The notes under the pieces: model-generated
Databases searched by the model: none
Seen by the model: only the letters and a program-made list of their open reading frames with translations
Told to the model about the DNA's origin: nothing
Assembly: GCA_964245565.1 (NCBI GenBank)
Contig: CAXTMY010000005.1
Span: 24,605 to 88,604, forward strand
Length of the DNA stretch: 64,000 nucleotides
Reading direction: 5' to 3'
Origin: an uncultured Acidobacteriaceae bacterium
GTDB lineage: Bacteria > Acidobacteriota > Terriglobia > Terriglobales > Acidobacteriaceae
Shown here: positions 1 through 64,000 of the stretch, piece by piece
How the letters are laid out: each line of letters starts with the position of its first letter
Numbering within the stretch: the first letter of the stretch is position 1
Made by a program: the position numbers and the translations under genes

Positions 1-951
1 CGCGTGCTTGTGGTTGTCGACCGCTGCGCGCGACAGGGCGCTCATTGGCTCGCCCTGCGTGCCGGAGATCAGCACCATCACGTTTTCAGGCGCATGGTCG
101 CCGATCTGGCCCGGGTGGATCATCAGCCCCGGCGATAGATTCAGGTAGCCAAGGTCCTGTGCAATCTCGCTCGACTCCATCATGGAACGGCCGACGACGG
201 CAACCTTCCGCCCGTATTTGTGGGCCAGGTCGAGCGCAATCTGGATGCGGTAGATCGAGCTTGAAAAACACGAAAAGAAAAGCTTCTTTTTCGTGCGCTG
301 GAAAACCTCATCCAGTCGCGGCTTTACCGCCCACTCGCTGGGCGTATAGCCGGAACGGTCCACGTTGGTTGAATCCTGCAGCAGCGCCAGCACGCCTTTC
401 TGCCCGTATTCGGCGAACTTGTGCAGGTCGAACGCTTTGCCGTCGGGCGGGGAAAGATCGATCTTGAAGTCGCCCGTGTGCACGATCACGCCAACCGGGG
501 TCTCAATCGCGAGCGCCACGCAGTCCACCAGCGAGTGCGTCACCCGGATCGGCTCGATCGTGAACGCGCCGATGGTGAATTTGTTGTTGGGCGCAATCTC
601 GATCAGCTCGGTGTTGTCGAGCATGCGGTGCTCTTCAAGCTTGCCTTCGACGTAGGCGAGCGTGAACTCAGTCCCGTACACCGGTACGTTGATTTCAGAA
701 AGTATCCATGGCAGGCCGCCGATATGGTCTTCATGGCCGTGCGTGAGCAGAATGCCCCGAACCATCGATTTGTTTTCAACAAGATAGGAGATATCGGGAA
801 CGACGATATCGACGCCCAGGAGTTCAGATTCGGGAAACATGAGCCCGGCGTCAATCACCAGGATGTCGTTGCCGTAGCGGATTGCCATGCAGTTCATGCC
901 GAACTCGCCAAGGCCGCCCAGGGGAATGAGTTTTACGTTTTCTTCTGCCAT
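1..951 (-). CDS. rnj: Ribonuclease J (3' end runs off the window)
   Basis: Manual translation (not in ORF track): MAEENVKLIPLGGLGEFGMNC...IDAGLMFP...THGHEDHIGG...VTHS...HTGDFK...DSTN...GTQGEPMSAL. These are metallo-beta-lactamase/beta-CASP motifs; the frame is open to position 1. Confidence 0.95.
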   Translation of the reverse strand, partial: MAEENVKLIPLGGLGEFGMNCMAIRYGNDILVIDAGLMFPESELLGVDIVVPDISYLVENKSMVRGILLTHGHEDHIGGLPWILSEINVPVYGTEFTLAYVEGKLEEHRMLDNTELIEIAPNNKFTIGAFTIEPIRVTHSLVDCVALAIETPVGVIVHTGDFKIDLSPPDGKAFDLHKFAEYGQKGVLALLQDSTNVDRSGYTPSEWAVKPRLDEVFQRTKKKLFFSCFSSSIYRIQIALDLAHKYGRKVAVVGRSMMESSEIAQDLGYLNLSPGLMIHPGQIGDHAPENVMVLISGTQGEPMSALSRAAVDNHKHA

Positions 952-1083
952 CGGAATCTTTAATATTAGCAGCCGCGCGCGATGAGGCGGCCGTTCTTTC
1001 GGTATTGCACGCATGGATGGAGGCTTGTGCGCCTCTCGCGATGCTCGGATCAATCCTATAATCGGGGAAACGGCGAGGTTCCT

Positions 1084-1605
1084 ATGGCGACAGCAATGCT
1101 GGTTTTGATCGACGAATACCTGCACACCGGCTATGAGCGGGATGTCGAGTACGTGGACGGTGAGCTGAAGGAGCGGCCTGTGGTGTTTTCGGTACACGGA
1201 CTTTTGCAGGGCCTTCTGGCGCAATGGTTCTTGAACCGCGCCGAAGAGTGGGACATCAAGGCCGCGGTGGAGGTGCGGACCAGGGTCTCCGCAAACCGGG
1301 TGCGTCTTCCGGACGTGGTGGTTGGCGCGCGCCGCCGGTGGCCGGAGACGCTGATAGAGCCGCCTCTGCTCGTGATCGAGATCCTCTCGCCGAGCGATAC
1401 CTTCGGGCATATCGAGGAGGTGATCGCCGATTATCAGGCCATGGGGATTCCGGGCATCTGGCTGATCCAGCCGTCGAAACGTTCCGGGTGGATGTGCGAC
1501 ACGGAGCCGTGGGTTCCGGCGACGATGCTGCGGGTGAAGAACAGCCCTGTGTACGTCGACCTGGAGGCGCTGTTTGCCGCCCTCGACGAAAGCAACAGGG
1601 ATTAA
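1084..1605 (+). CDS. Uma2/DUF820 family PD-(D/E)xK endonuclease
   Basis: EYVDGEL, HG, RLPDVVV, PLLVIEILSPSD, DYQAMGIPGIWLI. GAGG RBS and a TATAAT near 1057-1062. Confidence 0.88.
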   Translation: MATAMLVLIDEYLHTGYERDVEYVDGELKERPVVFSVHGLLQGLLAQWFLNRAEEWDIKAAVEVRTRVSANRVRLPDVVVGARRRWPETLIEPPLLVIEILSPSDTFGHIEEVIADYQAMGIPGIWLIQPSKRSGWMCDTEPWVPATMLRVKNSPVYVDLEALFAALDESNRD

Positions 1606-1650
1606 CCCGCCGGCCGGGAGCCGCAGCGATCCGGCCGTGTCTAATGAGAC

Positions 1651-1851
1651 ATGCAGGTAGATACATGGCCGAAGTCGGCAGACCACCTGGTGGAAGTAGC
1701 CGGGCTCCTCATGGCGGTGTCGCACATCGTCTTTCTGGTGCTGTTTGTGTTGTGGTTCGGCCTCAACCGGCCAACCAGCCTCAAAGTGTTCCGGCTGCGC
1801 ATGCGAACGGCCATCGACAAGCGACGCGCCCGTTTACGCGACGGGCGCTGA
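1651..1851 (+). CDS. Small hypothetical membrane protein
   Basis: 66-aa ORF with a hydrophobic helix followed by a basic tail; fills an otherwise empty gap. Confidence 0.4.
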   Translation: MQVDTWPKSADHLVEVAGLLMAVSHIVFLVLFVLWFGLNRPTSLKVFRLRMRTAIDKRRARLRDGR

Positions 1852-3171
1852 CGGCGCCTGCGGCATGCGCACCAGCAGCGCCATCACCAGGGCCAGCGCG
1901 AGCAGGGCTGAAGCCAGAAAGAACGGCGAACCCGGCAGGTGGACCACCGCGTCCTGGCCGATCGATTTTGAAAAGACATAGGTAAACAGGCCTGGTCCGA
2001 TGAGTCCGGAAATGCCGCGCAGCGAATGGATCGCGCCCTGCAGCTGCCCCTGCTCATTGGCCGCGGCGCCCCGCGTCATCAGGCTCTGCGCGCCCGGCCA
2101 TACAAAGGACATGCCGTTCATGACCGGAATGCCGAGCCACAGCAGCAGCCCGGTTTGCGACAACCCGAACATGCAGAAGCCGACGATGCCGAGGCACAGA
2201 CCGAAGAGAATCGAGGCGCGCTCCCCGAAGGCCTTCACGACCCGCTTGACCAGCGTTCCGCCGTACAGGCCGGCGAACAGGCCGACCACTGCCAGCGAGA
2301 GCCCGACGGTGCGATCGGTCCAGTGAAAGCGATAGTCCGCGTAAAGTACGTAGACATTCATCAGCGACTGCTGGGCGATGTAGGCGAACAGCAGAACCGC
2401 CGACAGGGTAAGCAGCAGCCGCGAGCGCACCAGCATGCGCAGCGAGCCGACCGGGTTCGCCCGGCGCCACGAGAAGCGGGAGCGGTTCTCGCGCCTGAGC
2501 GACTCCGGCAGCACAAACATGCCGTACATCCCGTTCAGCAGGCTCAGCCCGGCCGAGGCCCAGAACGGCAGGCGCGGGCTCACCGAGCCGAGCAGCCCGC
2601 CGATGGCGGGGCCCAGGACAAAGCCCATGGCAAACGCCGCGGCCAGCAGGCCGAAGGCGCCGGCGCGTTTCTCCGGCGGCGTCACGTCGGCAATATAAGC
2701 CTGTGCCGTCGGGACGCTGGAGGTGGTCAGGCCGGAAACGATACGCCCCAGCAGCAGCCAGCCGACCGTCGGCGCCCAGGCCATCAGCAGGTAGTCGAGT
2801 CCCAGCCCGAAGTTCGAGAGCAGCACCACCGGGCGCCGTCCGAAGCGGTCGGACAACGAGCCGATCACCGGTGAAAAGACAAACTGCATCGCGGCGAAAA
2901 CGGTCCCGAAAATACCCAGCATCTGCGAGGCCTGCGAAGTCGTGCCATGCATCAGGTTCTCAACCAGCCGCGGCAGCACCGGCGCAATCATGCCCAGAGC
3001 AAGCATGTCGAGCGCGACCGTGAAAAAGATGAAGATCGTCGCGGCGCGGCGTCCATTTGCGGGAAGCGATTCGCTCCCCGCGGACGCGGAAACCTGGTCA
3101 AGCGTATCGGCGATCTCCGGCTCAGCTGTGCTCAGGTTCAGGTCCGGATTGTTCTCTGGCGGGCTCGGCAT
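1834..3171 (-). CDS. TetA/DHA1-family MFS efflux transporter
   Basis: GSLSDRFGRRPV motif A, GRIVSG, GFVLGPAIGG motif C, about 12 hydrophobic segments. Confidence 0.92.
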   Translation of the reverse strand: MPSPPENNPDLNLSTAEPEIADTLDQVSASAGSESLPANGRRAATIFIFFTVALDMLALGMIAPVLPRLVENLMHGTTSQASQMLGIFGTVFAAMQFVFSPVIGSLSDRFGRRPVVLLSNFGLGLDYLLMAWAPTVGWLLLGRIVSGLTTSSVPTAQAYIADVTPPEKRAGAFGLLAAAFAMGFVLGPAIGGLLGSVSPRLPFWASAGLSLLNGMYGMFVLPESLRRENRSRFSWRRANPVGSLRMLVRSRLLLTLSAVLLFAYIAQQSLMNVYVLYADYRFHWTDRTVGLSLAVVGLFAGLYGGTLVKRVVKAFGERASILFGLCLGIVGFCMFGLSQTGLLLWLGIPVMNGMSFVWPGAQSLMTRGAAANEQGQLQGAIHSLRGISGLIGPGLFTYVFSKSIGQDAVVHLPGSPFFLASALLALALVMALLVRMPQAPSAPVA

Positions 3172-3230
3172 CTGGAGAAAGTGTACAGGGGTGGGTTACG
3201 GTTCCCGCGAAGGCGTCATCAAGGTACGCT

Positions 3231-3288
3231 CGCCGGGAAAAGCCACAGGAGCAGCACGCCGGGCTGCACGCAACAGGAGCATTGCTTA
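3231..3288. repeat. Degenerate half copy of the 110-bp palindromic repeat (family A)
   Basis: CGCCGGGAAAAGCCACAGGAGC...ATTGCTTA aligns with the right half of the 19933-20048 copy; its end overlaps the dapD stop codon. Confidence 0.55.
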
Positions 3289-4170
3289 GGCGCGCAGCAG
3301 TTCTTCGAGCGCGAGGCTCAGCTCAGTCTTGGCGTCGCGGTATTTGACGATGACCGGCGTATACACGCTCAGTCCCCACTCTGCCGCTTTCCCCTTGTGC
3401 ACCGCGCGGGAGCCGGGCACAACGACGGCATTCTCAGGAATCATCAGCGGCGTCTCCGCAGTCGCGCGCAGCACTTCTCCCTGCACCACATCGTAAACGG
3501 GGGTGCCGCGGGTGAGGATGGTACCGGCAGCAAGCACCGCTCTCTTGCGGACGATGGTGCCTTCATACACCCCGCAGTTTCCGCCCACGAGCACATCATC
3601 TTCCAGAATCACAGGGGTTGCGTTGACGGGTTCGAGAACGCCGCCGATCTGCGCGGCAGCGCTCAGGTGGACGCGTTTGCCGACCTGGGCGCAGGAGCCG
3701 ACAAGCGCGTGCGAGTCGACCATGGTGCCGGCGTCGACATACGCGCCGACATTGACGTAGGCAGGCGGCATGCAGACGACCCCGCGCGCAAGGTAAGCGC
3801 CGGCGCGTACCGCTGTGCCGCCGGGAACAATGCGGACCCCGTCCTCCGGCGACCAGTCCCGGGCCGGGTAGGTGTGCTTGTCGATGAACGGAAACAGCCC
3901 GGATTCGAGCGATCCCCACGGCAGCCCGTCGCCCCGCATCGTGCCCAGTCGAAAGCCCAGCAGGATGCCGCGCTTGACCCAGGGATTCACCCGCCAGCCG
4001 AGCGGACTGTCGGCATCCGGCTCTGCGGCCCGGATCATCCCGGCTTCGAGCGCTGCGCGCAGCTCAAGGAACGCTGCGAGCGCAAGCGGATCGTTCCCGG
4101 CGGCCTCGCCCGCGGCAAAGGCAGCTTCAATGCGTTGTTCGAGATCGGAGTGGTTAGGCTCGCTGGCCAT
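3286..4170 (-). CDS. dapD: Tetrahydrodipicolinate N-succinyltransferase
   Basis: [50 protein letters not shown]. Start taken at MASEPN. Confidence 0.95.
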
Positions 4171-4279
4171 CGGGTATTTCCTTTCGAGCGAATATGCGCA
4201 GGCTTTAAAGCAAGGGTTGCCGTCGACACCGTTTCCGCCGACCAACGGGAGGGTTAAGAGAGGCTGGCAGCGTGACACT

Positions 4280-4334
4280 AACGAGAACACGCCACGAAGT
4301 GGCCGCCAGCCGCGCAGGCGGTCTACCGCTCTTG
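4280..4334 (-). repeat. Second dispersed repeat (family B), copy 1
   Basis: Reverse complement CAAGAGC..ACCGCCTGCGCGGCT-GGCGGCCACTTCGTGGCGTGTTCTCGTT matches 8791-8816 plus 8924-8952. Confidence 0.75.
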
Positions 4335-4337
4335 CGC

Positions 4338-5297
4338 CTAATGATTTGCGGGTGCAGCTTCAAGCAGCTGCAGGCTAGCGGCAAGCGCCTGTAGCCGCTC
4401 CCGCGTGGCCGCGGTCACGGGCAGCATCGGCAGCCGGTAGGTTTCGTGAATGCGGCCCATCATGGCGAGCAGCGCCTTCACCGGCCCGGGGCTCGGCTCC
4501 AGAAAGTTCGCGAGCAGCAGGGGGAAATACGTGTGGTTCAGCCGGCGCGCAGTCGCCCAGTCGTTGGCCAGCGCTGCGTGGACCATCGCACTCAGTTCGC
4601 GCGGAATAACATTTGAGGCGACAGAGACGAGCCCGGCGCCCCCGACCCCGAGTACGCCAAGCGCCATGGCGTCGTCGCCCGCGTATACAGAGAATCTGCG
4701 CGGCACAAGCGTCAGGATCTCGGTAATCTGCGGCAGGTTTCCGCTCGACTCCTTGACGGCTACGATGTTCTCACACGCCTCGGCCAACTGAACGATCGTC
4801 GCCGGCTCAAGATTGACCCCGGTGCGGCCCGGAATGTTATAGAGCACCACCGGAAACGGAGCAATGGCGCGCGCAATGGCGGCAAAATGCTCAAACTGCC
4901 CGGCCTGGCTGGGCTTGTTGTAGAAAGGGTTCGCGGTCAGCACGGCGGTGATGCCGGGAATTCCCGCGGCATGCCGCGCCCGCTCCACAGCCTCGCGGGT
5001 GGAGTTGCTGCTGCAACCAGCCCATACCGGCACACGGCCCGCGGCCTGCGCCGCGACAACGCGAAGAACATGGTCCCACTCTTCATGGGAGAGCGTCGGG
5101 GTCTCGCCGGTGGTGCCGCATGCCACCAGCCAGTCGACTCCAGGGGGCCGGGCTCCGGACGGCGCAGGCTCGCCCTCGCGATCCGGTTCGCTGCTGCCGA
5201 TCTGCCAGTCGACCAATGCCCGCAAAGCTGGTTCATCCACCGCGCCGCTGGCGGCGAACGGGGTGACCAGCGCTGTTCCACAACCCACCAGTTCCAT
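4338..5297 (-). CDS. dapA: 4-hydroxy-tetrahydrodipicolinate synthase
   Basis: [35 protein letters not shown] (Schiff-base Lys). Confidence 0.96.
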
Positions 5298-5497
5298 ACC
5301 TGATCGAGTCTATACCGGTCCGCTCTCGGCAGCCTGCCCGCGTCGCCCGGCGCTCCGCGTCGGGCCGGTCGGCGCCATTCCCATTCTGAAATCCAGCAAA
5401 AATCCCGCTGCCGGGCGCTCATGTTGTGTCTGCGTTCGCCGATCAATTCAGTAACGCAGGCTCAGGCCCGCGCGATCAGCGAAAGAAGGGCAAGCGA

Positions 5498-6355
5498 ATG
5501 ATTTCCGTAGTGATCCTGACCAAGAACGAGGAGAAAGATCTGCCCGGATGTCTGGAGTCGGTGCGCTTCTGCGATGACGTGCATGTGTTTGACTCCTGCA
5601 GTACGGACGATACCGTGCAGGTAGCGCACGGAATGGGCGCGCACTTGCACCAGCGGCCATTCGACTCCTACGCCGCGCAGCGAAACGCGGCGCTTGACAC
5701 CATTCCTTTCAAGCATCCATGGGTCTACATCCTCGATGCAGACGAAAGGCTCAACCCCGAGCTGTGGGCCGAAGCGCTCGAGGCGACAGCCTCGGCCCCC
5801 GAGCAGGTGCACGCTTTCCGCATTCGCCGGGACGATCACTTTCTCGGCCACCACCTGCGCCGCGCGCAGATGATGGCGCTCTACACCCGGCTGGTGCGGG
5901 TCGGCTTTGTACGCTACACCCGCGACATCAACGAGTTCCTGGAGGTACAGGGCGAGACGCGGGATCTGCGGACGCGCTTTGACCACTATTCCTTCTCAAA
6001 AGGGCTTGACCGCTGGTTTGAGAAGCACAATCTCTACTCCAGCATGGAGGCGCGTATCGTGGCTGAGCGCAGCTTTACCGGCGACGCCAGTCTCAGGACC
6101 GCGCTCTTTCATCGCGACTTCCACACCCGCCGCCGCGCGCAGAAGGCGATCTTCTACCTGCTGCCCGGCCGTCCCGCGCTCCGGTGGATCTACCTGCTGT
6201 TTGTGCGCGGCGGCGTGCTCGACGGCAAGGCCGGCATGATCTACGCCACACTGCAGGCCATCTACGAGTGGCAGATTGTGCTGAAGACCCGCGAGATGCT
6301 GTCCGATCATAACCGCCTGCACGCGAACACCCTGGCGGGAGCTCGCAGGGCCTGA
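5498..6355 (+). CDS. GT2 family glycosyltransferase
   Basis: ISVVILTKNEE, DSCSTDDT, QRN, ILDADE, HYS. Confidence 0.92.
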   Translation: MISVVILTKNEEKDLPGCLESVRFCDDVHVFDSCSTDDTVQVAHGMGAHLHQRPFDSYAAQRNAALDTIPFKHPWVYILDADERLNPELWAEALEATASAPEQVHAFRIRRDDHFLGHHLRRAQMMALYTRLVRVGFVRYTRDINEFLEVQGETRDLRTRFDHYSFSKGLDRWFEKHNLYSSMEARIVAERSFTGDASLRTALFHRDFHTRRRAQKAIFYLLPGRPALRWIYLLFVRGGVLDGKAGMIYATLQAIYEWQIVLKTREMLSDHNRLHANTLAGARRA

Positions 6356-6421
6356 AAAGGTTTGCGCGCCTCGAACCGGAGGCGCGGGAAGTATTGCCGT
6401 GCACAAACAGTGCGGGCGATT

Positions 6422-6533
6422 GAGCATTTCACAGCAAGTGTGGGCCCATGCACGGAACTCGGCGCGGCTTTTCCGCCAGGAAAAGCCGTATGCCACTCAA
6501 GTCGAGGGGAGCATGGTCACTGTGAAAATGCTC
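6422..6533. repeat. Family A 110-bp palindromic repeat (MITE/REP-like)
   Basis: Termini GAGCATTTCACAG / CTGTGAAAATGCTC; central hairpin GGCTTTTCC-GCCA-GGAAAAGCC. Confidence 0.85.
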
Positions 6534-6623
6534 TGAAACGCAGACTGCATCGCGGACAGTACACTGGCGTTGGCGCCGGGCGCGGCAAACCTGCTCGACC
6601 GGCCGACGAGGATAACTGCCGCG

Positions 6624-7445
6624 ATGCTCTCTGTGCTGATCATCACCCGGAACGAAGAGCAGGACCTGCCGGAGTGCCTGGCGTCTGTTGCCTGGTCCAA
6701 CGATGTGCATGTGCTCGACTCCTTCAGCACGGATCGCACGGTCGAGCTGGCGCGCGCCGCCGGCGCCCAGGTGCATCAGCGCGTGTTCGACAGCTACAGC
6801 AGCCAGCGCAACGCCGGCCTGCATGAGATCGCCTACCGGTACCCGTGGCTGCTGATCCTCGATGCGGACGAACGCGCCAACCCGGCGATGGCGCGGATTC
6901 TTGCAGAGCAGACAGCCGCGGCGCCCGCGGATGTGGATGCTTTTCGCCTGCGGCGGCGCGACCACTTCCTGGGCCGCTGGCTCAGGCATGCGCAAACGAC
7001 ACCGTTCTACATCCGCGTGGTGCGCCTGGGCCGCGCACGGTTTCGGCGCGAGATCAATGAAGTGGTCGAGGTCGACGGCAGGATCGTCGACCTCGAAGAA
7101 CCTTATTTCGACCATTACCCATTTTCAAAAGGCATCACCCACTGGGTCGCGAAGCATAACAGTTACTCGTCCGCCGAGGCGCGCATCGTGGCGGAGAGCG
7201 CATTCGCGGGCGAAGTGTCCTGGAAAAAAGCATTCTTCGCCAAAGACTTCAACGAGAAACACGCCGCGCGCAAGGCTGTGTTCTACAGCCTGCCCGGCCG
7301 TCCGCTCATGCGCTGGGCGTACCTCATGTTCTACCGAAAAGGCGTGCTCGACGGGCGCGCCGGCTTTGTCTATTCCACCTTGCAGGCGGTGTACGAATGG
7401 CTGATCGTCCTGAAAACGCGCGAGCTGCGCGAAGGGAAGCGGTGA
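6624..7445 (+). CDS. GT2 family glycosyltransferase, tandem paralog of 5498-6355
   Basis: LSVLIITRNEE, DSFSTDRT, ILDADE; collinear with the upstream GT2 through to YEWxIVLKTRE. Confidence 0.92.
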   Translation: MLSVLIITRNEEQDLPECLASVAWSNDVHVLDSFSTDRTVELARAAGAQVHQRVFDSYSSQRNAGLHEIAYRYPWLLILDADERANPAMARILAEQTAAAPADVDAFRLRRRDHFLGRWLRHAQTTPFYIRVVRLGRARFRREINEVVEVDGRIVDLEEPYFDHYPFSKGITHWVAKHNSYSSAEARIVAESAFAGEVSWKKAFFAKDFNEKHAARKAVFYSLPGRPLMRWAYLMFYRKGVLDGRAGFVYSTLQAVYEWLIVLKTRELREGKR

Positions 7446-8035
7446 TGGTCGAAGAACAGCCGGCCAATCCGGCTTCCGCAGAAGACCCGACGCTGCGCCC
7501 CGCGTTCTCACTCGGCAACCGCGTGGCCCGGCTGCTGTGGGGCATCACCTATGTGCTGCTGTACCGGTACTCGCCGCGTCCGCTGCATGCCTGGCGGGCG
7601 ATGCTGCTGCGGCTGTTCGGCGCGAAGCTCGGCGCGAAGTGCCACTTTTATGCGAAGGGCAAAATCTGGGCCCCGTGGAATCTCATCTGCGAGGACCGCG
7701 TCTCGCTGGCCGACGATGCTGAACTGTACAACCCGTCGCCGTTCTTCCTGGGCTCGCATGCCATCGTGTCGCAGGGCGCCTATGTCTGCGGCGCGACGCA
7801 CCTGTACAACGATCCGGATTTCCCACTGGTGTCGGCGCCGATGCGCCTGGGGGCATACTCCTGGGTCTGCGCCCGCGCGATCGTCTCGCCCGGGGTGAAC
7901 CTGGGCAATGGGGCAATTCTGGGCCTCGGCGCAATCGCGACGCGCGATCTTGATGCGTTCGGGGTATATGCCGGTGTTCCGGCGAAGAAGGTCAAAGAGC
8001 GCGAGCGCGGTGCGGTGCCGGAGCGGTACTGGTAG
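7445..8035 (+). CDS. WcaF-like hexapeptide-repeat O-acetyltransferase
   Basis: WRAMLLRLFGAKLG, IWAPWNL, SQGAYVCGATH, YAGVPAK; start overlaps the GT2 stop. Confidence 0.88.
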   Translation: MVEEQPANPASAEDPTLRPAFSLGNRVARLLWGITYVLLYRYSPRPLHAWRAMLLRLFGAKLGAKCHFYAKGKIWAPWNLICEDRVSLADDAELYNPSPFFLGSHAIVSQGAYVCGATHLYNDPDFPLVSAPMRLGAYSWVCARAIVSPGVNLGNGAILGLGAIATRDLDAFGVYAGVPAKKVKERERGAVPERYW

Positions 8036-8074
8036 CTTCTTTTTCTATTCGATATTCAGTACCGTAGACAGCTT

Positions 8075-8764
8075 CTATGTAAGCGATGCGGCCGTGTCAG
8101 CGAAGTTAAAGACGCCAGCTTTTGTCTGGGTGAGTAGCCACTCGGCGGCGCGAACAGCGCCTGTGGCGAAACCGACGCGCGAGAAGGCTTCGTGGCGCAG
8201 CGTGAGCGTTTCGCTCGGGGAACTGAGGGTAAGCACATGCAGGCCGGCGGCATCGCCTTCGCGGTGGGAGACAATCTGTGCGTGCTGCTGTGACGATTCT
8301 TCGACCACCTGCTGCAAAGTCAGCGCGGTGCCGGAGGGCGCGTCTTTCTTTGTCACGTGATGCGTTTCTTCAATCTTCAACTCATAGCCGGGCAACGAGC
8401 GGGCAAGCTCGCGCGCGGCGCGGAAGAATGCCTGTACGCCGAGCGAGAAATTGGTGCCGTACAGCAGCGAGGCATTGTGCTCTCTCGCGAGCGCGGCCAA
8501 TGCCGGCAGCTCGCCATACCAGCCGGTCGTGCCGACAACCACTTTTGCGCCGAGCGGCAGCAGGGCACGCAGGTTGGCGAGCACGGCTTCCGGTGTGGTG
8601 AAGTCGATCACCCCATCGACGGATCCGAGCAGCGCGGGCGTGAGCGTCTGCGCGTCTGCGTTCTCTGCGGAGGAGAGAACTTGCACATGGTGGCCGCGCT
8701 CGCGCGCGACTTCAGCGACGGCGCTGCCGGTTTTGCCTCGGCCCAGGATCAGCAATCTCGCCAA
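8075..8764 (-). CDS. dapB: 4-hydroxy-tetrahydrodipicolinate reductase
   Basis: GRGKTG, IDFTTP, VVGTTGW, NFSLGV, ETHHVTKKDAPSGTA. TTG start downstream of AAGGA. Confidence 0.95.
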   Translation of the reverse strand: MARLLILGRGKTGSAVAEVARERGHHVQVLSSAENADAQTLTPALLGSVDGVIDFTTPEAVLANLRALLPLGAKVVVGTTGWYGELPALAALAREHNASLLYGTNFSLGVQAFFRAARELARSLPGYELKIEETHHVTKKDAPSGTALTLQQVVEESSQQHAQIVSHREGDAAGLHVLTLSSPSETLTLRHEAFSRVGFATGAVRAAEWLLTQTKAGVFNFADTAASLT

Positions 8765-8790
8765 GTTACACAATCCTTTCTCGACAAGGT

Positions 8791-8952
8791 CAAGAGCCAA
8801 ACCGCCTGCGCGGCTTTCATTTCTCCGATAGGCTGCATGGGCCATCGGATGTTAAGGTGGCCTTTCCGTAAAGAAAGGCCACGCGCAGAATATCTAAGCG
8901 AGGAGACCGTCGGGAGAAATGAACCGGTGGCCCTTCGTGGCGTGTTCTCGTT
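8791..8952 (+). repeat. Family B repeat copy 2, interrupted by a family A element at 8817-8923
   Basis: Flanks match the reverse complement of 4280-4334. The insert has termini TCATTTCTCCGA / TCGGGAGAAATGA and the hairpin GTGGCCTTTCC-GTAA-AGAAAGGCCAC. Confidence 0.78.
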
Positions 8953-8968
8953 TGTCTGCAACGGCCTG

Positions 8969-10351
8969 CTACGCGCGCACTTCCACGTCAAAGATCGCCG
9001 GATCGGGATCCGCAAAAAACTCCGCGTGCAGCGAGCGGATCGCTTCCTCCACGTCATCTTCATCGATCATGAAGCTCATATTGATCTCGCTCGCGCCCTG
9101 CGAAATCATCCGTACATTAATGTGCCTGATCGCATTAAACAACCGCGCCGCGGTGCCCGAGTGTCCGCGAATGTCTTCACCGACGAGGCACACCAGCGCC
9201 TTGCGCCCTTCGTACTTCACGTCAGCGAGCTTCGACAGATCGGCCGTGATCGCCGGCAGTGCCTCGTTCGAGTCCACCGTCAACGACACGCTGACCTCAG
9301 ACGTCGAGACCATGTCGACCACGCACTTGTGCTTGTCAAAGATGTCGAAGATAGCCTTCATGTAGCCGTGGGTCATCAGCATGCGGCTCGCGACAACGTC
9401 GACGATGGTAAGCCGCTTCTTCGCGGCGATGGACTTGACCGGGTTGCGGCACGGCGGCGCGAGCGCCTGGATGCGCGTGCCCTCGTTCGATGGGTTGCGC
9501 GAATTGAGCACCAGCACCGGAATGTTTTTCTTGACGGCCGGCAGAATCGTCGCCGGATGCAAAACCTTCGCGCCGAAATAGGCGAGCTCGGCTGCTTCTT
9601 CAAACGAGATGTTGCGCACGCGCAGCGCGCCCGGCACAACCCGCGGATCGGTCGTCATAATGCCGTTCACGTCGGTCCAGATTTCAATCGCCTCGGCCTG
9701 CACGCCGCCGCCGACCAGCGCCGCCGTGAAGTCCGACCCGCCACGGCCCAGCGTCGTCGTTACTCCGTTTTCTGTCGAGCCGATAAAGCCGCCCATCACC
9801 ACCGTCCTGCCGGCGTCAGCATGGGGAAGAACGTACTTGCGCAGCTGCTCCTCGATCCGCTCGTCATCCGGGACGGCGCGCATATGCTGCGCGTCGGTGA
9901 TGATGCACTTGCGCGCATCCACGTGCATGCCCTTCAAGTCGCTCTGCGCGAACATCGCAGCGATCATGCGGCTCGACAGGCGCTCGCCGTAGGACACGAT
10001 CATGTCGTTGATCCGCGGCGTAAGCTCACCCACCGCGGACAGGCCGCGCAGCACCTCGTCGAGCGCCGCAAACTCAGCCGCCAGCCAGTCACCCTCCAGG
10101 CCAAGCTCCGCCGAGACAGACTGGTGCCGCACCAGCAGCCGCTCGCTGATGGCAAGCGCAGGCTCGCGTTCCCCACGCGCTGCCGTGGTCGCCGCGAGCA
10201 GCAGCTGATCTGTCACCTTCGCCATGGCAGATACCACGACAATCGGCTGTTGCTCCGGCGTGCGGCGTCCGGCAACAATCGTCGCCGTGCGTCGCATCGC
10301 GGTCGCGTCTTCCACTGACGTTCCGCCGAACTTCATCACGACATACTTCAC
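8969..10351 (-). CDS. lysC: Aspartokinase
   Basis: VMKFGGTSV, VVSAM, TTLGRGGSD, WTDVNG, AYFGAKVLHP, two ACT domains. Confidence 0.96.
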   Translation of the reverse strand: MKYVVMKFGGTSVEDATAMRRTATIVAGRRTPEQQPIVVVSAMAKVTDQLLLAATTAARGEREPALAISERLLVRHQSVSAELGLEGDWLAAEFAALDEVLRGLSAVGELTPRINDMIVSYGERLSSRMIAAMFAQSDLKGMHVDARKCIITDAQHMRAVPDDERIEEQLRKYVLPHADAGRTVVMGGFIGSTENGVTTTLGRGGSDFTAALVGGGVQAEAIEIWTDVNGIMTTDPRVVPGALRVRNISFEEAAELAYFGAKVLHPATILPAVKKNIPVLVLNSRNPSNEGTRIQALAPPCRNPVKSIAAKKRLTIVDVVASRMLMTHGYMKAIFDIFDKHKCVVDMVSTSEVSVSLTVDSNEALPAITADLSKLADVKYEGRKALVCLVGEDIRGHSGTAARLFNAIRHINVRMISQGASEINMSFMIDEDDVEEAIRSLHAEFFADPDPAIFDVEVRA

Positions 10352-11412
10352 CGGGCTGCCGCCTTTCCCGCAGCGAGCCGGCCCTGCGCGTGCAGCAGCT
10401 CCGCATTCAGCAATGCCGCACCCGCGGCTCCGCGTATCGTGTTATGCGAAAGCACCGTGAACTTCCAGTCGAGCAGCGTACACGGCCGCAGGCGTCCAAC
10501 CACCGCGGCCATGCCGTTGCCGCGCATGCGGTCCAGCCGCGGCTGCGGCCGGTCTTCCTGCTCCAGGTATTCCACCGGCTGCGCCGGCGCGCTGGGCAGC
10601 GCATGCCCGGCCAGCGGCGTAAACGCGCGCCAGGCAGCCAGCATCTGTTCGCGCGTTGCCGGCGTCTTCAGCTTCAGCGAGACAGACTCCGTGTGACCAT
10701 CCTCCACCATCACGCGGTTGCAGTGGGCGGTCATCTTCAGCGGCAGCGACGTCACCCCATCCTCGCCGTACGCGCCCAGCAGCTTTGCTGTTTCCGCCAC
10801 CATCTTCTCTTCTTCATTGCGGATAAAAGGCACCACGTTGCCCAGAATATCGAGCGACGGCACACCAGGGTAGCCTGCCCCGGAAACAGCCTGCATCGTG
10901 GTTACGAACAGGCTCTCAATGCCGAACGCCGCGGCCAGCGGTTTGAGCGCAAGCACCAGCCCGATTGCCGAGCAGTTCGGGTTAGTGACGATGGAGCCGC
11001 CGTTCGCCCACTGCTGCCTCGCGGTCAGCGCCAGGTGCTCGGGGTTCACCTCAGGAATCACCAGGGGCGTGTCCGCAGCCATGCGGAAGGCCGCGGAGTT
11101 CGAGATCACGGCACAGCCGGCATTGGCAAACTTTGGCTCCAGTTCGAGCGCAATGTCCGTATCGAGCGCGGCAAAAATCACGCCTGGCATGTTGTCGTCA
11201 GGCGTCGCGGGCGACAGCGGCATGGCCGCGTACTTCTCCGGCAACGGTGTGGCAAGCTTCCAGCGAACCGCATCGCCGTAAAGCTTGCCGCTGGAGCGGT
11301 CGCTGGCGGCGAGCCATGTGACGTGGAACCAGGGGTGGTCCGCAAGAAGTTCTAGAAAACGCTGGCCGACCATGCCGGTCGCGCCCAGGATGCCGATGTT
11401 CAACCGTTCCAT
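10348..11412 (-). CDS. asd: Aspartate-semialdehyde dehydrogenase
   Basis: GATGMVGQ, NPNCS, MQAVSGAG, HCNRV, HNTIRGAAG. Confidence 0.96.
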   Translation of the reverse strand: MERLNIGILGATGMVGQRFLELLADHPWFHVTWLAASDRSSGKLYGDAVRWKLATPLPEKYAAMPLSPATPDDNMPGVIFAALDTDIALELEPKFANAGCAVISNSAAFRMAADTPLVIPEVNPEHLALTARQQWANGGSIVTNPNCSAIGLVLALKPLAAAFGIESLFVTTMQAVSGAGYPGVPSLDILGNVVPFIRNEEEKMVAETAKLLGAYGEDGVTSLPLKMTAHCNRVMVEDGHTESVSLKLKTPATREQMLAAWRAFTPLAGHALPSAPAQPVEYLEQEDRPQPRLDRMRGNGMAAVVGRLRPCTLLDWKFTVLSHNTIRGAAGAALLNAELLHAQGRLAAGKAAAR

Positions 11413-11538
11413 GCTGCGGGTATGTCTCCTCGTTACCGCCACGCGTCACGTTTTGAGCAGGGCGAACCCGCGCTGGGGTTGCGGTAAGTGTACCGGCTTT
11501 TGCTAGGCTAAGATAGTTGGTCAAGAAGAGGAGCCTCC

Positions 11539-11784
11539 ATGGAATTCACGACCCTGGAAGCAAAGACGCAACTCTCAAAGCTGCTGGCCATGGTGCGGGC
11601 CGGCGAGGAAGTGGTGATTACCGCAGGGCGCGAGCGTAAGCCCGTGGCGAAGCTGGTGCCGGTTGAACCGAAGCGGGGCATACGGATCGGCTTGATGAAG
11701 GACATCATGCCGCCAATTACATCGGACTTGTTTGAACCGCTGCCGGAAGAGGAACTGCGCGCCTGGGAGGAAGGTGAGGTTTGA
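11539..11784 (+). CDS. Phd/YefM-family antitoxin
   Basis: EAKTQLSKLL...GEEVVIT...PVAKLVP; GAGGAG RBS. Confidence 0.9.
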   Translation: MEFTTLEAKTQLSKLLAMVRAGEEVVITAGRERKPVAKLVPVEPKRGIRIGLMKDIMPPITSDLFEPLPEEELRAWEEGEV

Positions 11785-12169
11785 CCTGCCTGGTGGATAC
11801 CCACACGCTTCTATGGGCCGCGCAGTGGGCGATGAGCGCCTGTCGAGCACTGCGACCGAAATTCTCGAGGATGCGACCGTAGCCATCTATGCGTCGGCGA
11901 TCAGCGGGTTTGAGCTGTCTACCAAATACCGCCTTGGCAAGCTGCCGGAAGCAGCACCGCTGGTATTTGATTTTGAAGGCTGGCTGCGCAGGCTCGGTTT
12001 CTTGACCTTGCAATTAACAATCCGGCACGCCGTGCATGCCGGCTCCTATCCGGCCACGCATCGGGATCCGTTCGACCGTCTCCTGGCCGCGCAGGCTGAG
12101 CTTGAAGGAATGATCCTGCTGAGCCGGGATTCTTCGCTCGACGAGTTCGGCATTCGGCGGAAGTGGTGA
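11781..12169 (+). pseudogene. vapC: VapC/PIN toxin with a 2-nt frameshift near 11820
   Basis: TTG at 11781 (overlapping the antitoxin TGA) gives MTCLVDTHTLLWA. The rest (AVGDERLS...SAIS..E...HRDPFDRLLAAQA...LSRD) is in another frame. Span is 389 nt = 129 codons + 2. Confidence 0.85.
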
Positions 12170-12182
12170 GCCCGCTCATCCT

Positions 12183-12956
12183 CTAAAACGTAAACGCCTG
12201 CTGTACCGTCCCGTTTGCCTGCACCCGGATCACAGCCGACTTCTTGCCCAGCTGCTCCTGCGCAGCGGTCAGCGTATAGGTTCCCGGCGGCAGTCCCCGG
12301 ATGGTAAAGCTGCCATCGTTTCCGGTGACCGCAAAAAACGGGTTCGGCAGAATACTCAGATAAGCATGCATCCACGGATGGTTGTTGCACCGGATCGGGA
12401 TCATCATTTCCGGCGACTGAAAGTAGCGGGACACCGGGCCGCCGCCCGGGCCTTGCGAGATATCGAACGCATTGTTCCCCGGCTGCGTCGGCGACATGTG
12501 GACATTGTGCTGGGTCGGGTCAGAGTTGGTGAACTCAACCTGCTGGCCGGCCATTGCTGCAGACACGTGCGGGACGAAACGGCAGCCTTTCTGGTCGATG
12601 ATCACAGGCGCGCGGGTAATGGGGTACGCCTTATCGCCGAGCCCCGACTGGATCGAAACAACGACGTTCGCCAGCGCGCCCTGCTTGTTCACCACAATGG
12701 AGTCCGTCATGCTGTCGCCGCTCATCGCGCAGACCGGGTCCTGGGCCATGTCAATGGCCACGGGAGCAGGCGCGTGGCCTGCATAGTGAACGACACCGGT
12801 CACTGTTCCGCCGTGCGCCAGGTCGATCTGCGTGTACTGCTTGGTAGGCCCGAAGGCGCCGGGCTTGCAGCCGGCATACACCAGCAGGCAGGCAGCAGCC
12901 GCAGGCAGCAGCCAGCGGGTCGCGGGCGGAACACGTCGTGTGCGAGCAGGATCCAT
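12183..12956 (-). CDS. Lipoprotein with cupredoxin-like core and carboxypeptidase-regulatory-like domains
   Basis: Lipobox-like LVYAGC; IDQKGCRFVPH, NSDPTQHNVH, CNNHPWM, DGSFTIRGLPPGTY. Confidence 0.78.
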   Translation of the reverse strand: MDPARTRRVPPATRWLLPAAAACLLVYAGCKPGAFGPTKQYTQIDLAHGGTVTGVVHYAGHAPAPVAIDMAQDPVCAMSGDSMTDSIVVNKQGALANVVVSIQSGLGDKAYPITRAPVIIDQKGCRFVPHVSAAMAGQQVEFTNSDPTQHNVHMSPTQPGNNAFDISQGPGGGPVSRYFQSPEMMIPIRCNNHPWMHAYLSILPNPFFAVTGNDGSFTIRGLPPGTYTLTAAQEQLGKKSAVIRVQANGTVQQAFTF

Positions 12957-12993
12957 CTGGATATGCTACGCCCGCGCGTTCGGTTTCGTGATC

Positions 12994-13284
12994 TTAGCGC
13001 TCGATCCTGCGATCGCTGTACCTGCGGTAAACGGTGCGATGGCCGCCGTAGCTGAATACCCCAAGCGCCACCAGCAGGTGCAGGATGAACCACAGGGAAA
13101 TCCCCTGGGCGAGATAGATCATGAAGAGCACCAGCACGCGGGGAAGGAAGATCCACAGCGCGAGCCCGGCAAGGGGAATCACAGGGAAGCGCCAGTGCTC
13201 CAGCCAGCCGAGCAGCAGTGCGATACGCGGCACAAAAAGACTGAGAACCAGGAACCAGAGCGGCAAATAATGCAGGCTGTACAT
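12994..13284 (-). CDS. Small hypothetical membrane protein
   Basis: 96 aa, about 3 hydrophobic segments, GAGG RBS, in operon position. Confidence 0.7.
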   Translation of the reverse strand: MYSLHYLPLWFLVLSLFVPRIALLLGWLEHWRFPVIPLAGLALWIFLPRVLVLFMIYLAQGISLWFILHLLVALGVFSYGGHRTVYRRYSDRRIER

Positions 13285-13323
13285 GTGGCCTCTTTCTCAA
13301 ACAAATGGAACCGGCGCGGTAGC

Positions 13324-14343
13324 TTATGCGAGCGCGTGCAATATGGCCTCGGTGAAAGCCGTGGTGCCTGCGCTTCCGCCAACGTCCCGGGTCAGCGTCT
13401 TGCCTTCGGCATAGACCGTTTCAATCGCTGTCTGGATTCTATCGGCCGAATCTGTCTCGTCAAGATGCCGCAGCATCAGCACCGCGGATTGCAGCAGCGC
13501 AGTGGGGTTGGCCTTGTCCTGCCCGGCGATGTCCGGGGCCGACCCATGCACCGCCTCGAAGATCGCGGCATGCTCGCCCAGGTTCGCGCCCGGCACCAGG
13601 CCGAGACCGCCGACAAATCCAGAGCAAAGGTCCGACAGGATGTCGCCATACAGGTTCTCCATCACCATCACGTCATACTGGTATGGATTCGTCACAAGCT
13701 GCATGCAGGTGTTGTCGACAATGTGTTCCGCGTAGGCAATCTCCGGGTGCGCCTCGGCGACCTTGCGTGCGCAGCGCAGGAAGAGGCCGTCCGTCAGCTT
13801 CATGATGTTCGCCTTGTGGATCGCGTGGACTTTCTTACGCCCATGCTTCTCGGCGTAGTCAAACGCAAACTTCGCAACCCGCGTCGAACCCTTCTCGGTA
13901 ATCACCTTGAGCGAGGTACACACGCCCGGCACGATCTCCTGCTCCAGGCCGACGTACAGCCCCTCGGTATTTTCACGGACAATCACCAGGTCAACGTCCG
14001 GATACTTGGTCGCGAGACCGGGGAGGTTCCGGATCGGGCGCACGTTCGCAAACAGGTCGAACTGCTTGCGCAGCGTCACGTTGATGCTCTTGAACCCCTC
14101 GCCGATCGGCGTCGTGACCGGCCCCTTGAGCGCAACCTTCGTGCGGCCCACGGACTCATAAAGAGCCTTCGGGATGTACTCGCCCGTCTTCGCGAACGCA
14201 TCGGCGCCGGCCTCGTACGGCTCCCATGCAAAGCTGGTGCCCGTAAGTTTGCCCGCAGCTTCCAGGATACGGACGGTAGCGCCCGTAACTTCCGGGCCGA
14301 TGCCGTCGCCGGCAATGAGAGTAACAGTATGTTGAGTGCTCAT
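13324..14343 (-). CDS. Isocitrate/isopropylmalate dehydrogenase family, probably NAD-dependent isocitrate dehydrogenase
   Basis: GDGIGPE, SINVTLR, RENTEG, HKANIMK, NLYGDILSD, EAVHGSAPDIAG. Confidence 0.9.
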   Translation of the reverse strand: MSTQHTVTLIAGDGIGPEVTGATVRILEAAGKLTGTSFAWEPYEAGADAFAKTGEYIPKALYESVGRTKVALKGPVTTPIGEGFKSINVTLRKQFDLFANVRPIRNLPGLATKYPDVDLVIVRENTEGLYVGLEQEIVPGVCTSLKVITEKGSTRVAKFAFDYAEKHGRKKVHAIHKANIMKLTDGLFLRCARKVAEAHPEIAYAEHIVDNTCMQLVTNPYQYDVMVMENLYGDILSDLCSGFVGGLGLVPGANLGEHAAIFEAVHGSAPDIAGQDKANPTALLQSAVLMLRHLDETDSADRIQTAIETVYAEGKTLTRDVGGSAGTTAFTEAILHALA

Positions 14344-14852
14344 AGGTCGGGAATCGTAACTTCTTTCTGAGGGTCTGCACCGGCTGCCGCTGCCTGTGTC
14401 CGTGACTGCACAAGCCGTTCGAGCTCATCGCGGAACTCGGCGGCGTCCTTGAACTCGCGATAAACACTTGCGAACCGAATATAAGCGATCGTGTCCAGCT
14501 TTTTCAGGCCTTCCATCGTCAGCAGGCCCAGCTCAGAGGTCGTGCGCTCGCGGTCGGGCGCATCGTTCAAAAACACCTCCGCTGCGTCAACGATCTCCTC
14601 CAGCTGGCGCATCGCGATCGGCCGCTTCTCGCATGCGTGCTGCAGCCCGGTCAGCATCTTCTGCCGGTCGAACTTCTCGCGGCGGCCGTCTTTTTTGACG
14701 ACCATGCACGGAATCTCGTCCAGGCGCTCGTAGGTGGTAAAGCGCTTGGTGCATCGGTCGCACTCCCGGCGGCGCCGGACCGCGGCCGACTCTTCGATCT
14801 CCCGCGAGTCGACGACACGGTCCTGGGTAAAGCCGCAGAAAGGGCACTTCAT
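14340..14852 (-). CDS. nrdR: Transcriptional repressor NrdR
   Basis: MKCPFC, VVDSR, RRRRECxxC, RFTTYE, ATP cone, AYIRFASVYREF. Confidence 0.97.
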   Translation of the reverse strand: MKCPFCGFTQDRVVDSREIEESAAVRRRRECDRCTKRFTTYERLDEIPCMVVKKDGRREKFDRQKMLTGLQHACEKRPIAMRQLEEIVDAAEVFLNDAPDRERTTSELGLLTMEGLKKLDTIAYIRFASVYREFKDAAEFRDELERLVQSRTQAAAAGADPQKEVTIPDL

Positions 14853-14880
14853 GGGTGACGCAATCTTAACAGCTACCTAT

Positions 14881-14990
14881 AGCATTTTCACTCTTGGTGG
14901 AGAGGGCTGACTTCACGCTCCAGTGGCTTTTCCCGACGGAAAAGCCACGCGCACACTTGCCGGTCTCACCAGGCGTGGAGTGAAAATGCT
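14881..14990. repeat. Family A palindromic repeat
   Basis: Perfect 13-bp terminal inverted repeat AGCATTTTCACTC/GAGTGAAAATGCT; central GTGGCTTTTCC-CGAC-GGAAAAGCCAC. Confidence 0.92.
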
Positions 14991-15000
14991 TTACCCTCCA

Positions 15001-15474
15001 CTACAGCCGGCTGCGGACGAACCGCCGCACCAGCTCGGTCGTTACCCCGTAGACCAGATGGGTCACCCACTCGCTGACCCGCTCCTGCGCCGGCTGCTCC
15101 GGCACAGGCTCCACCATCCCGGCCCGCGGCAGCACCCCCTGGTGGGTCAGCCGGTTCAGCGTCAGCCCAAATGCTGCTCCGGCCCAGGCGGTGGAACGCG
15201 GCTGGTACTCAGCCGCCACGCCATAAATACCGCCCGTCACCGTGCCGAATGTCCAGTGGATCGCACTGGTCGCGGCCTTTTTTCCACCCGGCGGCAAATG
15301 GATGTCGGTAGCAGACTCGGCGCGCTCGACAACGATTTGCGGCGGCGGGATCTGGCCCTGGGTGCGCGGCGGCAGTAGCTTTTCGCCGACAACCTTGGCG
15401 GCTGTACCCACAAGCCCCCCGGCAAGCCCGGCGAGCAGCGCCTTGTAGAAAGAGGTAGAACGTTGCGAGGCCAT
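15001..15474 (-). CDS. DUF1440/YagU-like membrane protein
   Basis: AGLAGGLVG, PP, IHWTFG, GIYG, SE..THLVYG..TELVRR. Confidence 0.8.
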   Translation of the reverse strand: MASQRSTSFYKALLAGLAGGLVGTAAKVVGEKLLPPRTQGQIPPPQIVVERAESATDIHLPPGGKKAATSAIHWTFGTVTGGIYGVAAEYQPRSTAWAGAAFGLTLNRLTHQGVLPRAGMVEPVPEQPAQERVSEWVTHLVYGVTTELVRRFVRSRL

Positions 15475-15577
15475 ATGCTGATGGGATGCTACGGAGCCGG
15501 CACCTCGGCCTGCCTGCTCTCCAGTTTTTCGCCGTATCGGGCGGGCAACATCGCATGCTGCCACAGCGTCCTAACTA

Positions 15578-15676
15578 CTAGATCGCGAGAGCTGGACCTG
15601 AATGGCTGAAACGGGTGCTTCGAGCGGTGCGAAACCACTGCTCTCACCTGCGACGCTTGCTCCGCTCTCGCGATTC
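15578..15676. repeat. About 95-bp element bounded by an 11-bp inverted repeat
   Basis: ATCGCGAGAGC (15582-15592) / GCTCTCGCGAT (15664-15674), preceded by CTAG. Confidence 0.55.
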
Positions 15677-15703
15677 ACCCATTTACTCGAACAACTCACT
15701 CCT

Positions 15704-16771
15704 TCAAGCTTCCGCCGGTTCAGTGTGGTGGGCCACTTCCTCGCTCGCCTGTTCGCTTTCCTCCGCTACTTTCTTCAGCGAAACATGCTCGAAGCGCGCC
15801 CAGATCAGCCCGACGGGGATGATGCTGATGAACGTTACGATCAGGAGCATGGCGGCAGCGGCGAGCGCCGGTTCCCGCGCCACGTTAAAGTAATTCTGCA
15901 TGGCGGCCATCACAATGCCGATCTGGGTAAACCACCCGAGAACAGGCAGCTGAATCAGCGAACCCGCCGTGCTCGTGGCCATCAGCAGCATGCAGCGAGA
16001 GAGCGTCATGTGCGCGAGCTGCGGCGATGCGCTGAATGCTTTAAAGGTCTCAAGGTAAGAGAAGGCGATCATGACCCACATCGCGAGTGAAATGGCCAGC
16101 GTCTTCAAAAAGTCCCCGAATGACGTGATAGCGTTCAGGCCGTCCCGAAAGGACAGCACTTTCTCGCGAACGCTTGTCCCCAGTTTGGGCGACATGGAAC
16201 CGAACAGATGCCCCAGCATCTCGGCGACTTTGCGGCCCGCCGCTCTTACGAAAAAAGCAAAGCCGATGAAAACCACGACCAGCACCAGGCCCGACAGGGC
16301 CGCCTTGTTCATCAGTTCAGGGTGGGGCAGGGAATGGCGGTCAGGAGCGAACAGCAGGACAACGGCAAAGATCAGTGCTACCGATCCCATGTCGAACATG
16401 CGGTCCAGGGCGTATGCGGCAAACTGGCCGCTGAGCGGCAGCTGCGTCCGGCGTGAGACCAGGTACGGGCGCACCGGGTCGGCAGGGCGACCCAGCAGGG
16501 CAACGGCGGTAAAGCCGATCACCTGGGTGCCGATGAGCGAAACAGCGCTGACCCGCTTGGTGGGCTTTAAGAACAGTGCCCAGCGCGCGGCCCGCAGGCA
16601 GTAGCCGGCCCAGATCAGCGCCACACCGAGGGCGAACAGCTTCCAGTCCGCCAGCTGCAGCTGGGTAAAGAACGTGTGCCAGTCAAAATGAATGCGCCCG
16701 CGCAGCAGAAACACCGCCGCCGCGAGGATTACGAGCACGGCAATCCAGAGCGCTGTGCGGTTCTTCTTCAA
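15704..16771 (-). CDS. UPF0104/lysylphosphatidylglycerol-synthase TM-domain (flippase-like) protein
   Basis: LRAARW, GRPADPVRPYL, DRMFD; multiple hydrophobic segments. Confidence 0.82.
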   Translation of the reverse strand: MKKNRTALWIAVLVILAAAVFLLRGRIHFDWHTFFTQLQLADWKLFALGVALIWAGYCLRAARWALFLKPTKRVSAVSLIGTQVIGFTAVALLGRPADPVRPYLVSRRTQLPLSGQFAAYALDRMFDMGSVALIFAVVLLFAPDRHSLPHPELMNKAALSGLVLVVVFIGFAFFVRAAGRKVAEMLGHLFGSMSPKLGTSVREKVLSFRDGLNAITSFGDFLKTLAISLAMWVMIAFSYLETFKAFSASPQLAHMTLSRCMLLMATSTAGSLIQLPVLGWFTQIGIVMAAMQNYFNVAREPALAAAAMLLIVTFISIIPVGLIWARFEHVSLKKVAEESEQASEEVAHHTEPAEA

Positions 16772-16804
16772 CTTGGGGCCTCTCCTTCGAGTGTTCCTGT
16801 TGGC

Positions 16805-17620
16805 CTACGGGCGCGTGACCCGGCTTGCCGTAACGCTTGCCAGCGACAGGGCGGCCTGCCGCGCCGCATAGCGCTGGTTGAACTCATGGATAATGCGCGT
16901 CACGTAAGCGCGGGTCTCCCGGTAGGGTGGAATGCCGTGCCAGCGGTCGACCGCCGCCGGGCCGGCGTTGTAAGCGGCCAGCGCAAAGGCCAGGTTGTCA
17001 TGGTACCGGTGCAGCAGCGCATCCAGGTAAGCGGCTCCGCCTCCGACGTTCTCCTTCGGGGCATAAGCGTCCTGGACGCCGAGCTCGGCAGCGGTCCCGG
17101 GCATCAGCTGCATCAGGCCTTCCGCCCCGGCACGGCTGCGCGCATGCACATGGCTGCTGCTCTCCGCGTGCACCACGCTGGCGAGCAGGTCGATATCAAG
17201 GTCATGCGAAGCGCCCGCATCCCGCAGCACTTCCTTCAGTTCAGCCGGGCTCAGCACTTCGTTCGCCGGCTCGCCTGCCGCAGCCGGTTTGGCCGCGGTC
17301 AGCTTGGCCTCGGTTGGCGCCTGCGCAGCTTCCGGCGCGGCCTCTATCGAGACGATGTCGGCAGTCCGCACGTCGATGTAGTTGCTCCCGGCGGCGTCCA
17401 GGTACAGCCGCGCCGTGCCGCCCGATGCAGCGCGATGATCGCAGATCAGGTCGAAGCCGTTGCGCAGCGTTATGTGCTCCGCGGCGTGCGCCACCGTCGC
17501 GGCGGAACAAACAAACATGCCGGCCAGCGGGAGGGCCACCGCTGCCCGTTGCAGCAGCAGCAGGCCTCGTGCCCGCGCCGGCGGTTTCACAGTTTTTGCT
17601 GAAGGGCGCATTGCCGTCAA
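16805..17620 (-). CDS. SLT-domain lytic transglycosylase
   Basis: VHAESS, GAEGLMQLMPGTA, LAAYNAG, PPYRETRAYV. Confidence 0.93.
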   Translation of the reverse strand: MTAMRPSAKTVKPPARARGLLLLQRAAVALPLAGMFVCSAATVAHAAEHITLRNGFDLICDHRAASGGTARLYLDAAGSNYIDVRTADIVSIEAAPEAAQAPTEAKLTAAKPAAAGEPANEVLSPAELKEVLRDAGASHDLDIDLLASVVHAESSSHVHARSRAGAEGLMQLMPGTAAELGVQDAYAPKENVGGGAAYLDALLHRYHDNLAFALAAYNAGPAAVDRWHGIPPYRETRAYVTRIIHEFNQRYAARQAALSLASVTASRVTRP

Positions 17621-18546
17621 TCTACCACCATCGACAGGCTGGCCGCGTTCGAGGCCTCGATCGCTCGCTCCAGCGCGAGTGCGGCGCCATCCTCATCGTT
17701 GGTCGCCGTCATCTGCCAGCCGCCGCGCACCGCCTCCTCGCGCAGCAGTGCCGTTGCGTTCCCCATCAGGACCGGCTGGCCGGCCCAGCGAAGCATCTCC
17801 AGGTCGTTCCAGTTGTCGCCCACCGCCATCACCGCATCCCGCGGAATACCGCGTCTCTCCGCCAGCCTCGCCAGCGCCACACCCTTGTTGCAGCCGAGCG
17901 GCAGAATATCCAGGATGCCCAGGTCCCTCTCGACATACTCCGTGCGGTGCGTCTCGATCCCGGCGGCATAGGGCGAGTCGAGCAGGTGCGCTTCCGCCCG
18001 CGTCATCTGCTCGATCGTCCCGCAGATCATGCCCTGGATCGGCGCCTCGCCCCGATCGAAAACTCTTTCCAGCGGATCGACCTGCTCGATATACGGCAGG
18101 TTCGCCTCCACCCACAGGGCGATCCGGTCGTGCAGTCGATCGAGCGATTCCAGCACCAGCTCGCCGGGACCGACTTTATCGAAGGTGAACACCATCGTCC
18201 CGCCGAACTGCCGCAGTTCCGTGCAGACGGCGCGCGCGGTCGGGAGCGATAGAAAAAACCGGTCGATCAGGTTTCCGGCAAAGTCCCGCGTTACCGCTCC
18301 GTTTGAGGAAATAAGGATTGTCTCCGGGGCAAGGCCGAGCGGGTCGAGCAGGGGCTTGGCATAGGCGTCGCGGCGGCCGGTAGCGACGCACACCTCGACT
18401 CCTGCCGCAACCGCCCGCCGTACAGCCGCGATCGTCCGCTCGCTCATGCGTTCGCCGCGTGTCGGCAGCAGCGTACCGTCGATGTCAAAGGCGACCAGTT
18501 GAATGGGCGGCAGCGCATGCCGCCGGTGCAGATCTCGCGGAGTCAT
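17617..18546 (-). CDS. Cof-type HAD-IIB hydrolase
   Basis: DIDGTL, ATGR, NGA, KG, VGDNWNDLEML. Confidence 0.92.
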   Translation of the reverse strand: MTPRDLHRRHALPPIQLVAFDIDGTLLPTRGERMSERTIAAVRRAVAAGVEVCVATGRRDAYAKPLLDPLGLAPETILISSNGAVTRDFAGNLIDRFFLSLPTARAVCTELRQFGGTMVFTFDKVGPGELVLESLDRLHDRIALWVEANLPYIEQVDPLERVFDRGEAPIQGMICGTIEQMTRAEAHLLDSPYAAGIETHRTEYVERDLGILDILPLGCNKGVALARLAERRGIPRDAVMAVGDNWNDLEMLRWAGQPVLMGNATALLREEAVRGGWQMTATNDEDGAALALERAIEASNAASLSMVVD

Positions 18547-18668
18547 TGGTCTTTAGTTTACCGGGGCAGCCACCGGGGGCATGTTGCTGAATCAGGGATG
18601 GGTAAGTCTTTGGTCACCTCCCTGTCCCGCGGTGGAGACCCGCGAAGCCGGCCTTGTAGTCTGGAAGC

Positions 18669-19910
18669 ATGCCTCCGATCGACTCACTCCAGTGCTCCCG
18701 CTGCCACCGGCACACTGCCGCCGGCCAGCCGCAAACCGTCTGCCCGCACTGCGCCGGCGCCCTGTACGTCCGCTACGACATGGAAGCGCTGAAAGCAACG
18801 GCCAGGAAGCCCGCAGCCGCCGCAGCAAGCCTCAAAGACCGCCAGCTCGACGACAGCATGTGGCGCTATCGCGACGTGCTGCCCTCCGCCGAGCCGGTAA
18901 CGCTCGGCGAAGGCTGGACCCCCATGCTTGCCAGCCGCCGCTACCCCAACGTCTGGCTCAAGGAAGAAGCCACCAACCCGACCGGCACCTTCAAGGCGCG
19001 CGGCCTCTCCATGGCCGTCACCATGGCGCGGCACTACGGGCTCAAAAAACTTGCCGTGCCGTCCGCCGGCAACGCCGCAGGCGCGCTCGCCGCATACGCG
19101 GCCGCCGCAGGCATCGAGGCGCACATCTTCATGCCGCGCGACGTGCCCTTCGCCAACTACCTGGAGTGCGTGGCCTACGGCGCGCACACCACCCTGGTCG
19201 ACGGCCTCATCTCCGACTGCGCCCGCATCGTCGCCGAGCGAAAAGATGCCGAGGGCTGGTTCGACATCTCGACCGTGAAAGAGCCCTACCGCGTTGAAGG
19301 CAAGAAAACCATGGGCTATGAGCTGGTGGAGCAGCTCGGCTGGCAGTACCCCGACGCTGTCTTTTACCCGACCGGCGGCGGCGTCGGGCTCATCGGGATG
19401 TGGAAGGCGTTTGACGAGATGGAGCAGCTCGGCTGGGTCTCCGGCCCGCGCCCCAAAATGATTGCGGTGCAAAGCTCAGGCTGCGCGCCGGTCGCCCGCG
19501 CCTTCCAGCAGGGCGAAGCGGCCTCCACGATGTGGCAGGACGCGGCGACCTTCGCCAGCGGCCTGCGTGTGCCGAAGCCCTACGGCGACTACATCATCCT
19601 CGAGATCACGCGCGCCTCCGGCGGCCTCGTCCTCGACTTTCCGGACCAGGAAATCCTGCGCTCGCTTCTGGACTGGTCGAAGCACGAAGGACTGCTGCTC
19701 TCGCCGGAAGGGGCAGCGGCCACGGCGGCCTATGACCACCTGCTGCAAAACGGCTTCCTGACCGAGAGCGATCGCGTCGTGCTCTTCAACACCGGTGCCG
19801 GCCTCAAGTACACCGACCTTACGGCGGAAGCGATGGGGCTTTCCCGTCCCGGCGCAAAGGAGAAGCTGCCCGAGCGCATGCCGGTCGGCGGCATCATTAC
19901 TCCGCAGTGA
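18669..19910 (+). CDS. thrC: Threonine synthase
   Basis: N-terminal CxxC..CxxC, TLGEGWTP, NPTGTFKARG (PLP Lys), SAGNA, PTGGG, NTGAGLKY. Confidence 0.9.
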   Translation: MPPIDSLQCSRCHRHTAAGQPQTVCPHCAGALYVRYDMEALKATARKPAAAAASLKDRQLDDSMWRYRDVLPSAEPVTLGEGWTPMLASRRYPNVWLKEEATNPTGTFKARGLSMAVTMARHYGLKKLAVPSAGNAAGALAAYAAAAGIEAHIFMPRDVPFANYLECVAYGAHTTLVDGLISDCARIVAERKDAEGWFDISTVKEPYRVEGKKTMGYELVEQLGWQYPDAVFYPTGGGVGLIGMWKAFDEMEQLGWVSGPRPKMIAVQSSGCAPVARAFQQGEAASTMWQDAATFASGLRVPKPYGDYIILEITRASGGLVLDFPDQEILRSLLDWSKHEGLLLSPEGAAATAAYDHLLQNGFLTESDRVVLFNTGAGLKYTDLTAEAMGLSRPGAKEKLPERMPVGGIITPQ

Positions 19911-19932
19911 CTTCACCTGCCGGCGCGCGGAT

Positions 19933-20048
19933 TAGAGCATTTTCCCTCCACACGTAGATGGACCAGCACCTATGCGCGTGGCTTTTCCGCCGGGAAAAGC
20001 CACTGGAGCGTGAACTAGGACCTCTACACCAAGAGGGAAAATGCTCTA
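19933..20048. repeat. Family A palindromic repeat (best-preserved copy)
   Basis: Perfect 16-bp terminal inverted repeat TAGAGCATTTTCCCTC/GAGGGAAAATGCTCTA; central GTGGCTTTTCC-GCCG-GGAAAAGCCAC; supplies the TAG stop of the adjacent oxidoreductase. Confidence 0.93.
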
Positions 20049-22979
20049 GCTGCCGAGCCCGCGCGCCAGCACCTCGGCCACGTGCAGCGCCTCGCGGCCC
20101 GTGCCCTGCATAATCTGTTCCCGGCAGGAGAACCCGCCCGACACCACGAAGCTCTCCTTCGCTGTTGCGCGCACCGCCGGAAGCAGAACCCGCTCGCCCA
20201 GCGCCTGCGATACCTCGTACTTCTCCCGCTCAAACCCGAACGGGCCGGCCATGCCGCAGCACCCCGTATCTGGCACAGTCACGGTGCCGCATGCCTGCTC
20301 CAGAAACTCCCGCTCGGCCTTCAGCTTGCCCAGCGCCTTGTGGTGGCAGTGCCCATGCAGCAGCGCCCCGGCTTCGGTCACGCGGCCGGGGCGAAACGCC
20401 GGCGCAAACTCTTTCAGAGCATCGGCGAACAGTCGCGTCTGCGCGGCCAGCCTGCGTGCGCGCGCATCGTCAGGGAAAAAGTTCAGCAGCTCGTCCTGAA
20501 ACACGCTCGCGCAGCTCGGCTCGAGAAACACGAACGGCAGCCCCGCATCGATCTGCGGCGCGAAGCGGTCCAGGATGCCGCGAAGGTACCCGCGCGCCTC
20601 GCTCAGCATGCCGAAGTCGTACAGCGGGCGGCCGCAGCAGGCATGCTGCTTCGGCGTCCACGGCTCCAGCCCCGCGTGCCGCAGCACCTTTTCCGCCGCC
20701 GTAAGCGCGGACGGATGGAAGTAGTTATTCCAGGTGTCGGGCCACAGCACCACCGCTGCGCCGCGGCTTTTGCGATCCCGCGGCAGCCCCCGGGTATAAG
20801 ATCGCGCGGCAAACTGCGGCAGCGTACGCTGGGGCGCAAGATCCAGCAGCCTGCCGGCGAGCGAACGCGCCCCCGGCAGTTTCAGCGACTGGTTCGCCAG
20901 CCTCGGCGCCGCCGACGCCAGCCTCGCCCATTTGTCCAACCGGCCAAAGGCATAGTCGCGCAGCGGATGCGTGTGGGTTTCATAGTAGTGCGCCAGGAAC
21001 TCGGCCTTGTACGTGGCCATATCCACGTTGACCGGGCACTCCGTCTTGCACGCTTTGCAGCTCAGGCACAGGTCCAGCGCTTCCTTTACCGCCTCGTTCG
21101 CAAAGCCGTCCCGCAAGGTATCTTTCTGCATCAGCTCCCACAGCAGGTGCGCGCGGCCCCGCGTGGAGTGCTTCTCCTCGCGCGTGGCCATGTAGCTGGG
21201 ACACATCGTGCCGGCGTCGTCCTTGCGGCACGCGCCCACGCCCACGCAGCGCAGCGTGGCTTCGCCGAACGAGCCCCGGTCCTCGGGGAACGCGAACCAG
21301 GTCTCCGGCTTCGCTGATTTGTAACCGTCACCGAGACGAATGTTTTCAATCGGCGAGTAGACCCGGTCCGGGCTTACCAGCTTGCCCGGGTTCATGCGGT
21401 TCTCCGGATCCCACAGGCGCTTGAACTCGCGGAAAGCCTCCATGATGCGCGGCCCGAACATCTTCGGCAGCAGCTCGGCCCGGGACTGTCCATCGCCATG
21501 CTCGCCCGAAAGCGAACCGCCCAGCGCCAGCACGATGTCCGCCGCCTGGTCGATGAACGCGCGGTACTTGCGCAGACCCTCCGCGCTTTCCATGTCGAAG
21601 TTGAACCGCATGTGAATGCAGCCCTGGCCGAAATGTCCATACATCGGCGTGTGATAGTCGTAGCGCTCCATCAGCGCCTGGAGCTGCCGCAGGTAGCTGC
21701 CCAGCTTTTCCGGCGGGACCGCCGCGTCTTCCCAACCCTCCCAGCGATGCGGCTCGCCGGGCACAAAAACAGTAGCACCGAGCGCCTGTTCCCGGACCTT
21801 CCAGACCTGCGCCGCCTGTTCGCCCTGGTAGCGGCAGGCATCATTAATGCGGCCCGTGCTTTTTGCCTCTGCTACAAAGCGTTGCGCCTGCTCCTCGGCG
21901 TCCTCCGCCGTGTCCGCTCCGAACTCGACCAGCAGATAGCCGCCGCAATCTTTCGGCAGCAGCTCGAGCTCGGCGAGCGAAAGCCGCTTGCGCCGCATGA
22001 GCTCGATCAGCATTTCGTCGAAGCCTTCAAGACCGATCGGCTTCCACTCAAGAATCCACGGCACCTCGTCCGCCGCGGCAAACGTATCCTCGAAGCCGAG
22101 CACGACCAGCTGCCGATGTTGCGGGCTCGGCACCAGGCGCAGCGTTGCCGCCAGAACGGTAACGCAGGTGCTCTCCGAGCCGACCAGCGCGCGCGCCACG
22201 TTGCAGCCGTTCTCCGGCAGCAGCTGGTCGAGGTTGTAGCCTGAAACTCTGCGCGGAATCTTCGGAAAGCGCGCGCGGATCTCGTCCGCATATGCGTCGC
22301 GCAGCCGCTTCAGCCCAGCGTAAATCTCTCCGCGCCGTCCGCCCGCGCGAATCACCCGTTCGAGTTCCTCGTCGCTTGTCGGTCCCACCTGCAGGCGCGT
22401 GCCGTCGTACAGCAGAACATCGAGCGCCTCGATGTTGTCCGAGGTGAGTCCGCCGATCAGCCCATGTGTGCCACAGCTGTTGTTACCGATCATGCCGCCG
22501 AGGGTGCAGCGCGAGTGGGTCGCCGGGTCGGGCGCGAAAGTCAGCTTATGCTGCTCGGCCGCTTCGCGCACCCGGTCCAGCACCACGCCCGGCTCCACCA
22601 CCGCGCGCCGCGCTTCACCGTCCACTGAAATTATCCGCCGCATGTATTTCGAGTAGTCGAAGACAACGGCTTCATTGCAGGTTTGCCCGGCGAGGCTTGT
22701 GCCGCCGCCGCGCGCGAGCACCGGCGCGCCGTGTTGGCGGCACACCTGCATGGCCGCGATCACATCGTCCGCATCCCGCGGAACGACCAGGCCGATCGGC
22801 ACCTGCCGGTAGTTCGAGGCGTCGGTCGCGTACAGCGCGCGCGCCCCGTCATCGAAGCGGACTTCGCCCTGCACTGCGCGCGCCAGGGCCTCGCGCAGGA
22901 CATCGCGCCGCGAAGGCACAAAGCCTGCGGGCGAATGGCTGCCGTTGCTTTGCAGTATCGGAAAGTTGGGGGAGTTCAC
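20046..22979 (-). CDS. FAD-binding and Fe-S-binding oxidoreductase (YdiJ/GlcD-GlcF fusion type)
   Basis: RGGGTSLAGQ, GGMIGNNSCG, SGEHGDG, MNPGK, CVGVGAC, CLSCKAC..ECP, CCG motifs. Confidence 0.92.
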   Translation of the reverse strand: MNSPNFPILQSNGSHSPAGFVPSRRDVLREALARAVQGEVRFDDGARALYATDASNYRQVPIGLVVPRDADDVIAAMQVCRQHGAPVLARGGGTSLAGQTCNEAVVFDYSKYMRRIISVDGEARRAVVEPGVVLDRVREAAEQHKLTFAPDPATHSRCTLGGMIGNNSCGTHGLIGGLTSDNIEALDVLLYDGTRLQVGPTSDEELERVIRAGGRRGEIYAGLKRLRDAYADEIRARFPKIPRRVSGYNLDQLLPENGCNVARALVGSESTCVTVLAATLRLVPSPQHRQLVVLGFEDTFAAADEVPWILEWKPIGLEGFDEMLIELMRRKRLSLAELELLPKDCGGYLLVEFGADTAEDAEEQAQRFVAEAKSTGRINDACRYQGEQAAQVWKVREQALGATVFVPGEPHRWEGWEDAAVPPEKLGSYLRQLQALMERYDYHTPMYGHFGQGCIHMRFNFDMESAEGLRKYRAFIDQAADIVLALGGSLSGEHGDGQSRAELLPKMFGPRIMEAFREFKRLWDPENRMNPGKLVSPDRVYSPIENIRLGDGYKSAKPETWFAFPEDRGSFGEATLRCVGVGACRKDDAGTMCPSYMATREEKHSTRGRAHLLWELMQKDTLRDGFANEAVKEALDLCLSCKACKTECPVNVDMATYKAEFLAHYYETHTHPLRDYAFGRLDKWARLASAAPRLANQSLKLPGARSLAGRLLDLAPQRTLPQFAARSYTRGLPRDRKSRGAAVVLWPDTWNNYFHPSALTAAEKVLRHAGLEPWTPKQHACCGRPLYDFGMLSEARGYLRGILDRFAPQIDAGLPFVFLEPSCASVFQDELLNFFPDDARARRLAAQTRLFADALKEFAPAFRPGRVTEAGALLHGHCHHKALGKLKAEREFLEQACGTVTVPDTGCCGMAGPFGFEREKYEVSQALGERVLLPAVRATAKESFVVSGGFSCREQIMQGTGREALHVAEVLARGLGS

Positions 22980-23068
22980 GCGCTGATGGTAACAGCGGTT
23001 TCGGCGCGATCAACCGGTCATCAGCAAACAATCCGCAAGCTGTTCTGATGCGGCAGCTGACGTGCCGG

Positions 23069-23641
23069 TCAGCGCGAGGGCCACTCGTTCACCACAACGT
23101 CGAGATCGTTCAGCATCGCGATCACCGCCTCCACGTTCCGGCGCATCTGCGGGCGCTCCCGGCGCGGCGTCGCAGGATCTTCATCGACGGCGACGACGCG
23201 CCCGTACCCCCAGCTCGACTCAGGCAGCGCGGCAAGCGCTTCCGGCAGGTCGATGAGCCGGACGGTAAGCTCGCGTTTGTTGCCGGCCACAGCCCGCAGT
23301 TTTTCGCCCGGCAGCACATTGTTCGGCAGGGTGTCGCCGGGTTCCGTGTCAACCACGCGCAGCGTAATCGTCCTGCGCCCGACAATCAGGAACGGATTGT
23401 TCCAGCCTTCCATCGAGTGCACCTGCAGGTAGCGCCCCTTGGCCGGCGGCGGCAGCTGGGCCAGCTGGCTCTCGGCGGCATGCACGCCTTTGCGGGCCGC
23501 AATCGCCTCATCCGCCAGCTCCTGCTTCTGCGCCGCGGCCTGCGCGGCTGCGGCCTTGTCCTGCTCGGTGGCATGCTCGGTGCAGCCGGCCAGCACCAGC
23601 ACTCCACAAAGAAATACCCAGTAGAAACGTGTCCTCTTCAT
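23069..23641 (-). CDS. Hypothetical lipoprotein
   Basis: Lipobox VLAGC; start overlaps the nusB stop. Confidence 0.72.
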   Translation of the reverse strand: MKRTRFYWVFLCGVLVLAGCTEHATEQDKAAAAQAAAQKQELADEAIAARKGVHAAESQLAQLPPPAKGRYLQVHSMEGWNNPFLIVGRRTITLRVVDTEPGDTLPNNVLPGEKLRAVAGNKRELTVRLIDLPEALAALPESSWGYGRVVAVDEDPATPRRERPQMRRNVEAVIAMLNDLDVVVNEWPSR

Positions 23642-24093
23642 CACCCGCGCCGCCGATCCGCAGGTTCCCATGCCTCGCGACGCGAGCGCGCCACCGCGTC
23701 AAGCACACCATTCAAAAAATTAATCGACTCCGGGCCGGAGTAGCGCCGGGCAATTTCCAGCGCCTCGTTAATGACAATGGGCGCAGGCGTCGCACCGAAG
23801 CCGAGCATCTCGGCGACAGCCATCTTCAACACGCTGCGGTCCACCGCCGGCATACGCTCCATGCGCCAGTTCTGCGCATGCTTCGTAATCAGCTCGGCGA
23901 TCTCTTCCTCGCGCACATTGGCCACGCGATACAGGTCTTCGGCAAAGCCGCGGATGTCCGGTTCCACAGCATCGCGCGCCTCCCAGAATGTCTTGCGCAC
24001 CTGCTCAGGAGACTGCTTCCCCACATCAGCCTGGAACAGCATCTGCATGGCAAGCTCGCGGCTTTTGCGACGCTTGCCGACAGGCGCGCTCAC
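23641..24093 (-). CDS. nusB: Transcription antitermination factor NusB
   Basis: RRKSRELAMQMLFQ, NWRMERMPAVDR, INEALEIA, FLNGVLD; follows ribH. Confidence 0.96.
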   Translation of the reverse strand: MSAPVGKRRKSRELAMQMLFQADVGKQSPEQVRKTFWEARDAVEPDIRGFAEDLYRVANVREEEIAELITKHAQNWRMERMPAVDRSVLKMAVAEMLGFGATPAPIVINEALEIARRYSGPESINFLNGVLDAVARSRREAWEPADRRRG

Positions 24094-24962
24094 TGCGCGG
24101 CTCCGGCGAGCTTGCGGTGCAGAGACACCATCTCGATTGCCGCCGATGCCGCCTCAAAGCCCTTGTTCCCGGCCTTCAGCCCGGCCCGGTCCAGCGCCTG
24201 CTCCAGCGTCTCGCAGGTCAGCACGCCAAATGCGTGCGGAATCCCGGTTTCCTGCTGGCTTTGGCCGATTCCCCGCGAAACCTCGTTGTAAATCGCTTCG
24301 TAATGCGCTGTTTCGCCGCGCAGCAGCACCCCCAGCGTCACAATCCCGTCCACCCGGCCTGTGTTTGCCAGGGCGCGCGCAGCGTCAGGGATCTCCCATG
24401 CGCCGGGCACCCGCACAATCTCGATATCTTCGCGCCGCGCGCCCGAGCGCAGCAGGCAATCCATCGCGCCCTGCAGCAGCCGATCCGTAATCACCGCGTT
24501 CCAGCGCGCCACCACAATCGCGAACCGCATGCCGGTCGCGACCAGGTCGCCTTCCATCCCCACCGGCTTGTTCTTGAGCGGCTCGGCCCACTCCCAGAAC
24601 GCGATCAATACTCCAGGCGCGGGGGTCGCGGTAAACAGCTCCGTCTTCCACTCGGTCGGGGCAATCGCGCTCAGCTGCGAAGCCAGCTCGTCCGCGGCTG
24701 CGCCGTTCGCCCGCAGCCATGCCTCCGCCGCATCGCGAACCGCGCCCAGCTGGGTCACTTCCACCAGCAGGTCTGCCGGGGTATCAACTCTTCCGTCCAG
24801 CCACTCAACCAAACCAACCGGAGCTCTGAAGCTTGCGGCTCGGCTCCCTGCATTCTCCCAGCCCGGGCCCGGTTCAAGGCCCATTGCGCCAAAGAAGCTC
24901 TGCACCCGTTCATACTCCGCGGGGGTGCTTGCCGAACGCAGAAAAGTGAGCCCCTTGATCAT
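24090..24962 (-). CDS. ribH: Lumazine synthase with an N-terminal ~130-aa VOC/glyoxalase-like extension
   Basis: C-terminal half has AIVVARWN, VPGAWEIP, LLRGETAHY, FGVLT, QALDRAG, NKG. A single uninterrupted 290-aa ORF. Confidence 0.93.
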   Translation of the reverse strand: MIKGLTFLRSASTPAEYERVQSFFGAMGLEPGPGWENAGSRAASFRAPVGLVEWLDGRVDTPADLLVEVTQLGAVRDAAEAWLRANGAAADELASQLSAIAPTEWKTELFTATPAPGVLIAFWEWAEPLKNKPVGMEGDLVATGMRFAIVVARWNAVITDRLLQGAMDCLLRSGARREDIEIVRVPGAWEIPDAARALANTGRVDGIVTLGVLLRGETAHYEAIYNEVSRGIGQSQQETGIPHAFGVLTCETLEQALDRAGLKAGNKGFEAASAAIEMVSLHRKLAGAAQ

Positions 24963-25013
24963 CCTTTCAAGATACCAGCAGCGGCTCCTGCCGGAAGCAG
25001 CGCGACGCCTCGC

Positions 25014-25949
25014 TCAAGGGCCGAGCTGTTCGCGCCCCAGCGCCTCGAGGTCCCGCTCGCCATGGCACTGGCGCAGGTACAGGTCCAGCTCCTGGTAGCG
25101 GTCCGCGACCGCTTCGTCCATGGCCAGCGGAGCCGGCCCATACGCCCGCGCAAACCGGCGCAGCACATCGGTACAGGCCTGCTCGGCCAGGTGCCGCACG
25201 GTAAGCGCACGCATCTGGGCGCCGCGGCTCGTGTCCTCGCCCGCATCCATCTCGCGGCCGGCGGTGTCAAAGATTGCGTGCAATGCCCAAACGGCTGCGC
25301 GCATCGCCCCCAGGTGCGCCAGCGTATGCGCATCGGCGCGCTGCTGCGCGAGCGCCGCATCCACCAGGCCTTCCGCGCCGCCGGCCCAGCAGGCGGCCGG
25401 CCCGCAGGCCCCATGCCAGAAGCCAATCCGGCGCAGGTACCAACCAGGCTCCCCGATCAGATCCCCTCCCGCTACGGGAACTCCATCGAACACCGCTGCC
25501 GCGGTGCGGGTCTCGGCAAACGCCTTCACTTTCCACGCAGAGTGGTCAAAGCCAATGCGTTCAGCGTGGCTGCGGAGGTCCAGGTCGATCAGCTGCGGCT
25601 CCGGCTCGCAGGCGGTGACGAGCGCGCGATCGACCAGGCCGGCGCCGCTCAGGAACCGCTTCGTGCCGTGCAGCACAAATCCCTGTGCGGCGCTTTCAAG
25701 CCGCACAGCCTGACCCGGAATCTGCGACGCCCACACCCCGTAGAGCGCACCCGGCACAGGCTGCCGGCCTGCTTCCGCCAGGATCGCCACGGCATCCCAG
25801 TGCGCCTCGGCCAGCCGGGCGAGCGAGAGGTCTTCACGCCCGGCCGCAATGAGCCGGCGATGCCGCAGCGGTGTCTCGCCCGCGCCGGGCAGCGGCATGG
25901 GCTCGGCGACCAGCACGCGCAAACGCCGCACCAGCTGCTCGCCGGTCAC
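25014..25949 (-). CDS. Acyl-CoA dehydrogenase-like protein
   Basis: DLSLARLAEAHWDAVAIL, LHGTKRFLSGA, GWYLRRIGFWHG, AACWAGGA, LYLRQCH. GTG start overlaps the upstream TGA. Confidence 0.75.
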   Translation of the reverse strand: MTGEQLVRRLRVLVAEPMPLPGAGETPLRHRRLIAAGREDLSLARLAEAHWDAVAILAEAGRQPVPGALYGVWASQIPGQAVRLESAAQGFVLHGTKRFLSGAGLVDRALVTACEPEPQLIDLDLRSHAERIGFDHSAWKVKAFAETRTAAAVFDGVPVAGGDLIGEPGWYLRRIGFWHGACGPAACWAGGAEGLVDAALAQQRADAHTLAHLGAMRAAVWALHAIFDTAGREMDAGEDTSRGAQMRALTVRHLAEQACTDVLRRFARAYGPAPLAMDEAVADRYQELDLYLRQCHGERDLEALGREQLGP

Positions 25950-26671
25950 AGCGCGGCCTCGTTGTGCGCGGCCAGCGCCTGGGCAAAGCCGGCCGGGGCG
26001 CGGCCTGTCCGGCGGCCGCTCGTCAGCACGCGGGTCCGGTTGGTTGAAATCCTTCGCGCTCCGGTCAGTCGAAGCCGCGCCCACAGGTCATGGTCTTCGG
26101 CCGAGGCCAGGCCGCCCCATCCACCGGCCCGCAGGTAGGCATCGGCGCGCACACCCAGGTTCGCCCCATGCACGTGCGGGTGGCTGCCGTCGGCTGCGAT
26201 CGGGTAGGTCGCGCGAAAGCGCTGCTCCACGCAGGCGCTATGACCGGCAAACGAGTCCACGTCGACTGTCCCCGCGATGGCTTCAGCGTTCTGTTCCGCG
26301 GCCAGGGTTAACTGCTCGACAAGCCAGTGCCGGGGCACGCAGCAGTCGGCATCGGTATTCGCCAGCCAGCAGCGGTTTACGTGCCGCGCCGAGCCTGCGG
26401 AATAACGGGCCAGGGCTGTCTCGGCCGCCGCAGCCCGTGCCCGGCCGACCAGCCCATCGGTGATCCTCGCGACGGTGCCATGCCCGCAGAGAATGCTTTC
26501 CGCGATCTGCGCGGTCCGGTCAGTCGAGCTGTCGGCGACAACCACAATATCGAAAGTCACCCCAGGCGGTAGCGCGGCAGCCGCCTGCGCGACCGAGTCG
26601 AGGCAGCGGCCCAGCAGCAACTCTTCATTGCGAGCCGGGATCAGCACCGCCACATGCCATCCGCCGGTCAC
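25946..26671 (-). CDS. GT2 family glycosyltransferase
   Basis: VLIPARNEE, ADSSTDRT, ANTDAD, HVHGANLG, EDHDL. Confidence 0.88.
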   Translation of the reverse strand: MTGGWHVAVLIPARNEELLLGRCLDSVAQAAAALPPGVTFDIVVVADSSTDRTAQIAESILCGHGTVARITDGLVGRARAAAAETALARYSAGSARHVNRCWLANTDADCCVPRHWLVEQLTLAAEQNAEAIAGTVDVDSFAGHSACVEQRFRATYPIAADGSHPHVHGANLGVRADAYLRAGGWGGLASAEDHDLWARLRLTGARRISTNRTRVLTSGRRTGRAPAGFAQALAAHNEAAL

Positions 26672-27267
26672 AATCGCACCCAGCGGTCAAGCAGAAAGCC
26701 CCGCTCGCCCTGTCCGTGGCGCTCGCGGTGCTCATGCCGCAGCCCCTGGGCCTGGCGCAGAACCGCATGTACCTGCTCGCCGCCCAGCACGTGGTCCGGG
26801 GAGCAGCCCAGCCAGTGCGCTGCCAGCAGAACGCCGCCCATCTCCAACTGCCGCACCAGCGCGTCCGCAAGCGCTGCCAGCTTTTCTTCAGCAAAGTAGT
26901 AGCCGATCTCGCTCAGCACAATCAGGTCAAAAACGCCATCGCCCGCAATCTCCGGGAAGGCCCCGCAGCGTACATGCACATTCTCGAGGTGCAGGCACCG
27001 CGCGCGCGCGCGGTCTACCGCGGCCGGTGCTATGTCCATCGCTTCCACCCGGCCGCACAGGCCGGCAAGCCGCTCTGTGAGCACGCCGATGGAGCAGCCC
27101 GGCTCGAAACACCGCCGGTACTGCCGCGGCCCGAGCGCCCGCAGAATCGCGTCATAGCGCGACTGCTCATAGGGGTCGGCCGCGAAGTTCCACGGGTCCG
27201 GGCTCCGTCGGTACTTGCGATCGAAGAAGACCCGGCTGGTCGTGTTTGGAGTCGTTTGCTGGCTCAT
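26668..27267 (-). CDS. NodS-like SAM-dependent methyltransferase
   Basis: DPW..YE, FEPGCSIG, FDLIVLSEIGYY, AAHW. Confidence 0.85.
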   Translation of the reverse strand: MSQQTTPNTTSRVFFDRKYRRSPDPWNFAADPYEQSRYDAILRALGPRQYRRCFEPGCSIGVLTERLAGLCGRVEAMDIAPAAVDRARARCLHLENVHVRCGAFPEIAGDGVFDLIVLSEIGYYFAEEKLAALADALVRQLEMGGVLLAAHWLGCSPDHVLGGEQVHAVLRQAQGLRHEHRERHGQGERGFLLDRWVRL

Positions 27268-27968
27268 GCCGCGGCAAAGACCTCGTAACGCCGCCGCGCC
27301 GGCGCCAGCAGACGCTCCGGCAGCACCGGCTCTCCGCCGTCGCGCTCGAGCTGCGAGCGGTGACACGCGAGCGCCTCTGTCTTCGCGCGGAAAACATCGT
27401 TTGCAAGAGAAAACCGGCGCAGCGCCAGGTTCGCAAGCGTGGCAGGCGTACCCTGGTGCCAGCTCCAGAAGAAATAAGCCGTCAGCCGCGCCCCGGCTTC
27501 TCGCGCCGCCTGCTCCGCCGCGCGGCCGCACGCTTCGTGGTCGGGGTGGAAATCGCCCCGCCAGGGTGCGATCAGGTGCGTGTTCCGGTCGACGACCGCC
27601 CGAAGCCGCTCCACCAGCTCCGGCTCATGCCCGGCAACATTGCTGTCGGGCAGGCCCAGGCGCACAATCTGGTCCTCGCTGACGCCCAGGAGTCCGAGTG
27701 CCCGCGTCTGCTCGACTCGGCGGCCGGCACCCAGCTCTGCGCTTTGCTGCGCGCTCTGCCCGGCATAGGCGTTTTCGCCGTCCGTCACGGCCAGCACCTT
27801 CACGGCAACGTTCTGTTGCCGCAACCACGCGACCAGGCCGCCTGCGCCCAGCGTCTCGTCGTCGGGATGCGGCGCGACCAGAACCACCGGTCCGCTGCCC
27901 GGAGCAAACGCGGGCAGATCATCGAGTGCAGCGGTCCATTCTGTTTCGGTTGCGACCTGCACAATCAC
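27264..27968 (-). CDS. PIG-L/LmbE family deacetylase
   Basis: VAPHPDDETLG, TDGE, RRVEQ, HPDH, HRSQL. GTG start inferred from a GAGG RBS. Confidence 0.88.
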   Translation of the reverse strand: MIVQVATETEWTAALDDLPAFAPGSGPVVLVAPHPDDETLGAGGLVAWLRQQNVAVKVLAVTDGENAYAGQSAQQSAELGAGRRVEQTRALGLLGVSEDQIVRLGLPDSNVAGHEPELVERLRAVVDRNTHLIAPWRGDFHPDHEACGRAAEQAAREAGARLTAYFFWSWHQGTPATLANLALRRFSLANDVFRAKTEALACHRSQLERDGGEPVLPERLLAPARRRYEVFAAA

Positions 27969-28201
27969 TTTGTCAACCTCGTTTCCATTTTCAAGGGCGC
28001 GCCGGCAGGCATGGCGCAATCTCCCGGAACTGTGATGCCTGCCCGGCCGCACCGGGCTTCCGGCTTTCTCCGCTGCTGCCGTTCACCCGATCAATCTCAA
28101 CCGCTTTCGGCGGTTTGGGGCGCAACTGCTTTGAAATGCAGCATCTTGCGTAACCGGCGCTTGGCTCATCCCGGTAGTTTCGCGTTACCATCTCCACATC
28201 T

Positions 28202-29140
28202 ATGTTTGGCAGGCTGCTCCAGGACCTTCGGCGCGCTCTCTGGAAGGCTTTCGGCCACAATGCCTTTACCATTGCCAAAGCCGCCGCCTACTCCGAGATC
28301 CTGAGCCTGTTCCCCGCGCTGCTCGTCTCCGCCACCCTGCTTTCGGCTGTGCCCACCACCGATGCCGTCCGCAGCGATGTCCGCAATGTTCTCAACGACC
28401 TGCTGCCGCCGGACACCATGGGCCTGGTGCAGAACTACTTCGCTCCCTCGACCGGCCGCTCGCACCGCGTCATCTTCTCGGCCTGCGTCGTCGCGCTCGC
28501 CGCTTCCATGGGCGTCATGCTGTCTCTCATGGAGGGTTTTCGCCGCGCCTACCGGCTGCCGCGCGGCCAGTTCGGTTTCTGGAAGGAGCGACTCGTCGCG
28601 CTGCTGCTCATCCCTTCCACGCTGCTGCCCATGCTCTTTGCCACCGCTTTTGTCGTGTTCGGTCACCAGATCGAGCAATGGATGATCGCGAACGCCGATC
28701 ACGAGCTGCGCAGCTACGTGGTGCTGGCCTGGCGCGGTGTGCGCTGGGTCATTGCGCTTTCCACCAGCGTTGCCGTCCTGCAGGTTATCTTTCACTTTTC
28801 GGTCGCGGTCCGGCCGCCGTGGAGCCGTACCCTGCCCGGCGCCCTGCTTGCCACCAGCACCTGGTTTGCCTCCACCATGGCGTACGGGTGGTACGTGACG
28901 CGCTTCGCCGATTACTCCCGGGTGTACGGCTCGCTCGGCGCCGGCATCGCCACGATGGTCTGGCTCTATTTTGTTTCTGTCGCCACGCTGGTCGGCGCGG
29001 AGTTCAACGCGCAGGTGTATCCGCTCTGGGCAGAGCAGCCGGAGACGAACCTTGCCCAGGACGACGCGCTCGAATACCCGGACTGCCATGCTCCGCTCGC
29101 GGCTCGCGGCAATTCTTCTGCCCGCCTGGCCGACGGCTGA
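28202..29140 (+). CDS. YihY/BrkB family membrane protein
   Basis: AAAY..ILSLFP, PGA, YSRVYGSLG...WLY...GAEFN. Confidence 0.9.
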   Translation: MFGRLLQDLRRALWKAFGHNAFTIAKAAAYSEILSLFPALLVSATLLSAVPTTDAVRSDVRNVLNDLLPPDTMGLVQNYFAPSTGRSHRVIFSACVVALAASMGVMLSLMEGFRRAYRLPRGQFGFWKERLVALLLIPSTLLPMLFATAFVVFGHQIEQWMIANADHELRSYVVLAWRGVRWVIALSTSVAVLQVIFHFSVAVRPPWSRTLPGALLATSTWFASTMAYGWYVTRFADYSRVYGSLGAGIATMVWLYFVSVATLVGAEFNAQVYPLWAEQPETNLAQDDALEYPDCHAPLAARGNSSARLADG

Positions 29141-29382
29141 AGCATTCGGCCAGAAGGTACTTGCGCGCTTCGCTTCGAAAGGTGGGGAGACGATGTCATG
29201 CTCTTTCGGCAAGCTGCGGCAAGGCACATTCATCCGAAACGCTGCGCCACATATTCGTAGCACCGTCGTACCCAATCCCGTTACCTGCGCGTTTACCGTG
29301 GAACACTCGAAAAATGAAGAGCAAACCCGTCAAAAAGCAGTCGCAAATGCGCCGAAATTGCGCCCAAAACAGCCATTCGACT

Positions 29383-30666
29383 ATGCTCTCGCGACTGCCG
29401 GTGCTGTTGCTTGCCGTGCTCGCGCTGACCGCAACGTGCAGCGCCCAGCAGGACGCACTCCATCTGCTCGACGAGGTAGCCCGGCAATACGCCGACGCCG
29501 GCAGCTACCATATCGAGGCCATCACCGAATCTCGCTTTTCCTCAGAGCTAAGTAATTCCTGGAATAAAGAGCTGCTTACGGCGGAGCTCGAGCCCGGTAA
29601 TCGCTACCGTTATGAGGGACAGAACCAGAGCGGTTCCGCGATCGTCGTCTCGAATGGAACAGAGGAGTGGGAGCTGCGGCTCTCGTCCGGCGATTACACC
29701 GTGAAGCCGGCCGGCAGCTATGGTCATTCCTTTTACACCTCGCAGCGATCTCAGGAAGAGTATTCTCTCGCACAAGCATTCAACCTGATTGCCGATCTGA
29801 AGCTGACCGGCAGCTTCGCCAAGCAGGCACACTTCTTGCCGGAACAAACGATCACCGTGGGCGGCAACAAAATCCGGTGCCTGGTGGTCACCTACGGTCG
29901 AGACGATCTACTCCGACCTTTATCTTATGCCTCAAATCGCCAGACGTTCTGGATAGACGCAAAACGCAAGGTGATTGTGCAGTCAACAACTGTCGGCGAT
30001 TTCAAAGCCAACGTCGACCCGGCGCACCCGCCGCTTCATCCGATTCTCCGTCATGAAGAAAGCACAACCATCTATCCGGTTGTCGAGCTCAACCAAACAT
30101 TCCCACCGGGCGACTTCGCGTTTACTGCGCCACCGGGAACAGTGCAGGTCAAGGAGTTTCCTCCACCCTACGGGGTCCGGAGGGCATCCGCGCCTGCGAA
30201 TACCGCGAAGCTCCCGGACATGGTCGGCAAAGCGGCTCCCCCTACGATCTTCTACGCTGCCGATGGAAGCCCGTTTCAGTTGAGCAGTCTTCGCGGCCAT
30301 CCCGTGGTGGTAGACCTGTGGGCGACCTGGTGCGCACCGTGCCTGTTACAAATGCCCGCGCTCGACAGGCTTTATCAGCAAACGAAGAACACAGGGCTGA
30401 CCATCGTTGGAATTGACATCGACGCAGGTGCATCCACGGCAGCGGATTTTCTGAAACGAAAAGGCTATGGCTGGGCTGACTATCACTTCAAGCAAGGCCC
30501 CGGCGTCGGCCTCGGCTTTCCGAATACAGGCGTTCCGCTCCTGGTCCTGATCGACAAGGACGGCAAGATCCTCTACTACCATGATGGTGACGACGACGAG
30601 GCCGGTCTACGCGCCGCGGTCAGCAACCTGGGACCGGCCTTCGCTGCGGCGCTGGCAGCGCAGTAA
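29383..30666 (+). CDS. Exported TlpA/redoxin-domain protein with a large N-terminal (LolA-like?) domain
   Basis: Signal peptide; C-terminal VDLWATWCAPC, GVP, LIDKDGKI. Confidence 0.82.
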   Translation: MLSRLPVLLLAVLALTATCSAQQDALHLLDEVARQYADAGSYHIEAITESRFSSELSNSWNKELLTAELEPGNRYRYEGQNQSGSAIVVSNGTEEWELRLSSGDYTVKPAGSYGHSFYTSQRSQEEYSLAQAFNLIADLKLTGSFAKQAHFLPEQTITVGGNKIRCLVVTYGRDDLLRPLSYASNRQTFWIDAKRKVIVQSTTVGDFKANVDPAHPPLHPILRHEESTTIYPVVELNQTFPPGDFAFTAPPGTVQVKEFPPPYGVRRASAPANTAKLPDMVGKAAPPTIFYAADGSPFQLSSLRGHPVVVDLWATWCAPCLLQMPALDRLYQQTKNTGLTIVGIDIDAGASTAADFLKRKGYGWADYHFKQGPGVGLGFPNTGVPLLVLIDKDGKILYYHDGDDDEAGLRAAVSNLGPAFAAALAAQ

Positions 30667-30696
30667 ACGGTTCCTGAATACGCGACGTGGCGGAGA

Positions 30697-31722
30697 TCAG
30701 TCCATCTCCCAGCGCAGCAGCGTGGCGCCTACGGTAAACCCTGCGCCGACGCTGGCCAGCAGGACCATGTCGCCGCGCTTGAGCTTGCCTTCCTTCCGTG
30801 CCGTGCCCATGGCGAGCGGAACCGTCGCTGCGATCGTGTTGGCATACCGGTCGATATTGATCAGGACACGATCCATCGGCATGCTGAGCCGCTGGGCGGT
30901 CGACTCGATAATGCGCCGGTTGGCCTGGTGCGGGATGAAGCAGGCGAGATCTTTGCCCGTCAGGTGATTCCGGGTCAGCACCTTTTCAGAGATCTCCGCC
31001 ATTTTGCGGACGGCAAACTTGTAGACGGCCTGCCCGTCCTGGTAAACGTAATGCTGCTTGGTCGCGACCGTCTCGGCGCTTGCCGGGCGCAGGCTGCCCC
31101 CCGCGGGCAGCCGCAGCGCCAGCGCGCCGGAGCCGTCGATTTCGTGGGCGTAGTCCAGAATGCCTTCTTCTCCGTCTTCCGCCGGTTCCAGCAGCACGGC
31201 GCCGGCGCCATCGCCGAAGAGGATGCACGTGCTGCGGTCCGTGTAGTCGATCATGGAACTCATGGTGTCGGCGCCGATGACCAGGACTTTTTGCTGCGCG
31301 CCGCTCTCGATCAGTTTGGCGCCAACCTGCAGCGCGTATAAAAAGCCCGAGCAGGCCGCGCCCAGGTCGAAGCCCCAGGCATGGTGCGCACCGATCTTCT
31401 CCTGCACCAGGCAGGCGGTCGAGGGGAACGGCATATCCGGACTGACGGTCGCAACGATGATGACCTCGACCTCGTCAGCCGAAATACCGCGCTCGGCCAG
31501 GCAGCGCCGCGCCGCCGCTGCCCCTAAGTCACTGGTGGCGCAGCCTTTTTCAACAATGTGCCGCTCGCGAATCCCGGTGCGCTCCACGATCCACTCGTCG
31601 CTGGTGTCGACCATCTTTTCAAAATCGGCGTTGGTCAGGATGCGATCGGGGACGTAGCAGCCGAGCGCGCTGATTTTGGCGCGGCGGACCAGCTTCTGGT
31701 TTTCAACGGGATGCAAAGGCAT
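30697..31722 (-). CDS. fabH: Beta-ketoacyl-ACP synthase III
   Basis: [38 protein letters not shown]. Confidence 0.95.
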
Positions 31723-31824
31723 TCTCCAGGCAAGCAAGGGAAGTCAAGGGCCGCCGCGACAGAGGGCAGCTGAACAGCATTGATTGTCTCTGAGGGGGCG
31801 TCCGGTGTCGAATGACTGGAGTTT

Positions 31825-31937
31825 TAGAGCATTGGCGGTCTTGGGGTAGAGTTCGGGCTTCTCGCTCCAGCGGCTCTTCCCGGTGGAAAGCAACGCGCAC
31901 ACCGCCTGTCTCTCGAGGTGTTGCGTGACAATGCATC
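31825..31937. repeat. Family A repeat, degenerate
   Basis: TAGAGCATTG...CGCTCCAGCGGCTCTTCC..GGAAAGCAACGCGCACA...ACAATGCA, collinear with the 14881 copy. Confidence 0.75.
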
Positions 31938-31964
31938 GGCCCGTGGCTGCCTGTGGATGTTCAA

Positions 31965-32061
31965 GTACCGGGAGACCTGCTGCGCACGCACTGGCCCGTT
32001 GCCGTTGCTTCCTTCCGGACCTGGCGGGGTTGGCGGGATTGCGCCGCGCAGGGCCCGGCAC
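31965..32061 (-). ncRNA. ffs: Signal recognition particle RNA (4.5S, small bacterial SRP)
   Basis: The minus strand contains the domain IV signature CCGCCAGGTCCGGAAGGAAGCAACGG. 5' GTGCCGGG pairs with 3' CCCGGTAC; length about 97 nt. Confidence 0.93.
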
Positions 32062-32067
32062 AACCAG

Positions 32068-32076
32068 AGTTTACCA
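32068..32076 (-). promoter_or_regulatory. Extended -10 promoter of ffs (TGG-TAAACT)
   Basis: TAAACT lies 6 nt upstream of the predicted RNA 5' end and is preceded by TG. Confidence 0.65.
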
Positions 32077-32136
32077 TCGTGCGAGCGGATGCGGAAAGTC
32101 ACACATCGCACAGGTCCGCGGCCTCCTATCGCGCAA

Positions 32137-32210
32137 CGCGTGGCTTTCCGCCGGATGAAGCCACGGGGTGCGTCTGCGCTGACCCGCACGCCTACCGAAG
32201 AATTGCTCTA
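32137..32210. repeat. Family A repeat, degenerate right part
   Basis: CGCGTGGCTTTCCGCCGGATGAAGCCAC...GAATTGCTCTA; the terminal TA begins the TAAAAT box before rimO. Confidence 0.65.
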
Positions 32211-32220
32211 AAATACTATA

Positions 32221-33795
32221 GTGCAGTCCACACTTCAGCTTCCCGGTGCGCCCGCGGCCGCATCCCTGGAATCAGCAGCCGGTGCCGCGCCGCTGAAAAT
32301 CGGTTTTGTCTCGCTCGGCTGCCCCAAGAACCTCGTCGACAGTGAAGTGATGATGGGCCTCCTGCAGCAGGCCGGCGCCGAGCTTACCACCGATACCGCC
32401 TCGGCCGATGTGCTGGTCGTCAACACCTGCTCGTTCATCGATTCAGCCAAACAGGAGTCCGTCGATACGATCCTGGAGATGGCCGGCCACAAGGCTTCCG
32501 CCGGTGGGCGCGCCCAGCGTCTGGTCGTTGCCGGCTGCCTGGTGGAACGCTATCGCGACGAGATTCAGAAGAATATCCCGGAGGTCGATGCGGTTGTCGG
32601 CACGGGCGAGCTCGAGGCGATCCTGAAGGCCGCCGGGCTGGTGAAGCCGGTTGTGCCTGTGCCGCCGCGGCCTTCGCTGTTCCGTATCCTGGACACCCCC
32701 ACGGGTCCGGCCGCGGCTGCGGCGATCGTCCATCCCGCTGCGGAATCGGTGATCGCGTCACGTCCGGCGGGTGACCTGCGCGAGCAGCAGGGCCGGTTCA
32801 CCCGCTCCGACTGGGACGGCGCGGAAACCTCCGCCCTGCCGACCTACCTGTACGACGAGGAGACTCCGCGCCTGCTCGCGACCGGCCGTGCCTCGGCGTA
32901 CATCAAGATCGCCGAAGGCTGCGACCATCCCTGCACGTTCTGTGTCATTCCCAACCTGCGCGGCAAGTTCCGCTCGCGCCGGCTGGAGTCAGTCGTCGCC
33001 GAGGCCGAGCGTCTGGTCGCGAGCGGGGTACGCGAGCTCACGCTGATCGGACAGGACACCACCTGCTACGGAGAAGACCTGGGCATGCGCGACGGGCTCG
33101 CGCTGCTGCTGGACCGGCTTGCCCGGATCGACGGCCTGGTCTGGCTCCGTTTCCTCTACACCTATCCGAACCGCATCACCACGCGCCTGCTCGAAACCAT
33201 GGCGAAGCATGACACGATCTGCCCGTACCTGGATGTTCCCCTGCAGCACGCTTCGCCTGCGGTGCTCAAGCGCATGCGGCGCGGCGCAGGCGCGGAGATC
33301 TTTCTGCTTACGCTCGAGAAAGCACGGGCTGCCGTGCCGAACCTGGTTGTGCGCACGGGATTTATCGTCGGCTTTCCCGGGGAAACGGACGAGGACTTCC
33401 GCATCCTGAAGCAGTTTGTGCGCGACGCGCAGTTCGACTGGATGGGCGCATTCTCCTACTCGGATGAAGAAGGCGCGGGCGCATTCGCGTTCGGCGAAAA
33501 GATCCCGCGGCGCACCATCGAGGCGCGCCGCCGCCAGCTCATGAAGCTCCAGCAGGGCATTTCAAAGACCGCTAAGCAGCGCTGGGTCGGTCGTCGCGTC
33601 AAGGTTCTGGTCGAGGGTCCGAGCGAGGAGACGCCCCTGCTCTGGGAAGGCCGCTCCGCTTTCCACGCCCCCGAGATCGATGGCAAGCTGTACCTGAACG
33701 ACTTCGGGGATTATGAGATGCTGGTCCCGGGCACGTTTTACGACTGCGAGATTACTGAAGCGCACGATTACGATGTGGTGGCACGGGTGCTGTGA
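32221..33795 (+). CDS. rimO: Ribosomal protein S12 methylthiotransferase
   Basis: SLGCPKNLVDSE, NTCSFI, AGCL, YIKIAEGCDHPCTFC, GFPGET, APEIDG (TRAM domain). Confidence 0.96.
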   Translation: MQSTLQLPGAPAAASLESAAGAAPLKIGFVSLGCPKNLVDSEVMMGLLQQAGAELTTDTASADVLVVNTCSFIDSAKQESVDTILEMAGHKASAGGRAQRLVVAGCLVERYRDEIQKNIPEVDAVVGTGELEAILKAAGLVKPVVPVPPRPSLFRILDTPTGPAAAAAIVHPAAESVIASRPAGDLREQQGRFTRSDWDGAETSALPTYLYDEETPRLLATGRASAYIKIAEGCDHPCTFCVIPNLRGKFRSRRLESVVAEAERLVASGVRELTLIGQDTTCYGEDLGMRDGLALLLDRLARIDGLVWLRFLYTYPNRITTRLLETMAKHDTICPYLDVPLQHASPAVLKRMRRGAGAEIFLLTLEKARAAVPNLVVRTGFIVGFPGETDEDFRILKQFVRDAQFDWMGAFSYSDEEGAGAFAFGEKIPRRTIEARRRQLMKLQQGISKTAKQRWVGRRVKVLVEGPSEETPLLWEGRSAFHAPEIDGKLYLNDFGDYEMLVPGTFYDCEITEAHDYDVVARVL

Positions 33796-34028
33796 TGACA
33801 AAGAGAGCGCCTGCGAAGCTGAAAGCGCTGCGCTGCCCAAGCTGCAGCAAGCTGGTCACCGCGACCGATCCCGAGTTTCCTTTCTGCTCGGATCGGTGCC
33901 GGCTCATCGATCTCGGCAAGTGGGCATCGGGAGCGTACCGCATTTCTTCGCCCATCCACGACCCGGAGTTGCTGGACGAACTGGATGGGCTGCGCGGGGC
34001 TGACCGGCGAGCCGGCGACGATGAGTGA
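33795..34028 (+). CDS. yacG: DNA gyrase inhibitor YacG
   Basis: CPSC...PFCSDRCRLIDLGKWASGAYRI. Confidence 0.93.
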   Translation: MTKRAPAKLKALRCPSCSKLVTATDPEFPFCSDRCRLIDLGKWASGAYRISSPIHDPELLDELDGLRGADRRAGDDE

Positions 34029-34578
34029 CGGTGAAACCACAGAGCAGTTGCGGGAGCCGGGGCCAGCGCCGGTAAGGGCTCCGTTGCGGAGCCTGATCCG
34101 CACGCCCTGGGCGTGGGCGGTCTCTACGTTTCTGGGCGCAGGCTTTCTCAAGCCCGGCCCTGGCACCTGGGCCTCGGTTGCGGCGGTACTGCTGTGGCTG
34201 CTGTTCGCCGGCCTCGCTTCTCCCACGCCGCCTGCGCTGCGCGCCGTGACCCTGCTCGCTGCGCTGGTCGCCATTGTGGCCGGCATTCCGGCAGCCACCG
34301 TGGTCGAGTTCGAATCAGACCGTGAAGATCCGGGCCATGTGGTCATCGACGAGGTCGCCGGGCAGTGGATCGCCCTGCTCGCCTTCTGCGGCTATGGGCA
34401 CCAGGACTGGGCACACGCTCTGCTGGCGCTGCTGCTTTTCCGCTTGTTCGACATCCTGAAGCCGCCGCCCGTTCGCCAGCTGGAGCGCCTCCACGCAGGC
34501 GTCGGCATCCTGATGGACGATGCCGCAGCCGGGCTGTATGCGCTGATCGTTGGCGCCATTATCGGGCACTGGTGGTAA
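34021..34578 (+). CDS. pgpA: Phosphatidylglycerophosphatase A
   Basis: PGPGTWAS, DPGHVVIDEVAGQ, LFRLFDILKP, GILMDD. Confidence 0.93.
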   Translation: MSDGETTEQLREPGPAPVRAPLRSLIRTPWAWAVSTFLGAGFLKPGPGTWASVAAVLLWLLFAGLASPTPPALRAVTLLAALVAIVAGIPAATVVEFESDREDPGHVVIDEVAGQWIALLAFCGYGHQDWAHALLALLLFRLFDILKPPPVRQLERLHAGVGILMDDAAAGLYALIVGAIIGHWW

Positions 34579-34654
34579 AGCATCTTCACCCGGATCGAGA
34601 GAAGGACCGTGGCGTGCGCGTGGCTTCTCCGTCTGCCCAGGGGTGAAAAACTTC
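34576..34654. repeat. Family A repeat with an internal deletion
   Basis: TAAAGCATCTTCACCC...GCGCGTGGCTTCTCC...GGGTGAAAA; begins at the pgpA stop. Confidence 0.6.
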
Positions 34655-34708
34655 TGGCGGGGCCTTGCGCATGGCTCACTCCCGCTCGATTCGCTACAGT
34701 AGAAGAGG

Positions 34709-35752
34709 ATGAGATTTGACGCACAGAACCCTGAAGCAACGCCGGCTCCACGCATCACCCGCGTTCATCCTGTCGCGGCGCTCCCTGCCGGAGAGATTCA
34801 CGTACACGGGGAGCATCTCGCCACTGTAGCCGGGCGCCTGCCTGTGGCCATGGTGGGCGAACTGGCCGCCACCGTGCTCATGTCGCGCGCGGAGCGGCTG
34901 GTGCTGCGCATGCCCGACGAGGGCGAATCCGGCATCCTGCGTATTCTGCGCAACGGTGAGCAGAGCAACGGCGTGACGGTGGATATGGCGGAGCTGCTCG
35001 CGACCGGCATTCACCAGGTCGCCAACCCCGCCGTGGATGCGCTGGGCAACGTCTACGCCACTTTTTCCGGCTCCCGCGGACAGGAAACGCCGGTTTCGGT
35101 ATTCCGGATCACGCCTTCGGGCGAGGTCGCTCCTTTCGTCGCCGGCATCACGAACGCCACAGGACTGGCCGTCGGCGCGGACGGCTACCTCTATATCTCC
35201 TCGCGCAACGACGGCACCATCTACCGGGCCTCGTCCGAGGGCGCGGTGTCGAGCTTCTCCGAGGGGATGGGCATCGCGACAGGCATCACGTTCGATGCTG
35301 CCGGGAATTTGTATGTCGGCGACCGCAGCGGAACGATCTTCAAAATCGCGCCCGACCGGCAGATCTTTGTCTTCGCGACCATCGAGCCTTCCATTGCCGC
35401 CTACCACCTCGCCTTCGGGCTTGACGGAACCCTGTTTGTGGCGGGCCCGACGACCTCCAGCTACGACACCCTGTACGCGATCGGACCGGACGGAACGCCG
35501 CATGTGCACTACCGCGGACTGGGCCGTCCGCAGGGCATCGCGCTGGACGTTGCCGGGAACGTGTACGTCGGCGCGTCGCTCGCCGGCCGGCGCGGCATTG
35601 TGCAGATTTCGCTCGATGGAACTGCCGAGCTGGTCGCGGCGGGCAGCGGCATCGCCGGACTGGCATTTATCCCGGGCGGTGACGCGGTCGTCGCAACCGC
35701 CGGCGCGCTGTTTACCCTGCCGCTCGGGGTCGAGGGGTTGCGGCTTTTCTAA
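34709..35752 (+). CDS. IPT/TIG-like domain plus NHL/SMP-30 beta-propeller protein
   Basis: Repeated G(L/I)A(F/V)DxxGNLYV-type units. Confidence 0.78.
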   Translation: MRFDAQNPEATPAPRITRVHPVAALPAGEIHVHGEHLATVAGRLPVAMVGELAATVLMSRAERLVLRMPDEGESGILRILRNGEQSNGVTVDMAELLATGIHQVANPAVDALGNVYATFSGSRGQETPVSVFRITPSGEVAPFVAGITNATGLAVGADGYLYISSRNDGTIYRASSEGAVSSFSEGMGIATGITFDAAGNLYVGDRSGTIFKIAPDRQIFVFATIEPSIAAYHLAFGLDGTLFVAGPTTSSYDTLYAIGPDGTPHVHYRGLGRPQGIALDVAGNVYVGASLAGRRGIVQISLDGTAELVAAGSGIAGLAFIPGGDAVVATAGALFTLPLGVEGLRLF

Positions 35753-35777
35753 GCAGCACCAGGAAAGAGAACGAAAC

Positions 35778-37031
35778 ATGAACTGTGACATTATCGCGGT
35801 CGGCTCTGAGTTGCTCACACCCTACCGCCAGGACACAAACTCGCTCTACCTTACCGAGCAGCTGAACCAGCTCGGTGTCCGCGTTTCCGCCAAGACCATC
35901 GTCGGCGACCGCCGCGAGCACCTCGTGGGCGCGATACGCAACGCGCTGACGCGGGCCGATATCGTGCTCGTTACCGGCGGGCTCGGCCCCACGGAAGACG
36001 ACCTTACCCGCGAGTCGGCTGCCGAGGCGCTCGGACTGCGCCTGCGCCGCAACCAGGAGATCGTCGCTTCGCTGTACGCGCGGTTCGCCGCGCGCCGCAT
36101 CCAGATTACCGACAACAACACCAAGCAGGGAGATGTGCTTGAAGGCGCCGCAGCGCTGACCAACAACGCCGGCACGGCTCCGGGGCAGTGGCTCGACACC
36201 GTTCACGAGGGTCACCGCAAGCTCGTGATCCTGCTGCCCGGGCCACCGAGCGAGATGAAGCCGATGTTCGAGGCGGAAGTGCTGCCAAGGCTCACGGAAG
36301 CGATTCCGCGTCGCTATTTTGCGACCCGCACGCTGAAGGCGGCGATGATCGGCGAGTCGGCCTGCGATGCACGGATTGCGCCCATTTACAGCCAGTACGC
36401 GGACGTCGAGACGACAATCCTCGCGCATCTCGGCGACATCCAGCTTTCGCTGATCTGTACCAAGCCCACGCTTGAGCTGGCGCAGAAACGCGTCGATGCG
36501 CTTGCCGGTGCGATTGAAGAAGAGCTGGACGATGTGCTCTATTCCTCCAGCGGCGAGTCGCTCGAGCGGATCGTGCTGTACCAGCTGGAGCTGGCCGGCG
36601 CCACGCTCGCGACCGCGGAGAGCTGCACCGGCGGCATGATCGCGCAGCGGCTAACCGGCATCAGCGGTTCGTCGCGCTCGTTCCTCGGCGGAGTGGTGGT
36701 GTACTCAAACGAGCTCAAGACGCTCTTTACCGGGGTTCCGGCAGGGCTTATTGCCGCGAATGGGGCGGTGAGCCGCGAGGTGGCCTCGGCGCTGGCAACG
36801 GGGATTCGCGCAAAGGCAGGCAGCACGTTGGGTGTCGGCGTAACCGGCGTCGCCGGCCCGCTCGGCGGCACGGACGACAAGCCGGTCGGCCTCGTTTACA
36901 TCGCAGTGACGGACGGGGTGCAGACAGACGTCATGGAGAAGCGGTTCCAGGGCGATCGCGACCGCATCCGTCAGTACGCCAGCCAGCAGGCGCTCGACAT
37001 GGTCCGCCGGCGTCTGCTTACGCGCAGGTAG
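35778..37031 (+). CDS. cinA: Competence/damage-inducible protein CinA (MoeA-like plus PncC domains)
   Basis: VGSELL, DTNS, TGGLGPTEDD, GTAPG, LPGPP, TAESCTGG, GAVS, TGVAGP. Confidence 0.95.
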   Translation: MNCDIIAVGSELLTPYRQDTNSLYLTEQLNQLGVRVSAKTIVGDRREHLVGAIRNALTRADIVLVTGGLGPTEDDLTRESAAEALGLRLRRNQEIVASLYARFAARRIQITDNNTKQGDVLEGAAALTNNAGTAPGQWLDTVHEGHRKLVILLPGPPSEMKPMFEAEVLPRLTEAIPRRYFATRTLKAAMIGESACDARIAPIYSQYADVETTILAHLGDIQLSLICTKPTLELAQKRVDALAGAIEEELDDVLYSSSGESLERIVLYQLELAGATLATAESCTGGMIAQRLTGISGSSRSFLGGVVVYSNELKTLFTGVPAGLIAANGAVSREVASALATGIRAKAGSTLGVGVTGVAGPLGGTDDKPVGLVYIAVTDGVQTDVMEKRFQGDRDRIRQYASQQALDMVRRRLLTRR

Positions 37032-37047
37032 GCAAGCGCCTGATGGA

Positions 37048-37569
37048 TTACGGCTTTTGCGCGAGGGCAGCCGTATAGAAGGTGTAGGTCGCCCGGTATG
37101 GAATGCGCGTGACTGCGCCGGCATGTGCCGCGTCGCAGCCGGCCGTCGGTGCGACCCCGCCACGCGTGTTTGACCGCCGCACCCACACAATCGGTGAAAG
37201 TTTGCCGGTGACCGTGCCGCGGGGTTGCGTCTTCACGAGTAGCCACGGCACATTTCCGGCTTCGGGCGCGGCTTTTGTCTGCGTCACCTTCCCGGCGATG
37301 GAGCTGCCATCGTTCCAGGTCCAGGTGGGTCCGGCGTCGTGTGTGCCTACCTGCTTTTGCGTGGCAGGATCGACCAGCTTTGCTTCCGGCGCGCGGAACG
37401 TCCAGCCGTAGCTGCCGGACTGGTTCGTGCAAGCGTAAATCTGCACGCCGCTCCCCTCGACAGAGACGACAGCGGTAGCTCCGGCCGGTATGGTCGGGTC
37501 GGCCGCCGCCATGGGCCGCGGCGCCTGGAACGGCAGAAGCACAAGCAGGGCTGTGAGCGCGATGAGCAT
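37048..37569 (-). CDS. DUF3455-like secreted protein
   Basis: Signal peptide; GVQIYAC, APEA.L, GPTW, VPWLL, TRGG.AP, YRATYTFY. Confidence 0.85.
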   Translation of the reverse strand: MLIALTALLVLLPFQAPRPMAAADPTIPAGATAVVSVEGSGVQIYACTNQSGSYGWTFRAPEAKLVDPATQKQVGTHDAGPTWTWNDGSSIAGKVTQTKAAPEAGNVPWLLVKTQPRGTVTGKLSPIVWVRRSNTRGGVAPTAGCDAAHAGAVTRIPYRATYTFYTAALAQKP

Positions 37570-37653
37570 GATGCAGAAACGCTATCAGAAGGGCAGCATG
37601 CGGCGCGCGTTCCTGCTTTCGATCTGTCTCCGGTGCGGTACACTCGAAGCGCG

Positions 37654-38322
37654 ATGAACGCTTTACCCTTCTTCCTGATCGCCGTGGTTGCGTATCTGCT
37701 CGGGTCTATTCCGTGGGGCTACGTGCTGGTCCGCGCGTTTCGCCATCAGGATATCCGCGCGACGGGCAGCGGCAATATCGGCGCCACGAACGTGATGCGC
37801 TCCGGCGCAAAGGGGCTGGGCGCGCTTACTTTTCTGCTCGATGCCGCAAAGGGCTGGATCGCGGTCATTTTCGCGACCGGCGTGTTGCCCATGCTGCCCG
37901 CGCGATGGGTGCAGCATGACGCTGCGTACACCTTTCATGTCGGCGTGGCTGCCTCTGTCGCGGCGATGTGCGCACTGCTCGGCCATATCTTTCCGGTGTG
38001 GCTGGGTTTCCGCGGCGGCAAAGGCGTGGCGACTGCCTTCGGTGTCGTGCTCGGCCTGGCGTGGCCGGTGGCGCTCACCTCGCTCGCGGTATTTCTTGTC
38101 TCACTGGCCCTGTGGCGCATCGTTTCTCTCGCATCCATCTGGGGCGCGGTTGCCATGGCGCTCGCCGGCTTTGCGCTGCCGCCGCACCTTGGCCGCGGCT
38201 GGGTTGTGCTGTCTGTCCTGGTCGCAGTGCCGGTCATCGTAGTGCTCAAGCACCATGCGAACATCCGCCGGCTGCTGGCCGGGACGGAGTACCGTTTCGG
38301 CAAAAGCCCTTCCGCCGCATGA
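37654..38322 (+). CDS. plsY: Glycerol-3-phosphate acyltransferase
   Basis: YLLGSIP, GSGNIGATN, DAAKG, GHIFP..FRGGKGVAT, HHANIRRL. Confidence 0.96.
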   Translation: MNALPFFLIAVVAYLLGSIPWGYVLVRAFRHQDIRATGSGNIGATNVMRSGAKGLGALTFLLDAAKGWIAVIFATGVLPMLPARWVQHDAAYTFHVGVAASVAAMCALLGHIFPVWLGFRGGKGVATAFGVVLGLAWPVALTSLAVFLVSLALWRIVSLASIWGAVAMALAGFALPPHLGRGWVVLSVLVAVPVIVVLKHHANIRRLLAGTEYRFGKSPSAA

Positions 38323-39326
38323 GTCGCATCGCCGTGCTCGGCGCCGGCTCCTGGGGTACGGCGCTGGCTCTCAGTCTCGCGCGTCGCCCGGACCACCAGA
38401 TCACCCTGTGGGCGCATACCGCCGCGCACGCCGAGGCGCTTGCAGCCGATCGCGAGAACCGCCGCTACCTTCCCGGCGTACCACTGCCCGCAGCCATCCG
38501 GATCACCGGCTCGCTCGAAGTCGCCGCACACGAAGCAGACGCCATCCTGGTCGTCGTTCCCTCGCAGCATGTCCGGCTCACCATCACCGCGCTGGCCGAT
38601 CACCTCAGACCCGGAACAATGCTTCTGAGCGCCTCGAAAGGCATTGAAGACCGGACGCTCCTGCGCATGACGGAGGTGATCGCGTCTGCCCTGAATACGC
38701 GAGCTGCCGGTCATCCCATCGGCGTGCTCAGCGGTCCGTCGTTCGCGCAGGAGGTCGCCGCAGGCGCGCCTTCAGCCGTAACGGTTGCTTTCGCTGACGG
38801 CGAGGCCGCGGAGCGCGCGCAGGCCATGCTCTCGACCGAAAGCATGCGACTGTATCGCAACACCGACGTTCCGGGTGTCGAGCTAGGCGGCGCGTTGAAG
38901 AATGTCATCGCGATCGCTGCCGGCGTGGTCGCGGGGCTGCAGCTCGGCCATAACTCGGGCGCTGCCCTCATCACGCGCGGCATCGCCGAGATGACGCGGC
39001 TCGCCCTGGCCTGTGGCGGCCGCCGCGAAACACTCGCCGGGCTCGCCGGCGTCGGCGACCTGATCCTCACCTGCACCGGCACCCTGTCGCGCAACCGGTT
39101 TGTCGGCATGGAACTGGGCCGCGGCCAGTCGCTTGCGGAGATCGTCGCAAGCCTCGACGGTAAGGTCGCCGAAGGCGTCCGCACCACCGGCGCAGCCCTC
39201 GGCCTCGCCGCACGCCACAGCGTCAGCATGCCCATTGCCGAACAGGTCCAGGCCGTGCTCCACGGCCATCGCTCGGCAAGCGATGCAGTTCGGGAACTGA
39301 TGGCGAGGCCGGGGAAAGACGAGTAA
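38319..39326 (+). CDS. gpsA: NAD(P)H-dependent glycerol-3-phosphate dehydrogenase
   Basis: GAGSWGTALA, SKGIE, SGPSFA, GGALKNVIA, GDLILTC..SRN. Confidence 0.96.
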   Translation: MSRIAVLGAGSWGTALALSLARRPDHQITLWAHTAAHAEALAADRENRRYLPGVPLPAAIRITGSLEVAAHEADAILVVVPSQHVRLTITALADHLRPGTMLLSASKGIEDRTLLRMTEVIASALNTRAAGHPIGVLSGPSFAQEVAAGAPSAVTVAFADGEAAERAQAMLSTESMRLYRNTDVPGVELGGALKNVIAIAAGVVAGLQLGHNSGAALITRGIAEMTRLALACGGRRETLAGLAGVGDLILTCTGTLSRNRFVGMELGRGQSLAEIVASLDGKVAEGVRTTGAALGLAARHSVSMPIAEQVQAVLHGHRSASDAVRELMARPGKDE

Positions 39327-39338
39327 ACCTTGAGGCCT

Positions 39339-39453
39339 TAAGGCATACTCACTTGTGGGTGTAGAGCGCTGGCTTTACGCTCCAGTGGCTTTTCCCTACG
39401 GAAAAGTCCGCGCACATTTGCCGGTCTCTATGCGTTGAGTGAAAATGCCCTAG
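39339..39453. repeat. Family A repeat
   Basis: TAAGGCATACTCACT...CGCTCCAGTGGCTTTTCC-CTAC-GGAAAAGT...AGTGAAAATGCCCTAG; its CTAG carries the Uma2 stop. Confidence 0.88.
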
Positions 39454-39959
39454 TCTCGCAACTCGCGAATCGCTGCCCAGTCGAGCAGACATGCGCTGCC
39501 CGGGCACGCAGGCTCCTCGTTTGGGGTCAGCACACCGTCCCGATAGCGGTAGATCGTATCCGTCTCCGGATTGATGACGACGATCGTCTGCACACGCATC
39601 GTCTGGTAATCCTTGAGCTTTTTGAGCATGCGCGGCACCCGGTCTTCCGGTGACAGCACTTCAAAGACCGCTATGGGAGGGTAGGTCAGAATCTGCTCGA
39701 CAGGCTGCGCTCGATCGAAGACAGTGATGTCCGGAACACGGTAGCGTGCAGGCGCGACTTTTACGCGGTATTCAGCCAGAACGCGGACGTTCCACTCGCG
39801 CTCGCGAGCGGAGAACCAAAGTAAGAGCGCTTTCTGCCAGGATGCGTGATCGAACTGCCCCATCGGCCGCTCCTCAATTTCACCGTCGACATACTCGGCA
39901 TCAGGCTCATAGTCGCTGCGAAGGTACTCTTCGATCGGAACAAACGCTGTAGTGGCCAT
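39450..39959 (-). CDS. Uma2/DUF820 family endonuclease
   Basis: EEYL, EYVDGEIEER, RVPDITV, PIAVFEVLSPED; paralog of 1084-1605. Confidence 0.9.
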   Translation of the reverse strand: MATTAFVPIEEYLRSDYEPDAEYVDGEIEERPMGQFDHASWQKALLLWFSAREREWNVRVLAEYRVKVAPARYRVPDITVFDRAQPVEQILTYPPIAVFEVLSPEDRVPRMLKKLKDYQTMRVQTIVVINPETDTIYRYRDGVLTPNEEPACPGSACLLDWAAIRELRD

Positions 39960-39985
39960 ACAAGCTCTCCCGCGTTATCGACAGT

Positions 39986-40004
39986 CTAGAGCATTTTCCC
40001 TGTA
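39986..40004. repeat. Isolated family A terminus
   Basis: CTAGAGCATTTTCCCT, matching the end of the 19933-20048 copy. Confidence 0.75.
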
Positions 40005-40069
40005 ACTGTGAGCCGGAGTCGCAGGCTGATTCAGTCTGGCGAACCCATTCACCTTAAACTGAAGGAACA

Positions 40070-41026
40070 ATGATCCAGACCCTCTTCGGCTCGTTAGACC
40101 AACCGGAAAAGCGCAGTGTGTTCGACAGGATGCGCGAAGCTGTCTCGCGCACCCGCGATTCTCTTTCCGACAAAATTGGCGATGTCGTCGCGCTTACGCG
40201 CGAGGTAGACGAAGCCGCGCTCGAGGAGCTGGAGGGTGTTCTGCTGGCCTCTGACCTTGGCATGCCGACGACGACGGTGGTGATTGGAGCTTTGCGCGAA
40301 CGGGCGCTCCGCCAGGGCATTCGCGACGGCGCCGAGCTTAAGACCCTGCTGCGCGCCGAGCTGCTCACGATCCTCAACCGGGAAAACGCGCTGCCGCCGC
40401 GCCGCATCACGCCTCCTGAGGTTGTGTTCCTGGTAGGCGTGAACGGCACCGGCAAGACGACGACCAGCGGCAAGCTGGCCGCGTGGCACCGCCGGGCGGG
40501 CAAAACCGTCCTGCTGTGCGCGGCCGACACCTTCCGCGCCGCCGCGATTGAGCAGCTGGAGATCTGGGGCCAGCGCGCCGGCGTCGAGATCATCAAAACC
40601 CGCCAGGGCGGCGACCCCTCTGCCGTGCTGTTTGACGCGGTAACAGCCGCCAACGCCCGCCGCACCGACCTTCTGCTGGTAGATACCGCAGGCCGGCTGC
40701 ATACAAAGACCGGCCTGATGGCTGAGCTTGAAAAGATGCGCCGCACCGCCCAGCGCATCATCTGGGATGCTCCACACGAAGTCCTGCTGGTACTCGACGC
40801 CACCACCGGTCAAAACGGGCTGCAGCAGGCGCGGCTCTTTACCGAATCCGCGGGAGTGACCGGCATCGTTCTCTCCAAGCTTGACGGAACCGCAAAAGGT
40901 GGGATAGTTGTAGCCATCGCCCATGAACTGCATTTGCCGGTGCGGTTTGTGGGGACGGGCGAGAAGATGGACGATTTGCTCGCCTTTAACAGCGAGGCCT
41001 TTGTCGACTCCCTGCTGGGAGATTAG
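40070..41026 (+). CDS. ftsY: SRP receptor FtsY
   Basis: [42 protein letters not shown]. Confidence 0.97.
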
Positions 41027-41127
41027 AGCGTTTGCCCGTAGGGGATACGGTCGGTCTTTCTACCTTGTGGCTTTCTGCCAAGGCCACTATCGCGGTCGCA
41101 CTGCACACGTTTTTGGGGGGAGATGCC
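41024..41127. repeat. Family A repeat, degenerate
   Basis: TAGAGCGTTTGCCC...GTGGCTTTC..AAGGCCAC...GGGGAGATGCC; the first TAG is the ftsY stop. Confidence 0.65.
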
Positions 41128-41134
41128 GAGCCGC

Positions 41135-42418
41135 ATGTCTGAGCCATCCACTCCAAACCAGCTCAGCCAAGCCGTTGTCGAGTCCATGCCGGACCGCCAG
41201 GAAGACGCGCGCTGGATGCGCCATGCCTTGCAGCTGGCGCAGGCCTCTATCGGCCTGGCCTCGCCGAACCCGCGCGTCGGCTGTGTTCTGGTAAGAAACG
41301 GCGTCGTGATCGGGCGCGCCGCGCACCACTATGAGGCGAAGGACCACGCCGAGGTGGTGGCGCTCAGGGAGGCAGGCCCGAAGGCGCGCGGCGCCACTGC
41401 CTATGTCACGCTCGAGCCCTGCTCCCACACCGGGCGCACGCCGCCGTGTGCTGCTGCGCTGATCCAGGCAGGGATCAGTCGTGTCGTCGCTGCCACGGGC
41501 GACCCCAACCCGCTGGTGAACGGCCACGGTCTTGCCATGCTGCGCGAAGCCGGCATCGCCACGACAGTCGGTGTGCTCACCGAGCAGGCGCGTGCGCTCA
41601 ATGACGGCTTCGCCCGCTGGATTCGCCGCAAGCTGCCGTTCGTCACGCTCAAGGCGGGCGTCTCGCTCGACGGGCGCATCGCTCCCTCCCGGGCTGAAAA
41701 AACTCCCGGCAGCGTGGCCTACCTCACCGGCGCCCGCTCGCTGCTGGCAGTGCAAAAGCTCCGCCAGGCCAGCGATGCCGTACTCACCGGGATCGGCACT
41801 GTTCTCGAAGACAACCCTCTGCTGACGGACCGCAGCGGCGGTTCGCGCAGGCGTCCCCTGCTGCGTGTCGTGCTCGACTCCCAACTGCGGCTGCCGATGG
41901 ACAGCAGCCTCGTCCAGTCAGCCGCCGGTGATCTGCTCGTCATCACCTGTGATGCGGATGAGGACTCGTCTGCTGAGCCGGCCCCGGACACGCGGGTCGG
42001 CACGGCCTCCGCTGCGCTGATGTGTGCGCCTGTCAATGCAGATGCGCAGATTTTGCGCGAGCGCCGCCGTGCGCTGGAGACGGCGGGTGTCGCGGTTCGC
42101 GCGGTTCCACGCAATGCCGCGGGGAAGCTTGACCTGCATGCCGTGCTGCACCTGCTGGCCGAGAGTTACGGAGTGCTGAATCTGCTGGCCGAAGGAGGCT
42201 CGCAGCTGAACCGGGCGCTGCTCGAGGGCAGTAACGGCGTCCCGGTAGCCGACAAGCTCTGCCTCTTCTACGCGCCGATGTTCCTTGGCCAGGCGGGTGT
42301 GCCGCTGCTTGCGGGGGACCTTTCGCTGCCCGCCGAAATTCACCGTTCCACCCTGTCGGAGTGCGGCTCCGATTTCCGGCTCGACGCGTATCTGCGCGAT
42401 CCCTGGCGGGACCAGTAG
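41135..42418 (+). CDS. ribD: Bifunctional riboflavin deaminase/reductase
   Basis: PNPRVGC, HAEV, TLEPCSH.GRTPPC, SLDGRIA, GIGTVLEDNP, EGGS. Confidence 0.95.
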   Translation: MSEPSTPNQLSQAVVESMPDRQEDARWMRHALQLAQASIGLASPNPRVGCVLVRNGVVIGRAAHHYEAKDHAEVVALREAGPKARGATAYVTLEPCSHTGRTPPCAAALIQAGISRVVAATGDPNPLVNGHGLAMLREAGIATTVGVLTEQARALNDGFARWIRRKLPFVTLKAGVSLDGRIAPSRAEKTPGSVAYLTGARSLLAVQKLRQASDAVLTGIGTVLEDNPLLTDRSGGSRRRPLLRVVLDSQLRLPMDSSLVQSAAGDLLVITCDADEDSSAEPAPDTRVGTASAALMCAPVNADAQILRERRRALETAGVAVRAVPRNAAGKLDLHAVLHLLAESYGVLNLLAEGGSQLNRALLEGSNGVPVADKLCLFYAPMFLGQAGVPLLAGDLSLPAEIHRSTLSECGSDFRLDAYLRDPWRDQ

Positions 42419-42512
42419 CCCTCCTGCCTGCGCTCTCGTAGATGACCTTTCCAGGGCTGCGGCGCGCCGGGCGACCCTGACGGCGCACGTAAAATGAAGA
42501 AGGAGATAACCC

Positions 42513-43253
42513 ATGTTCACAGGGCTGGTGCAAGCTACAGGAACGATCCGGTCGGTCGAGGCTGGTGCCGGGACGATTCGCCTGACCGTTGAAGCGCCGG
42601 GCGTGGCCGCGAAGCTGGGCGTCGGCGACAGCATCGCGGTGAGCGGTGTATGCCTCACTGCGCTTGAGCCGTCTGCGCAGGTGTTCCACGCCGAGCTCGC
42701 TGCCGAAACCGTGGCGCGCACTTCGCTTGCCTCGCTTGAGCCAGGGGCAAAGGTTAACCTGGAGCTGCCGACGCCCGCCGGCACCCCGCTCGGCGGCCAT
42801 ATCGTGCAGGGCCACGTGGATGCGACCGGGTCGCTTCTCGCGCTCGAACCTGTCGGCGCCGGTGAGCGAACGGACTGGCTGCTGCGTATCGCCGTTCCCC
42901 CTGCGGTCGGCAGGTTTGTCGTTGAAAAAGGTTCCGTGACGATCGAAGGGATCTCGCTGACGGTCGCGCGCTGGTTCCCGGAGAAGGACGCGCAGGACGA
43001 TACGCTCACCGGTGCGGGCGAGCTGCACGTCGCGGTGATCCCGCACACGTACGAAGCCACCAACCTGCATGCTCTGAAGCCCGGAGACGCGGTGAACCTG
43101 GAAGCCGACGTGCTGATGAAGCTGGCGGTGCAGAATGGCCTGCTGGGCAACGGCAGGCAGGACACGCTGTGGACCCGGCTCGCCGCGAAGGATGCGCGGA
43201 ACAGCCAGGCCTTTGAAGTCTCACTCCCGTATCTCGTCGCAAACGGGTACTAG
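42513..43253 (+). CDS. ribE: Riboflavin synthase alpha chain
   Basis: MFTGLV, GDSIAVSGVCLT, VNLE, GGHIVQGHVD, KGSVTIEGISLTV; strong AAGGAG RBS. Confidence 0.96.
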   Translation: MFTGLVQATGTIRSVEAGAGTIRLTVEAPGVAAKLGVGDSIAVSGVCLTALEPSAQVFHAELAAETVARTSLASLEPGAKVNLELPTPAGTPLGGHIVQGHVDATGSLLALEPVGAGERTDWLLRIAVPPAVGRFVVEKGSVTIEGISLTVARWFPEKDAQDDTLTGAGELHVAVIPHTYEATNLHALKPGDAVNLEADVLMKLAVQNGLLGNGRQDTLWTRLAAKDARNSQAFEVSLPYLVANGY

Positions 43254-43285
43254 AGCGATTCAACCCAGCCCGGAACGGGAGTGCA

Positions 43286-43678
43286 ATGGCAGTACAGGTA
43301 CGGGATACCCGGCAGAAAAAGGCAATCCGCGTGGCATTCTCGACGGCCGCGCGGCCCCTTTCGCCTGAAGAGGCGCAGGTCGAAGCAGCAAAGCTGGTTG
43401 AGGGTATCAGCGTGGCCACGATCTACCGGAACATCCATGCGCTGGTTGAAGACCGGTGGCTCTCGCCGGTTGACATTCCTGGCGAACCGGCGCGTTACGA
43501 GGTCGCCGGCAAAGGCCATCACCACCACTTCCACTGCGAGGGATGCGGCCGCATTTATGACCTCGAGGGCTGTGTTCTGCAGCCGAAACCGAAGCTGCCG
43601 CGCGGCTTCCGGATGACCGGACACGAGCTGTTCCTCTACGGAATGTGCGCGGACTGCGCAGCGACAGGACAGGGATGA
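43286..43678 (+). CDS. Fur/Zur family metal-responsive regulator
   Basis: TRQK, ATIYRN, HHHHFHCEGC, YGMCADC. Confidence 0.9.
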   Translation: MAVQVRDTRQKKAIRVAFSTAARPLSPEEAQVEAAKLVEGISVATIYRNIHALVEDRWLSPVDIPGEPARYEVAGKGHHHHFHCEGCGRIYDLEGCVLQPKPKLPRGFRMTGHELFLYGMCADCAATGQG

Positions 43679-43705
43679 GGTCTTGCCCTGAGAGGAATGC
43701 AAAAC

Positions 43706-44503
43706 TCACCCCGCATGCAGGCCGGTAACTGCCGCAACCACCAGCACTCCGGCCAGCAGACACAGCAGTTGTCGCACGGTCTGCCCCGCACGCATCGGGG
43801 TTTGCAATTCAGGCAGCAGGTTGGCTCCCGCGATATACAGAAAGCTTCCGGCACTGATCGGCAGCAGCCACCGGAAAACACCGGAACCTGCTTCGCCCAT
43901 CAGCAGCACCGCCGCTGCGCCTGCGAGCGAAGGCGCGCCTGCGAGGATCGCAAAATGCATTGTTTTCGGTGCGGGCACACCCAGGTGCAGCAGCACCGCG
44001 ACATCGCCCAGGCGGTGCGGAACCTCGTGCAGCGCGACAGCAAAAGCGGTCAGCAGGCCCAGGCTCGAGTTGACGGCAAATGCGGTTGCAATTGCCGTGC
44101 CGTCGACGAAACTGTGCAGGGAACTGCCAACCAGCAGGTTGACCGGGCGGAGTGAGCCGCCGCCGTGGAGATGGTTGCAGGCTTCGCCGTGGACCTGCGG
44201 CGCAGCGGCGGAGGCGGCCTGGTGCGGTTCCGCCGCCATACCGGTAAAGGACTGGACGATGCGCTCAAGCGTGAACAAGCCCAGCAGTGTTGCGCCGAGG
44301 GTGAGCCATAAGCCTTGTCGGTTCCCCAGCGCTTCCACTGACTCGGGCAGCAGGTGGAGCAGTGCGGTCGCGAGCAGAACGCCGACGGCAAGGGCTACGA
44401 GATAAGGCAGCTGCCGCCGCAGCAGATGCTCCCGCGCGCGCAGAAGCCAGGCGGCGGCAACAGCTACCAGCTGCACGGCGAAAACTGCTGCAAGGGTAAG
44501 CAT
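43706..44503 (-). CDS. ZIP family metal transporter
   Basis: LLHLLPES, His-containing loop, LHSFVDG, ALHEVPH.LGD, AGSFLYIA..NLLPE. Confidence 0.9.
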   Translation of the reverse strand: MLTLAAVFAVQLVAVAAAWLLRAREHLLRRQLPYLVALAVGVLLATALLHLLPESVEALGNRQGLWLTLGATLLGLFTLERIVQSFTGMAAEPHQAASAAAPQVHGEACNHLHGGGSLRPVNLLVGSSLHSFVDGTAIATAFAVNSSLGLLTAFAVALHEVPHRLGDVAVLLHLGVPAPKTMHFAILAGAPSLAGAAAVLLMGEAGSGVFRWLLPISAGSFLYIAGANLLPELQTPMRAGQTVRQLLCLLAGVLVVAAVTGLHAG

Positions 44504-44678
44504 GGAGGCGCGCCGATCCTGAAGGCATGCACACGCTCAAACCAGTGTGGAAGAGCGCTTGTTGCGAACGTGTGTGCAATTAGGATGGCACAGGGAACCG
44601 TGTGTTGGGAAGAGCGGACGATGCGATAGCCGAGCAGGACCTTGCTGAACCTGAAAAAAAAGGTTTGTTCTATGGTGT

Positions 44679-45458
44679 TTACGAGGCGTTCTGGTTATAC
44701 CGGTCCCTGGCGAGGAGGACTTTCTCGAGCTCCAGCGGAGTGAGCGCGCGGGGCGTACCGAGGTGGTGCGCAATGAGGCGGATATTCGCCAGGTGCTCCA
44801 GGGTTTCCATTTTCTGGAAGGCATCGAGCAGGTTGGGCCCGTAGGTCACGGCGCCGTGATTGGCCATCAGGATCGCGTCATGCGTGGCGAGGTGCGGCGC
44901 CAGGCTGGCCGCGACCTCGTGCGTACCGGTGGTGGCATAGGTGGCCAACGGCACCGCGCCCAGGGTCATCACGGCTTCCTGGCAAAGGGTCTCATCGAGT
45001 GCCCGGCCGGCACACGCGAAAGCAGTGGCGATTGGCGGGTGGGAGTGGATGACGGCATTCACGTCGGGTCGGCCGCGATAGATCGCCAGGTGCATGCCGA
45101 TTTCGCTTGTCACCTTGCGCGCGCCGGCAATCTGGCGCCCTTCGGTGTCCAGGATGACCATGTCGGTGGAGCGAAGCAGGTATTTGCTGATGCCGGTGGG
45201 CGTTGCGAGCAGGCGCGTCCCATCAAGCCGCACAGAGAGATTGCCGGAGGTACCGGGCATGAAGCCGAGCCGGTGCAGCCACTTGCCGAGGCGAACGATC
45301 TCGCGTCGCAGATCCTGCTCCCGGCGCGCGGGCGCGCCTTCGTCCCGGCGCATCGGCTCGCCCTCCAGGTGCAGAGTGCGATCCCCGGGCTGCGTCCAGC
45401 GAGGATGATTTTGTTCCAGATCGCTTTGCGTGAAGTGCATCTTGTCTGCCAAGCTCAC
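44679..45458 (-). CDS. Class II aldolase/adducin family protein
   Basis: GTSGNLSVR, TPTG, TSEIGMH, VIHSHP, MANHG; start uncertain (45440-45458). Confidence 0.88.
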   Translation of the reverse strand: MSLADKMHFTQSDLEQNHPRWTQPGDRTLHLEGEPMRRDEGAPARREQDLRREIVRLGKWLHRLGFMPGTSGNLSVRLDGTRLLATPTGISKYLLRSTDMVILDTEGRQIAGARKVTSEIGMHLAIYRGRPDVNAVIHSHPPIATAFACAGRALDETLCQEAVMTLGAVPLATYATTGTHEVAASLAPHLATHDAILMANHGAVTYGPNLLDAFQKMETLEHLANIRLIAHHLGTPRALTPLELEKVLLARDRYNQNAS

Positions 45459-45518
45459 GCTCCTCTTATGCGGCTCCGTGCGACTCGTGTTGCTCCATGG
45501 TAACTGCTGGCAGGCCGG

Positions 45519-46544
45519 TCAGAGAATCCTGAATGGGGAAGCTTGCGCTTTGCCTGGCCGCTTGAGGGTAAATGCCCGGCGCGCGAGATGCCAGCCCTTT
45601 CCGATCCGGTCAGACGCTTTGAAGAGATGGCCTGCCGTCAAAGGCCCCGCGACGCGGTGGTGGCCGACAGCGGCCAGGCCCATCGATGCGACGCAGCCGC
45701 ACTGCGAGCAGTCCGGGTCGCCGCCGAACTGGCAGGGGGTGATTTGCGTTGTCAGGTCGGCGGAGATAGTTTCCGTGGTGCGGGCGAAGATGCAGTCCGC
45801 AGGATTGTTCGGGGGGGAGTCGATTTCGTCGATGACGGCCTGGGGCATATCGAGGACGGGATACTGGAGGCGGAGTCGGCTGAGGTCAGCGATGACCCCG
45901 GCGCGCTGCGCGGGCGTCAGAATTTCCGGGTCCGTGGCGCCTCGTTGCGGCGTGAAAATACTGAACCAGACCTTCGCGATTTCAGGCTGGCTGCTCCAGA
46001 AGGCGAGGAACTCGTCGAGATAGCCGGGGCGTTCGGCGATCTGCGAGGTGATGGTGCAGTGGACGGTGACGCGGGCGTCCTTGATGTTTTTGAGAATGCG
46101 CTCGTAGGTCGCAGGCTTGCGCCGCTCGTCGTGCTCAGGCTGCAGGCCGTCGATCGAGACGACGACGTTGAGTCTGGGGTATTGGAGCCAGTGCGTGGGG
46201 ATCACGCGGAAGGCGCTTGTGACGACCTGGGTGTGGATGCCGCGGCGATCGAGCTCGGGCAGGAGCTGGTCGAGCTCGCGGTAGCGGACCAGGGGGTCGC
46301 CGCCGACCAGCGAAAGATGCAGCGGCTTGTGCTCATCGACGACGGCGAGGACGTTGCGAACGAGAGCGTCACCTTTGAAGTCCGAGAGCTGCCGCAGCTG
46401 GACCTCGTTGCCGAGGTGGGCGGCGTCGAAGGCATAGCAGCCGGGGCAACGCAGCGGGCACTCCTTGGTGATCTCTATGGAAAGGGAGGGCGCGCGGCCA
46501 GCGAGGATGGAGTACCAGGCTTGGAGAACTTCAGACGTTTTCAT
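45519..46544 (-). CDS. Radical SAM protein with a Cys-rich C-terminal (SPASM/twitch-like) region
   Basis: CPLRCPGC, VGGDP, VSIDG; C-terminal CIF...PCQFGGDPDCSQCGC. Confidence 0.9.
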   Translation of the reverse strand: MKTSEVLQAWYSILAGRAPSLSIEITKECPLRCPGCYAFDAAHLGNEVQLRQLSDFKGDALVRNVLAVVDEHKPLHLSLVGGDPLVRYRELDQLLPELDRRGIHTQVVTSAFRVIPTHWLQYPRLNVVVSIDGLQPEHDERRKPATYERILKNIKDARVTVHCTITSQIAERPGYLDEFLAFWSSQPEIAKVWFSIFTPQRGATDPEILTPAQRAGVIADLSRLRLQYPVLDMPQAVIDEIDSPPNNPADCIFARTTETISADLTTQITPCQFGGDPDCSQCGCVASMGLAAVGHHRVAGPLTAGHLFKASDRIGKGWHLARRAFTLKRPGKAQASPFRIL

Positions 46545-46638
46545 GGACTTCTCAAAGAATACGCGTCCGGCGGCGCGCGAATCTTCGATGGAAGCGCAGA
46601 ACGATGGAATGCGTGAAAGCTTTACAGCATCGAAGCCG

Positions 46639-47268
46639 TTATTTTGCCTCAGCGTTCAAATAAGCATCCATCGGCACTTCAAAGGCAAACATTTCTCTGC
46701 CTGCGCCGTCGTGGACCTGCCGGAAGACGAGGTGCGCACCGGCCAGCGGATGCTGCCCGAGCCCCTGCGCGTCGTAAAACAGGAAACCGGCCTGGGTGGT
46801 ATGCGGCGCGACCGTTACGGCCGAGTACTCATAGTCGTTAAAGTCAGCCTCTACTTTTTTGTCCGCGTCCTTGCCCTGCTTGTGCCAGGTAATCGGCCCG
46901 ATGGGAATGTTCGTCCCCTGGCGCGCCTTGCTGCTCACCTTCCGCTCCACATCCTCCGGCTCCGCTGCGTTGATCTTGCCGCCATCCTGGGGCAGCAGGA
47001 GAATGCGGGCTTCGCTTAGCGAAATGGGCTTATCCGTGGTGTTGGTCACGATGATCCGCAGCGGGATCACGTCGTACTGCAGGTAATCCACCCGGAATAC
47101 ATTCTGCTTCGGCATGCGGTCGTACGGGTCGACTGCGATGGTGATCCCGTCTTGAGTCACGTGCGCCGGATACTCGGTGGCCGCGCGCGCGGGCTCGATC
47201 TTCTTCTCAGCAGTCGCGGCGAGCGAGAAGCAAAGCATGGCGATCAAAGAAAACCAGAGCCTTTTCAC
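46639..47268 (-). CDS. Hypothetical secreted protein
   Basis: GTG start gives the signal peptide MKRLWFSLIAMLCFSLAATA; protein-like composition. Confidence 0.7.
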   Translation of the reverse strand: MKRLWFSLIAMLCFSLAATAEKKIEPARAATEYPAHVTQDGITIAVDPYDRMPKQNVFRVDYLQYDVIPLRIIVTNTTDKPISLSEARILLLPQDGGKINAAEPEDVERKVSSKARQGTNIPIGPITWHKQGKDADKKVEADFNDYEYSAVTVAPHTTQAGFLFYDAQGLGQHPLAGAHLVFRQVHDGAGREMFAFEVPMDAYLNAEAK

Positions 47269-47476
47269 AGTGACTATGATCCCCCTCTGACTTGCGCGGC
47301 ATGCGGCTGTCATGGCGGAAACCCGCATGCCCGAGTTTCGCGCCTGAACTGCACCTGGTGTGAGAATGCTCCAGCGCCCGGCGGTTCTCTGTGAGCGGGC
47401 TCCGTCATGGTGCTCCGCCGCACCCATTATCATCGTGGGCGGACCTCCTGTGCATCGACCGCCGGCAAACTTTCGT

Positions 47477-48748
47477 TTGGGCACACGCCTTCTGCTCGCC
47501 TGCTACAGCATTGTGCTGGCAGCAGCGCTCGCGCTGACCGCGCCCTTTTGGCTGCGCGAGCTGCGCCTCGGCGGCAAGTACCGCGAAGGCCTGCGTGAAC
47601 GGCTCGGCCGCATCCCTTCGCGCCTGCCCACGCCGATCCCGGGCCAGATCGTGGTCTGGCTGCATGCCGTTTCGGTCGGTGAAGTGCTCGCCGCCGCGCC
47701 GCTCGTCCATGCCTTGCGCACTGCTCTGCCCGATGCCCGCATTTTCATCTCGACCACCACGCGCACGGGCCAGGCGATCGCCCGCGCTCGCTTCGGCGAC
47801 GACTCTGTTTTTTATTTTCCGGCCGACTTCGCCTTTGCTGTCCGCGCGTGGCTTCGATTTCTCAAGCCACGCGCAATCATCCTGGTCGAAAGCGAGTTCT
47901 GGCCGCGGGTGCTGGTGGAGGCCGGCCGCGCCGGCTTGCCGGTCGCTGTCGTCAACGCGCGTATCTCGGCGCGCTCGTGGCCGCGCTACCGTCGGATGCG
48001 CGCTCTCTGGCGCCCGCTGCTCGGCAGCCTCGCGTTTGCCCAGGCGCAGAGCGACGGCGATGCGGACTGTCTGCGCTCTCTCGGCGCGGAGCGTGTAAGC
48101 ACGGGCGGCAATCTGAAGTACGACTTACAGCCTTCGCGCTCTACTGCGCTGGCGACGATGCTTCAGACTTATCTACCGCACGGCGTTCCAGTCTTCGTTT
48201 GCGGCTCCACGCTCGAAGACGAAGAGTACATATTGCTCAGAGGCCTGCCGCAGAACTCGATCATTGTGTTTGCGCCACGGCACCCGGAGAGATTCGAAGC
48301 CGTCGCAGCGATGCTCGCGAAAGAATCCCGCCCGTGGCTGCGACTTTCCGAGTGGCGCACGAATCCTGAAGCGATTGCGCCCGGCAGCACTCTCCTGCTC
48401 GACTCCGTGGGAGAACTCGCCGCGCTTTATGCGATTGCGACGGTAGCAATCGTCGGCGGCGGCCTGTTGCACACGGGCGGTCACAACCCCCTGGAGCCAG
48501 CAGCGCTGGGGAAACCTATCGTCATCGGTCCGAACGCGCAAAACTTTGTGGACATCGTGGTGAAGCTCTATGAGGCTGGCGCTATCCTGATCGCCGACTC
48601 CCCGAATGTCGCGCCTGAAATCGAATACCTGCTCAAAAATCCGGATGAAGCCAGCGCCATGGGCGAGCGCGCCCGGCAGGTGTGCGCGCAGCAAGCCGGC
48701 GCAACCAACCGCGCTGTTGCCGCAATCCTGGAGCTGGTGCTGCGATGA
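47477..48748 (+). CDS. waaA: Kdo transferase
   Basis: WLHAVSVGEV, STTTRTG, ESEFWP, NARIS, GNLKYD, GST, APRHPERF, GGHNPLEPA; start uncertain. Confidence 0.93.
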   Translation: MGTRLLLACYSIVLAAALALTAPFWLRELRLGGKYREGLRERLGRIPSRLPTPIPGQIVVWLHAVSVGEVLAAAPLVHALRTALPDARIFISTTTRTGQAIARARFGDDSVFYFPADFAFAVRAWLRFLKPRAIILVESEFWPRVLVEAGRAGLPVAVVNARISARSWPRYRRMRALWRPLLGSLAFAQAQSDGDADCLRSLGAERVSTGGNLKYDLQPSRSTALATMLQTYLPHGVPVFVCGSTLEDEEYILLRGLPQNSIIVFAPRHPERFEAVAAMLAKESRPWLRLSEWRTNPEAIAPGSTLLLDSVGELAALYAIATVAIVGGGLLHTGGHNPLEPAALGKPIVIGPNAQNFVDIVVKLYEAGAILIADSPNVAPEIEYLLKNPDEASAMGERARQVCAQQAGATNRAVAAILELVLR

Positions 48749-49737
48749 ACCCGTTCAGCATGCTCGCCCCATTGTCGCTGCCGTACGCGCTCGCGCTTAC
48801 TGCCAAGAACCAGGCCTATGCCCGGGGATGGACGCGGCCGCGGCAGCTGCGGCAGCCGGTGGTCAGCATCGGGAATCTTTCAGTCGGCGGAGCAGGCAAG
48901 ACGCCTTTTGTCATCGCGCTCGCGCAACTTCTCGTCCGGCAGGGCTTTCACCCCGATATCCTGTCACGGGGATACGGGCGTATCTCCGATAAAGTCGAGC
49001 GGGTCGACCCCGGCGGAGACGCTGCGCGTTTCGGCGACGAGCCTCTGCTGATCGCCAAAGCTACCGAGCTCCCGGTCTTTGTCGGGGCCTCACGCTACGC
49101 GGCCGGCCTGCTGGGTGAACAAAGCGCGCAGGGAGCGGCAACAGATATTCACTTGCTCGACGACGGTTTCCAGCACCGCGCCCTCGCCCGCTCGATCGAC
49201 ATTGTCCTGCTCCATCCTTCTGATGTTCTTGGCCGCCTGCTTCCGGCGGGCCGCCTCAGAGAACCGCTGCGCGCGCTTACCCGTGCCGACCTGCTCGTGC
49301 TGCGCGACGGCGACAGCAGGACGGAGCCCGCCCTGCGGCGAGCCGGCATCGACAAGCCCATTTGGCGCGTTCGCCGGACATTGACGGCGCCCGCGATTAC
49401 GGGGAAGGCCTTCGCGTTCTGCGGCATCGCGCATGCGCAGGAATTTTTCGGCGCTCTCGGCGTCCCTCCCGACCGCACCCTTGCCTTTCGCGACCATCAT
49501 CGCTTCACCGCAGACGACCTCCGGACGATCGCCGCACGGGCCCAGGGCTGCGATGTGATGCTCACCACCGAGAAAGACTTTGTCCGGCTGACGCCCGGGC
49601 AGAAAGCGCAGCTGGCCCGTACCGCACCGCTCCATCCGGTCCCGCTGCGGGTTGAGATTCTTAACGCCGAGCGCTGCGTGGAAGCCTTGCTGACACTTTT
49701 AAGCGAGCGCCACCGCGCGGCCAGCCATTCCTGCTGA
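48745..49737 (+). CDS. lpxK: Tetraacyldisaccharide 4'-kinase
   Basis: SIGNLSVGGAGKTP, SRGYG, GDEP, LDDGFQH, PAGRLRE, TTEKD. Confidence 0.95.
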   Translation: MNPFSMLAPLSLPYALALTAKNQAYARGWTRPRQLRQPVVSIGNLSVGGAGKTPFVIALAQLLVRQGFHPDILSRGYGRISDKVERVDPGGDAARFGDEPLLIAKATELPVFVGASRYAAGLLGEQSAQGAATDIHLLDDGFQHRALARSIDIVLLHPSDVLGRLLPAGRLREPLRALTRADLLVLRDGDSRTEPALRRAGIDKPIWRVRRTLTAPAITGKAFAFCGIAHAQEFFGALGVPPDRTLAFRDHHRFTADDLRTIAARAQGCDVMLTTEKDFVRLTPGQKAQLARTAPLHPVPLRVEILNAERCVEALLTLLSERHRAASHSC

Positions 49738-49756
49738 GCTATGCGAGAATCAATGT

Positions 49757-50866
49757 TTGCCAAAGGGAACCCAGCAACGCATCCTCGTCGTCCGGCTCGG
49801 CGCCATGGGCGATATCATGCACGCCCTCCCGGCGGTCACGGCTCTTCGCGCAGCCTACCCTGACCGGGTGATCGGCTGGGCGGTCGAGCCGCGCTGGAAA
49901 GCGCTGCTGTGCGCCGACTCCGCGGGGCCCGACGCCGCGCGCACCTTCGCCCAGCCGCTTGTGGACCGCGTGCATCTTGTGCCGGCGAGGCAGTGGGCGC
50001 GGCAGCCGCTGCGGCCTTCGACGCTGGCGTCTATCCTTGCGGTGCGCCGCGAGCTGCGCCGCGAGCGGTACGATGCGGCGCTCGACTTGCAAGGCGCCTT
50101 ACGCTCCGCCGTGATTGCCTCTTTTGCCCAGGCTGAGCGGCTGCTGGGGGAAGCCGAGCCCCGCGAGCGCATCGCCCGCCATCTGTTCAGTGAGCATGTT
50201 CCCAGCGCTGGCGTCCATGTGATTGACCAGCTGGCAGACGTGGTGCGCGCGCTTTACGGCGATGCTTTACCGCTCGGGCTGCCGTTGCTGCCGCAGGATC
50301 CGCTTGCCGCGCACTGGTGTACCGAGGCCGGGGTCGGCCCGCACTATGGTCCTGCCATCCTGTTGCATCCGGGTGCAGGTTGGGGTGCCAAGCGCTGGCC
50401 GGTCGAGCGCTACGCCCAGGCCGGCGCGATGCTGGCGCAGCAAAGCGGCTGGCAGGTTGTCATCAACGCCGCGCCTGGGGAGATGGAGCTCGGCACCTCG
50501 CTTGCCTCGCACCTGCACGGCCTGGGCGTCAGCCCGCTTCTGCTGTCGCCGACGGTCGGCCAGCTCATCGAGCTTACGCGCCGCATGCATCTCGTGATCG
50601 GGGGCGATACGGGACCGCTGCACCTTGCCGCCGCGCTCGGCAAGCCCACGGTCGGGATCTACGGACCGACCGAACCCGCGCGCAACGGGCCGTTTCACGG
50701 ACAATTCGCAGTGCTGCGCGATGCGCAAAGCCGCCGCGACCACACCCGGCACAGCGATCCCGAAGCAGGCCTGCTGCGCATCCTGCCGCGTCAGGTGGTC
50801 GAGGCAGCCATTGCTCTGCTCGCCGACGGCCCTGACCCTTCCAAAGCTGCGGAGAGCTCCCGATGA
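49757..50866 (+). CDS. GT9 family LPS heptosyltransferase (WaaC-like)
   Basis: VRLGAMGDIMH, DLQGALRS, KRWP, GGDTGPLHLAAA, GPT. Confidence 0.9.
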   Translation: MPKGTQQRILVVRLGAMGDIMHALPAVTALRAAYPDRVIGWAVEPRWKALLCADSAGPDAARTFAQPLVDRVHLVPARQWARQPLRPSTLASILAVRRELRRERYDAALDLQGALRSAVIASFAQAERLLGEAEPRERIARHLFSEHVPSAGVHVIDQLADVVRALYGDALPLGLPLLPQDPLAAHWCTEAGVGPHYGPAILLHPGAGWGAKRWPVERYAQAGAMLAQQSGWQVVINAAPGEMELGTSLASHLHGLGVSPLLLSPTVGQLIELTRRMHLVIGGDTGPLHLAAALGKPTVGIYGPTEPARNGPFHGQFAVLRDAQSRRDHTRHSDPEAGLLRILPRQVVEAAIALLADGPDPSKAAESSR

Positions 50867-51429
50867 GCGAGGAAAAGCTCGCCTGGGCGGCGATCGCCAA
50901 ACGCATCCGCGTGCCGCTCGGTTTTGTGTTTGCCGCGGTTTTTCTGCTGCTCGCGCGGCCCACGTATCGCTCGCTCGCGCTCAGCCTGCTGCTGGTGCTG
51001 CCCGGGCTTGCGCTGCGCGGCTACGCCGCCGGCTACGTGAAGAAGAACGCCGAGCTTACCGTGACGGGTCCCTACGCCTGGACGCGCAACCCGCTTTATC
51101 TCGGCTCCATGCTGATCGCCTTCGGCTTTGCCGCGGGCGCCCGCTCCATTCTCCTGGTCGTTCTGCTCGCCGCACTGTTCGCCGTCATCTATATCCCGGT
51201 GATCCGTGGTGAAGAGCAGTATCTCCGCGTGCACTTCGCCGGCTTCGATGCGTACAGCCGCCGTGTGCCGCGGCTCGTGCCCTGGCGCGCGCCCATGCGC
51301 TCAGCCGGTGAGCGCGGACGCTTTGCCGCGGCACTCTACCGCAAACACCGCGAGTACAATGCCAGCATGGGTGTCGCGGCGCTTTATCTTGCGCTCCTCC
51401 TGCGCCTGGTGCTGGTGCATGGCCGGTAA
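50863..51429 (+). CDS. ICMT/PEMT family integral-membrane methyltransferase
   Basis: LTVTGPYAWTRNPLYLG, EEQYL, F..Y..RVPR; hydrophobic segments. Confidence 0.87.
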   Translation: MSEEKLAWAAIAKRIRVPLGFVFAAVFLLLARPTYRSLALSLLLVLPGLALRGYAAGYVKKNAELTVTGPYAWTRNPLYLGSMLIAFGFAAGARSILLVVLLAALFAVIYIPVIRGEEQYLRVHFAGFDAYSRRVPRLVPWRAPMRSAGERGRFAAALYRKHREYNASMGVAALYLALLLRLVLVHGR

Positions 51430-52294
51430 ATTTCTCAAAGGACCAGCAGACAGGATGCCTACCTCGTCCCGCAGCCCTGGCGCCCCGTTCCGCAAGGAAA
51501 GAGGCGCATGGTTTACCCCGGCAGTCCTGCTGCTGCTCTGCCTTGCGCCGGTTTCGGCGCAAACCCCTGCCACGAGCACGCATTCTGCCACACCGCCGGT
51601 TACATTTCCGCCGCCGCTCCCAGGCTGGAGCTTTCCCACGCGGCAGACCCTTACCTACGCTGTCGACTGGCGCGTTTTTCCAGCCGGGACTGCTACGGTT
51701 CACCTTGAGTCCGATGGAAGCCTCGAACGCATCACCGTCACCGGCGACTCGCAGGGCGCGATCAACCTGCTGTTCCACGTCAGCGACCGCTTCCAGTCCA
51801 GCTTCGACCGCACCACCGGCTGCTCGCAGAGCTTCACGCGGCAGATTATGGAGGGGCACCGCCAGGTAAACTCCGATGAGCACGTCGACGATGCCCGGCA
51901 CGTCGCCTCCTACAACGAGCAGAACCTTGTGTCGCACATCAACCTGCACCAGACCGTGGCCGTGCCGTCCTGCGTCACCGATATGCTTTCCGGCATCTAT
52001 TACTCGGGCTCGCAGCCGCTTGAACCCGGCACCGTTTTTCACCTGCCCGTCATCAGCGGCGACCACGTCAGCAACGTGACGATGCGGGTGGAAGCCCGCG
52101 AGCTGGTCCGCACCCCCACCACGAGCTACCACACCGTGCGCGTCGAGCCCACGGCTGACTCCGGGACCATTCGCAACCGCGGCAAGGTCTGGATCTGGTA
52201 TTCCGATGACAGCCGCCACATCCCGGTGCAGATGCGCGCGCGCCTGTTCTGGGGTACGCTGACGTTCCGGCTTACCGGGATCGACACCAAGTAG
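51419..52294 (+). CDS. DUF3108-like exported protein
   Basis: Signal-like segment; LTYAVDW, GTA, DMLSGIY, IWYSDD.RHIPVQM...GTLTFRL; start uncertain. Confidence 0.75.
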   Translation: MAGKFLKGPADRMPTSSRSPGAPFRKERGAWFTPAVLLLLCLAPVSAQTPATSTHSATPPVTFPPPLPGWSFPTRQTLTYAVDWRVFPAGTATVHLESDGSLERITVTGDSQGAINLLFHVSDRFQSSFDRTTGCSQSFTRQIMEGHRQVNSDEHVDDARHVASYNEQNLVSHINLHQTVAVPSCVTDMLSGIYYSGSQPLEPGTVFHLPVISGDHVSNVTMRVEARELVRTPTTSYHTVRVEPTADSGTIRNRGKVWIWYSDDSRHIPVQMRARLFWGTLTFRLTGIDTK

Positions 52295-52298
52295 CGCC

Positions 52299-52583
52299 TT
52301 ACTGAATGCGGAACCGCTCCCGCATCGCCCGCTGAATCCGCGGCCGCCACAGCAGGTTGTACGTCGCCTCTTTGCCGGGAAACATGCGCAGCACCGCGTC
52401 GCGGGTGTTGGCAACGGCCTGCGCTGCTTCGTCGACCGTCATGGAGCGGTCCTGCGCGATGCTCGCGAGCAGCAACTGCATCATGGCCTGCATGCGGCGA
52501 AGCTTGCGGCTTTCCTGCTGCTCTTCTTCCCGCGGTCTTTTCGCTGCGTCGATCGCGCCTGCTCCGGATACTCCTGTGCTCAT
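52299..52583 (-). CDS. Hypothetical protein
   Basis: 94-aa helical-looking ORF with a GGAGA RBS; MFPGKEATYNLLWRPR. Confidence 0.7.
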   Translation of the reverse strand: MSTGVSGAGAIDAAKRPREEEQQESRKLRRMQAMMQLLLASIAQDRSMTVDEAAQAVANTRDAVLRMFPGKEATYNLLWRPRIQRAMRERFRIQ

Positions 52584-52731
52584 GCCGTGGTCTCCCGATG
52601 GATTGAAGGCCTGCCGTGACTTTGCCCGGGTGCGGCAATTACGCTCATCCTACGCCTGCGACCGGCCCCGGCGCAGGCTTGTTTCCCCGGGGGGTGGCTT
52701 CGTCACCTGGTCTCTCTGATCTTTCGATGCT

Positions 52732-55473
52732 CTATGGATGCCCGATCGGACTGCCGGTCCAGGCACCTCCCGTCAGATGCTTGCCATCCAGCAGAAAGTC
52801 AGTTTCCCCGGTCAGGTCTGTGCGAAAGGTCAGCACTCCGGCGCTTTGCAGCTTGTCGAGCGTTGCGGGTTTTGGATGGCCGTAGAAATTGCGACGTCCG
52901 CAGGAAATGACCGCCTCCTGCGGCGTAAGCGCGGCGAGAAATGCCGGGGTCGAGGAGGATAGACTCCCGTGATGGCCGACCTTGAGCAGGTCGGCATGCG
53001 CAAGCCCGGCGCTCACCATCGCCGACTCCGCCAGCGCCTGGGCGTCGCCTTCAAGCAGCGCCGAGCTTCCGCGGTAGCTCAGCCGCAGCACCAGCGAGTC
53101 GTTATTGCCCGGCTCCGCTTTCGGACGGTAGGACCGCGAAGGCCAGAGCGCCTCTACCTGCGTCCACTGGCCCAGGCGCCACGTGTCGCCCTGCCGGTGC
53201 GCCACGACCGGAATATGCTGCGTTGCCGCCTGTGCGAGCAGCGCGGCGTAGTGGGCCGAGCCGGGATTGTTGCCGACCAGCAGCACCCGCGGCCGGAAAT
53301 TCGCCAGTACCGCGGCCATTCCGCCGATATGGTCCTCATGCGCGTGCGTGATCGCCACCGCGTCGAGCCGCCGGATGCCCCGCGCCCACAATGCCGGCGA
53401 GACGACCTCTTCGCCGATATCGAAGCGGCTGTCCGGCGCCTGCCCCACCAGGCCTCCGGCATCGACCAGCATCGTGCGCCCATCCGGGGTGACAACGAGG
53501 ATGGCATCGCCCTGGCCGACGTCGATGGCTGAAATCTCCAGCACGCCCGGCCGGTGTTGGAGCGCCTGGGGGGCGATGACCAGCGTCGCCGCCGCCGCGA
53601 GCAGTCCGCAGGTGGCGGCGAGCGCCCAGCGGCTCCGGCAGCGCACGACGCGTACCGCCAAAGCGACCACCAACACCCACGCGGCGATGTGCAGCGCCTC
53701 CGGCGCGGGCAGGCGGTAGTCGCCCAGCGGCAAACGGGCAAAGCCGTTCACAATCGCCGAGACCACGTGCAGCACTGCTGCCGTAAGCGCGGCCGGAAGG
53801 ATCGCCGCGGCAGGGAAGACCAGCAACGTGGCGAAGCACAGCATGGCCGCCGGCAGCAGCACGCCGAGCAGCGGAATGATGACAAAGTTGACCGGCAGCC
53901 CCAGAACCGTGACGCGGTGGAAGTACATCGCCATGGGCAGCGCCATCACCAACTCCACCACGGCGGAGACCAGCAGAAGCTCGAGCGCGCGCATCGCGAA
54001 GACAACGGCTTGCGGCATCCAGCGATGCGCGACGCGGCGGCCGACTATCGGCTCCAGGTGCTCGGCCAGCAGCCGCAGCATGACCCGCATTTCCGCTACC
54101 TTCGGGAGCAGGGAAGCGTCGATCGCGACCAGCCACAATTGCTTTAAGCCGTGCAGATAGGGCGCAAAGGTGCGCTCGCCGACCGGTACGGCGATGCCTG
54201 CGATCGCGACCACGGTGAGCAGCGTCATCTGCAGGCTGGAGCCGGCGAGCGCCCGCGGGCTTACCGCCATCAGCAGCAGCGACGCCAGCCCCAGCGCCTG
54301 GAGCCCATGCCGTTCGCGGTACAGCAGCCGCCCGACCAAGTAAAGCGTCACCATCCAGAACGAGCGCTGCACCGGCTGGCCGTAGCCGGTAAATACCGCG
54401 TACGCGAGTGACAGCGCAATGGTTACCGCTGTGCCGGCGACGCGCGGCAGCCTGAGCCAACGCGCCGCCAGCAGGACGACGGACGAGAAAATCGCCAGGT
54501 GCAGGCCGGAGACCACCAGCAGGTGGAACGACCCGGTGCGCTCGAAGCCTACCCGGGTGCCGGTCTGCAGGTAGCTGCGGTCGCCCGTCAGCATCGCCGT
54601 CAGCATGCTTGCATCATTCGAGGAGAGAGCAAAGAAACCCGGCAGCCAGTCCGGTCTTGGCATCTGCGCCAGCGCCATGATGCGCTGGCTGGCCACGGTC
54701 TGCAAACGGTGCAGTCGGCAGTCGAACCCCGGCGCAGCCTCGCCGAGCAGCCGAACCTTCGCCGCGTCGACTGCGCCAAGCGCGCCTACGCCCTGCTCGT
54801 GCAGGTACTCCGTCGCGTCCCATACGCCGGGGTCGCCGTAGCGGCTTTCCGCGCGCGGGGCCAGCGTGACGGCGAGCCGGGTGCCGCACCCGAGCAGCGG
54901 CAGCGCGGTGCCTGGGCCGGCATAGATCGTCAGACGGAGTCCCCCACCCAGCGGCTGCATTTGCTCGCCCTCGCCTGCAACGCCGGCAAGCCGCAGGTCG
55001 ATCCTCTGCTCCAGCTCACTGCGCTTGGCGCGCTGAAAAAACGCCGTATACGTGGAAGCCTGCACTGCACCCGCCCGCATTACCGTGCCGGTAAAGGTGC
55101 GGGTTGCTCCATCGGCGGCAAGCAGCGCGAGCGGCTGCTGCGGATCGACAGGCCGCTGCACCTCACCGGCAAGGCAGCCCAGCACCAGGAACAGCCCGGC
55201 CAGCGCAACCGGCACCGCGCGCGGAGCATGCCACGCCGAGAGCAGCAGCAGGATGCCGAGGGGCAACACGCCTGCGAGCAGCCAGCAGGGCGTGACCCAG
55301 TGGAAGCTCGCAGCGGCAATGCCCAGCGCGAACGCGCATGCCGGCAACAGCGCGGGCGCATTGACGAGGCGGATGTCCGCCGAGGCCGGGCGGACGCGGT
55401 GCCGAAGGGCCGCACCCGTCGGCGCGGGAGCGGCAGAACGATATGGGACCAGGACTGTCGCAGCCATCGGCAC
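52732..55473 (-). CDS. comEC: ComEC/Rec2 DNA-uptake channel
   Basis: HLLVVSGLH, IDVGQGD, THAHEDHIGG, NNDSLV, KVGHHGS, YGHP. Confidence 0.94.
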   Translation of the reverse strand: MPMAATVLVPYRSAAPAPTGAALRHRVRPASADIRLVNAPALLPACAFALGIAAASFHWVTPCWLLAGVLPLGILLLLSAWHAPRAVPVALAGLFLVLGCLAGEVQRPVDPQQPLALLAADGATRTFTGTVMRAGAVQASTYTAFFQRAKRSELEQRIDLRLAGVAGEGEQMQPLGGGLRLTIYAGPGTALPLLGCGTRLAVTLAPRAESRYGDPGVWDATEYLHEQGVGALGAVDAAKVRLLGEAAPGFDCRLHRLQTVASQRIMALAQMPRPDWLPGFFALSSNDASMLTAMLTGDRSYLQTGTRVGFERTGSFHLLVVSGLHLAIFSSVVLLAARWLRLPRVAGTAVTIALSLAYAVFTGYGQPVQRSFWMVTLYLVGRLLYRERHGLQALGLASLLLMAVSPRALAGSSLQMTLLTVVAIAGIAVPVGERTFAPYLHGLKQLWLVAIDASLLPKVAEMRVMLRLLAEHLEPIVGRRVAHRWMPQAVVFAMRALELLLVSAVVELVMALPMAMYFHRVTVLGLPVNFVIIPLLGVLLPAAMLCFATLLVFPAAAILPAALTAAVLHVVSAIVNGFARLPLGDYRLPAPEALHIAAWVLVVALAVRVVRCRSRWALAATCGLLAAAATLVIAPQALQHRPGVLEISAIDVGQGDAILVVTPDGRTMLVDAGGLVGQAPDSRFDIGEEVVSPALWARGIRRLDAVAITHAHEDHIGGMAAVLANFRPRVLLVGNNPGSAHYAALLAQAATQHIPVVAHRQGDTWRLGQWTQVEALWPSRSYRPKAEPGNNDSLVLRLSYRGSSALLEGDAQALAESAMVSAGLAHADLLKVGHHGSLSSSTPAFLAALTPQEAVISCGRRNFYGHPKPATLDKLQSAGVLTFRTDLTGETDFLLDGKHLTGGAWTGSPIGHP

Positions 55474-55491
55474 ATACCTGCCGTGCTGCCG

Positions 55492-56799
55492 TCAGCCTAA
55501 GCGAAGCTCCGCGATCGTTTCCATATGGAACGTTTGCGGGAACATATCGACCAGGTGCAGCCGGGAAAGGATGTACCCAGCATCTACCAGTACACGCAGA
55601 TCGCGCGCCAGCGTCGCCGGATCGCACGACACGTAAGTAATGCGTTGGGAACGCACAGATGCCAGCAGTCCCGCTGCCCTGGTTCCCAGCCCGGCGCGCG
55701 GAGGGTCGAGCACCACCCGGTCCGGCGGCTGAGCGCGCCTGCCGGCGGCCCGCTCCAGAAAGGCGAGCGTGCTGCTCTCCACGACCTGCTGCCCGGCCAG
55801 GTTGAACCGCAGATCCGCAGCCGAGACCGGAGCACCCTCCACCGCAACCACCCGCTCAGCCCGTTGCGCCCCGAACAAATCCCACGCCTTTGCGGCCGGA
55901 TTGCCTGACAGGCCATCTTCCACCAGTTCTACAAGCCGCTCCACCAGCAGCCGGTTGCCCTGGAAGAACGCTCCGACGCTCACCCGATACGCGTGGGCTC
56001 CCACGCGGTAGGTCAGCGCAGGCTCACCCCATGCGCCCACCATGCGGCCGCCCGCGCTCTCGCCGTCCGGCTCCTCGACAACGGGGCTGTTTCGGCCACG
56101 CCCAGGACGCTCGCGGGCGCCGAACAACCCGGCCCCGCACAGTGCCGGCACCCGCTCCCGCAGCGACGCGCAAACCCGATCCAGCGCCTTTGCCGGGGTC
56201 GCTGCGCCCACGCGCTGCTCGAGTGAAAGCAGCAGGGCCGAACTGCTCTCGTTCGTGAACAGTTCCACGCCCGCGCACCAGGCGCCCACGTCCTGCTGCT
56301 GAAACACCGCTCCGACAGCCCGCAAGGCATGCTCGAGCAGAGGCGCCGCGATCGGGCAGCTCTCGACCGCGAGCAGCGCCTGCGAGCCGCGCCTGCGATA
56401 GCCTGTCGCGTTCGTGAACGGATCCACGTGCAGCCGAATGCGGTTGCGGTAGGCCCAGGGCCCCGCGGCATGCACATCGACGGCGGGCACATCCCGCAGG
56501 CCGGCCCGGCCCAGCGTTTCGAGCAGGATGCCCTGCTTCATGCTCAGCTGCGCCGCGTACGCCGCGTGCTGGTACTGACACCCGCCGCAGGCGCCGTAGT
56601 AGGGGCATGGCGCGGCCACGCGGTCCGGGGAAGCGCCGAGCACTTCCAGCAGCTCCGCCTCGGCGAAACTGCCTTTGTCCCGCCGAACCGCGGCTTCCAC
56701 GGTTTCGCCCGGGAGCGTCATCGGCACGAAGACTGCTTTGCCGTCGACCCGCGCCAGCCCCGCGCCGCCGTAGATCGCCTTTTCAATGGCGAGCCTCAT
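55492..56799 (-). CDS. RlmD/TrmA-family RNA m5U methyltransferase (motif I apparently deleted)
   Basis: TRAM domain, CPYYGACGGC, YRNR, FFQGN, DPPRAG, YVSCDPATLARD, DMFPQTFHME. Confidence 0.88.
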   Translation of the reverse strand: MRLAIEKAIYGGAGLARVDGKAVFVPMTLPGETVEAAVRRDKGSFAEAELLEVLGASPDRVAAPCPYYGACGGCQYQHAAYAAQLSMKQGILLETLGRAGLRDVPAVDVHAAGPWAYRNRIRLHVDPFTNATGYRRRGSQALLAVESCPIAAPLLEHALRAVGAVFQQQDVGAWCAGVELFTNESSSALLLSLEQRVGAATPAKALDRVCASLRERVPALCGAGLFGARERPGRGRNSPVVEEPDGESAGGRMVGAWGEPALTYRVGAHAYRVSVGAFFQGNRLLVERLVELVEDGLSGNPAAKAWDLFGAQRAERVVAVEGAPVSAADLRFNLAGQQVVESSTLAFLERAAGRRAQPPDRVVLDPPRAGLGTRAAGLLASVRSQRITYVSCDPATLARDLRVLVDAGYILSRLHLVDMFPQTFHMETIAELRLG

Positions 56800-57503
56800 C
56801 CGTCGCTCCGCATGTAGAAGAGGCTGAGCCGCGGCACGCCGTATCGCTCCAGCAGTCGCTTCTCGAGAAACTGCTGCTCGATCTGCCGGATCTGCAGCGC
56901 CTGCATCCGGCTCTTGTACGGCGCGATCTCGCGCGCCGCCTGCTGCCGCAGGGCCGTCAGCTCGTCTTCAGCAGAGCCGCCCAGCAGCATCGCCAGCAGC
57001 TTCTCCTCAAGCGTCCGTAAGGTTTGCTCCAGGGTTTCCGGGGATGGAGCCTGCTCGCGTGCATCGGCCGCCAGCACGCCGAGCCGAGCGGCTGTTTCCT
57101 GCGCCAGTTGCCGTGCGCAGTCCGGTACCGCGGCCGCCAGCAGCTGCGCGCGAGACTCGTCCAGATGCCGCGCGATCCGGTCGGCTTCAAAGCCTGAGCT
57201 CGCGCCGGCACCCGTGGCCGGTGCCATGCCGGTGGCGGCCTCGCGCATCTGCTCCGCGGCTTCCATGACCGCCTGCGCGCACCAGCCCAGCCCGTTCACG
57301 CGCCGCACGCGTCCCTTTGCCTTGCGCGCCTCGTGCCGGTCGAAGGCATCATCGATGCCGCGCAGCACCGCTTCGAGCGGAACGCCCGCGTCCCGCCATG
57401 TCTCGATCAGCGCCCAGTCCAGGGTTGAGAGCAGCAGCAGCGACCCGCGCCGCTGCTGAAAGCGCTCCTCAACCTCGGTGAAGTAGTTGAAGTAGTTTTG
57501 CAC
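56796..57503 (-). CDS. Conserved-looking hypothetical protein
   Basis: 235-aa ORF in operon position; stop overlaps the next start (ATGA). Confidence 0.75.
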   Translation of the reverse strand: MQNYFNYFTEVEERFQQRRGSLLLLSTLDWALIETWRDAGVPLEAVLRGIDDAFDRHEARKAKGRVRRVNGLGWCAQAVMEAAEQMREAATGMAPATGAGASSGFEADRIARHLDESRAQLLAAAVPDCARQLAQETAARLGVLAADAREQAPSPETLEQTLRTLEEKLLAMLLGGSAEDELTALRQQAAREIAPYKSRMQALQIRQIEQQFLEKRLLERYGVPRLSLFYMRSDG

Positions 57504-57511
57504 CAGGGCAC

Positions 57512-58351
57512 TCAGCTGCCGTCGCCGGAGCGGCGCACCAGCTCCGGCCTGCGCTCGCTGGTTTTTTCGCGGTGCTTGTCATGGTTCTTTTCATGAATAA
57601 GCCGGAGGCCCTCGAGCGTCAGCATTTCGTCGACTTCCGTGATGAATCGCGACTCGGGCGCGATGAGCTTTGCCAGGCCGCCGGTCGCCACGATGGTTGG
57701 CTTCGCGCCGGCAGCCGCAAGCTCGCCGACCATGCGCTCAAGGATTCCGTCGACCAGTCCCAGGTAGCCGAAAAACAGCCCGCTCTGCAGGTTGGTAACA
57801 GTGTTGGTGCCAATTGCCTTTGCCGGACGCTTCAGGTCCACTCGGCCCAGCCGCGCGGCACGCGCAAATAACGCATCGGCGGAGATCCCCAGCCCCGGCG
57901 CGATCGCGCCTCCCAAGAACTCACCCCGCTGCGAGATCACGTCGAAGGTCGTCGCGGTTCCGAAATCGACGACGATGCAGGCTCCGCCGAACCGCGCAAA
58001 CGCTGCCACCCCGTTGACCACGCGGTCGGCGCCGACCTCAGCCGGGTGGTCCACCAGGAGCGGCATGCCGGTGCGCACCCCCGGCTCGACGAGCAGCGGC
58101 GTGCAGCCGAAGTACTGCTCCGCGACCCTGCGCAGGGTCGAGTCCATCGGGGGTACCACCGATGAGATCACGATGCTCTTGACAGCGGCTGAGGCCACGC
58201 CGCGCATCGCGAACAGGTTCAGGAAGAGCACGCCGTATTCATCGACTGTCTGGGTCTTGTGCGTCGTCACGCGCCAGTGCGCGACCAGCGTCGCCCCGTC
58301 GAATACGCCGAGGACCGTGTTTGTATTCCCCACATCCAGCGTCAGCAGCAT
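57512..58351 (-). CDS. coaX: Type III pantothenate kinase
   Basis: LDVGNTN, SSVVP, GADR, VDFGTATT, GGAIAPG, ATGG. Confidence 0.95.
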   Translation of the reverse strand: MLLTLDVGNTNTVLGVFDGATLVAHWRVTTHKTQTVDEYGVLFLNLFAMRGVASAAVKSIVISSVVPPMDSTLRRVAEQYFGCTPLLVEPGVRTGMPLLVDHPAEVGADRVVNGVAAFARFGGACIVVDFGTATTFDVISQRGEFLGGAIAPGLGISADALFARAARLGRVDLKRPAKAIGTNTVTNLQSGLFFGYLGLVDGILERMVGELAAAGAKPTIVATGGLAKLIAPESRFITEVDEMLTLEGLRLIHEKNHDKHREKTSERRPELVRRSGDGS

Positions 58352-58353
58352 GG

Positions 58354-59157
58354 CTACTCCTCCGCACGGACCGCGCCTGAAAGCACTGTGCGCACTGTGC
58401 CCGCATCCGTGCGCACCCGTAGGAAGCCGCGCTCGTCCAGCCCCTCCGTGACGCCGCGGAACGGTTCTTCTTCTCCTACCGCGACCCGCTTGCCCCTCAC
58501 CCAGGTCGAGGCGACTTCCAGCCTTGCCAGCAGGTGCTGCCGTGCGGCCACGGCATCGGGCCCGGTCAGGCCGCGTACCTCGCCTTGCAGCGCGCGCAAC
58601 AGCGCTACCAGCAAGTCCTGGCGCGTGGCCACGTTTTGCGGCGCCGCGATCGCAAGCGAAGTCGCGGCGCCGGCCAGCTCCGCCGGAAACTCCCGCTGGT
58701 GTACGTTGACGCCGATCCCGATGACCACGAACCGTACCCGCGTCGCCTCGGCCTGCATCTCGGTCAATACGCCGCCCAGCTTTCGTGACCCAACCAGCAC
58801 GTCGTTCGGCCAGCGCAAGTCTGCCACCACTCCGGTTACAAATGCTACGGCATCCCGGGCCGCCAGTCCGGCTGCAAGCGAAAGCCACAAGGCATCGCCG
58901 GGCGCGAGCGCGGGGCGCAACAGGATGCTCACGTACAAGCCGCTCCCGGCAGGCGACACCCAGGTATGCGCCCCGCGCCCGCGGCCGCCCGTCTGCGCAT
59001 CGGCCACGTAGACTGACCCATGCGGCGCGCCGCTTGCGCCGGCCTGCATCGCGAACGTATTCGTCGAGTCGATTTCGGCGAAGTGCCGCACGTGGCCCGC
59101 GAACGGGGTCCCGGCGAGCGCCGCGTCGAGAGCCGCCAGATCGAACGTGTCGCTCAA
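58354..59157 (-). CDS. birA: Biotin-protein ligase (no HTH domain)
   Basis: DSTN, QTGGRGR, RWPND, KLGGVL, GIGVN. Confidence 0.93.
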   Translation of the reverse strand: MSDTFDLAALDAALAGTPFAGHVRHFAEIDSTNTFAMQAGASGAPHGSVYVADAQTGGRGRGAHTWVSPAGSGLYVSILLRPALAPGDALWLSLAAGLAARDAVAFVTGVVADLRWPNDVLVGSRKLGGVLTEMQAEATRVRFVVIGIGVNVHQREFPAELAGAATSLAIAAPQNVATRQDLLVALLRALQGEVRGLTGPDAVAARQHLLARLEVASTWVRGKRVAVGEEEPFRGVTEGLDERGFLRVRTDAGTVRTVLSGAVRAEE

Positions 59158-60038
59158 TGCCGCTCCGCCGCGATGCGCATGCTCAAGTCTACCGCCACGG
59201 CTGAGTGCGTCAGCGCACCGACGGAGATGTAATCCGGGCCGGCCAGGGCGTACTCCCGCACCGTCGCGAGCTCCACCCCGCCAGAGGCTTCAATCGGAAT
59301 GCTGAGCCCGCGCTCCCGTACAATTTTCACGCATTGGCGCACCTCGTCCGGCGTCATGTTGTCGAGCAGCAGCGACTCCGCCCCATGCTCGAGCGCTTCT
59401 TCCAGCTCCGCGAACGAACGCACCTCGATGTCGATGACCTGGCCCGCCTTGCGGCCGGCGAACGCGTTCGCGAGTACCGCGGCGATGCCGCCGCCGAGCG
59501 CGATGTGGTTGTTCTTAATGAGGATGCCGTCGGCCAGGTCCAGGCGGTGGTTTTCGCCCCCGCCGCAGGTCACGGCGTACTTGTCCAGGATGCGCAGCCC
59601 CGGTACGGTCTTGCGCGTGTCAATGACGGTGGCCGCGGTTTCGCGCACCGCGTCGGCATACTGCCGCGTCAGCGTTGCAATACCGCTCATCCGCTGTAGC
59701 AGATTCAAGATGACGCGTTCGGTGGAGAGCAGCGTCCGCGCGTTGGTACGAATAACCGCCAGCGACTGGCCCTTGCGCACGCGCACCCCGTCGAAGATTT
59801 CGGGGTGGCTCACCACTTCGAAGTGTCCGGGTCCGCGGCCTTCCAACCGCGAGAAGCCCGCGAGCACCCGCGCAATCGCGCCCAGCCCCGCGACGGTGCA
59901 GTCCTGTTTCGCCACCACGGTTCCGGTGCCGCGCAGCCCCGCATTGATCGTCAGCAGGGTCGTCGCGTCCTCGGTCGCGCAATCCTCCTGCAGCGCCTGT
60001 TCTACGATCGCGTCAATCCGCCTGCTCTTCCAGTCCAT
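59154..60038 (-). CDS. nadC: Quinolinate phosphoribosyltransferase
   Basis: ERVILN..QRMSGIAT, DTRKT.PG, HR, LIKNNH, LLDN, EASGG, SVGALTHS. Confidence 0.96.
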   Translation of the reverse strand: MDWKSRRIDAIVEQALQEDCATEDATTLLTINAGLRGTGTVVAKQDCTVAGLGAIARVLAGFSRLEGRGPGHFEVVSHPEIFDGVRVRKGQSLAVIRTNARTLLSTERVILNLLQRMSGIATLTRQYADAVRETAATVIDTRKTVPGLRILDKYAVTCGGGENHRLDLADGILIKNNHIALGGGIAAVLANAFAGRKAGQVIDIEVRSFAELEEALEHGAESLLLDNMTPDEVRQCVKIVRERGLSIPIEASGGVELATVREYALAGPDYISVGALTHSAVAVDLSMRIAAERH

Positions 60039-60052
60039 AGCGTCTGCTCCTG

Positions 60053-62815
60053 CTATTTCGATGCCAGCGCGTCGAGCCCGTCGCGCAGTTTCCGTATCAG
60101 TTCGACGAGCTCCACCGCGCGTTTACGTACGCCGTCGATGACCGCGGGCGAGGCCTTACTGATGAAGTTTTCGTTGCCCAGCTTCGCCTCGGCGGCGGCG
60201 TACTCCTTTTGGAGCTTCGCCAGTTCCTTCTGCAGGCGCTCTTGTTCAGCGGCTACGTCAATCTGGCGCTCGTAGATTACCTGCACATCGAAGTGACCAC
60301 TTGATACCACGCCTTCGCCTATGAGCGAGCCTGAAACCTCCTCGATATCTGAAACACGAGCCAGACGGCGAATGATATCTCGACTTTCGTTGAACGTTTG
60401 TTTGAACCAATCGTCTACACGCACACGCACGGGCACAGGCTGCTTATCAGCCAAACCTTGCTCTTTGCGTAACATTCGGATCGTACGAACAAGGAGCTGC
60501 AGTTCCATGAATTGCACACTTAGTTCGACGTTCGAGGTGAATGGATGACTCTCCCTAGGATAAGGGGAAAGTGCGATAGAGGATTGCGGCGGTGTGTTGT
60601 TATAGAGCGCATGCCAGAGCTCCTCAGTAAGGAACGGCATGAAAGGGGATAGCAAACGCAGCGTGGCTTCAAAAATCTGCAACAGATTTCTAAGTGCTGA
60701 AGCTACAGCCTGCTTGTCGGCATCAGGGGAAAAGACGAGTCGCAGCTTAACAATCTCAAGGTACCAGTCGCAGAAGTGATCCCAAAGGAATTCGTAGATG
60801 TGGTTAGCTGCTATATCAAAGCGATACCGGGGCTTTTGCTCGAAAGAAGAGTGTAAGTCTTCCGAGTTCTCATCGCTGGCTCCTAGAAGGTTGTTTACTG
60901 CCAAGGCTGGGAATGTTCCACGAATCCAACGGGCTTCAATGTCGTCTGATCCTGGCTCTCCCCAAAGCGTTCGGGGATCGACAACAATTCCCGCCTCCGC
61001 AGCCCGGTCCACATTCATGAAGATGAACCGCGCCGCGTTCCAGATTTTGTTTGCGAACGCGCGGTAGCCCTCGGTGCGCGACTCGCTGAACGCGATATCG
61101 GTGCCGGGCGAGGCCATCGAGGCGAGCGTAAACCGCACCGCGTCGGTCCCGTACTGCTTCACAATTGCAATCGGGTCGATTACATTTCCCTTGGTCTTCG
61201 ACATCTTCTGCCGGTCCGCATCGCGCACCAGCGCATGGATATAGACCTCGCGAAACGGAACGGCATCCTTGAGCGCGCGGCCGTCCTCAGTCATGAACCA
61301 GCAGCCGAACATGACCATGCGCGCCACCCAGAAGAACAGGATGTCAAAGCCGGTGACGAGCAGCGTAGTAGGGTAGAACGCATCGAGGTCCGGAGTTTTC
61401 ACCGGCCAGCCGAACACGGTAAACGGCAGAAGGCCCGCGGAGAACCACGTATCGAGCACGTCGGTTTCCTGCTCCAGCGAACTGCCGCCACAGTGCGCAC
61501 AATTCGCCGGCGTGTCGCGCGCGACGGTGGTTTCGCCGCAGGCTGCGCAGTGCCATGCCGGGATGCGGTGGCCCCACCACAGCTGGCGCGAGATGCACCA
61601 GTCATGGATGTTGCGCATCCACTCCATGTAGGTCTTGCGGTACTGGTCGGGCGTGAAGCGGATGTGCCCTTGTTCGACAGCAGCGATGGCCTTGTCGGCG
61701 AGCGGCTGGATTTTCAGGAACCACTGCGTGGAAAGCCGCGGCTCAATTATTGCGCCGGTGCGCTGCGAAAGCCCGATGGCCATCGCGTGATCCTTCACCT
61801 GCACGAGAAGCCCGGCAGCGCGCAGGTCGTCGACAATCCGCTCCCGCGCCGCAAAACGGTCCAGCCCGTGATACGGCGAGCCGGGCAGATCGATCTGCGC
61901 CTCGGCATCCATCACGTTGAGCTGAGGAAGCCCGTGCCGCTCGCCGATGGCGAAGTCGTTCGGATCGTGCGCAGGCGTGACCTTCACGGCGCCGGTCCCG
62001 AACTCCGGGTTGGCCCAGTCGTCTTCAATTACCGGAATTTCGCGGTCACTCAGCGGCAGCCGCAGCATCCTCCCGACGAGCGCCGCATACCGATCGTCCT
62101 TCGGGTTCACCGCGACCGCGACATCGCCCAGCATCGTCTCCGGCCGGGTCGTCGCAATCACGATGGAACCGGTTCCATCGGCGAGCTGGTAGCGCACGTG
62201 ATAGAGCTTGCCCGTGCGCTCTTCATGCGTCACTTCAAGGTCGGAAACAGCGGTCTGCTGCACCGGGTCCCAGTTCACGATGTACTTGCCGCGATAGATG
62301 AGCCCCTGCTCGTGCAGGCGCACAAACGCCTCGCGCACCGCGCGGGAGAGCCCGTCATCCATGGTGAAGTATTCGCGGCCCCAGTCCACGCTCGCGCCGA
62401 GCCGCTTCATCTGCTCGAGGATGGCGCCGCCGTACTCCGCGCGCCACTGCCACACGCGGTCCACAAAACCTGCGCGGCCCAGCTCTTTGCGCGAAGAGCC
62501 TTCGCTCGCCAGCTGCCGCTCCACCATCATCTGCGTTGCGATGCCGGCATGGTCGGTCCCCGGAACCCAAAGGGTCGGCTCGCCGCGCATGCGATGCCAG
62601 CGCGCCAGGATATCCATTTCCGTCTGGTTCAGCATGTGGCCCATGTGCAGGCGCCCCGTCACGTTCGGCGGGGGCAGCAGCATGGTGAAGGCGTCGGGGA
62701 AGCTCGCCGGATCATCCGGAGCAGCCTGGCGCCAGAGCTCCTCGCGCGCCCAGCGCTCGGCCCAGCGTTCTTCTATCGCGGCGGGATCGTAGGTTTTCGG
62801 CAGGTCGTGTGGCAT
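60053..62815 (-). CDS. valS: Valine-tRNA ligase
   Basis: PPPNVTG.LHMGH, DHAGIATQ, DWCISRQLWWGH, DVLDTWFS, KMSKT, C-terminal coiled coil. Confidence 0.97.
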   Translation of the reverse strand: MPHDLPKTYDPAAIEERWAERWAREELWRQAAPDDPASFPDAFTMLLPPPNVTGRLHMGHMLNQTEMDILARWHRMRGEPTLWVPGTDHAGIATQMMVERQLASEGSSRKELGRAGFVDRVWQWRAEYGGAILEQMKRLGASVDWGREYFTMDDGLSRAVREAFVRLHEQGLIYRGKYIVNWDPVQQTAVSDLEVTHEERTGKLYHVRYQLADGTGSIVIATTRPETMLGDVAVAVNPKDDRYAALVGRMLRLPLSDREIPVIEDDWANPEFGTGAVKVTPAHDPNDFAIGERHGLPQLNVMDAEAQIDLPGSPYHGLDRFAARERIVDDLRAAGLLVQVKDHAMAIGLSQRTGAIIEPRLSTQWFLKIQPLADKAIAAVEQGHIRFTPDQYRKTYMEWMRNIHDWCISRQLWWGHRIPAWHCAACGETTVARDTPANCAHCGGSSLEQETDVLDTWFSAGLLPFTVFGWPVKTPDLDAFYPTTLLVTGFDILFFWVARMVMFGCWFMTEDGRALKDAVPFREVYIHALVRDADRQKMSKTKGNVIDPIAIVKQYGTDAVRFTLASMASPGTDIAFSESRTEGYRAFANKIWNAARFIFMNVDRAAEAGIVVDPRTLWGEPGSDDIEARWIRGTFPALAVNNLLGASDENSEDLHSSFEQKPRYRFDIAANHIYEFLWDHFCDWYLEIVKLRLVFSPDADKQAVASALRNLLQIFEATLRLLSPFMPFLTEELWHALYNNTPPQSSIALSPYPRESHPFTSNVELSVQFMELQLLVRTIRMLRKEQGLADKQPVPVRVRVDDWFKQTFNESRDIIRRLARVSDIEEVSGSLIGEGVVSSGHFDVQVIYERQIDVAAEQERLQKELAKLQKEYAAAEAKLGNENFISKASPAVIDGVRKRAVELVELIRKLRDGLDALASK

Positions 62816-62818
62816 CGT

Positions 62819-64000
62819 CTATTCTTCATTTCCGGCGTCGTGTGCAGGCCAGGCCAGTCGAGGCCCCGGGCCAATTTCTGACGATAGCATGGCGCCCAGC
62901 TGCGGGCTTCGCGCAACGCGGCTCAGCCGGCGAACCCCGCGTATCGCGTTCGTCAGCCACACCTCATCGGCTCCCAGCAGGTCTTCCACGCTGATATCCT
63001 GCTCCGCCAGAGCCGGCATGGTTGCTAGCAGGTGAGCCCGGTACACCCCCGGCAGCACCCCGGCCTCGAGCGGCGGCGTGCGCCACCGGTTCCCATGCCG
63101 CACCATCACGTTGTGGATCGCGCCTTCCGTCACCATGCCGCGCTCATTGACGAAGATCGCGTCCACGAACCCGCGTTGCCGTACGGCCGCAGATGCCTCG
63201 TCATACAGAGCTCTTCGCGTCGTCTTGTGCCGTAAGAATCTGTCTTTGGAGTCGACCGGCTCGGGCCACAGCACTGCCTCCAGCCGTTCCCCGTCGGCCG
63301 CCACCCGCTCCGGCTCTGCGCATACCGGCTCGCCCGCTCCATCCAGCGTCAGCCGCAGCTTCCACGCCGCCTCTGGCTCAAGGCTCGCGCCGCACGCCTC
63401 GACCGCATGTCGTATGCGCTCCTGCTCAAAAGGAAACTCAAAATAGCCGGCAGACGCCCGCAGCCGCTCCAAATGCCGCGCCAGCAGCGCGCACTGCCCG
63501 TTTTCCCAGCGCATTGTTTCGATCAGAGCGAACGGCGTCTCCCGCAGAAACGCGCCCTTGAGCAGGCACTCCGCGTACTCCAGCTTCGCGTCCGAGTCAT
63601 AGGTTATCCCGGCTCCGACCCCCATTTCCAGGCGTCCAGCCTCCAGGACAGCCGTGCGGATCGCGACGCTGAACACCGCCTCTCCGTCCGGGGCTACAAA
63701 GCCGATCGCCCCGGTATACACGCCGCGATCCCGCGCTTCCAGCTCCCGCAAGAGCTGCATGGTGCGCACCTTCGGCGCGCCTACGATGGACCCACAGGGA
63801 AACAGGCTGGCAAATACCTGCGCAAGCTGCATCTCCTGCCGCAGTATTGCCGAAACCTCCGAGCTCATCTGCAGCAGAGAAGGGAAGCGATCGACAGCGA
63901 ATAAGCGCTCGACGCGGACGCTGCCCATCTCCGCGATGCGCCCCAGGTCGTTGCGCAGCAGGTCGACAATCATCAGGTTTTCCGCGCGGTTCTTCGCATC
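62819..64000 (-). CDS. pabB: Aminodeoxychorismate synthase component I fused to a PabC/class IV aminotransferase-like domain (5' end off the window)
   Basis: ENLMIVDLLRNDLG, FPCGSIVGAPK, RGVYTG, VAIRT, GAGI; then HLERL, HKTT, EGAIHN, GVLPGVYR, NAIRG. Confidence 0.92.
   Translation of the reverse strand, partial: DAKNRAENLMIVDLLRNDLGRIAEMGSVRVERLFAVDRFPSLLQMSSEVSAILRQEMQLAQVFASLFPCGSIVGAPKVRTMQLLRELEARDRGVYTGAIGFVAPDGEAVFSVAIRTAVLEAGRLEMGVGAGITYDSDAKLEYAECLLKGAFLRETPFALIETMRWENGQCALLARHLERLRASAGYFEFPFEQERIRHAVEACGASLEPEAAWKLRLTLDGAGEPVCAEPERVAADGERLEAVLWPEPVDSKDRFLRHKTTRRALYDEASAAVRQRGFVDAIFVNERGMVTEGAIHNVMVRHGNRWRTPPLEAGVLPGVYRAHLLATMPALAEQDISVEDLLGADEVWLTNAIRGVRRLSRVARSPQLGAMLSSEIGPGPRLAWPAHDAGNEE

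What the first reader, a model, noticed from the sequence alone, without database searches (positions are those of the whole stretch)
3231..52734. Dispersed ~110-bp double-palindromic element whose arms co-vary between copies
Seen in sequence: about a dozen intergenic copies or stubs (3231, 6422, 8817, 14881, 19933, 31825, 32137, 34576, 39339, 39986, 41024, 43251, 52726). They share long terminal inverted repeats (consensus TAGAGCATTTTC...GAAAATGCTCTA) and a central hairpin GTGGCTTTTCC-N4-GGAAAAGCCAC. The arms differ between copies yet stay complementary within a copy: CACTC/GAGTG (14881), CCCTC/GAGGG (19933), CACAG/CTGTG (6422), GGCAT/ATGCC instead of AGCAT/ATGCT (39339), GGCCTTTC/GAAAGGCC (8857). 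Established knowledge: TA/CTAG-flanked GAG-ended termini resemble IS5/IS630-derived MITEs and the intergenic mosaic repeats of alphaproteobacteria. Inference: co-variation suggests that structure rather than sequence is maintained, as in attC or REP sites, or that the arms are corrected against each other. No cognate transposase lies in the window.
Basis: partly seen in the sequence, partly recalled or inferred. Interest (0 to 1): 0.8.

Follow-up and report, generated by a model that had tools for sequence, protein, structure and literature searches.

The report
IS630-type MITE with conserved central hairpin
This is a real 116-base gene-less repeat, present in over 160 copies in this genome, whose ends match an IS630 jumping gene that likely moves it; its ends come in many matched variants, but a paired hairpin always sits at its centre, where it likely helps the element spread.

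Summary
Confirmed: a 116-bp, centre-symmetric element with 162 profile hits in this genome (0 in the reversed control) and copies across the genus. Its ends match the 27-bp terminal repeats of an IS630 clade of Acidobacteriaceae base by base. Both sit in Y-TA-R sites, and the element likely keeps about 45 bp of an IS end. Orthologous sites in relatives are mostly empty. So it is a MITE of the RUP/ERIC kind; no intact partner was found in this incomplete genome.

The arm co-variation is real but lies mostly between subfamilies, largely at the positions where the two ends of each IS co-vary. Within the main subfamily, decay is mostly uncompensated. Copies often sit on stop codons (68 of 153) or on likely -10 boxes (18 of 26 ends).

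Less ordinary: an 11-bp central hairpin, absent from 38 ISs, keeps its position and pairing through double changes across about 17 end types. It also occurs in a second shell nested inside a REP-like repeat (window 8816). One copy is a perfect palindrome, likely from arm-to-arm copying. The scan noted similar hairpin-core MITEs on other DNA before.

The parts
3211..3288 (-). decayed half copy (hairpin remnant and one end) at a stop codon
   Evidence: profile hit E=0.002; sequence
6420..6535 (-). full copy, minor subfamily (ends TTTTCACAG type)
   Evidence: E=1.6e-12; no element at the orthologous site in G008, G004, G016
8799..8815 (-). right half of a second, REP-like repeat (X) that hosts the 8816 copy
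   Evidence: about 60 uninterrupted X copies in G000
8816..8923 (-). type II copy: same hairpin core, ends begin TTC and lack TAGAG, nested in repeat X
   Evidence: uninterrupted X at the orthologous site in G008, G048, G016
8924..8953 (-). left half of repeat X
14878..14993 (+). full copy, main subfamily, between a DUF1440 gene and nrdR; terminal repeat 1-16 and 101-116, hairpin at 14923-14948
   Evidence: E=2e-31; genes named by Pfam; 1 of 23 relatives with both genes has an element here, of another subfamily at another TA
19933..20048 (-). full copy, main subfamily; its terminal CTA is the stop codon of the gene at 20046-22979
   Evidence: E=3.4e-32; gene calls
31825..31940 (+). decayed full copy next to the SRP RNA gene (31963-32060)
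   Evidence: E=2e-16; Rfam RF00169; site without element in G004, G048, G016
32124..32210 (-). half copy; its terminal TA begins a TANNNT box 11 bp before a gene start
34576..34654 (-). internally deleted copy starting on a stop codon
   Evidence: E=0.025; G004 has the stop codon without the element
39339..39452 (+). full copy, main subfamily; right CTA is the stop codon of the gene at 39450-39959
   Evidence: E=5.2e-21; gap 128 bp here vs 13 bp with a single TA in G016
39987..40013 (+). solo 27-bp IS630-type end
   Evidence: 27.6 bits on the IS-end matrix
41024..41140 (+). heavily decayed copy starting on a stop codon; right end uncertain
   Evidence: 12.6 bits; hairpin remnant; absent in G004, G048
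   Evidence: inverted match to 6506-6535; E=0.028

Best explanation
The element is a gene-less 116-bp miniature transposon (MITE) whose ends match those of an Acidobacteriaceae IS630 clade, so it is likely moved in trans by those DDE transposases into TA sites, and its central hairpin likely helps copies to be moved or kept. Shown: 27-bp ends with the IS base pattern; Y-TA-R flanks; a remnant of the IS left-end motif; mostly empty orthologous sites; landing on stop codons and TANNNT boxes. Inferred: positions 8-16 are read by the transposase DNA-binding part and differ between IS variants. Only copies whose two ends both fit one variant would be amplified, so each subfamily has matched arms, and arm-to-arm copying may speed the switch. 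A TAG-starting end rebuilds a stop codon and a duplicated TA keeps a -10 box, so such insertions would be tolerated. Inferred and weakest (about 0.45): the hairpin extrudes or bends the DNA at the exact centre so that two ends only about 60 bp apart can be paired.
For: IS630 elements (Pfam DDE_3) in same-genus genomes begin with the same end sequence. 38 of 44 IS loci examined gave both ends, 1016-1063 bp apart. MITE base frequencies at positions 1-13 track the IS (position 11: C 0.31/T 0.67 vs 0.29/0.66). MITE ends score median 19.9 and 11.4 bits on an IS-only matrix vs background 99th percentile 1.9. The base before TA is a pyrimidine in 87% and 79% of MITE ends vs 91% for IS. The two ends of one IS co-vary at 10-14 and 25-27; MITE arms co-vary at 8, 11-16 and, more weakly, 25-27. 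IS end type tracks OrfA distance (Mantel r=0.58). One MITE end carries the IS left-end motif at 33-46 in the two largest subfamilies (shuffle p=0.007, 0.015). Co-variation is between subfamilies; at IS-invariant positions 3-6, 3 double changes vs 2.2-2.6 expected. 68 of 153 copies abut a stop codon vs 19% of available YTAR sites; 18 of 26 ends facing a gene start read TANNNT vs 251 of 789 background. The hairpin is the slowest-changing part (8.8% vs 20-24% in spacers), with 12 double changes vs 6.3 expected. An eight-copy subfamily has four double changes in the stem at the same position. Other IS630-ended elements of similar length carry different palindromes.
Against: No intact transposase of this clade in G000 (80% complete): only end-less fragments. 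None reached E<1e-12 in the near-complete, copy-rich G004 and G008. No IS left end with the main subfamily's exact 16 bases in 401 family genomes, only 6 of them from the genus. The best IS matches to 17 MITE end types average 7.5 of 9 bases, with no chance control. No strain-level filled/empty pair was found. MITE arms are more symmetric than IS ends (positions 8-16 identical in 15 of 21 metagenome elements, some redundant, vs 6 of 38 IS). Over positions 1-7 and 9, double changes are in slight excess (10 vs 5-6; p=0.02-0.04). Block 21-29, nearly invariant in IS at 21, 23 and 24, is no better kept than spacers in copies, which hints at selection after insertion. No IS contains the hairpin (0 of 38), so its origin is open. 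Type II copies keep matched arms without the TAGAG end.
Confidence: 0.8

Rival explanations
1. The element is an IS630-type MITE, but its two perfect stems are kept after insertion because the folded RNA serves the host, as a 3' stabiliser or RNase site as reported for ERIC and Correia elements.
For: 44% of copies abut stop codons. The whole element folds at -66 to -72 kcal/mol. Both perfect stems decay at about half the spacer rate. The hairpin decays a little more between divergent genes (25 of 217 vs 59 of 845). Precedent in PMC2229807.
Against: The G-U over A-C excess on the transcribed strand (34 vs 17) is also seen in unpaired spacers (45 vs 28), so it fits mutation bias. Copies occur in both orientations (33 vs 53). 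No terminator pattern at 14878. Most orthologous sites are empty in relatives.
Confidence: 0.3
2. Arm matching arises mainly by arm-to-arm copying (template switching in a folded single strand), not by a transposase filter.
For: One copy (L345) is a perfect palindrome with 72-bp arms that includes flanking DNA. Modest excess of double changes in the hairpin within one subfamily (p=0.01). MITE ends are more symmetric than IS ends. Type II arms still co-vary.
Against: Only 1 of 201 copies shows copied spacers, and an assembly artefact was not excluded. Single changes outnumber double ones 78 to 6 in the terminal repeat and 72 to 12 in the hairpin of the main subfamily. No excess at positions 3-6.
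Confidence: 0.2
3. The element is a REP/REPIN- or attC-like single-strand substrate moved by an HUH (RAYT), Ssn or tyrosine enzyme that reads the central hairpin; the IS-like ends are passengers.
For: Hairpin fixed in position across unrelated spacers. Type II lies inside a REP-like repeat. IS630-ended elements in G051-G053 carry REP-like palindromes (likeness judged by eye against the SRM motif in PMC11893778 and from recall).
Against: No Y1 hit in G000. No hairpin beside 9 Y1 and 2 GIY-YIG loci of the genus. The broken GIY-YIG gene of G000 is flanked by a different repeat. 21 of 29 exact hairpins in metagenomes have both IS-type ends at the expected distance. Tyrosine recombinases were not searched.
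Confidence: 0.08

Closest known systems
RUP of Streptococcus pneumoniae (107 bp, proposed partner IS630-Spn1; PMC2229807 parts 1-2, passages of PMC3049150)
   Same: About 110 bp, over 100 intergenic copies, TA ends, terminal repeats like those of an IS630 element, stem-loop fold.
   Different: Here many end variants co-exist on one chassis, the element is GC-rich, and a central hairpin is held at a fixed place. No intact partner IS was found in this genome.
ERIC/IRU (MITEEc1, listed as IS630 in PMC11602168) and Correia/NEMIS (PMC2229807)
   Same: TA-ended MITEs near gene ends that fold into long stem-loops; Correia elements carry outward promoters, and one form has an internal IHF site.
   Different: Sequence homology was not tested. 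No RNA effect is shown here. The internal motif here is a paired hairpin rather than a known protein site.
Nezha MITE of cyanobacteria (passages of PMC3184786)
   Same: MITE whose matching IS is found only in another species.
   Different: Nezha is recently mobile; these copies are old (nearest neighbour median 78% identical).
Alphaproteobacterial CIR / Bru-RS / RIME repeats (PMC2229807; table in PMC2267715)
   Same: About 103-110 bp palindromic intergenic repeats with TA ends. That their ends resemble TAGAGC is recalled, not tested.
   Different: CIRs are described as two side-by-side arms with a linker; this element is nested (outer stem closing an inner hairpin). No plasmid match. The primary CIR paper could not be read.

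Membership tests
MITE (non-autonomous DNA transposon) | short, non-coding, multi-copy, intergenic | tested here: met
   116 bp; 162 hits; 3 of 162 inside called genes
MITE (non-autonomous DNA transposon) | terminal inverted repeats | tested here: met
   16-bp stem plus a second block at 21-29
MITE (non-autonomous DNA transposon) | filled and empty orthologous sites | tested here: met
   species level only:
IS630-family MITE | ends like those of an autonomous IS630 | tested here: met
   38 IS with both ends; position-wise match; best profile hits of the MITE model lie at IS termini
IS630-family MITE | TA target duplication | tested here: inconclusive
   TA at both ends in 20, one end in 22, neither in 12 of 54 old copies; same Y-TA-R context as the IS; a single TA at the diverged empty site of 39339; no strain-level pair
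IS630-family MITE | mobilised in trans by the transposase | not testable with these tools
   needs a transposition assay
REP/REPIN with RAYT | Y1 HUH gene flanked by the repeat | tested here: not met
Ssn-related motif (SRM/NTS) | small GIY-YIG gene flanked by the repeat | tested here: not met
   the GIY-YIG remnant in G000 has other repeats and no element on its contig; none at the small GIY-YIG of G004
attC / integron cassette site | cassette arrays with an integron integrase; extrahelical bases | not tested
   no integrase search; copies are dispersed and genes between close copies look like ordinary chromosomal genes by eye
Known Rfam RNA | match at gathering score | tested here: not met
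   only the SRP RNA in the window

The most novel reading that the evidence does not exclude
The central hairpin is a portable cis-acting module that lets ~11-turn DNA elements be synapsed and spread by many different IS630 transposases. One chassis keeps the hairpin at its exact centre, swaps its matched ends (partly by arm-to-arm copying) as transposase specificity changes, and can even move into a REP-like shell. This would be a general design rule for very short bacterial MITEs, and a natural table of transposase-end pairs.
Probability: 0.3. Interest if true: 0.7.

Novelty: new variant of a known kind. Interest (0 to 1): 0.42.

Why it matters
As a class it is ordinary: a RUP/ERIC-type MITE. 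It is still useful in three ways. It pairs about 17 MITE end types with a diverse IS630 clade, which makes end recognition directly testable. It shows a MITE family that sits on stop codons and likely -10 boxes, so it may have replaced the upstream promoter region of a number of genes. And it offers a clean test of whether an internal hairpin is needed for very short elements to move, a question that the papers I read leave open.

Tried and rejected
Rfam: no family for the element. RAYT and Ssn partners: not found beside copies. Long elements bounded by these ends in G000: none with convincing ends; the matrix was mis-anchored and was replaced. Sequencing runs: one DNA holder at a small share and no RNA holder listed; laying it showed no joint that skips a copy, and cover was patchy, so this is no evidence either way. 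Viral contigs and plasmids: no match. G-U excess as a sign of RNA selection: rejected because spacers show it too. Rare-variant test of selection after insertion (0.033 vs 0.034): not used, because it saturates. A 2-bp target duplication for type II: seen in single G000 copies (AG twice, TC once) but only 19 of 43 across the genus, against about 15 by my hand calculation from the dinucleotide counts, so not claimed. Parent IS for type II: none among 58 junctions or 26 DDE_3 loci. A -35 box supplied by the end: only weak matches. Literature: seven searches listed no paper whose title or abstract start describes this family; most subscription papers, ISfinder and the MITE files of PMC11602168 were not seen and may hold it.
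Full report
1. Observation. The listed places were read directly. A profile iterated from four window copies finds 162 places in G000 (3.37 Mb, 63% GC, 80% complete), 132 at E<1e-5, and none in the reversed genome. 98 are near full length, with a mode of 116 bp. 39987 is a true solo end, 41024 is a decayed copy, and 43251 and 52726 are too short to call. A further subfamily of about eight copies was missed by the profile, so 162 is a lower bound. Rfam knows only the SRP RNA in the window.

2. Anatomy. The element is symmetric about its centre: a 16-bp terminal stem, four unpaired bases, a second looser block at 21-29, free spacers, and an 11-bp stem at 46-56/61-71 with a 4-base loop. 106 aligned copies fall into 19 spacer clusters, the largest holding 53. 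Copies are old (nearest neighbour median 78%, best 97%).

3. Range. Blastn finds it in 10 of 18 same-genus genomes and 0 of 12 from another family of the order. Exact cores number 57, 29, 6, 54 and 10 in five chosen relatives, with 0 in controls. Outside the genus, 6 of 296 family genomes have a single exact core; two of these lie in coding DNA by chance and two or three look like decayed copies. In metagenomes, 21 of 29 exact cores have IS-type ends at the expected distance, with very different spacers and ten end types; some loci are redundant. Nothing was found in viral contigs or plasmids. Record titles for the related IS point to Acidobacteriaceae.

4. The likely mobiliser. DDE_3 loci in a same-genus genome begin with the element's end sequence. 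A scan returned 80 loci of this IS630 clade. I examined 44, roughly one per variant, and 38 gave both ends, 1016-1063 bp apart. Pfam gives DDE_3 for OrfB and a sub-threshold HTH_32 for OrfA. The MITE follows the IS at positions 1-13, scores far above background on an IS-only matrix, and shares the Y-TA-R context. The MITE profile hits the IS mainly at its termini. One MITE end keeps the conserved IS left-end motif in the two largest subfamilies but not clearly in most small ones. Against this: G000 holds only end-less fragments; copy-rich G004 and G008 have no strong DDE_3 hit; and no IS left end with the main subfamily's exact 16 bases was found in 401 family genomes, of which only 6 are from the genus. 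A partner found only in other species has a precedent in Nezha (passages of PMC3184786).

5. Empty sites and targets. At the DUF1440-nrdR gap, 23 of 24 relatives' loci had both genes; 22 lack an element and one has another subfamily, reversed, at another TA. For other window copies, syntenic sites in G004, G008, G016 and G048 lack it; at 39339 the gap is 13 vs 128 bp with one TA left. In the reverse test, 15 of 42 relatives' loci had a syntenic pair in G000 and 3 of these had an element nearby. No strain-level pair was obtained. With my own simple gene caller, 68 of 153 intergenic copies start on a stop codon, against 8.6% of available TA and 19% of YTAR sites; a few may have created the stop. 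Of 26 intact ends facing a gene start, 18 read TANNNT, against 251 of 789 background sites. Reading these as -10 boxes is inference.

6. Co-variation. It is real. In the IS, the left and right ends of one element co-vary at 10-14 and 25-27, and end type tracks OrfA distance (r=0.58, which shared ancestry alone could give). In the MITE, arms co-vary at 8 and 11-16. Outside the main subfamily there are 92 double changes vs 38 expected; inside it, 6 vs 3 with 78 single changes. At invariant positions 3-6 there is no excess, though positions 1-7 and 9 together show a small one. So arm matching is mostly a subfamily property, as a transposase filter predicts. Two facts go beyond it: MITE arms match better than IS ends, and one copy of 201 is a perfect palindrome with 72-bp arms. 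Template switching in folded DNA is known from my recall, not from a call.

7. The hairpin. It is absent from all 38 IS. It is the least diverged part of the main subfamily (8.8% vs 19.5-24%) and has 12 double changes vs 6.3 expected; unpaired control pairs give a ratio of 1.04. Across all copies it is 38 vs 20, partly a subfamily effect. The missed subfamily has four double changes in the stem at the same position. In type II, the two variable stem positions match between arms in 39 of 39 scored copies. Other elements with these IS ends, about 105-135 bp long in four other genomes, carry different palindromes. Pairing and position thus seem to matter more than sequence. The data do not separate a need during transposition from selection after insertion. 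The wobble bias is explained by mutation. I commit to a role in bringing the two close ends together. This rests on the exact centring, the length near 11 helical turns, and the general stiffness of short DNA (established knowledge, recalled). It is untested.

8. Type II (window 8816). About 109-110 bp, with the same core by profile (43 of 43 hit), but the ends begin TTC and the element sits at one fixed point of an abundant REP-like repeat. The right junction pattern occurs in 19 of 37 genus genomes, a few by chance. Of 58 junctions examined, 43 have matched ends and 39 of those have the left half of the repeat; flanking dinucleotides agree in only 19. It most likely spreads as a composite with its host repeat; no mobiliser was found.

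9. Known families. It works like RUP, ERIC and Correia elements and meets the MITE tests that could be run. TA duplication is only indirectly shown. Papers seen: PMC2229807 parts 1-2 of 3; passages of PMC11893778, PMC11602168, PMC1273637, PMC2267715, PMC3049150 and PMC3184786; no supplements. The CIR paper was not available. Seven searches listed no description of this family. Earlier notes of this scan describe similar hairpin-core IS630 MITEs on other DNA; no look-alike sequence was on record. These notes are unchecked and were read after my main tests.

10. Verdict. A real and likely undescribed family of a known class, with an unusual fixed hairpin on exchangeable ends. Interest 0.42; new variant of a known kind.

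Noticed in passing
window 8799-8815 and 8924-8953; about 60 places in G000: A second abundant REP-like repeat (X), often in inverted pairs around hairpins, with a co-varying small stem; present across the genus. Its mobiliser is unknown.
   Followed up: partly
G000:C86:5330-5720: Broken small GIY-YIG (Ssn-like) gene flanked by an inverted pair of a third repeat type.
   Followed up: partly
L232-L234 (G051), L235 (G053), L236 (G052), L237-L238 (G049): Elements of about 105-135 bp with TAGAGC ends that carry REP- or SRM-like palindromes as cargo; about 15 in G051.
   Followed up: partly
L345 (G004:C1:1109870-1110013): Perfect 144-bp palindrome: one arm of a type II copy and its flank mirror the other.
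   Followed up: partly
G000:C4:12188, C85:3389, C43:1150, C20:20410 and others: Subfamily of about 117 bp with other ends and a hairpin with four double changes, missed by the profile.
   Followed up: partly
L190 (G008) and G000:C55:18831: The same TA carries a full main-subfamily copy in G008 and a solo end of another subfamily in G000: repeated insertion or replacement.
   Followed up: no
G000:C77:11397, C17:56867, C47:11829, C1:21259: Mini-derivatives of about 45-60 bp that keep both ends and lack most or all of the hairpin; each is different, none amplified.
   Followed up: no
G000:C124:753-1267: Three elements of different end types within 520 bp, next to another palindromic repeat and a small antitoxin/toxin-like gene pair judged by eye.
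   Followed up: no
window 31963-32060: SRP RNA gene flanked on both sides by element copies.
   Followed up: no
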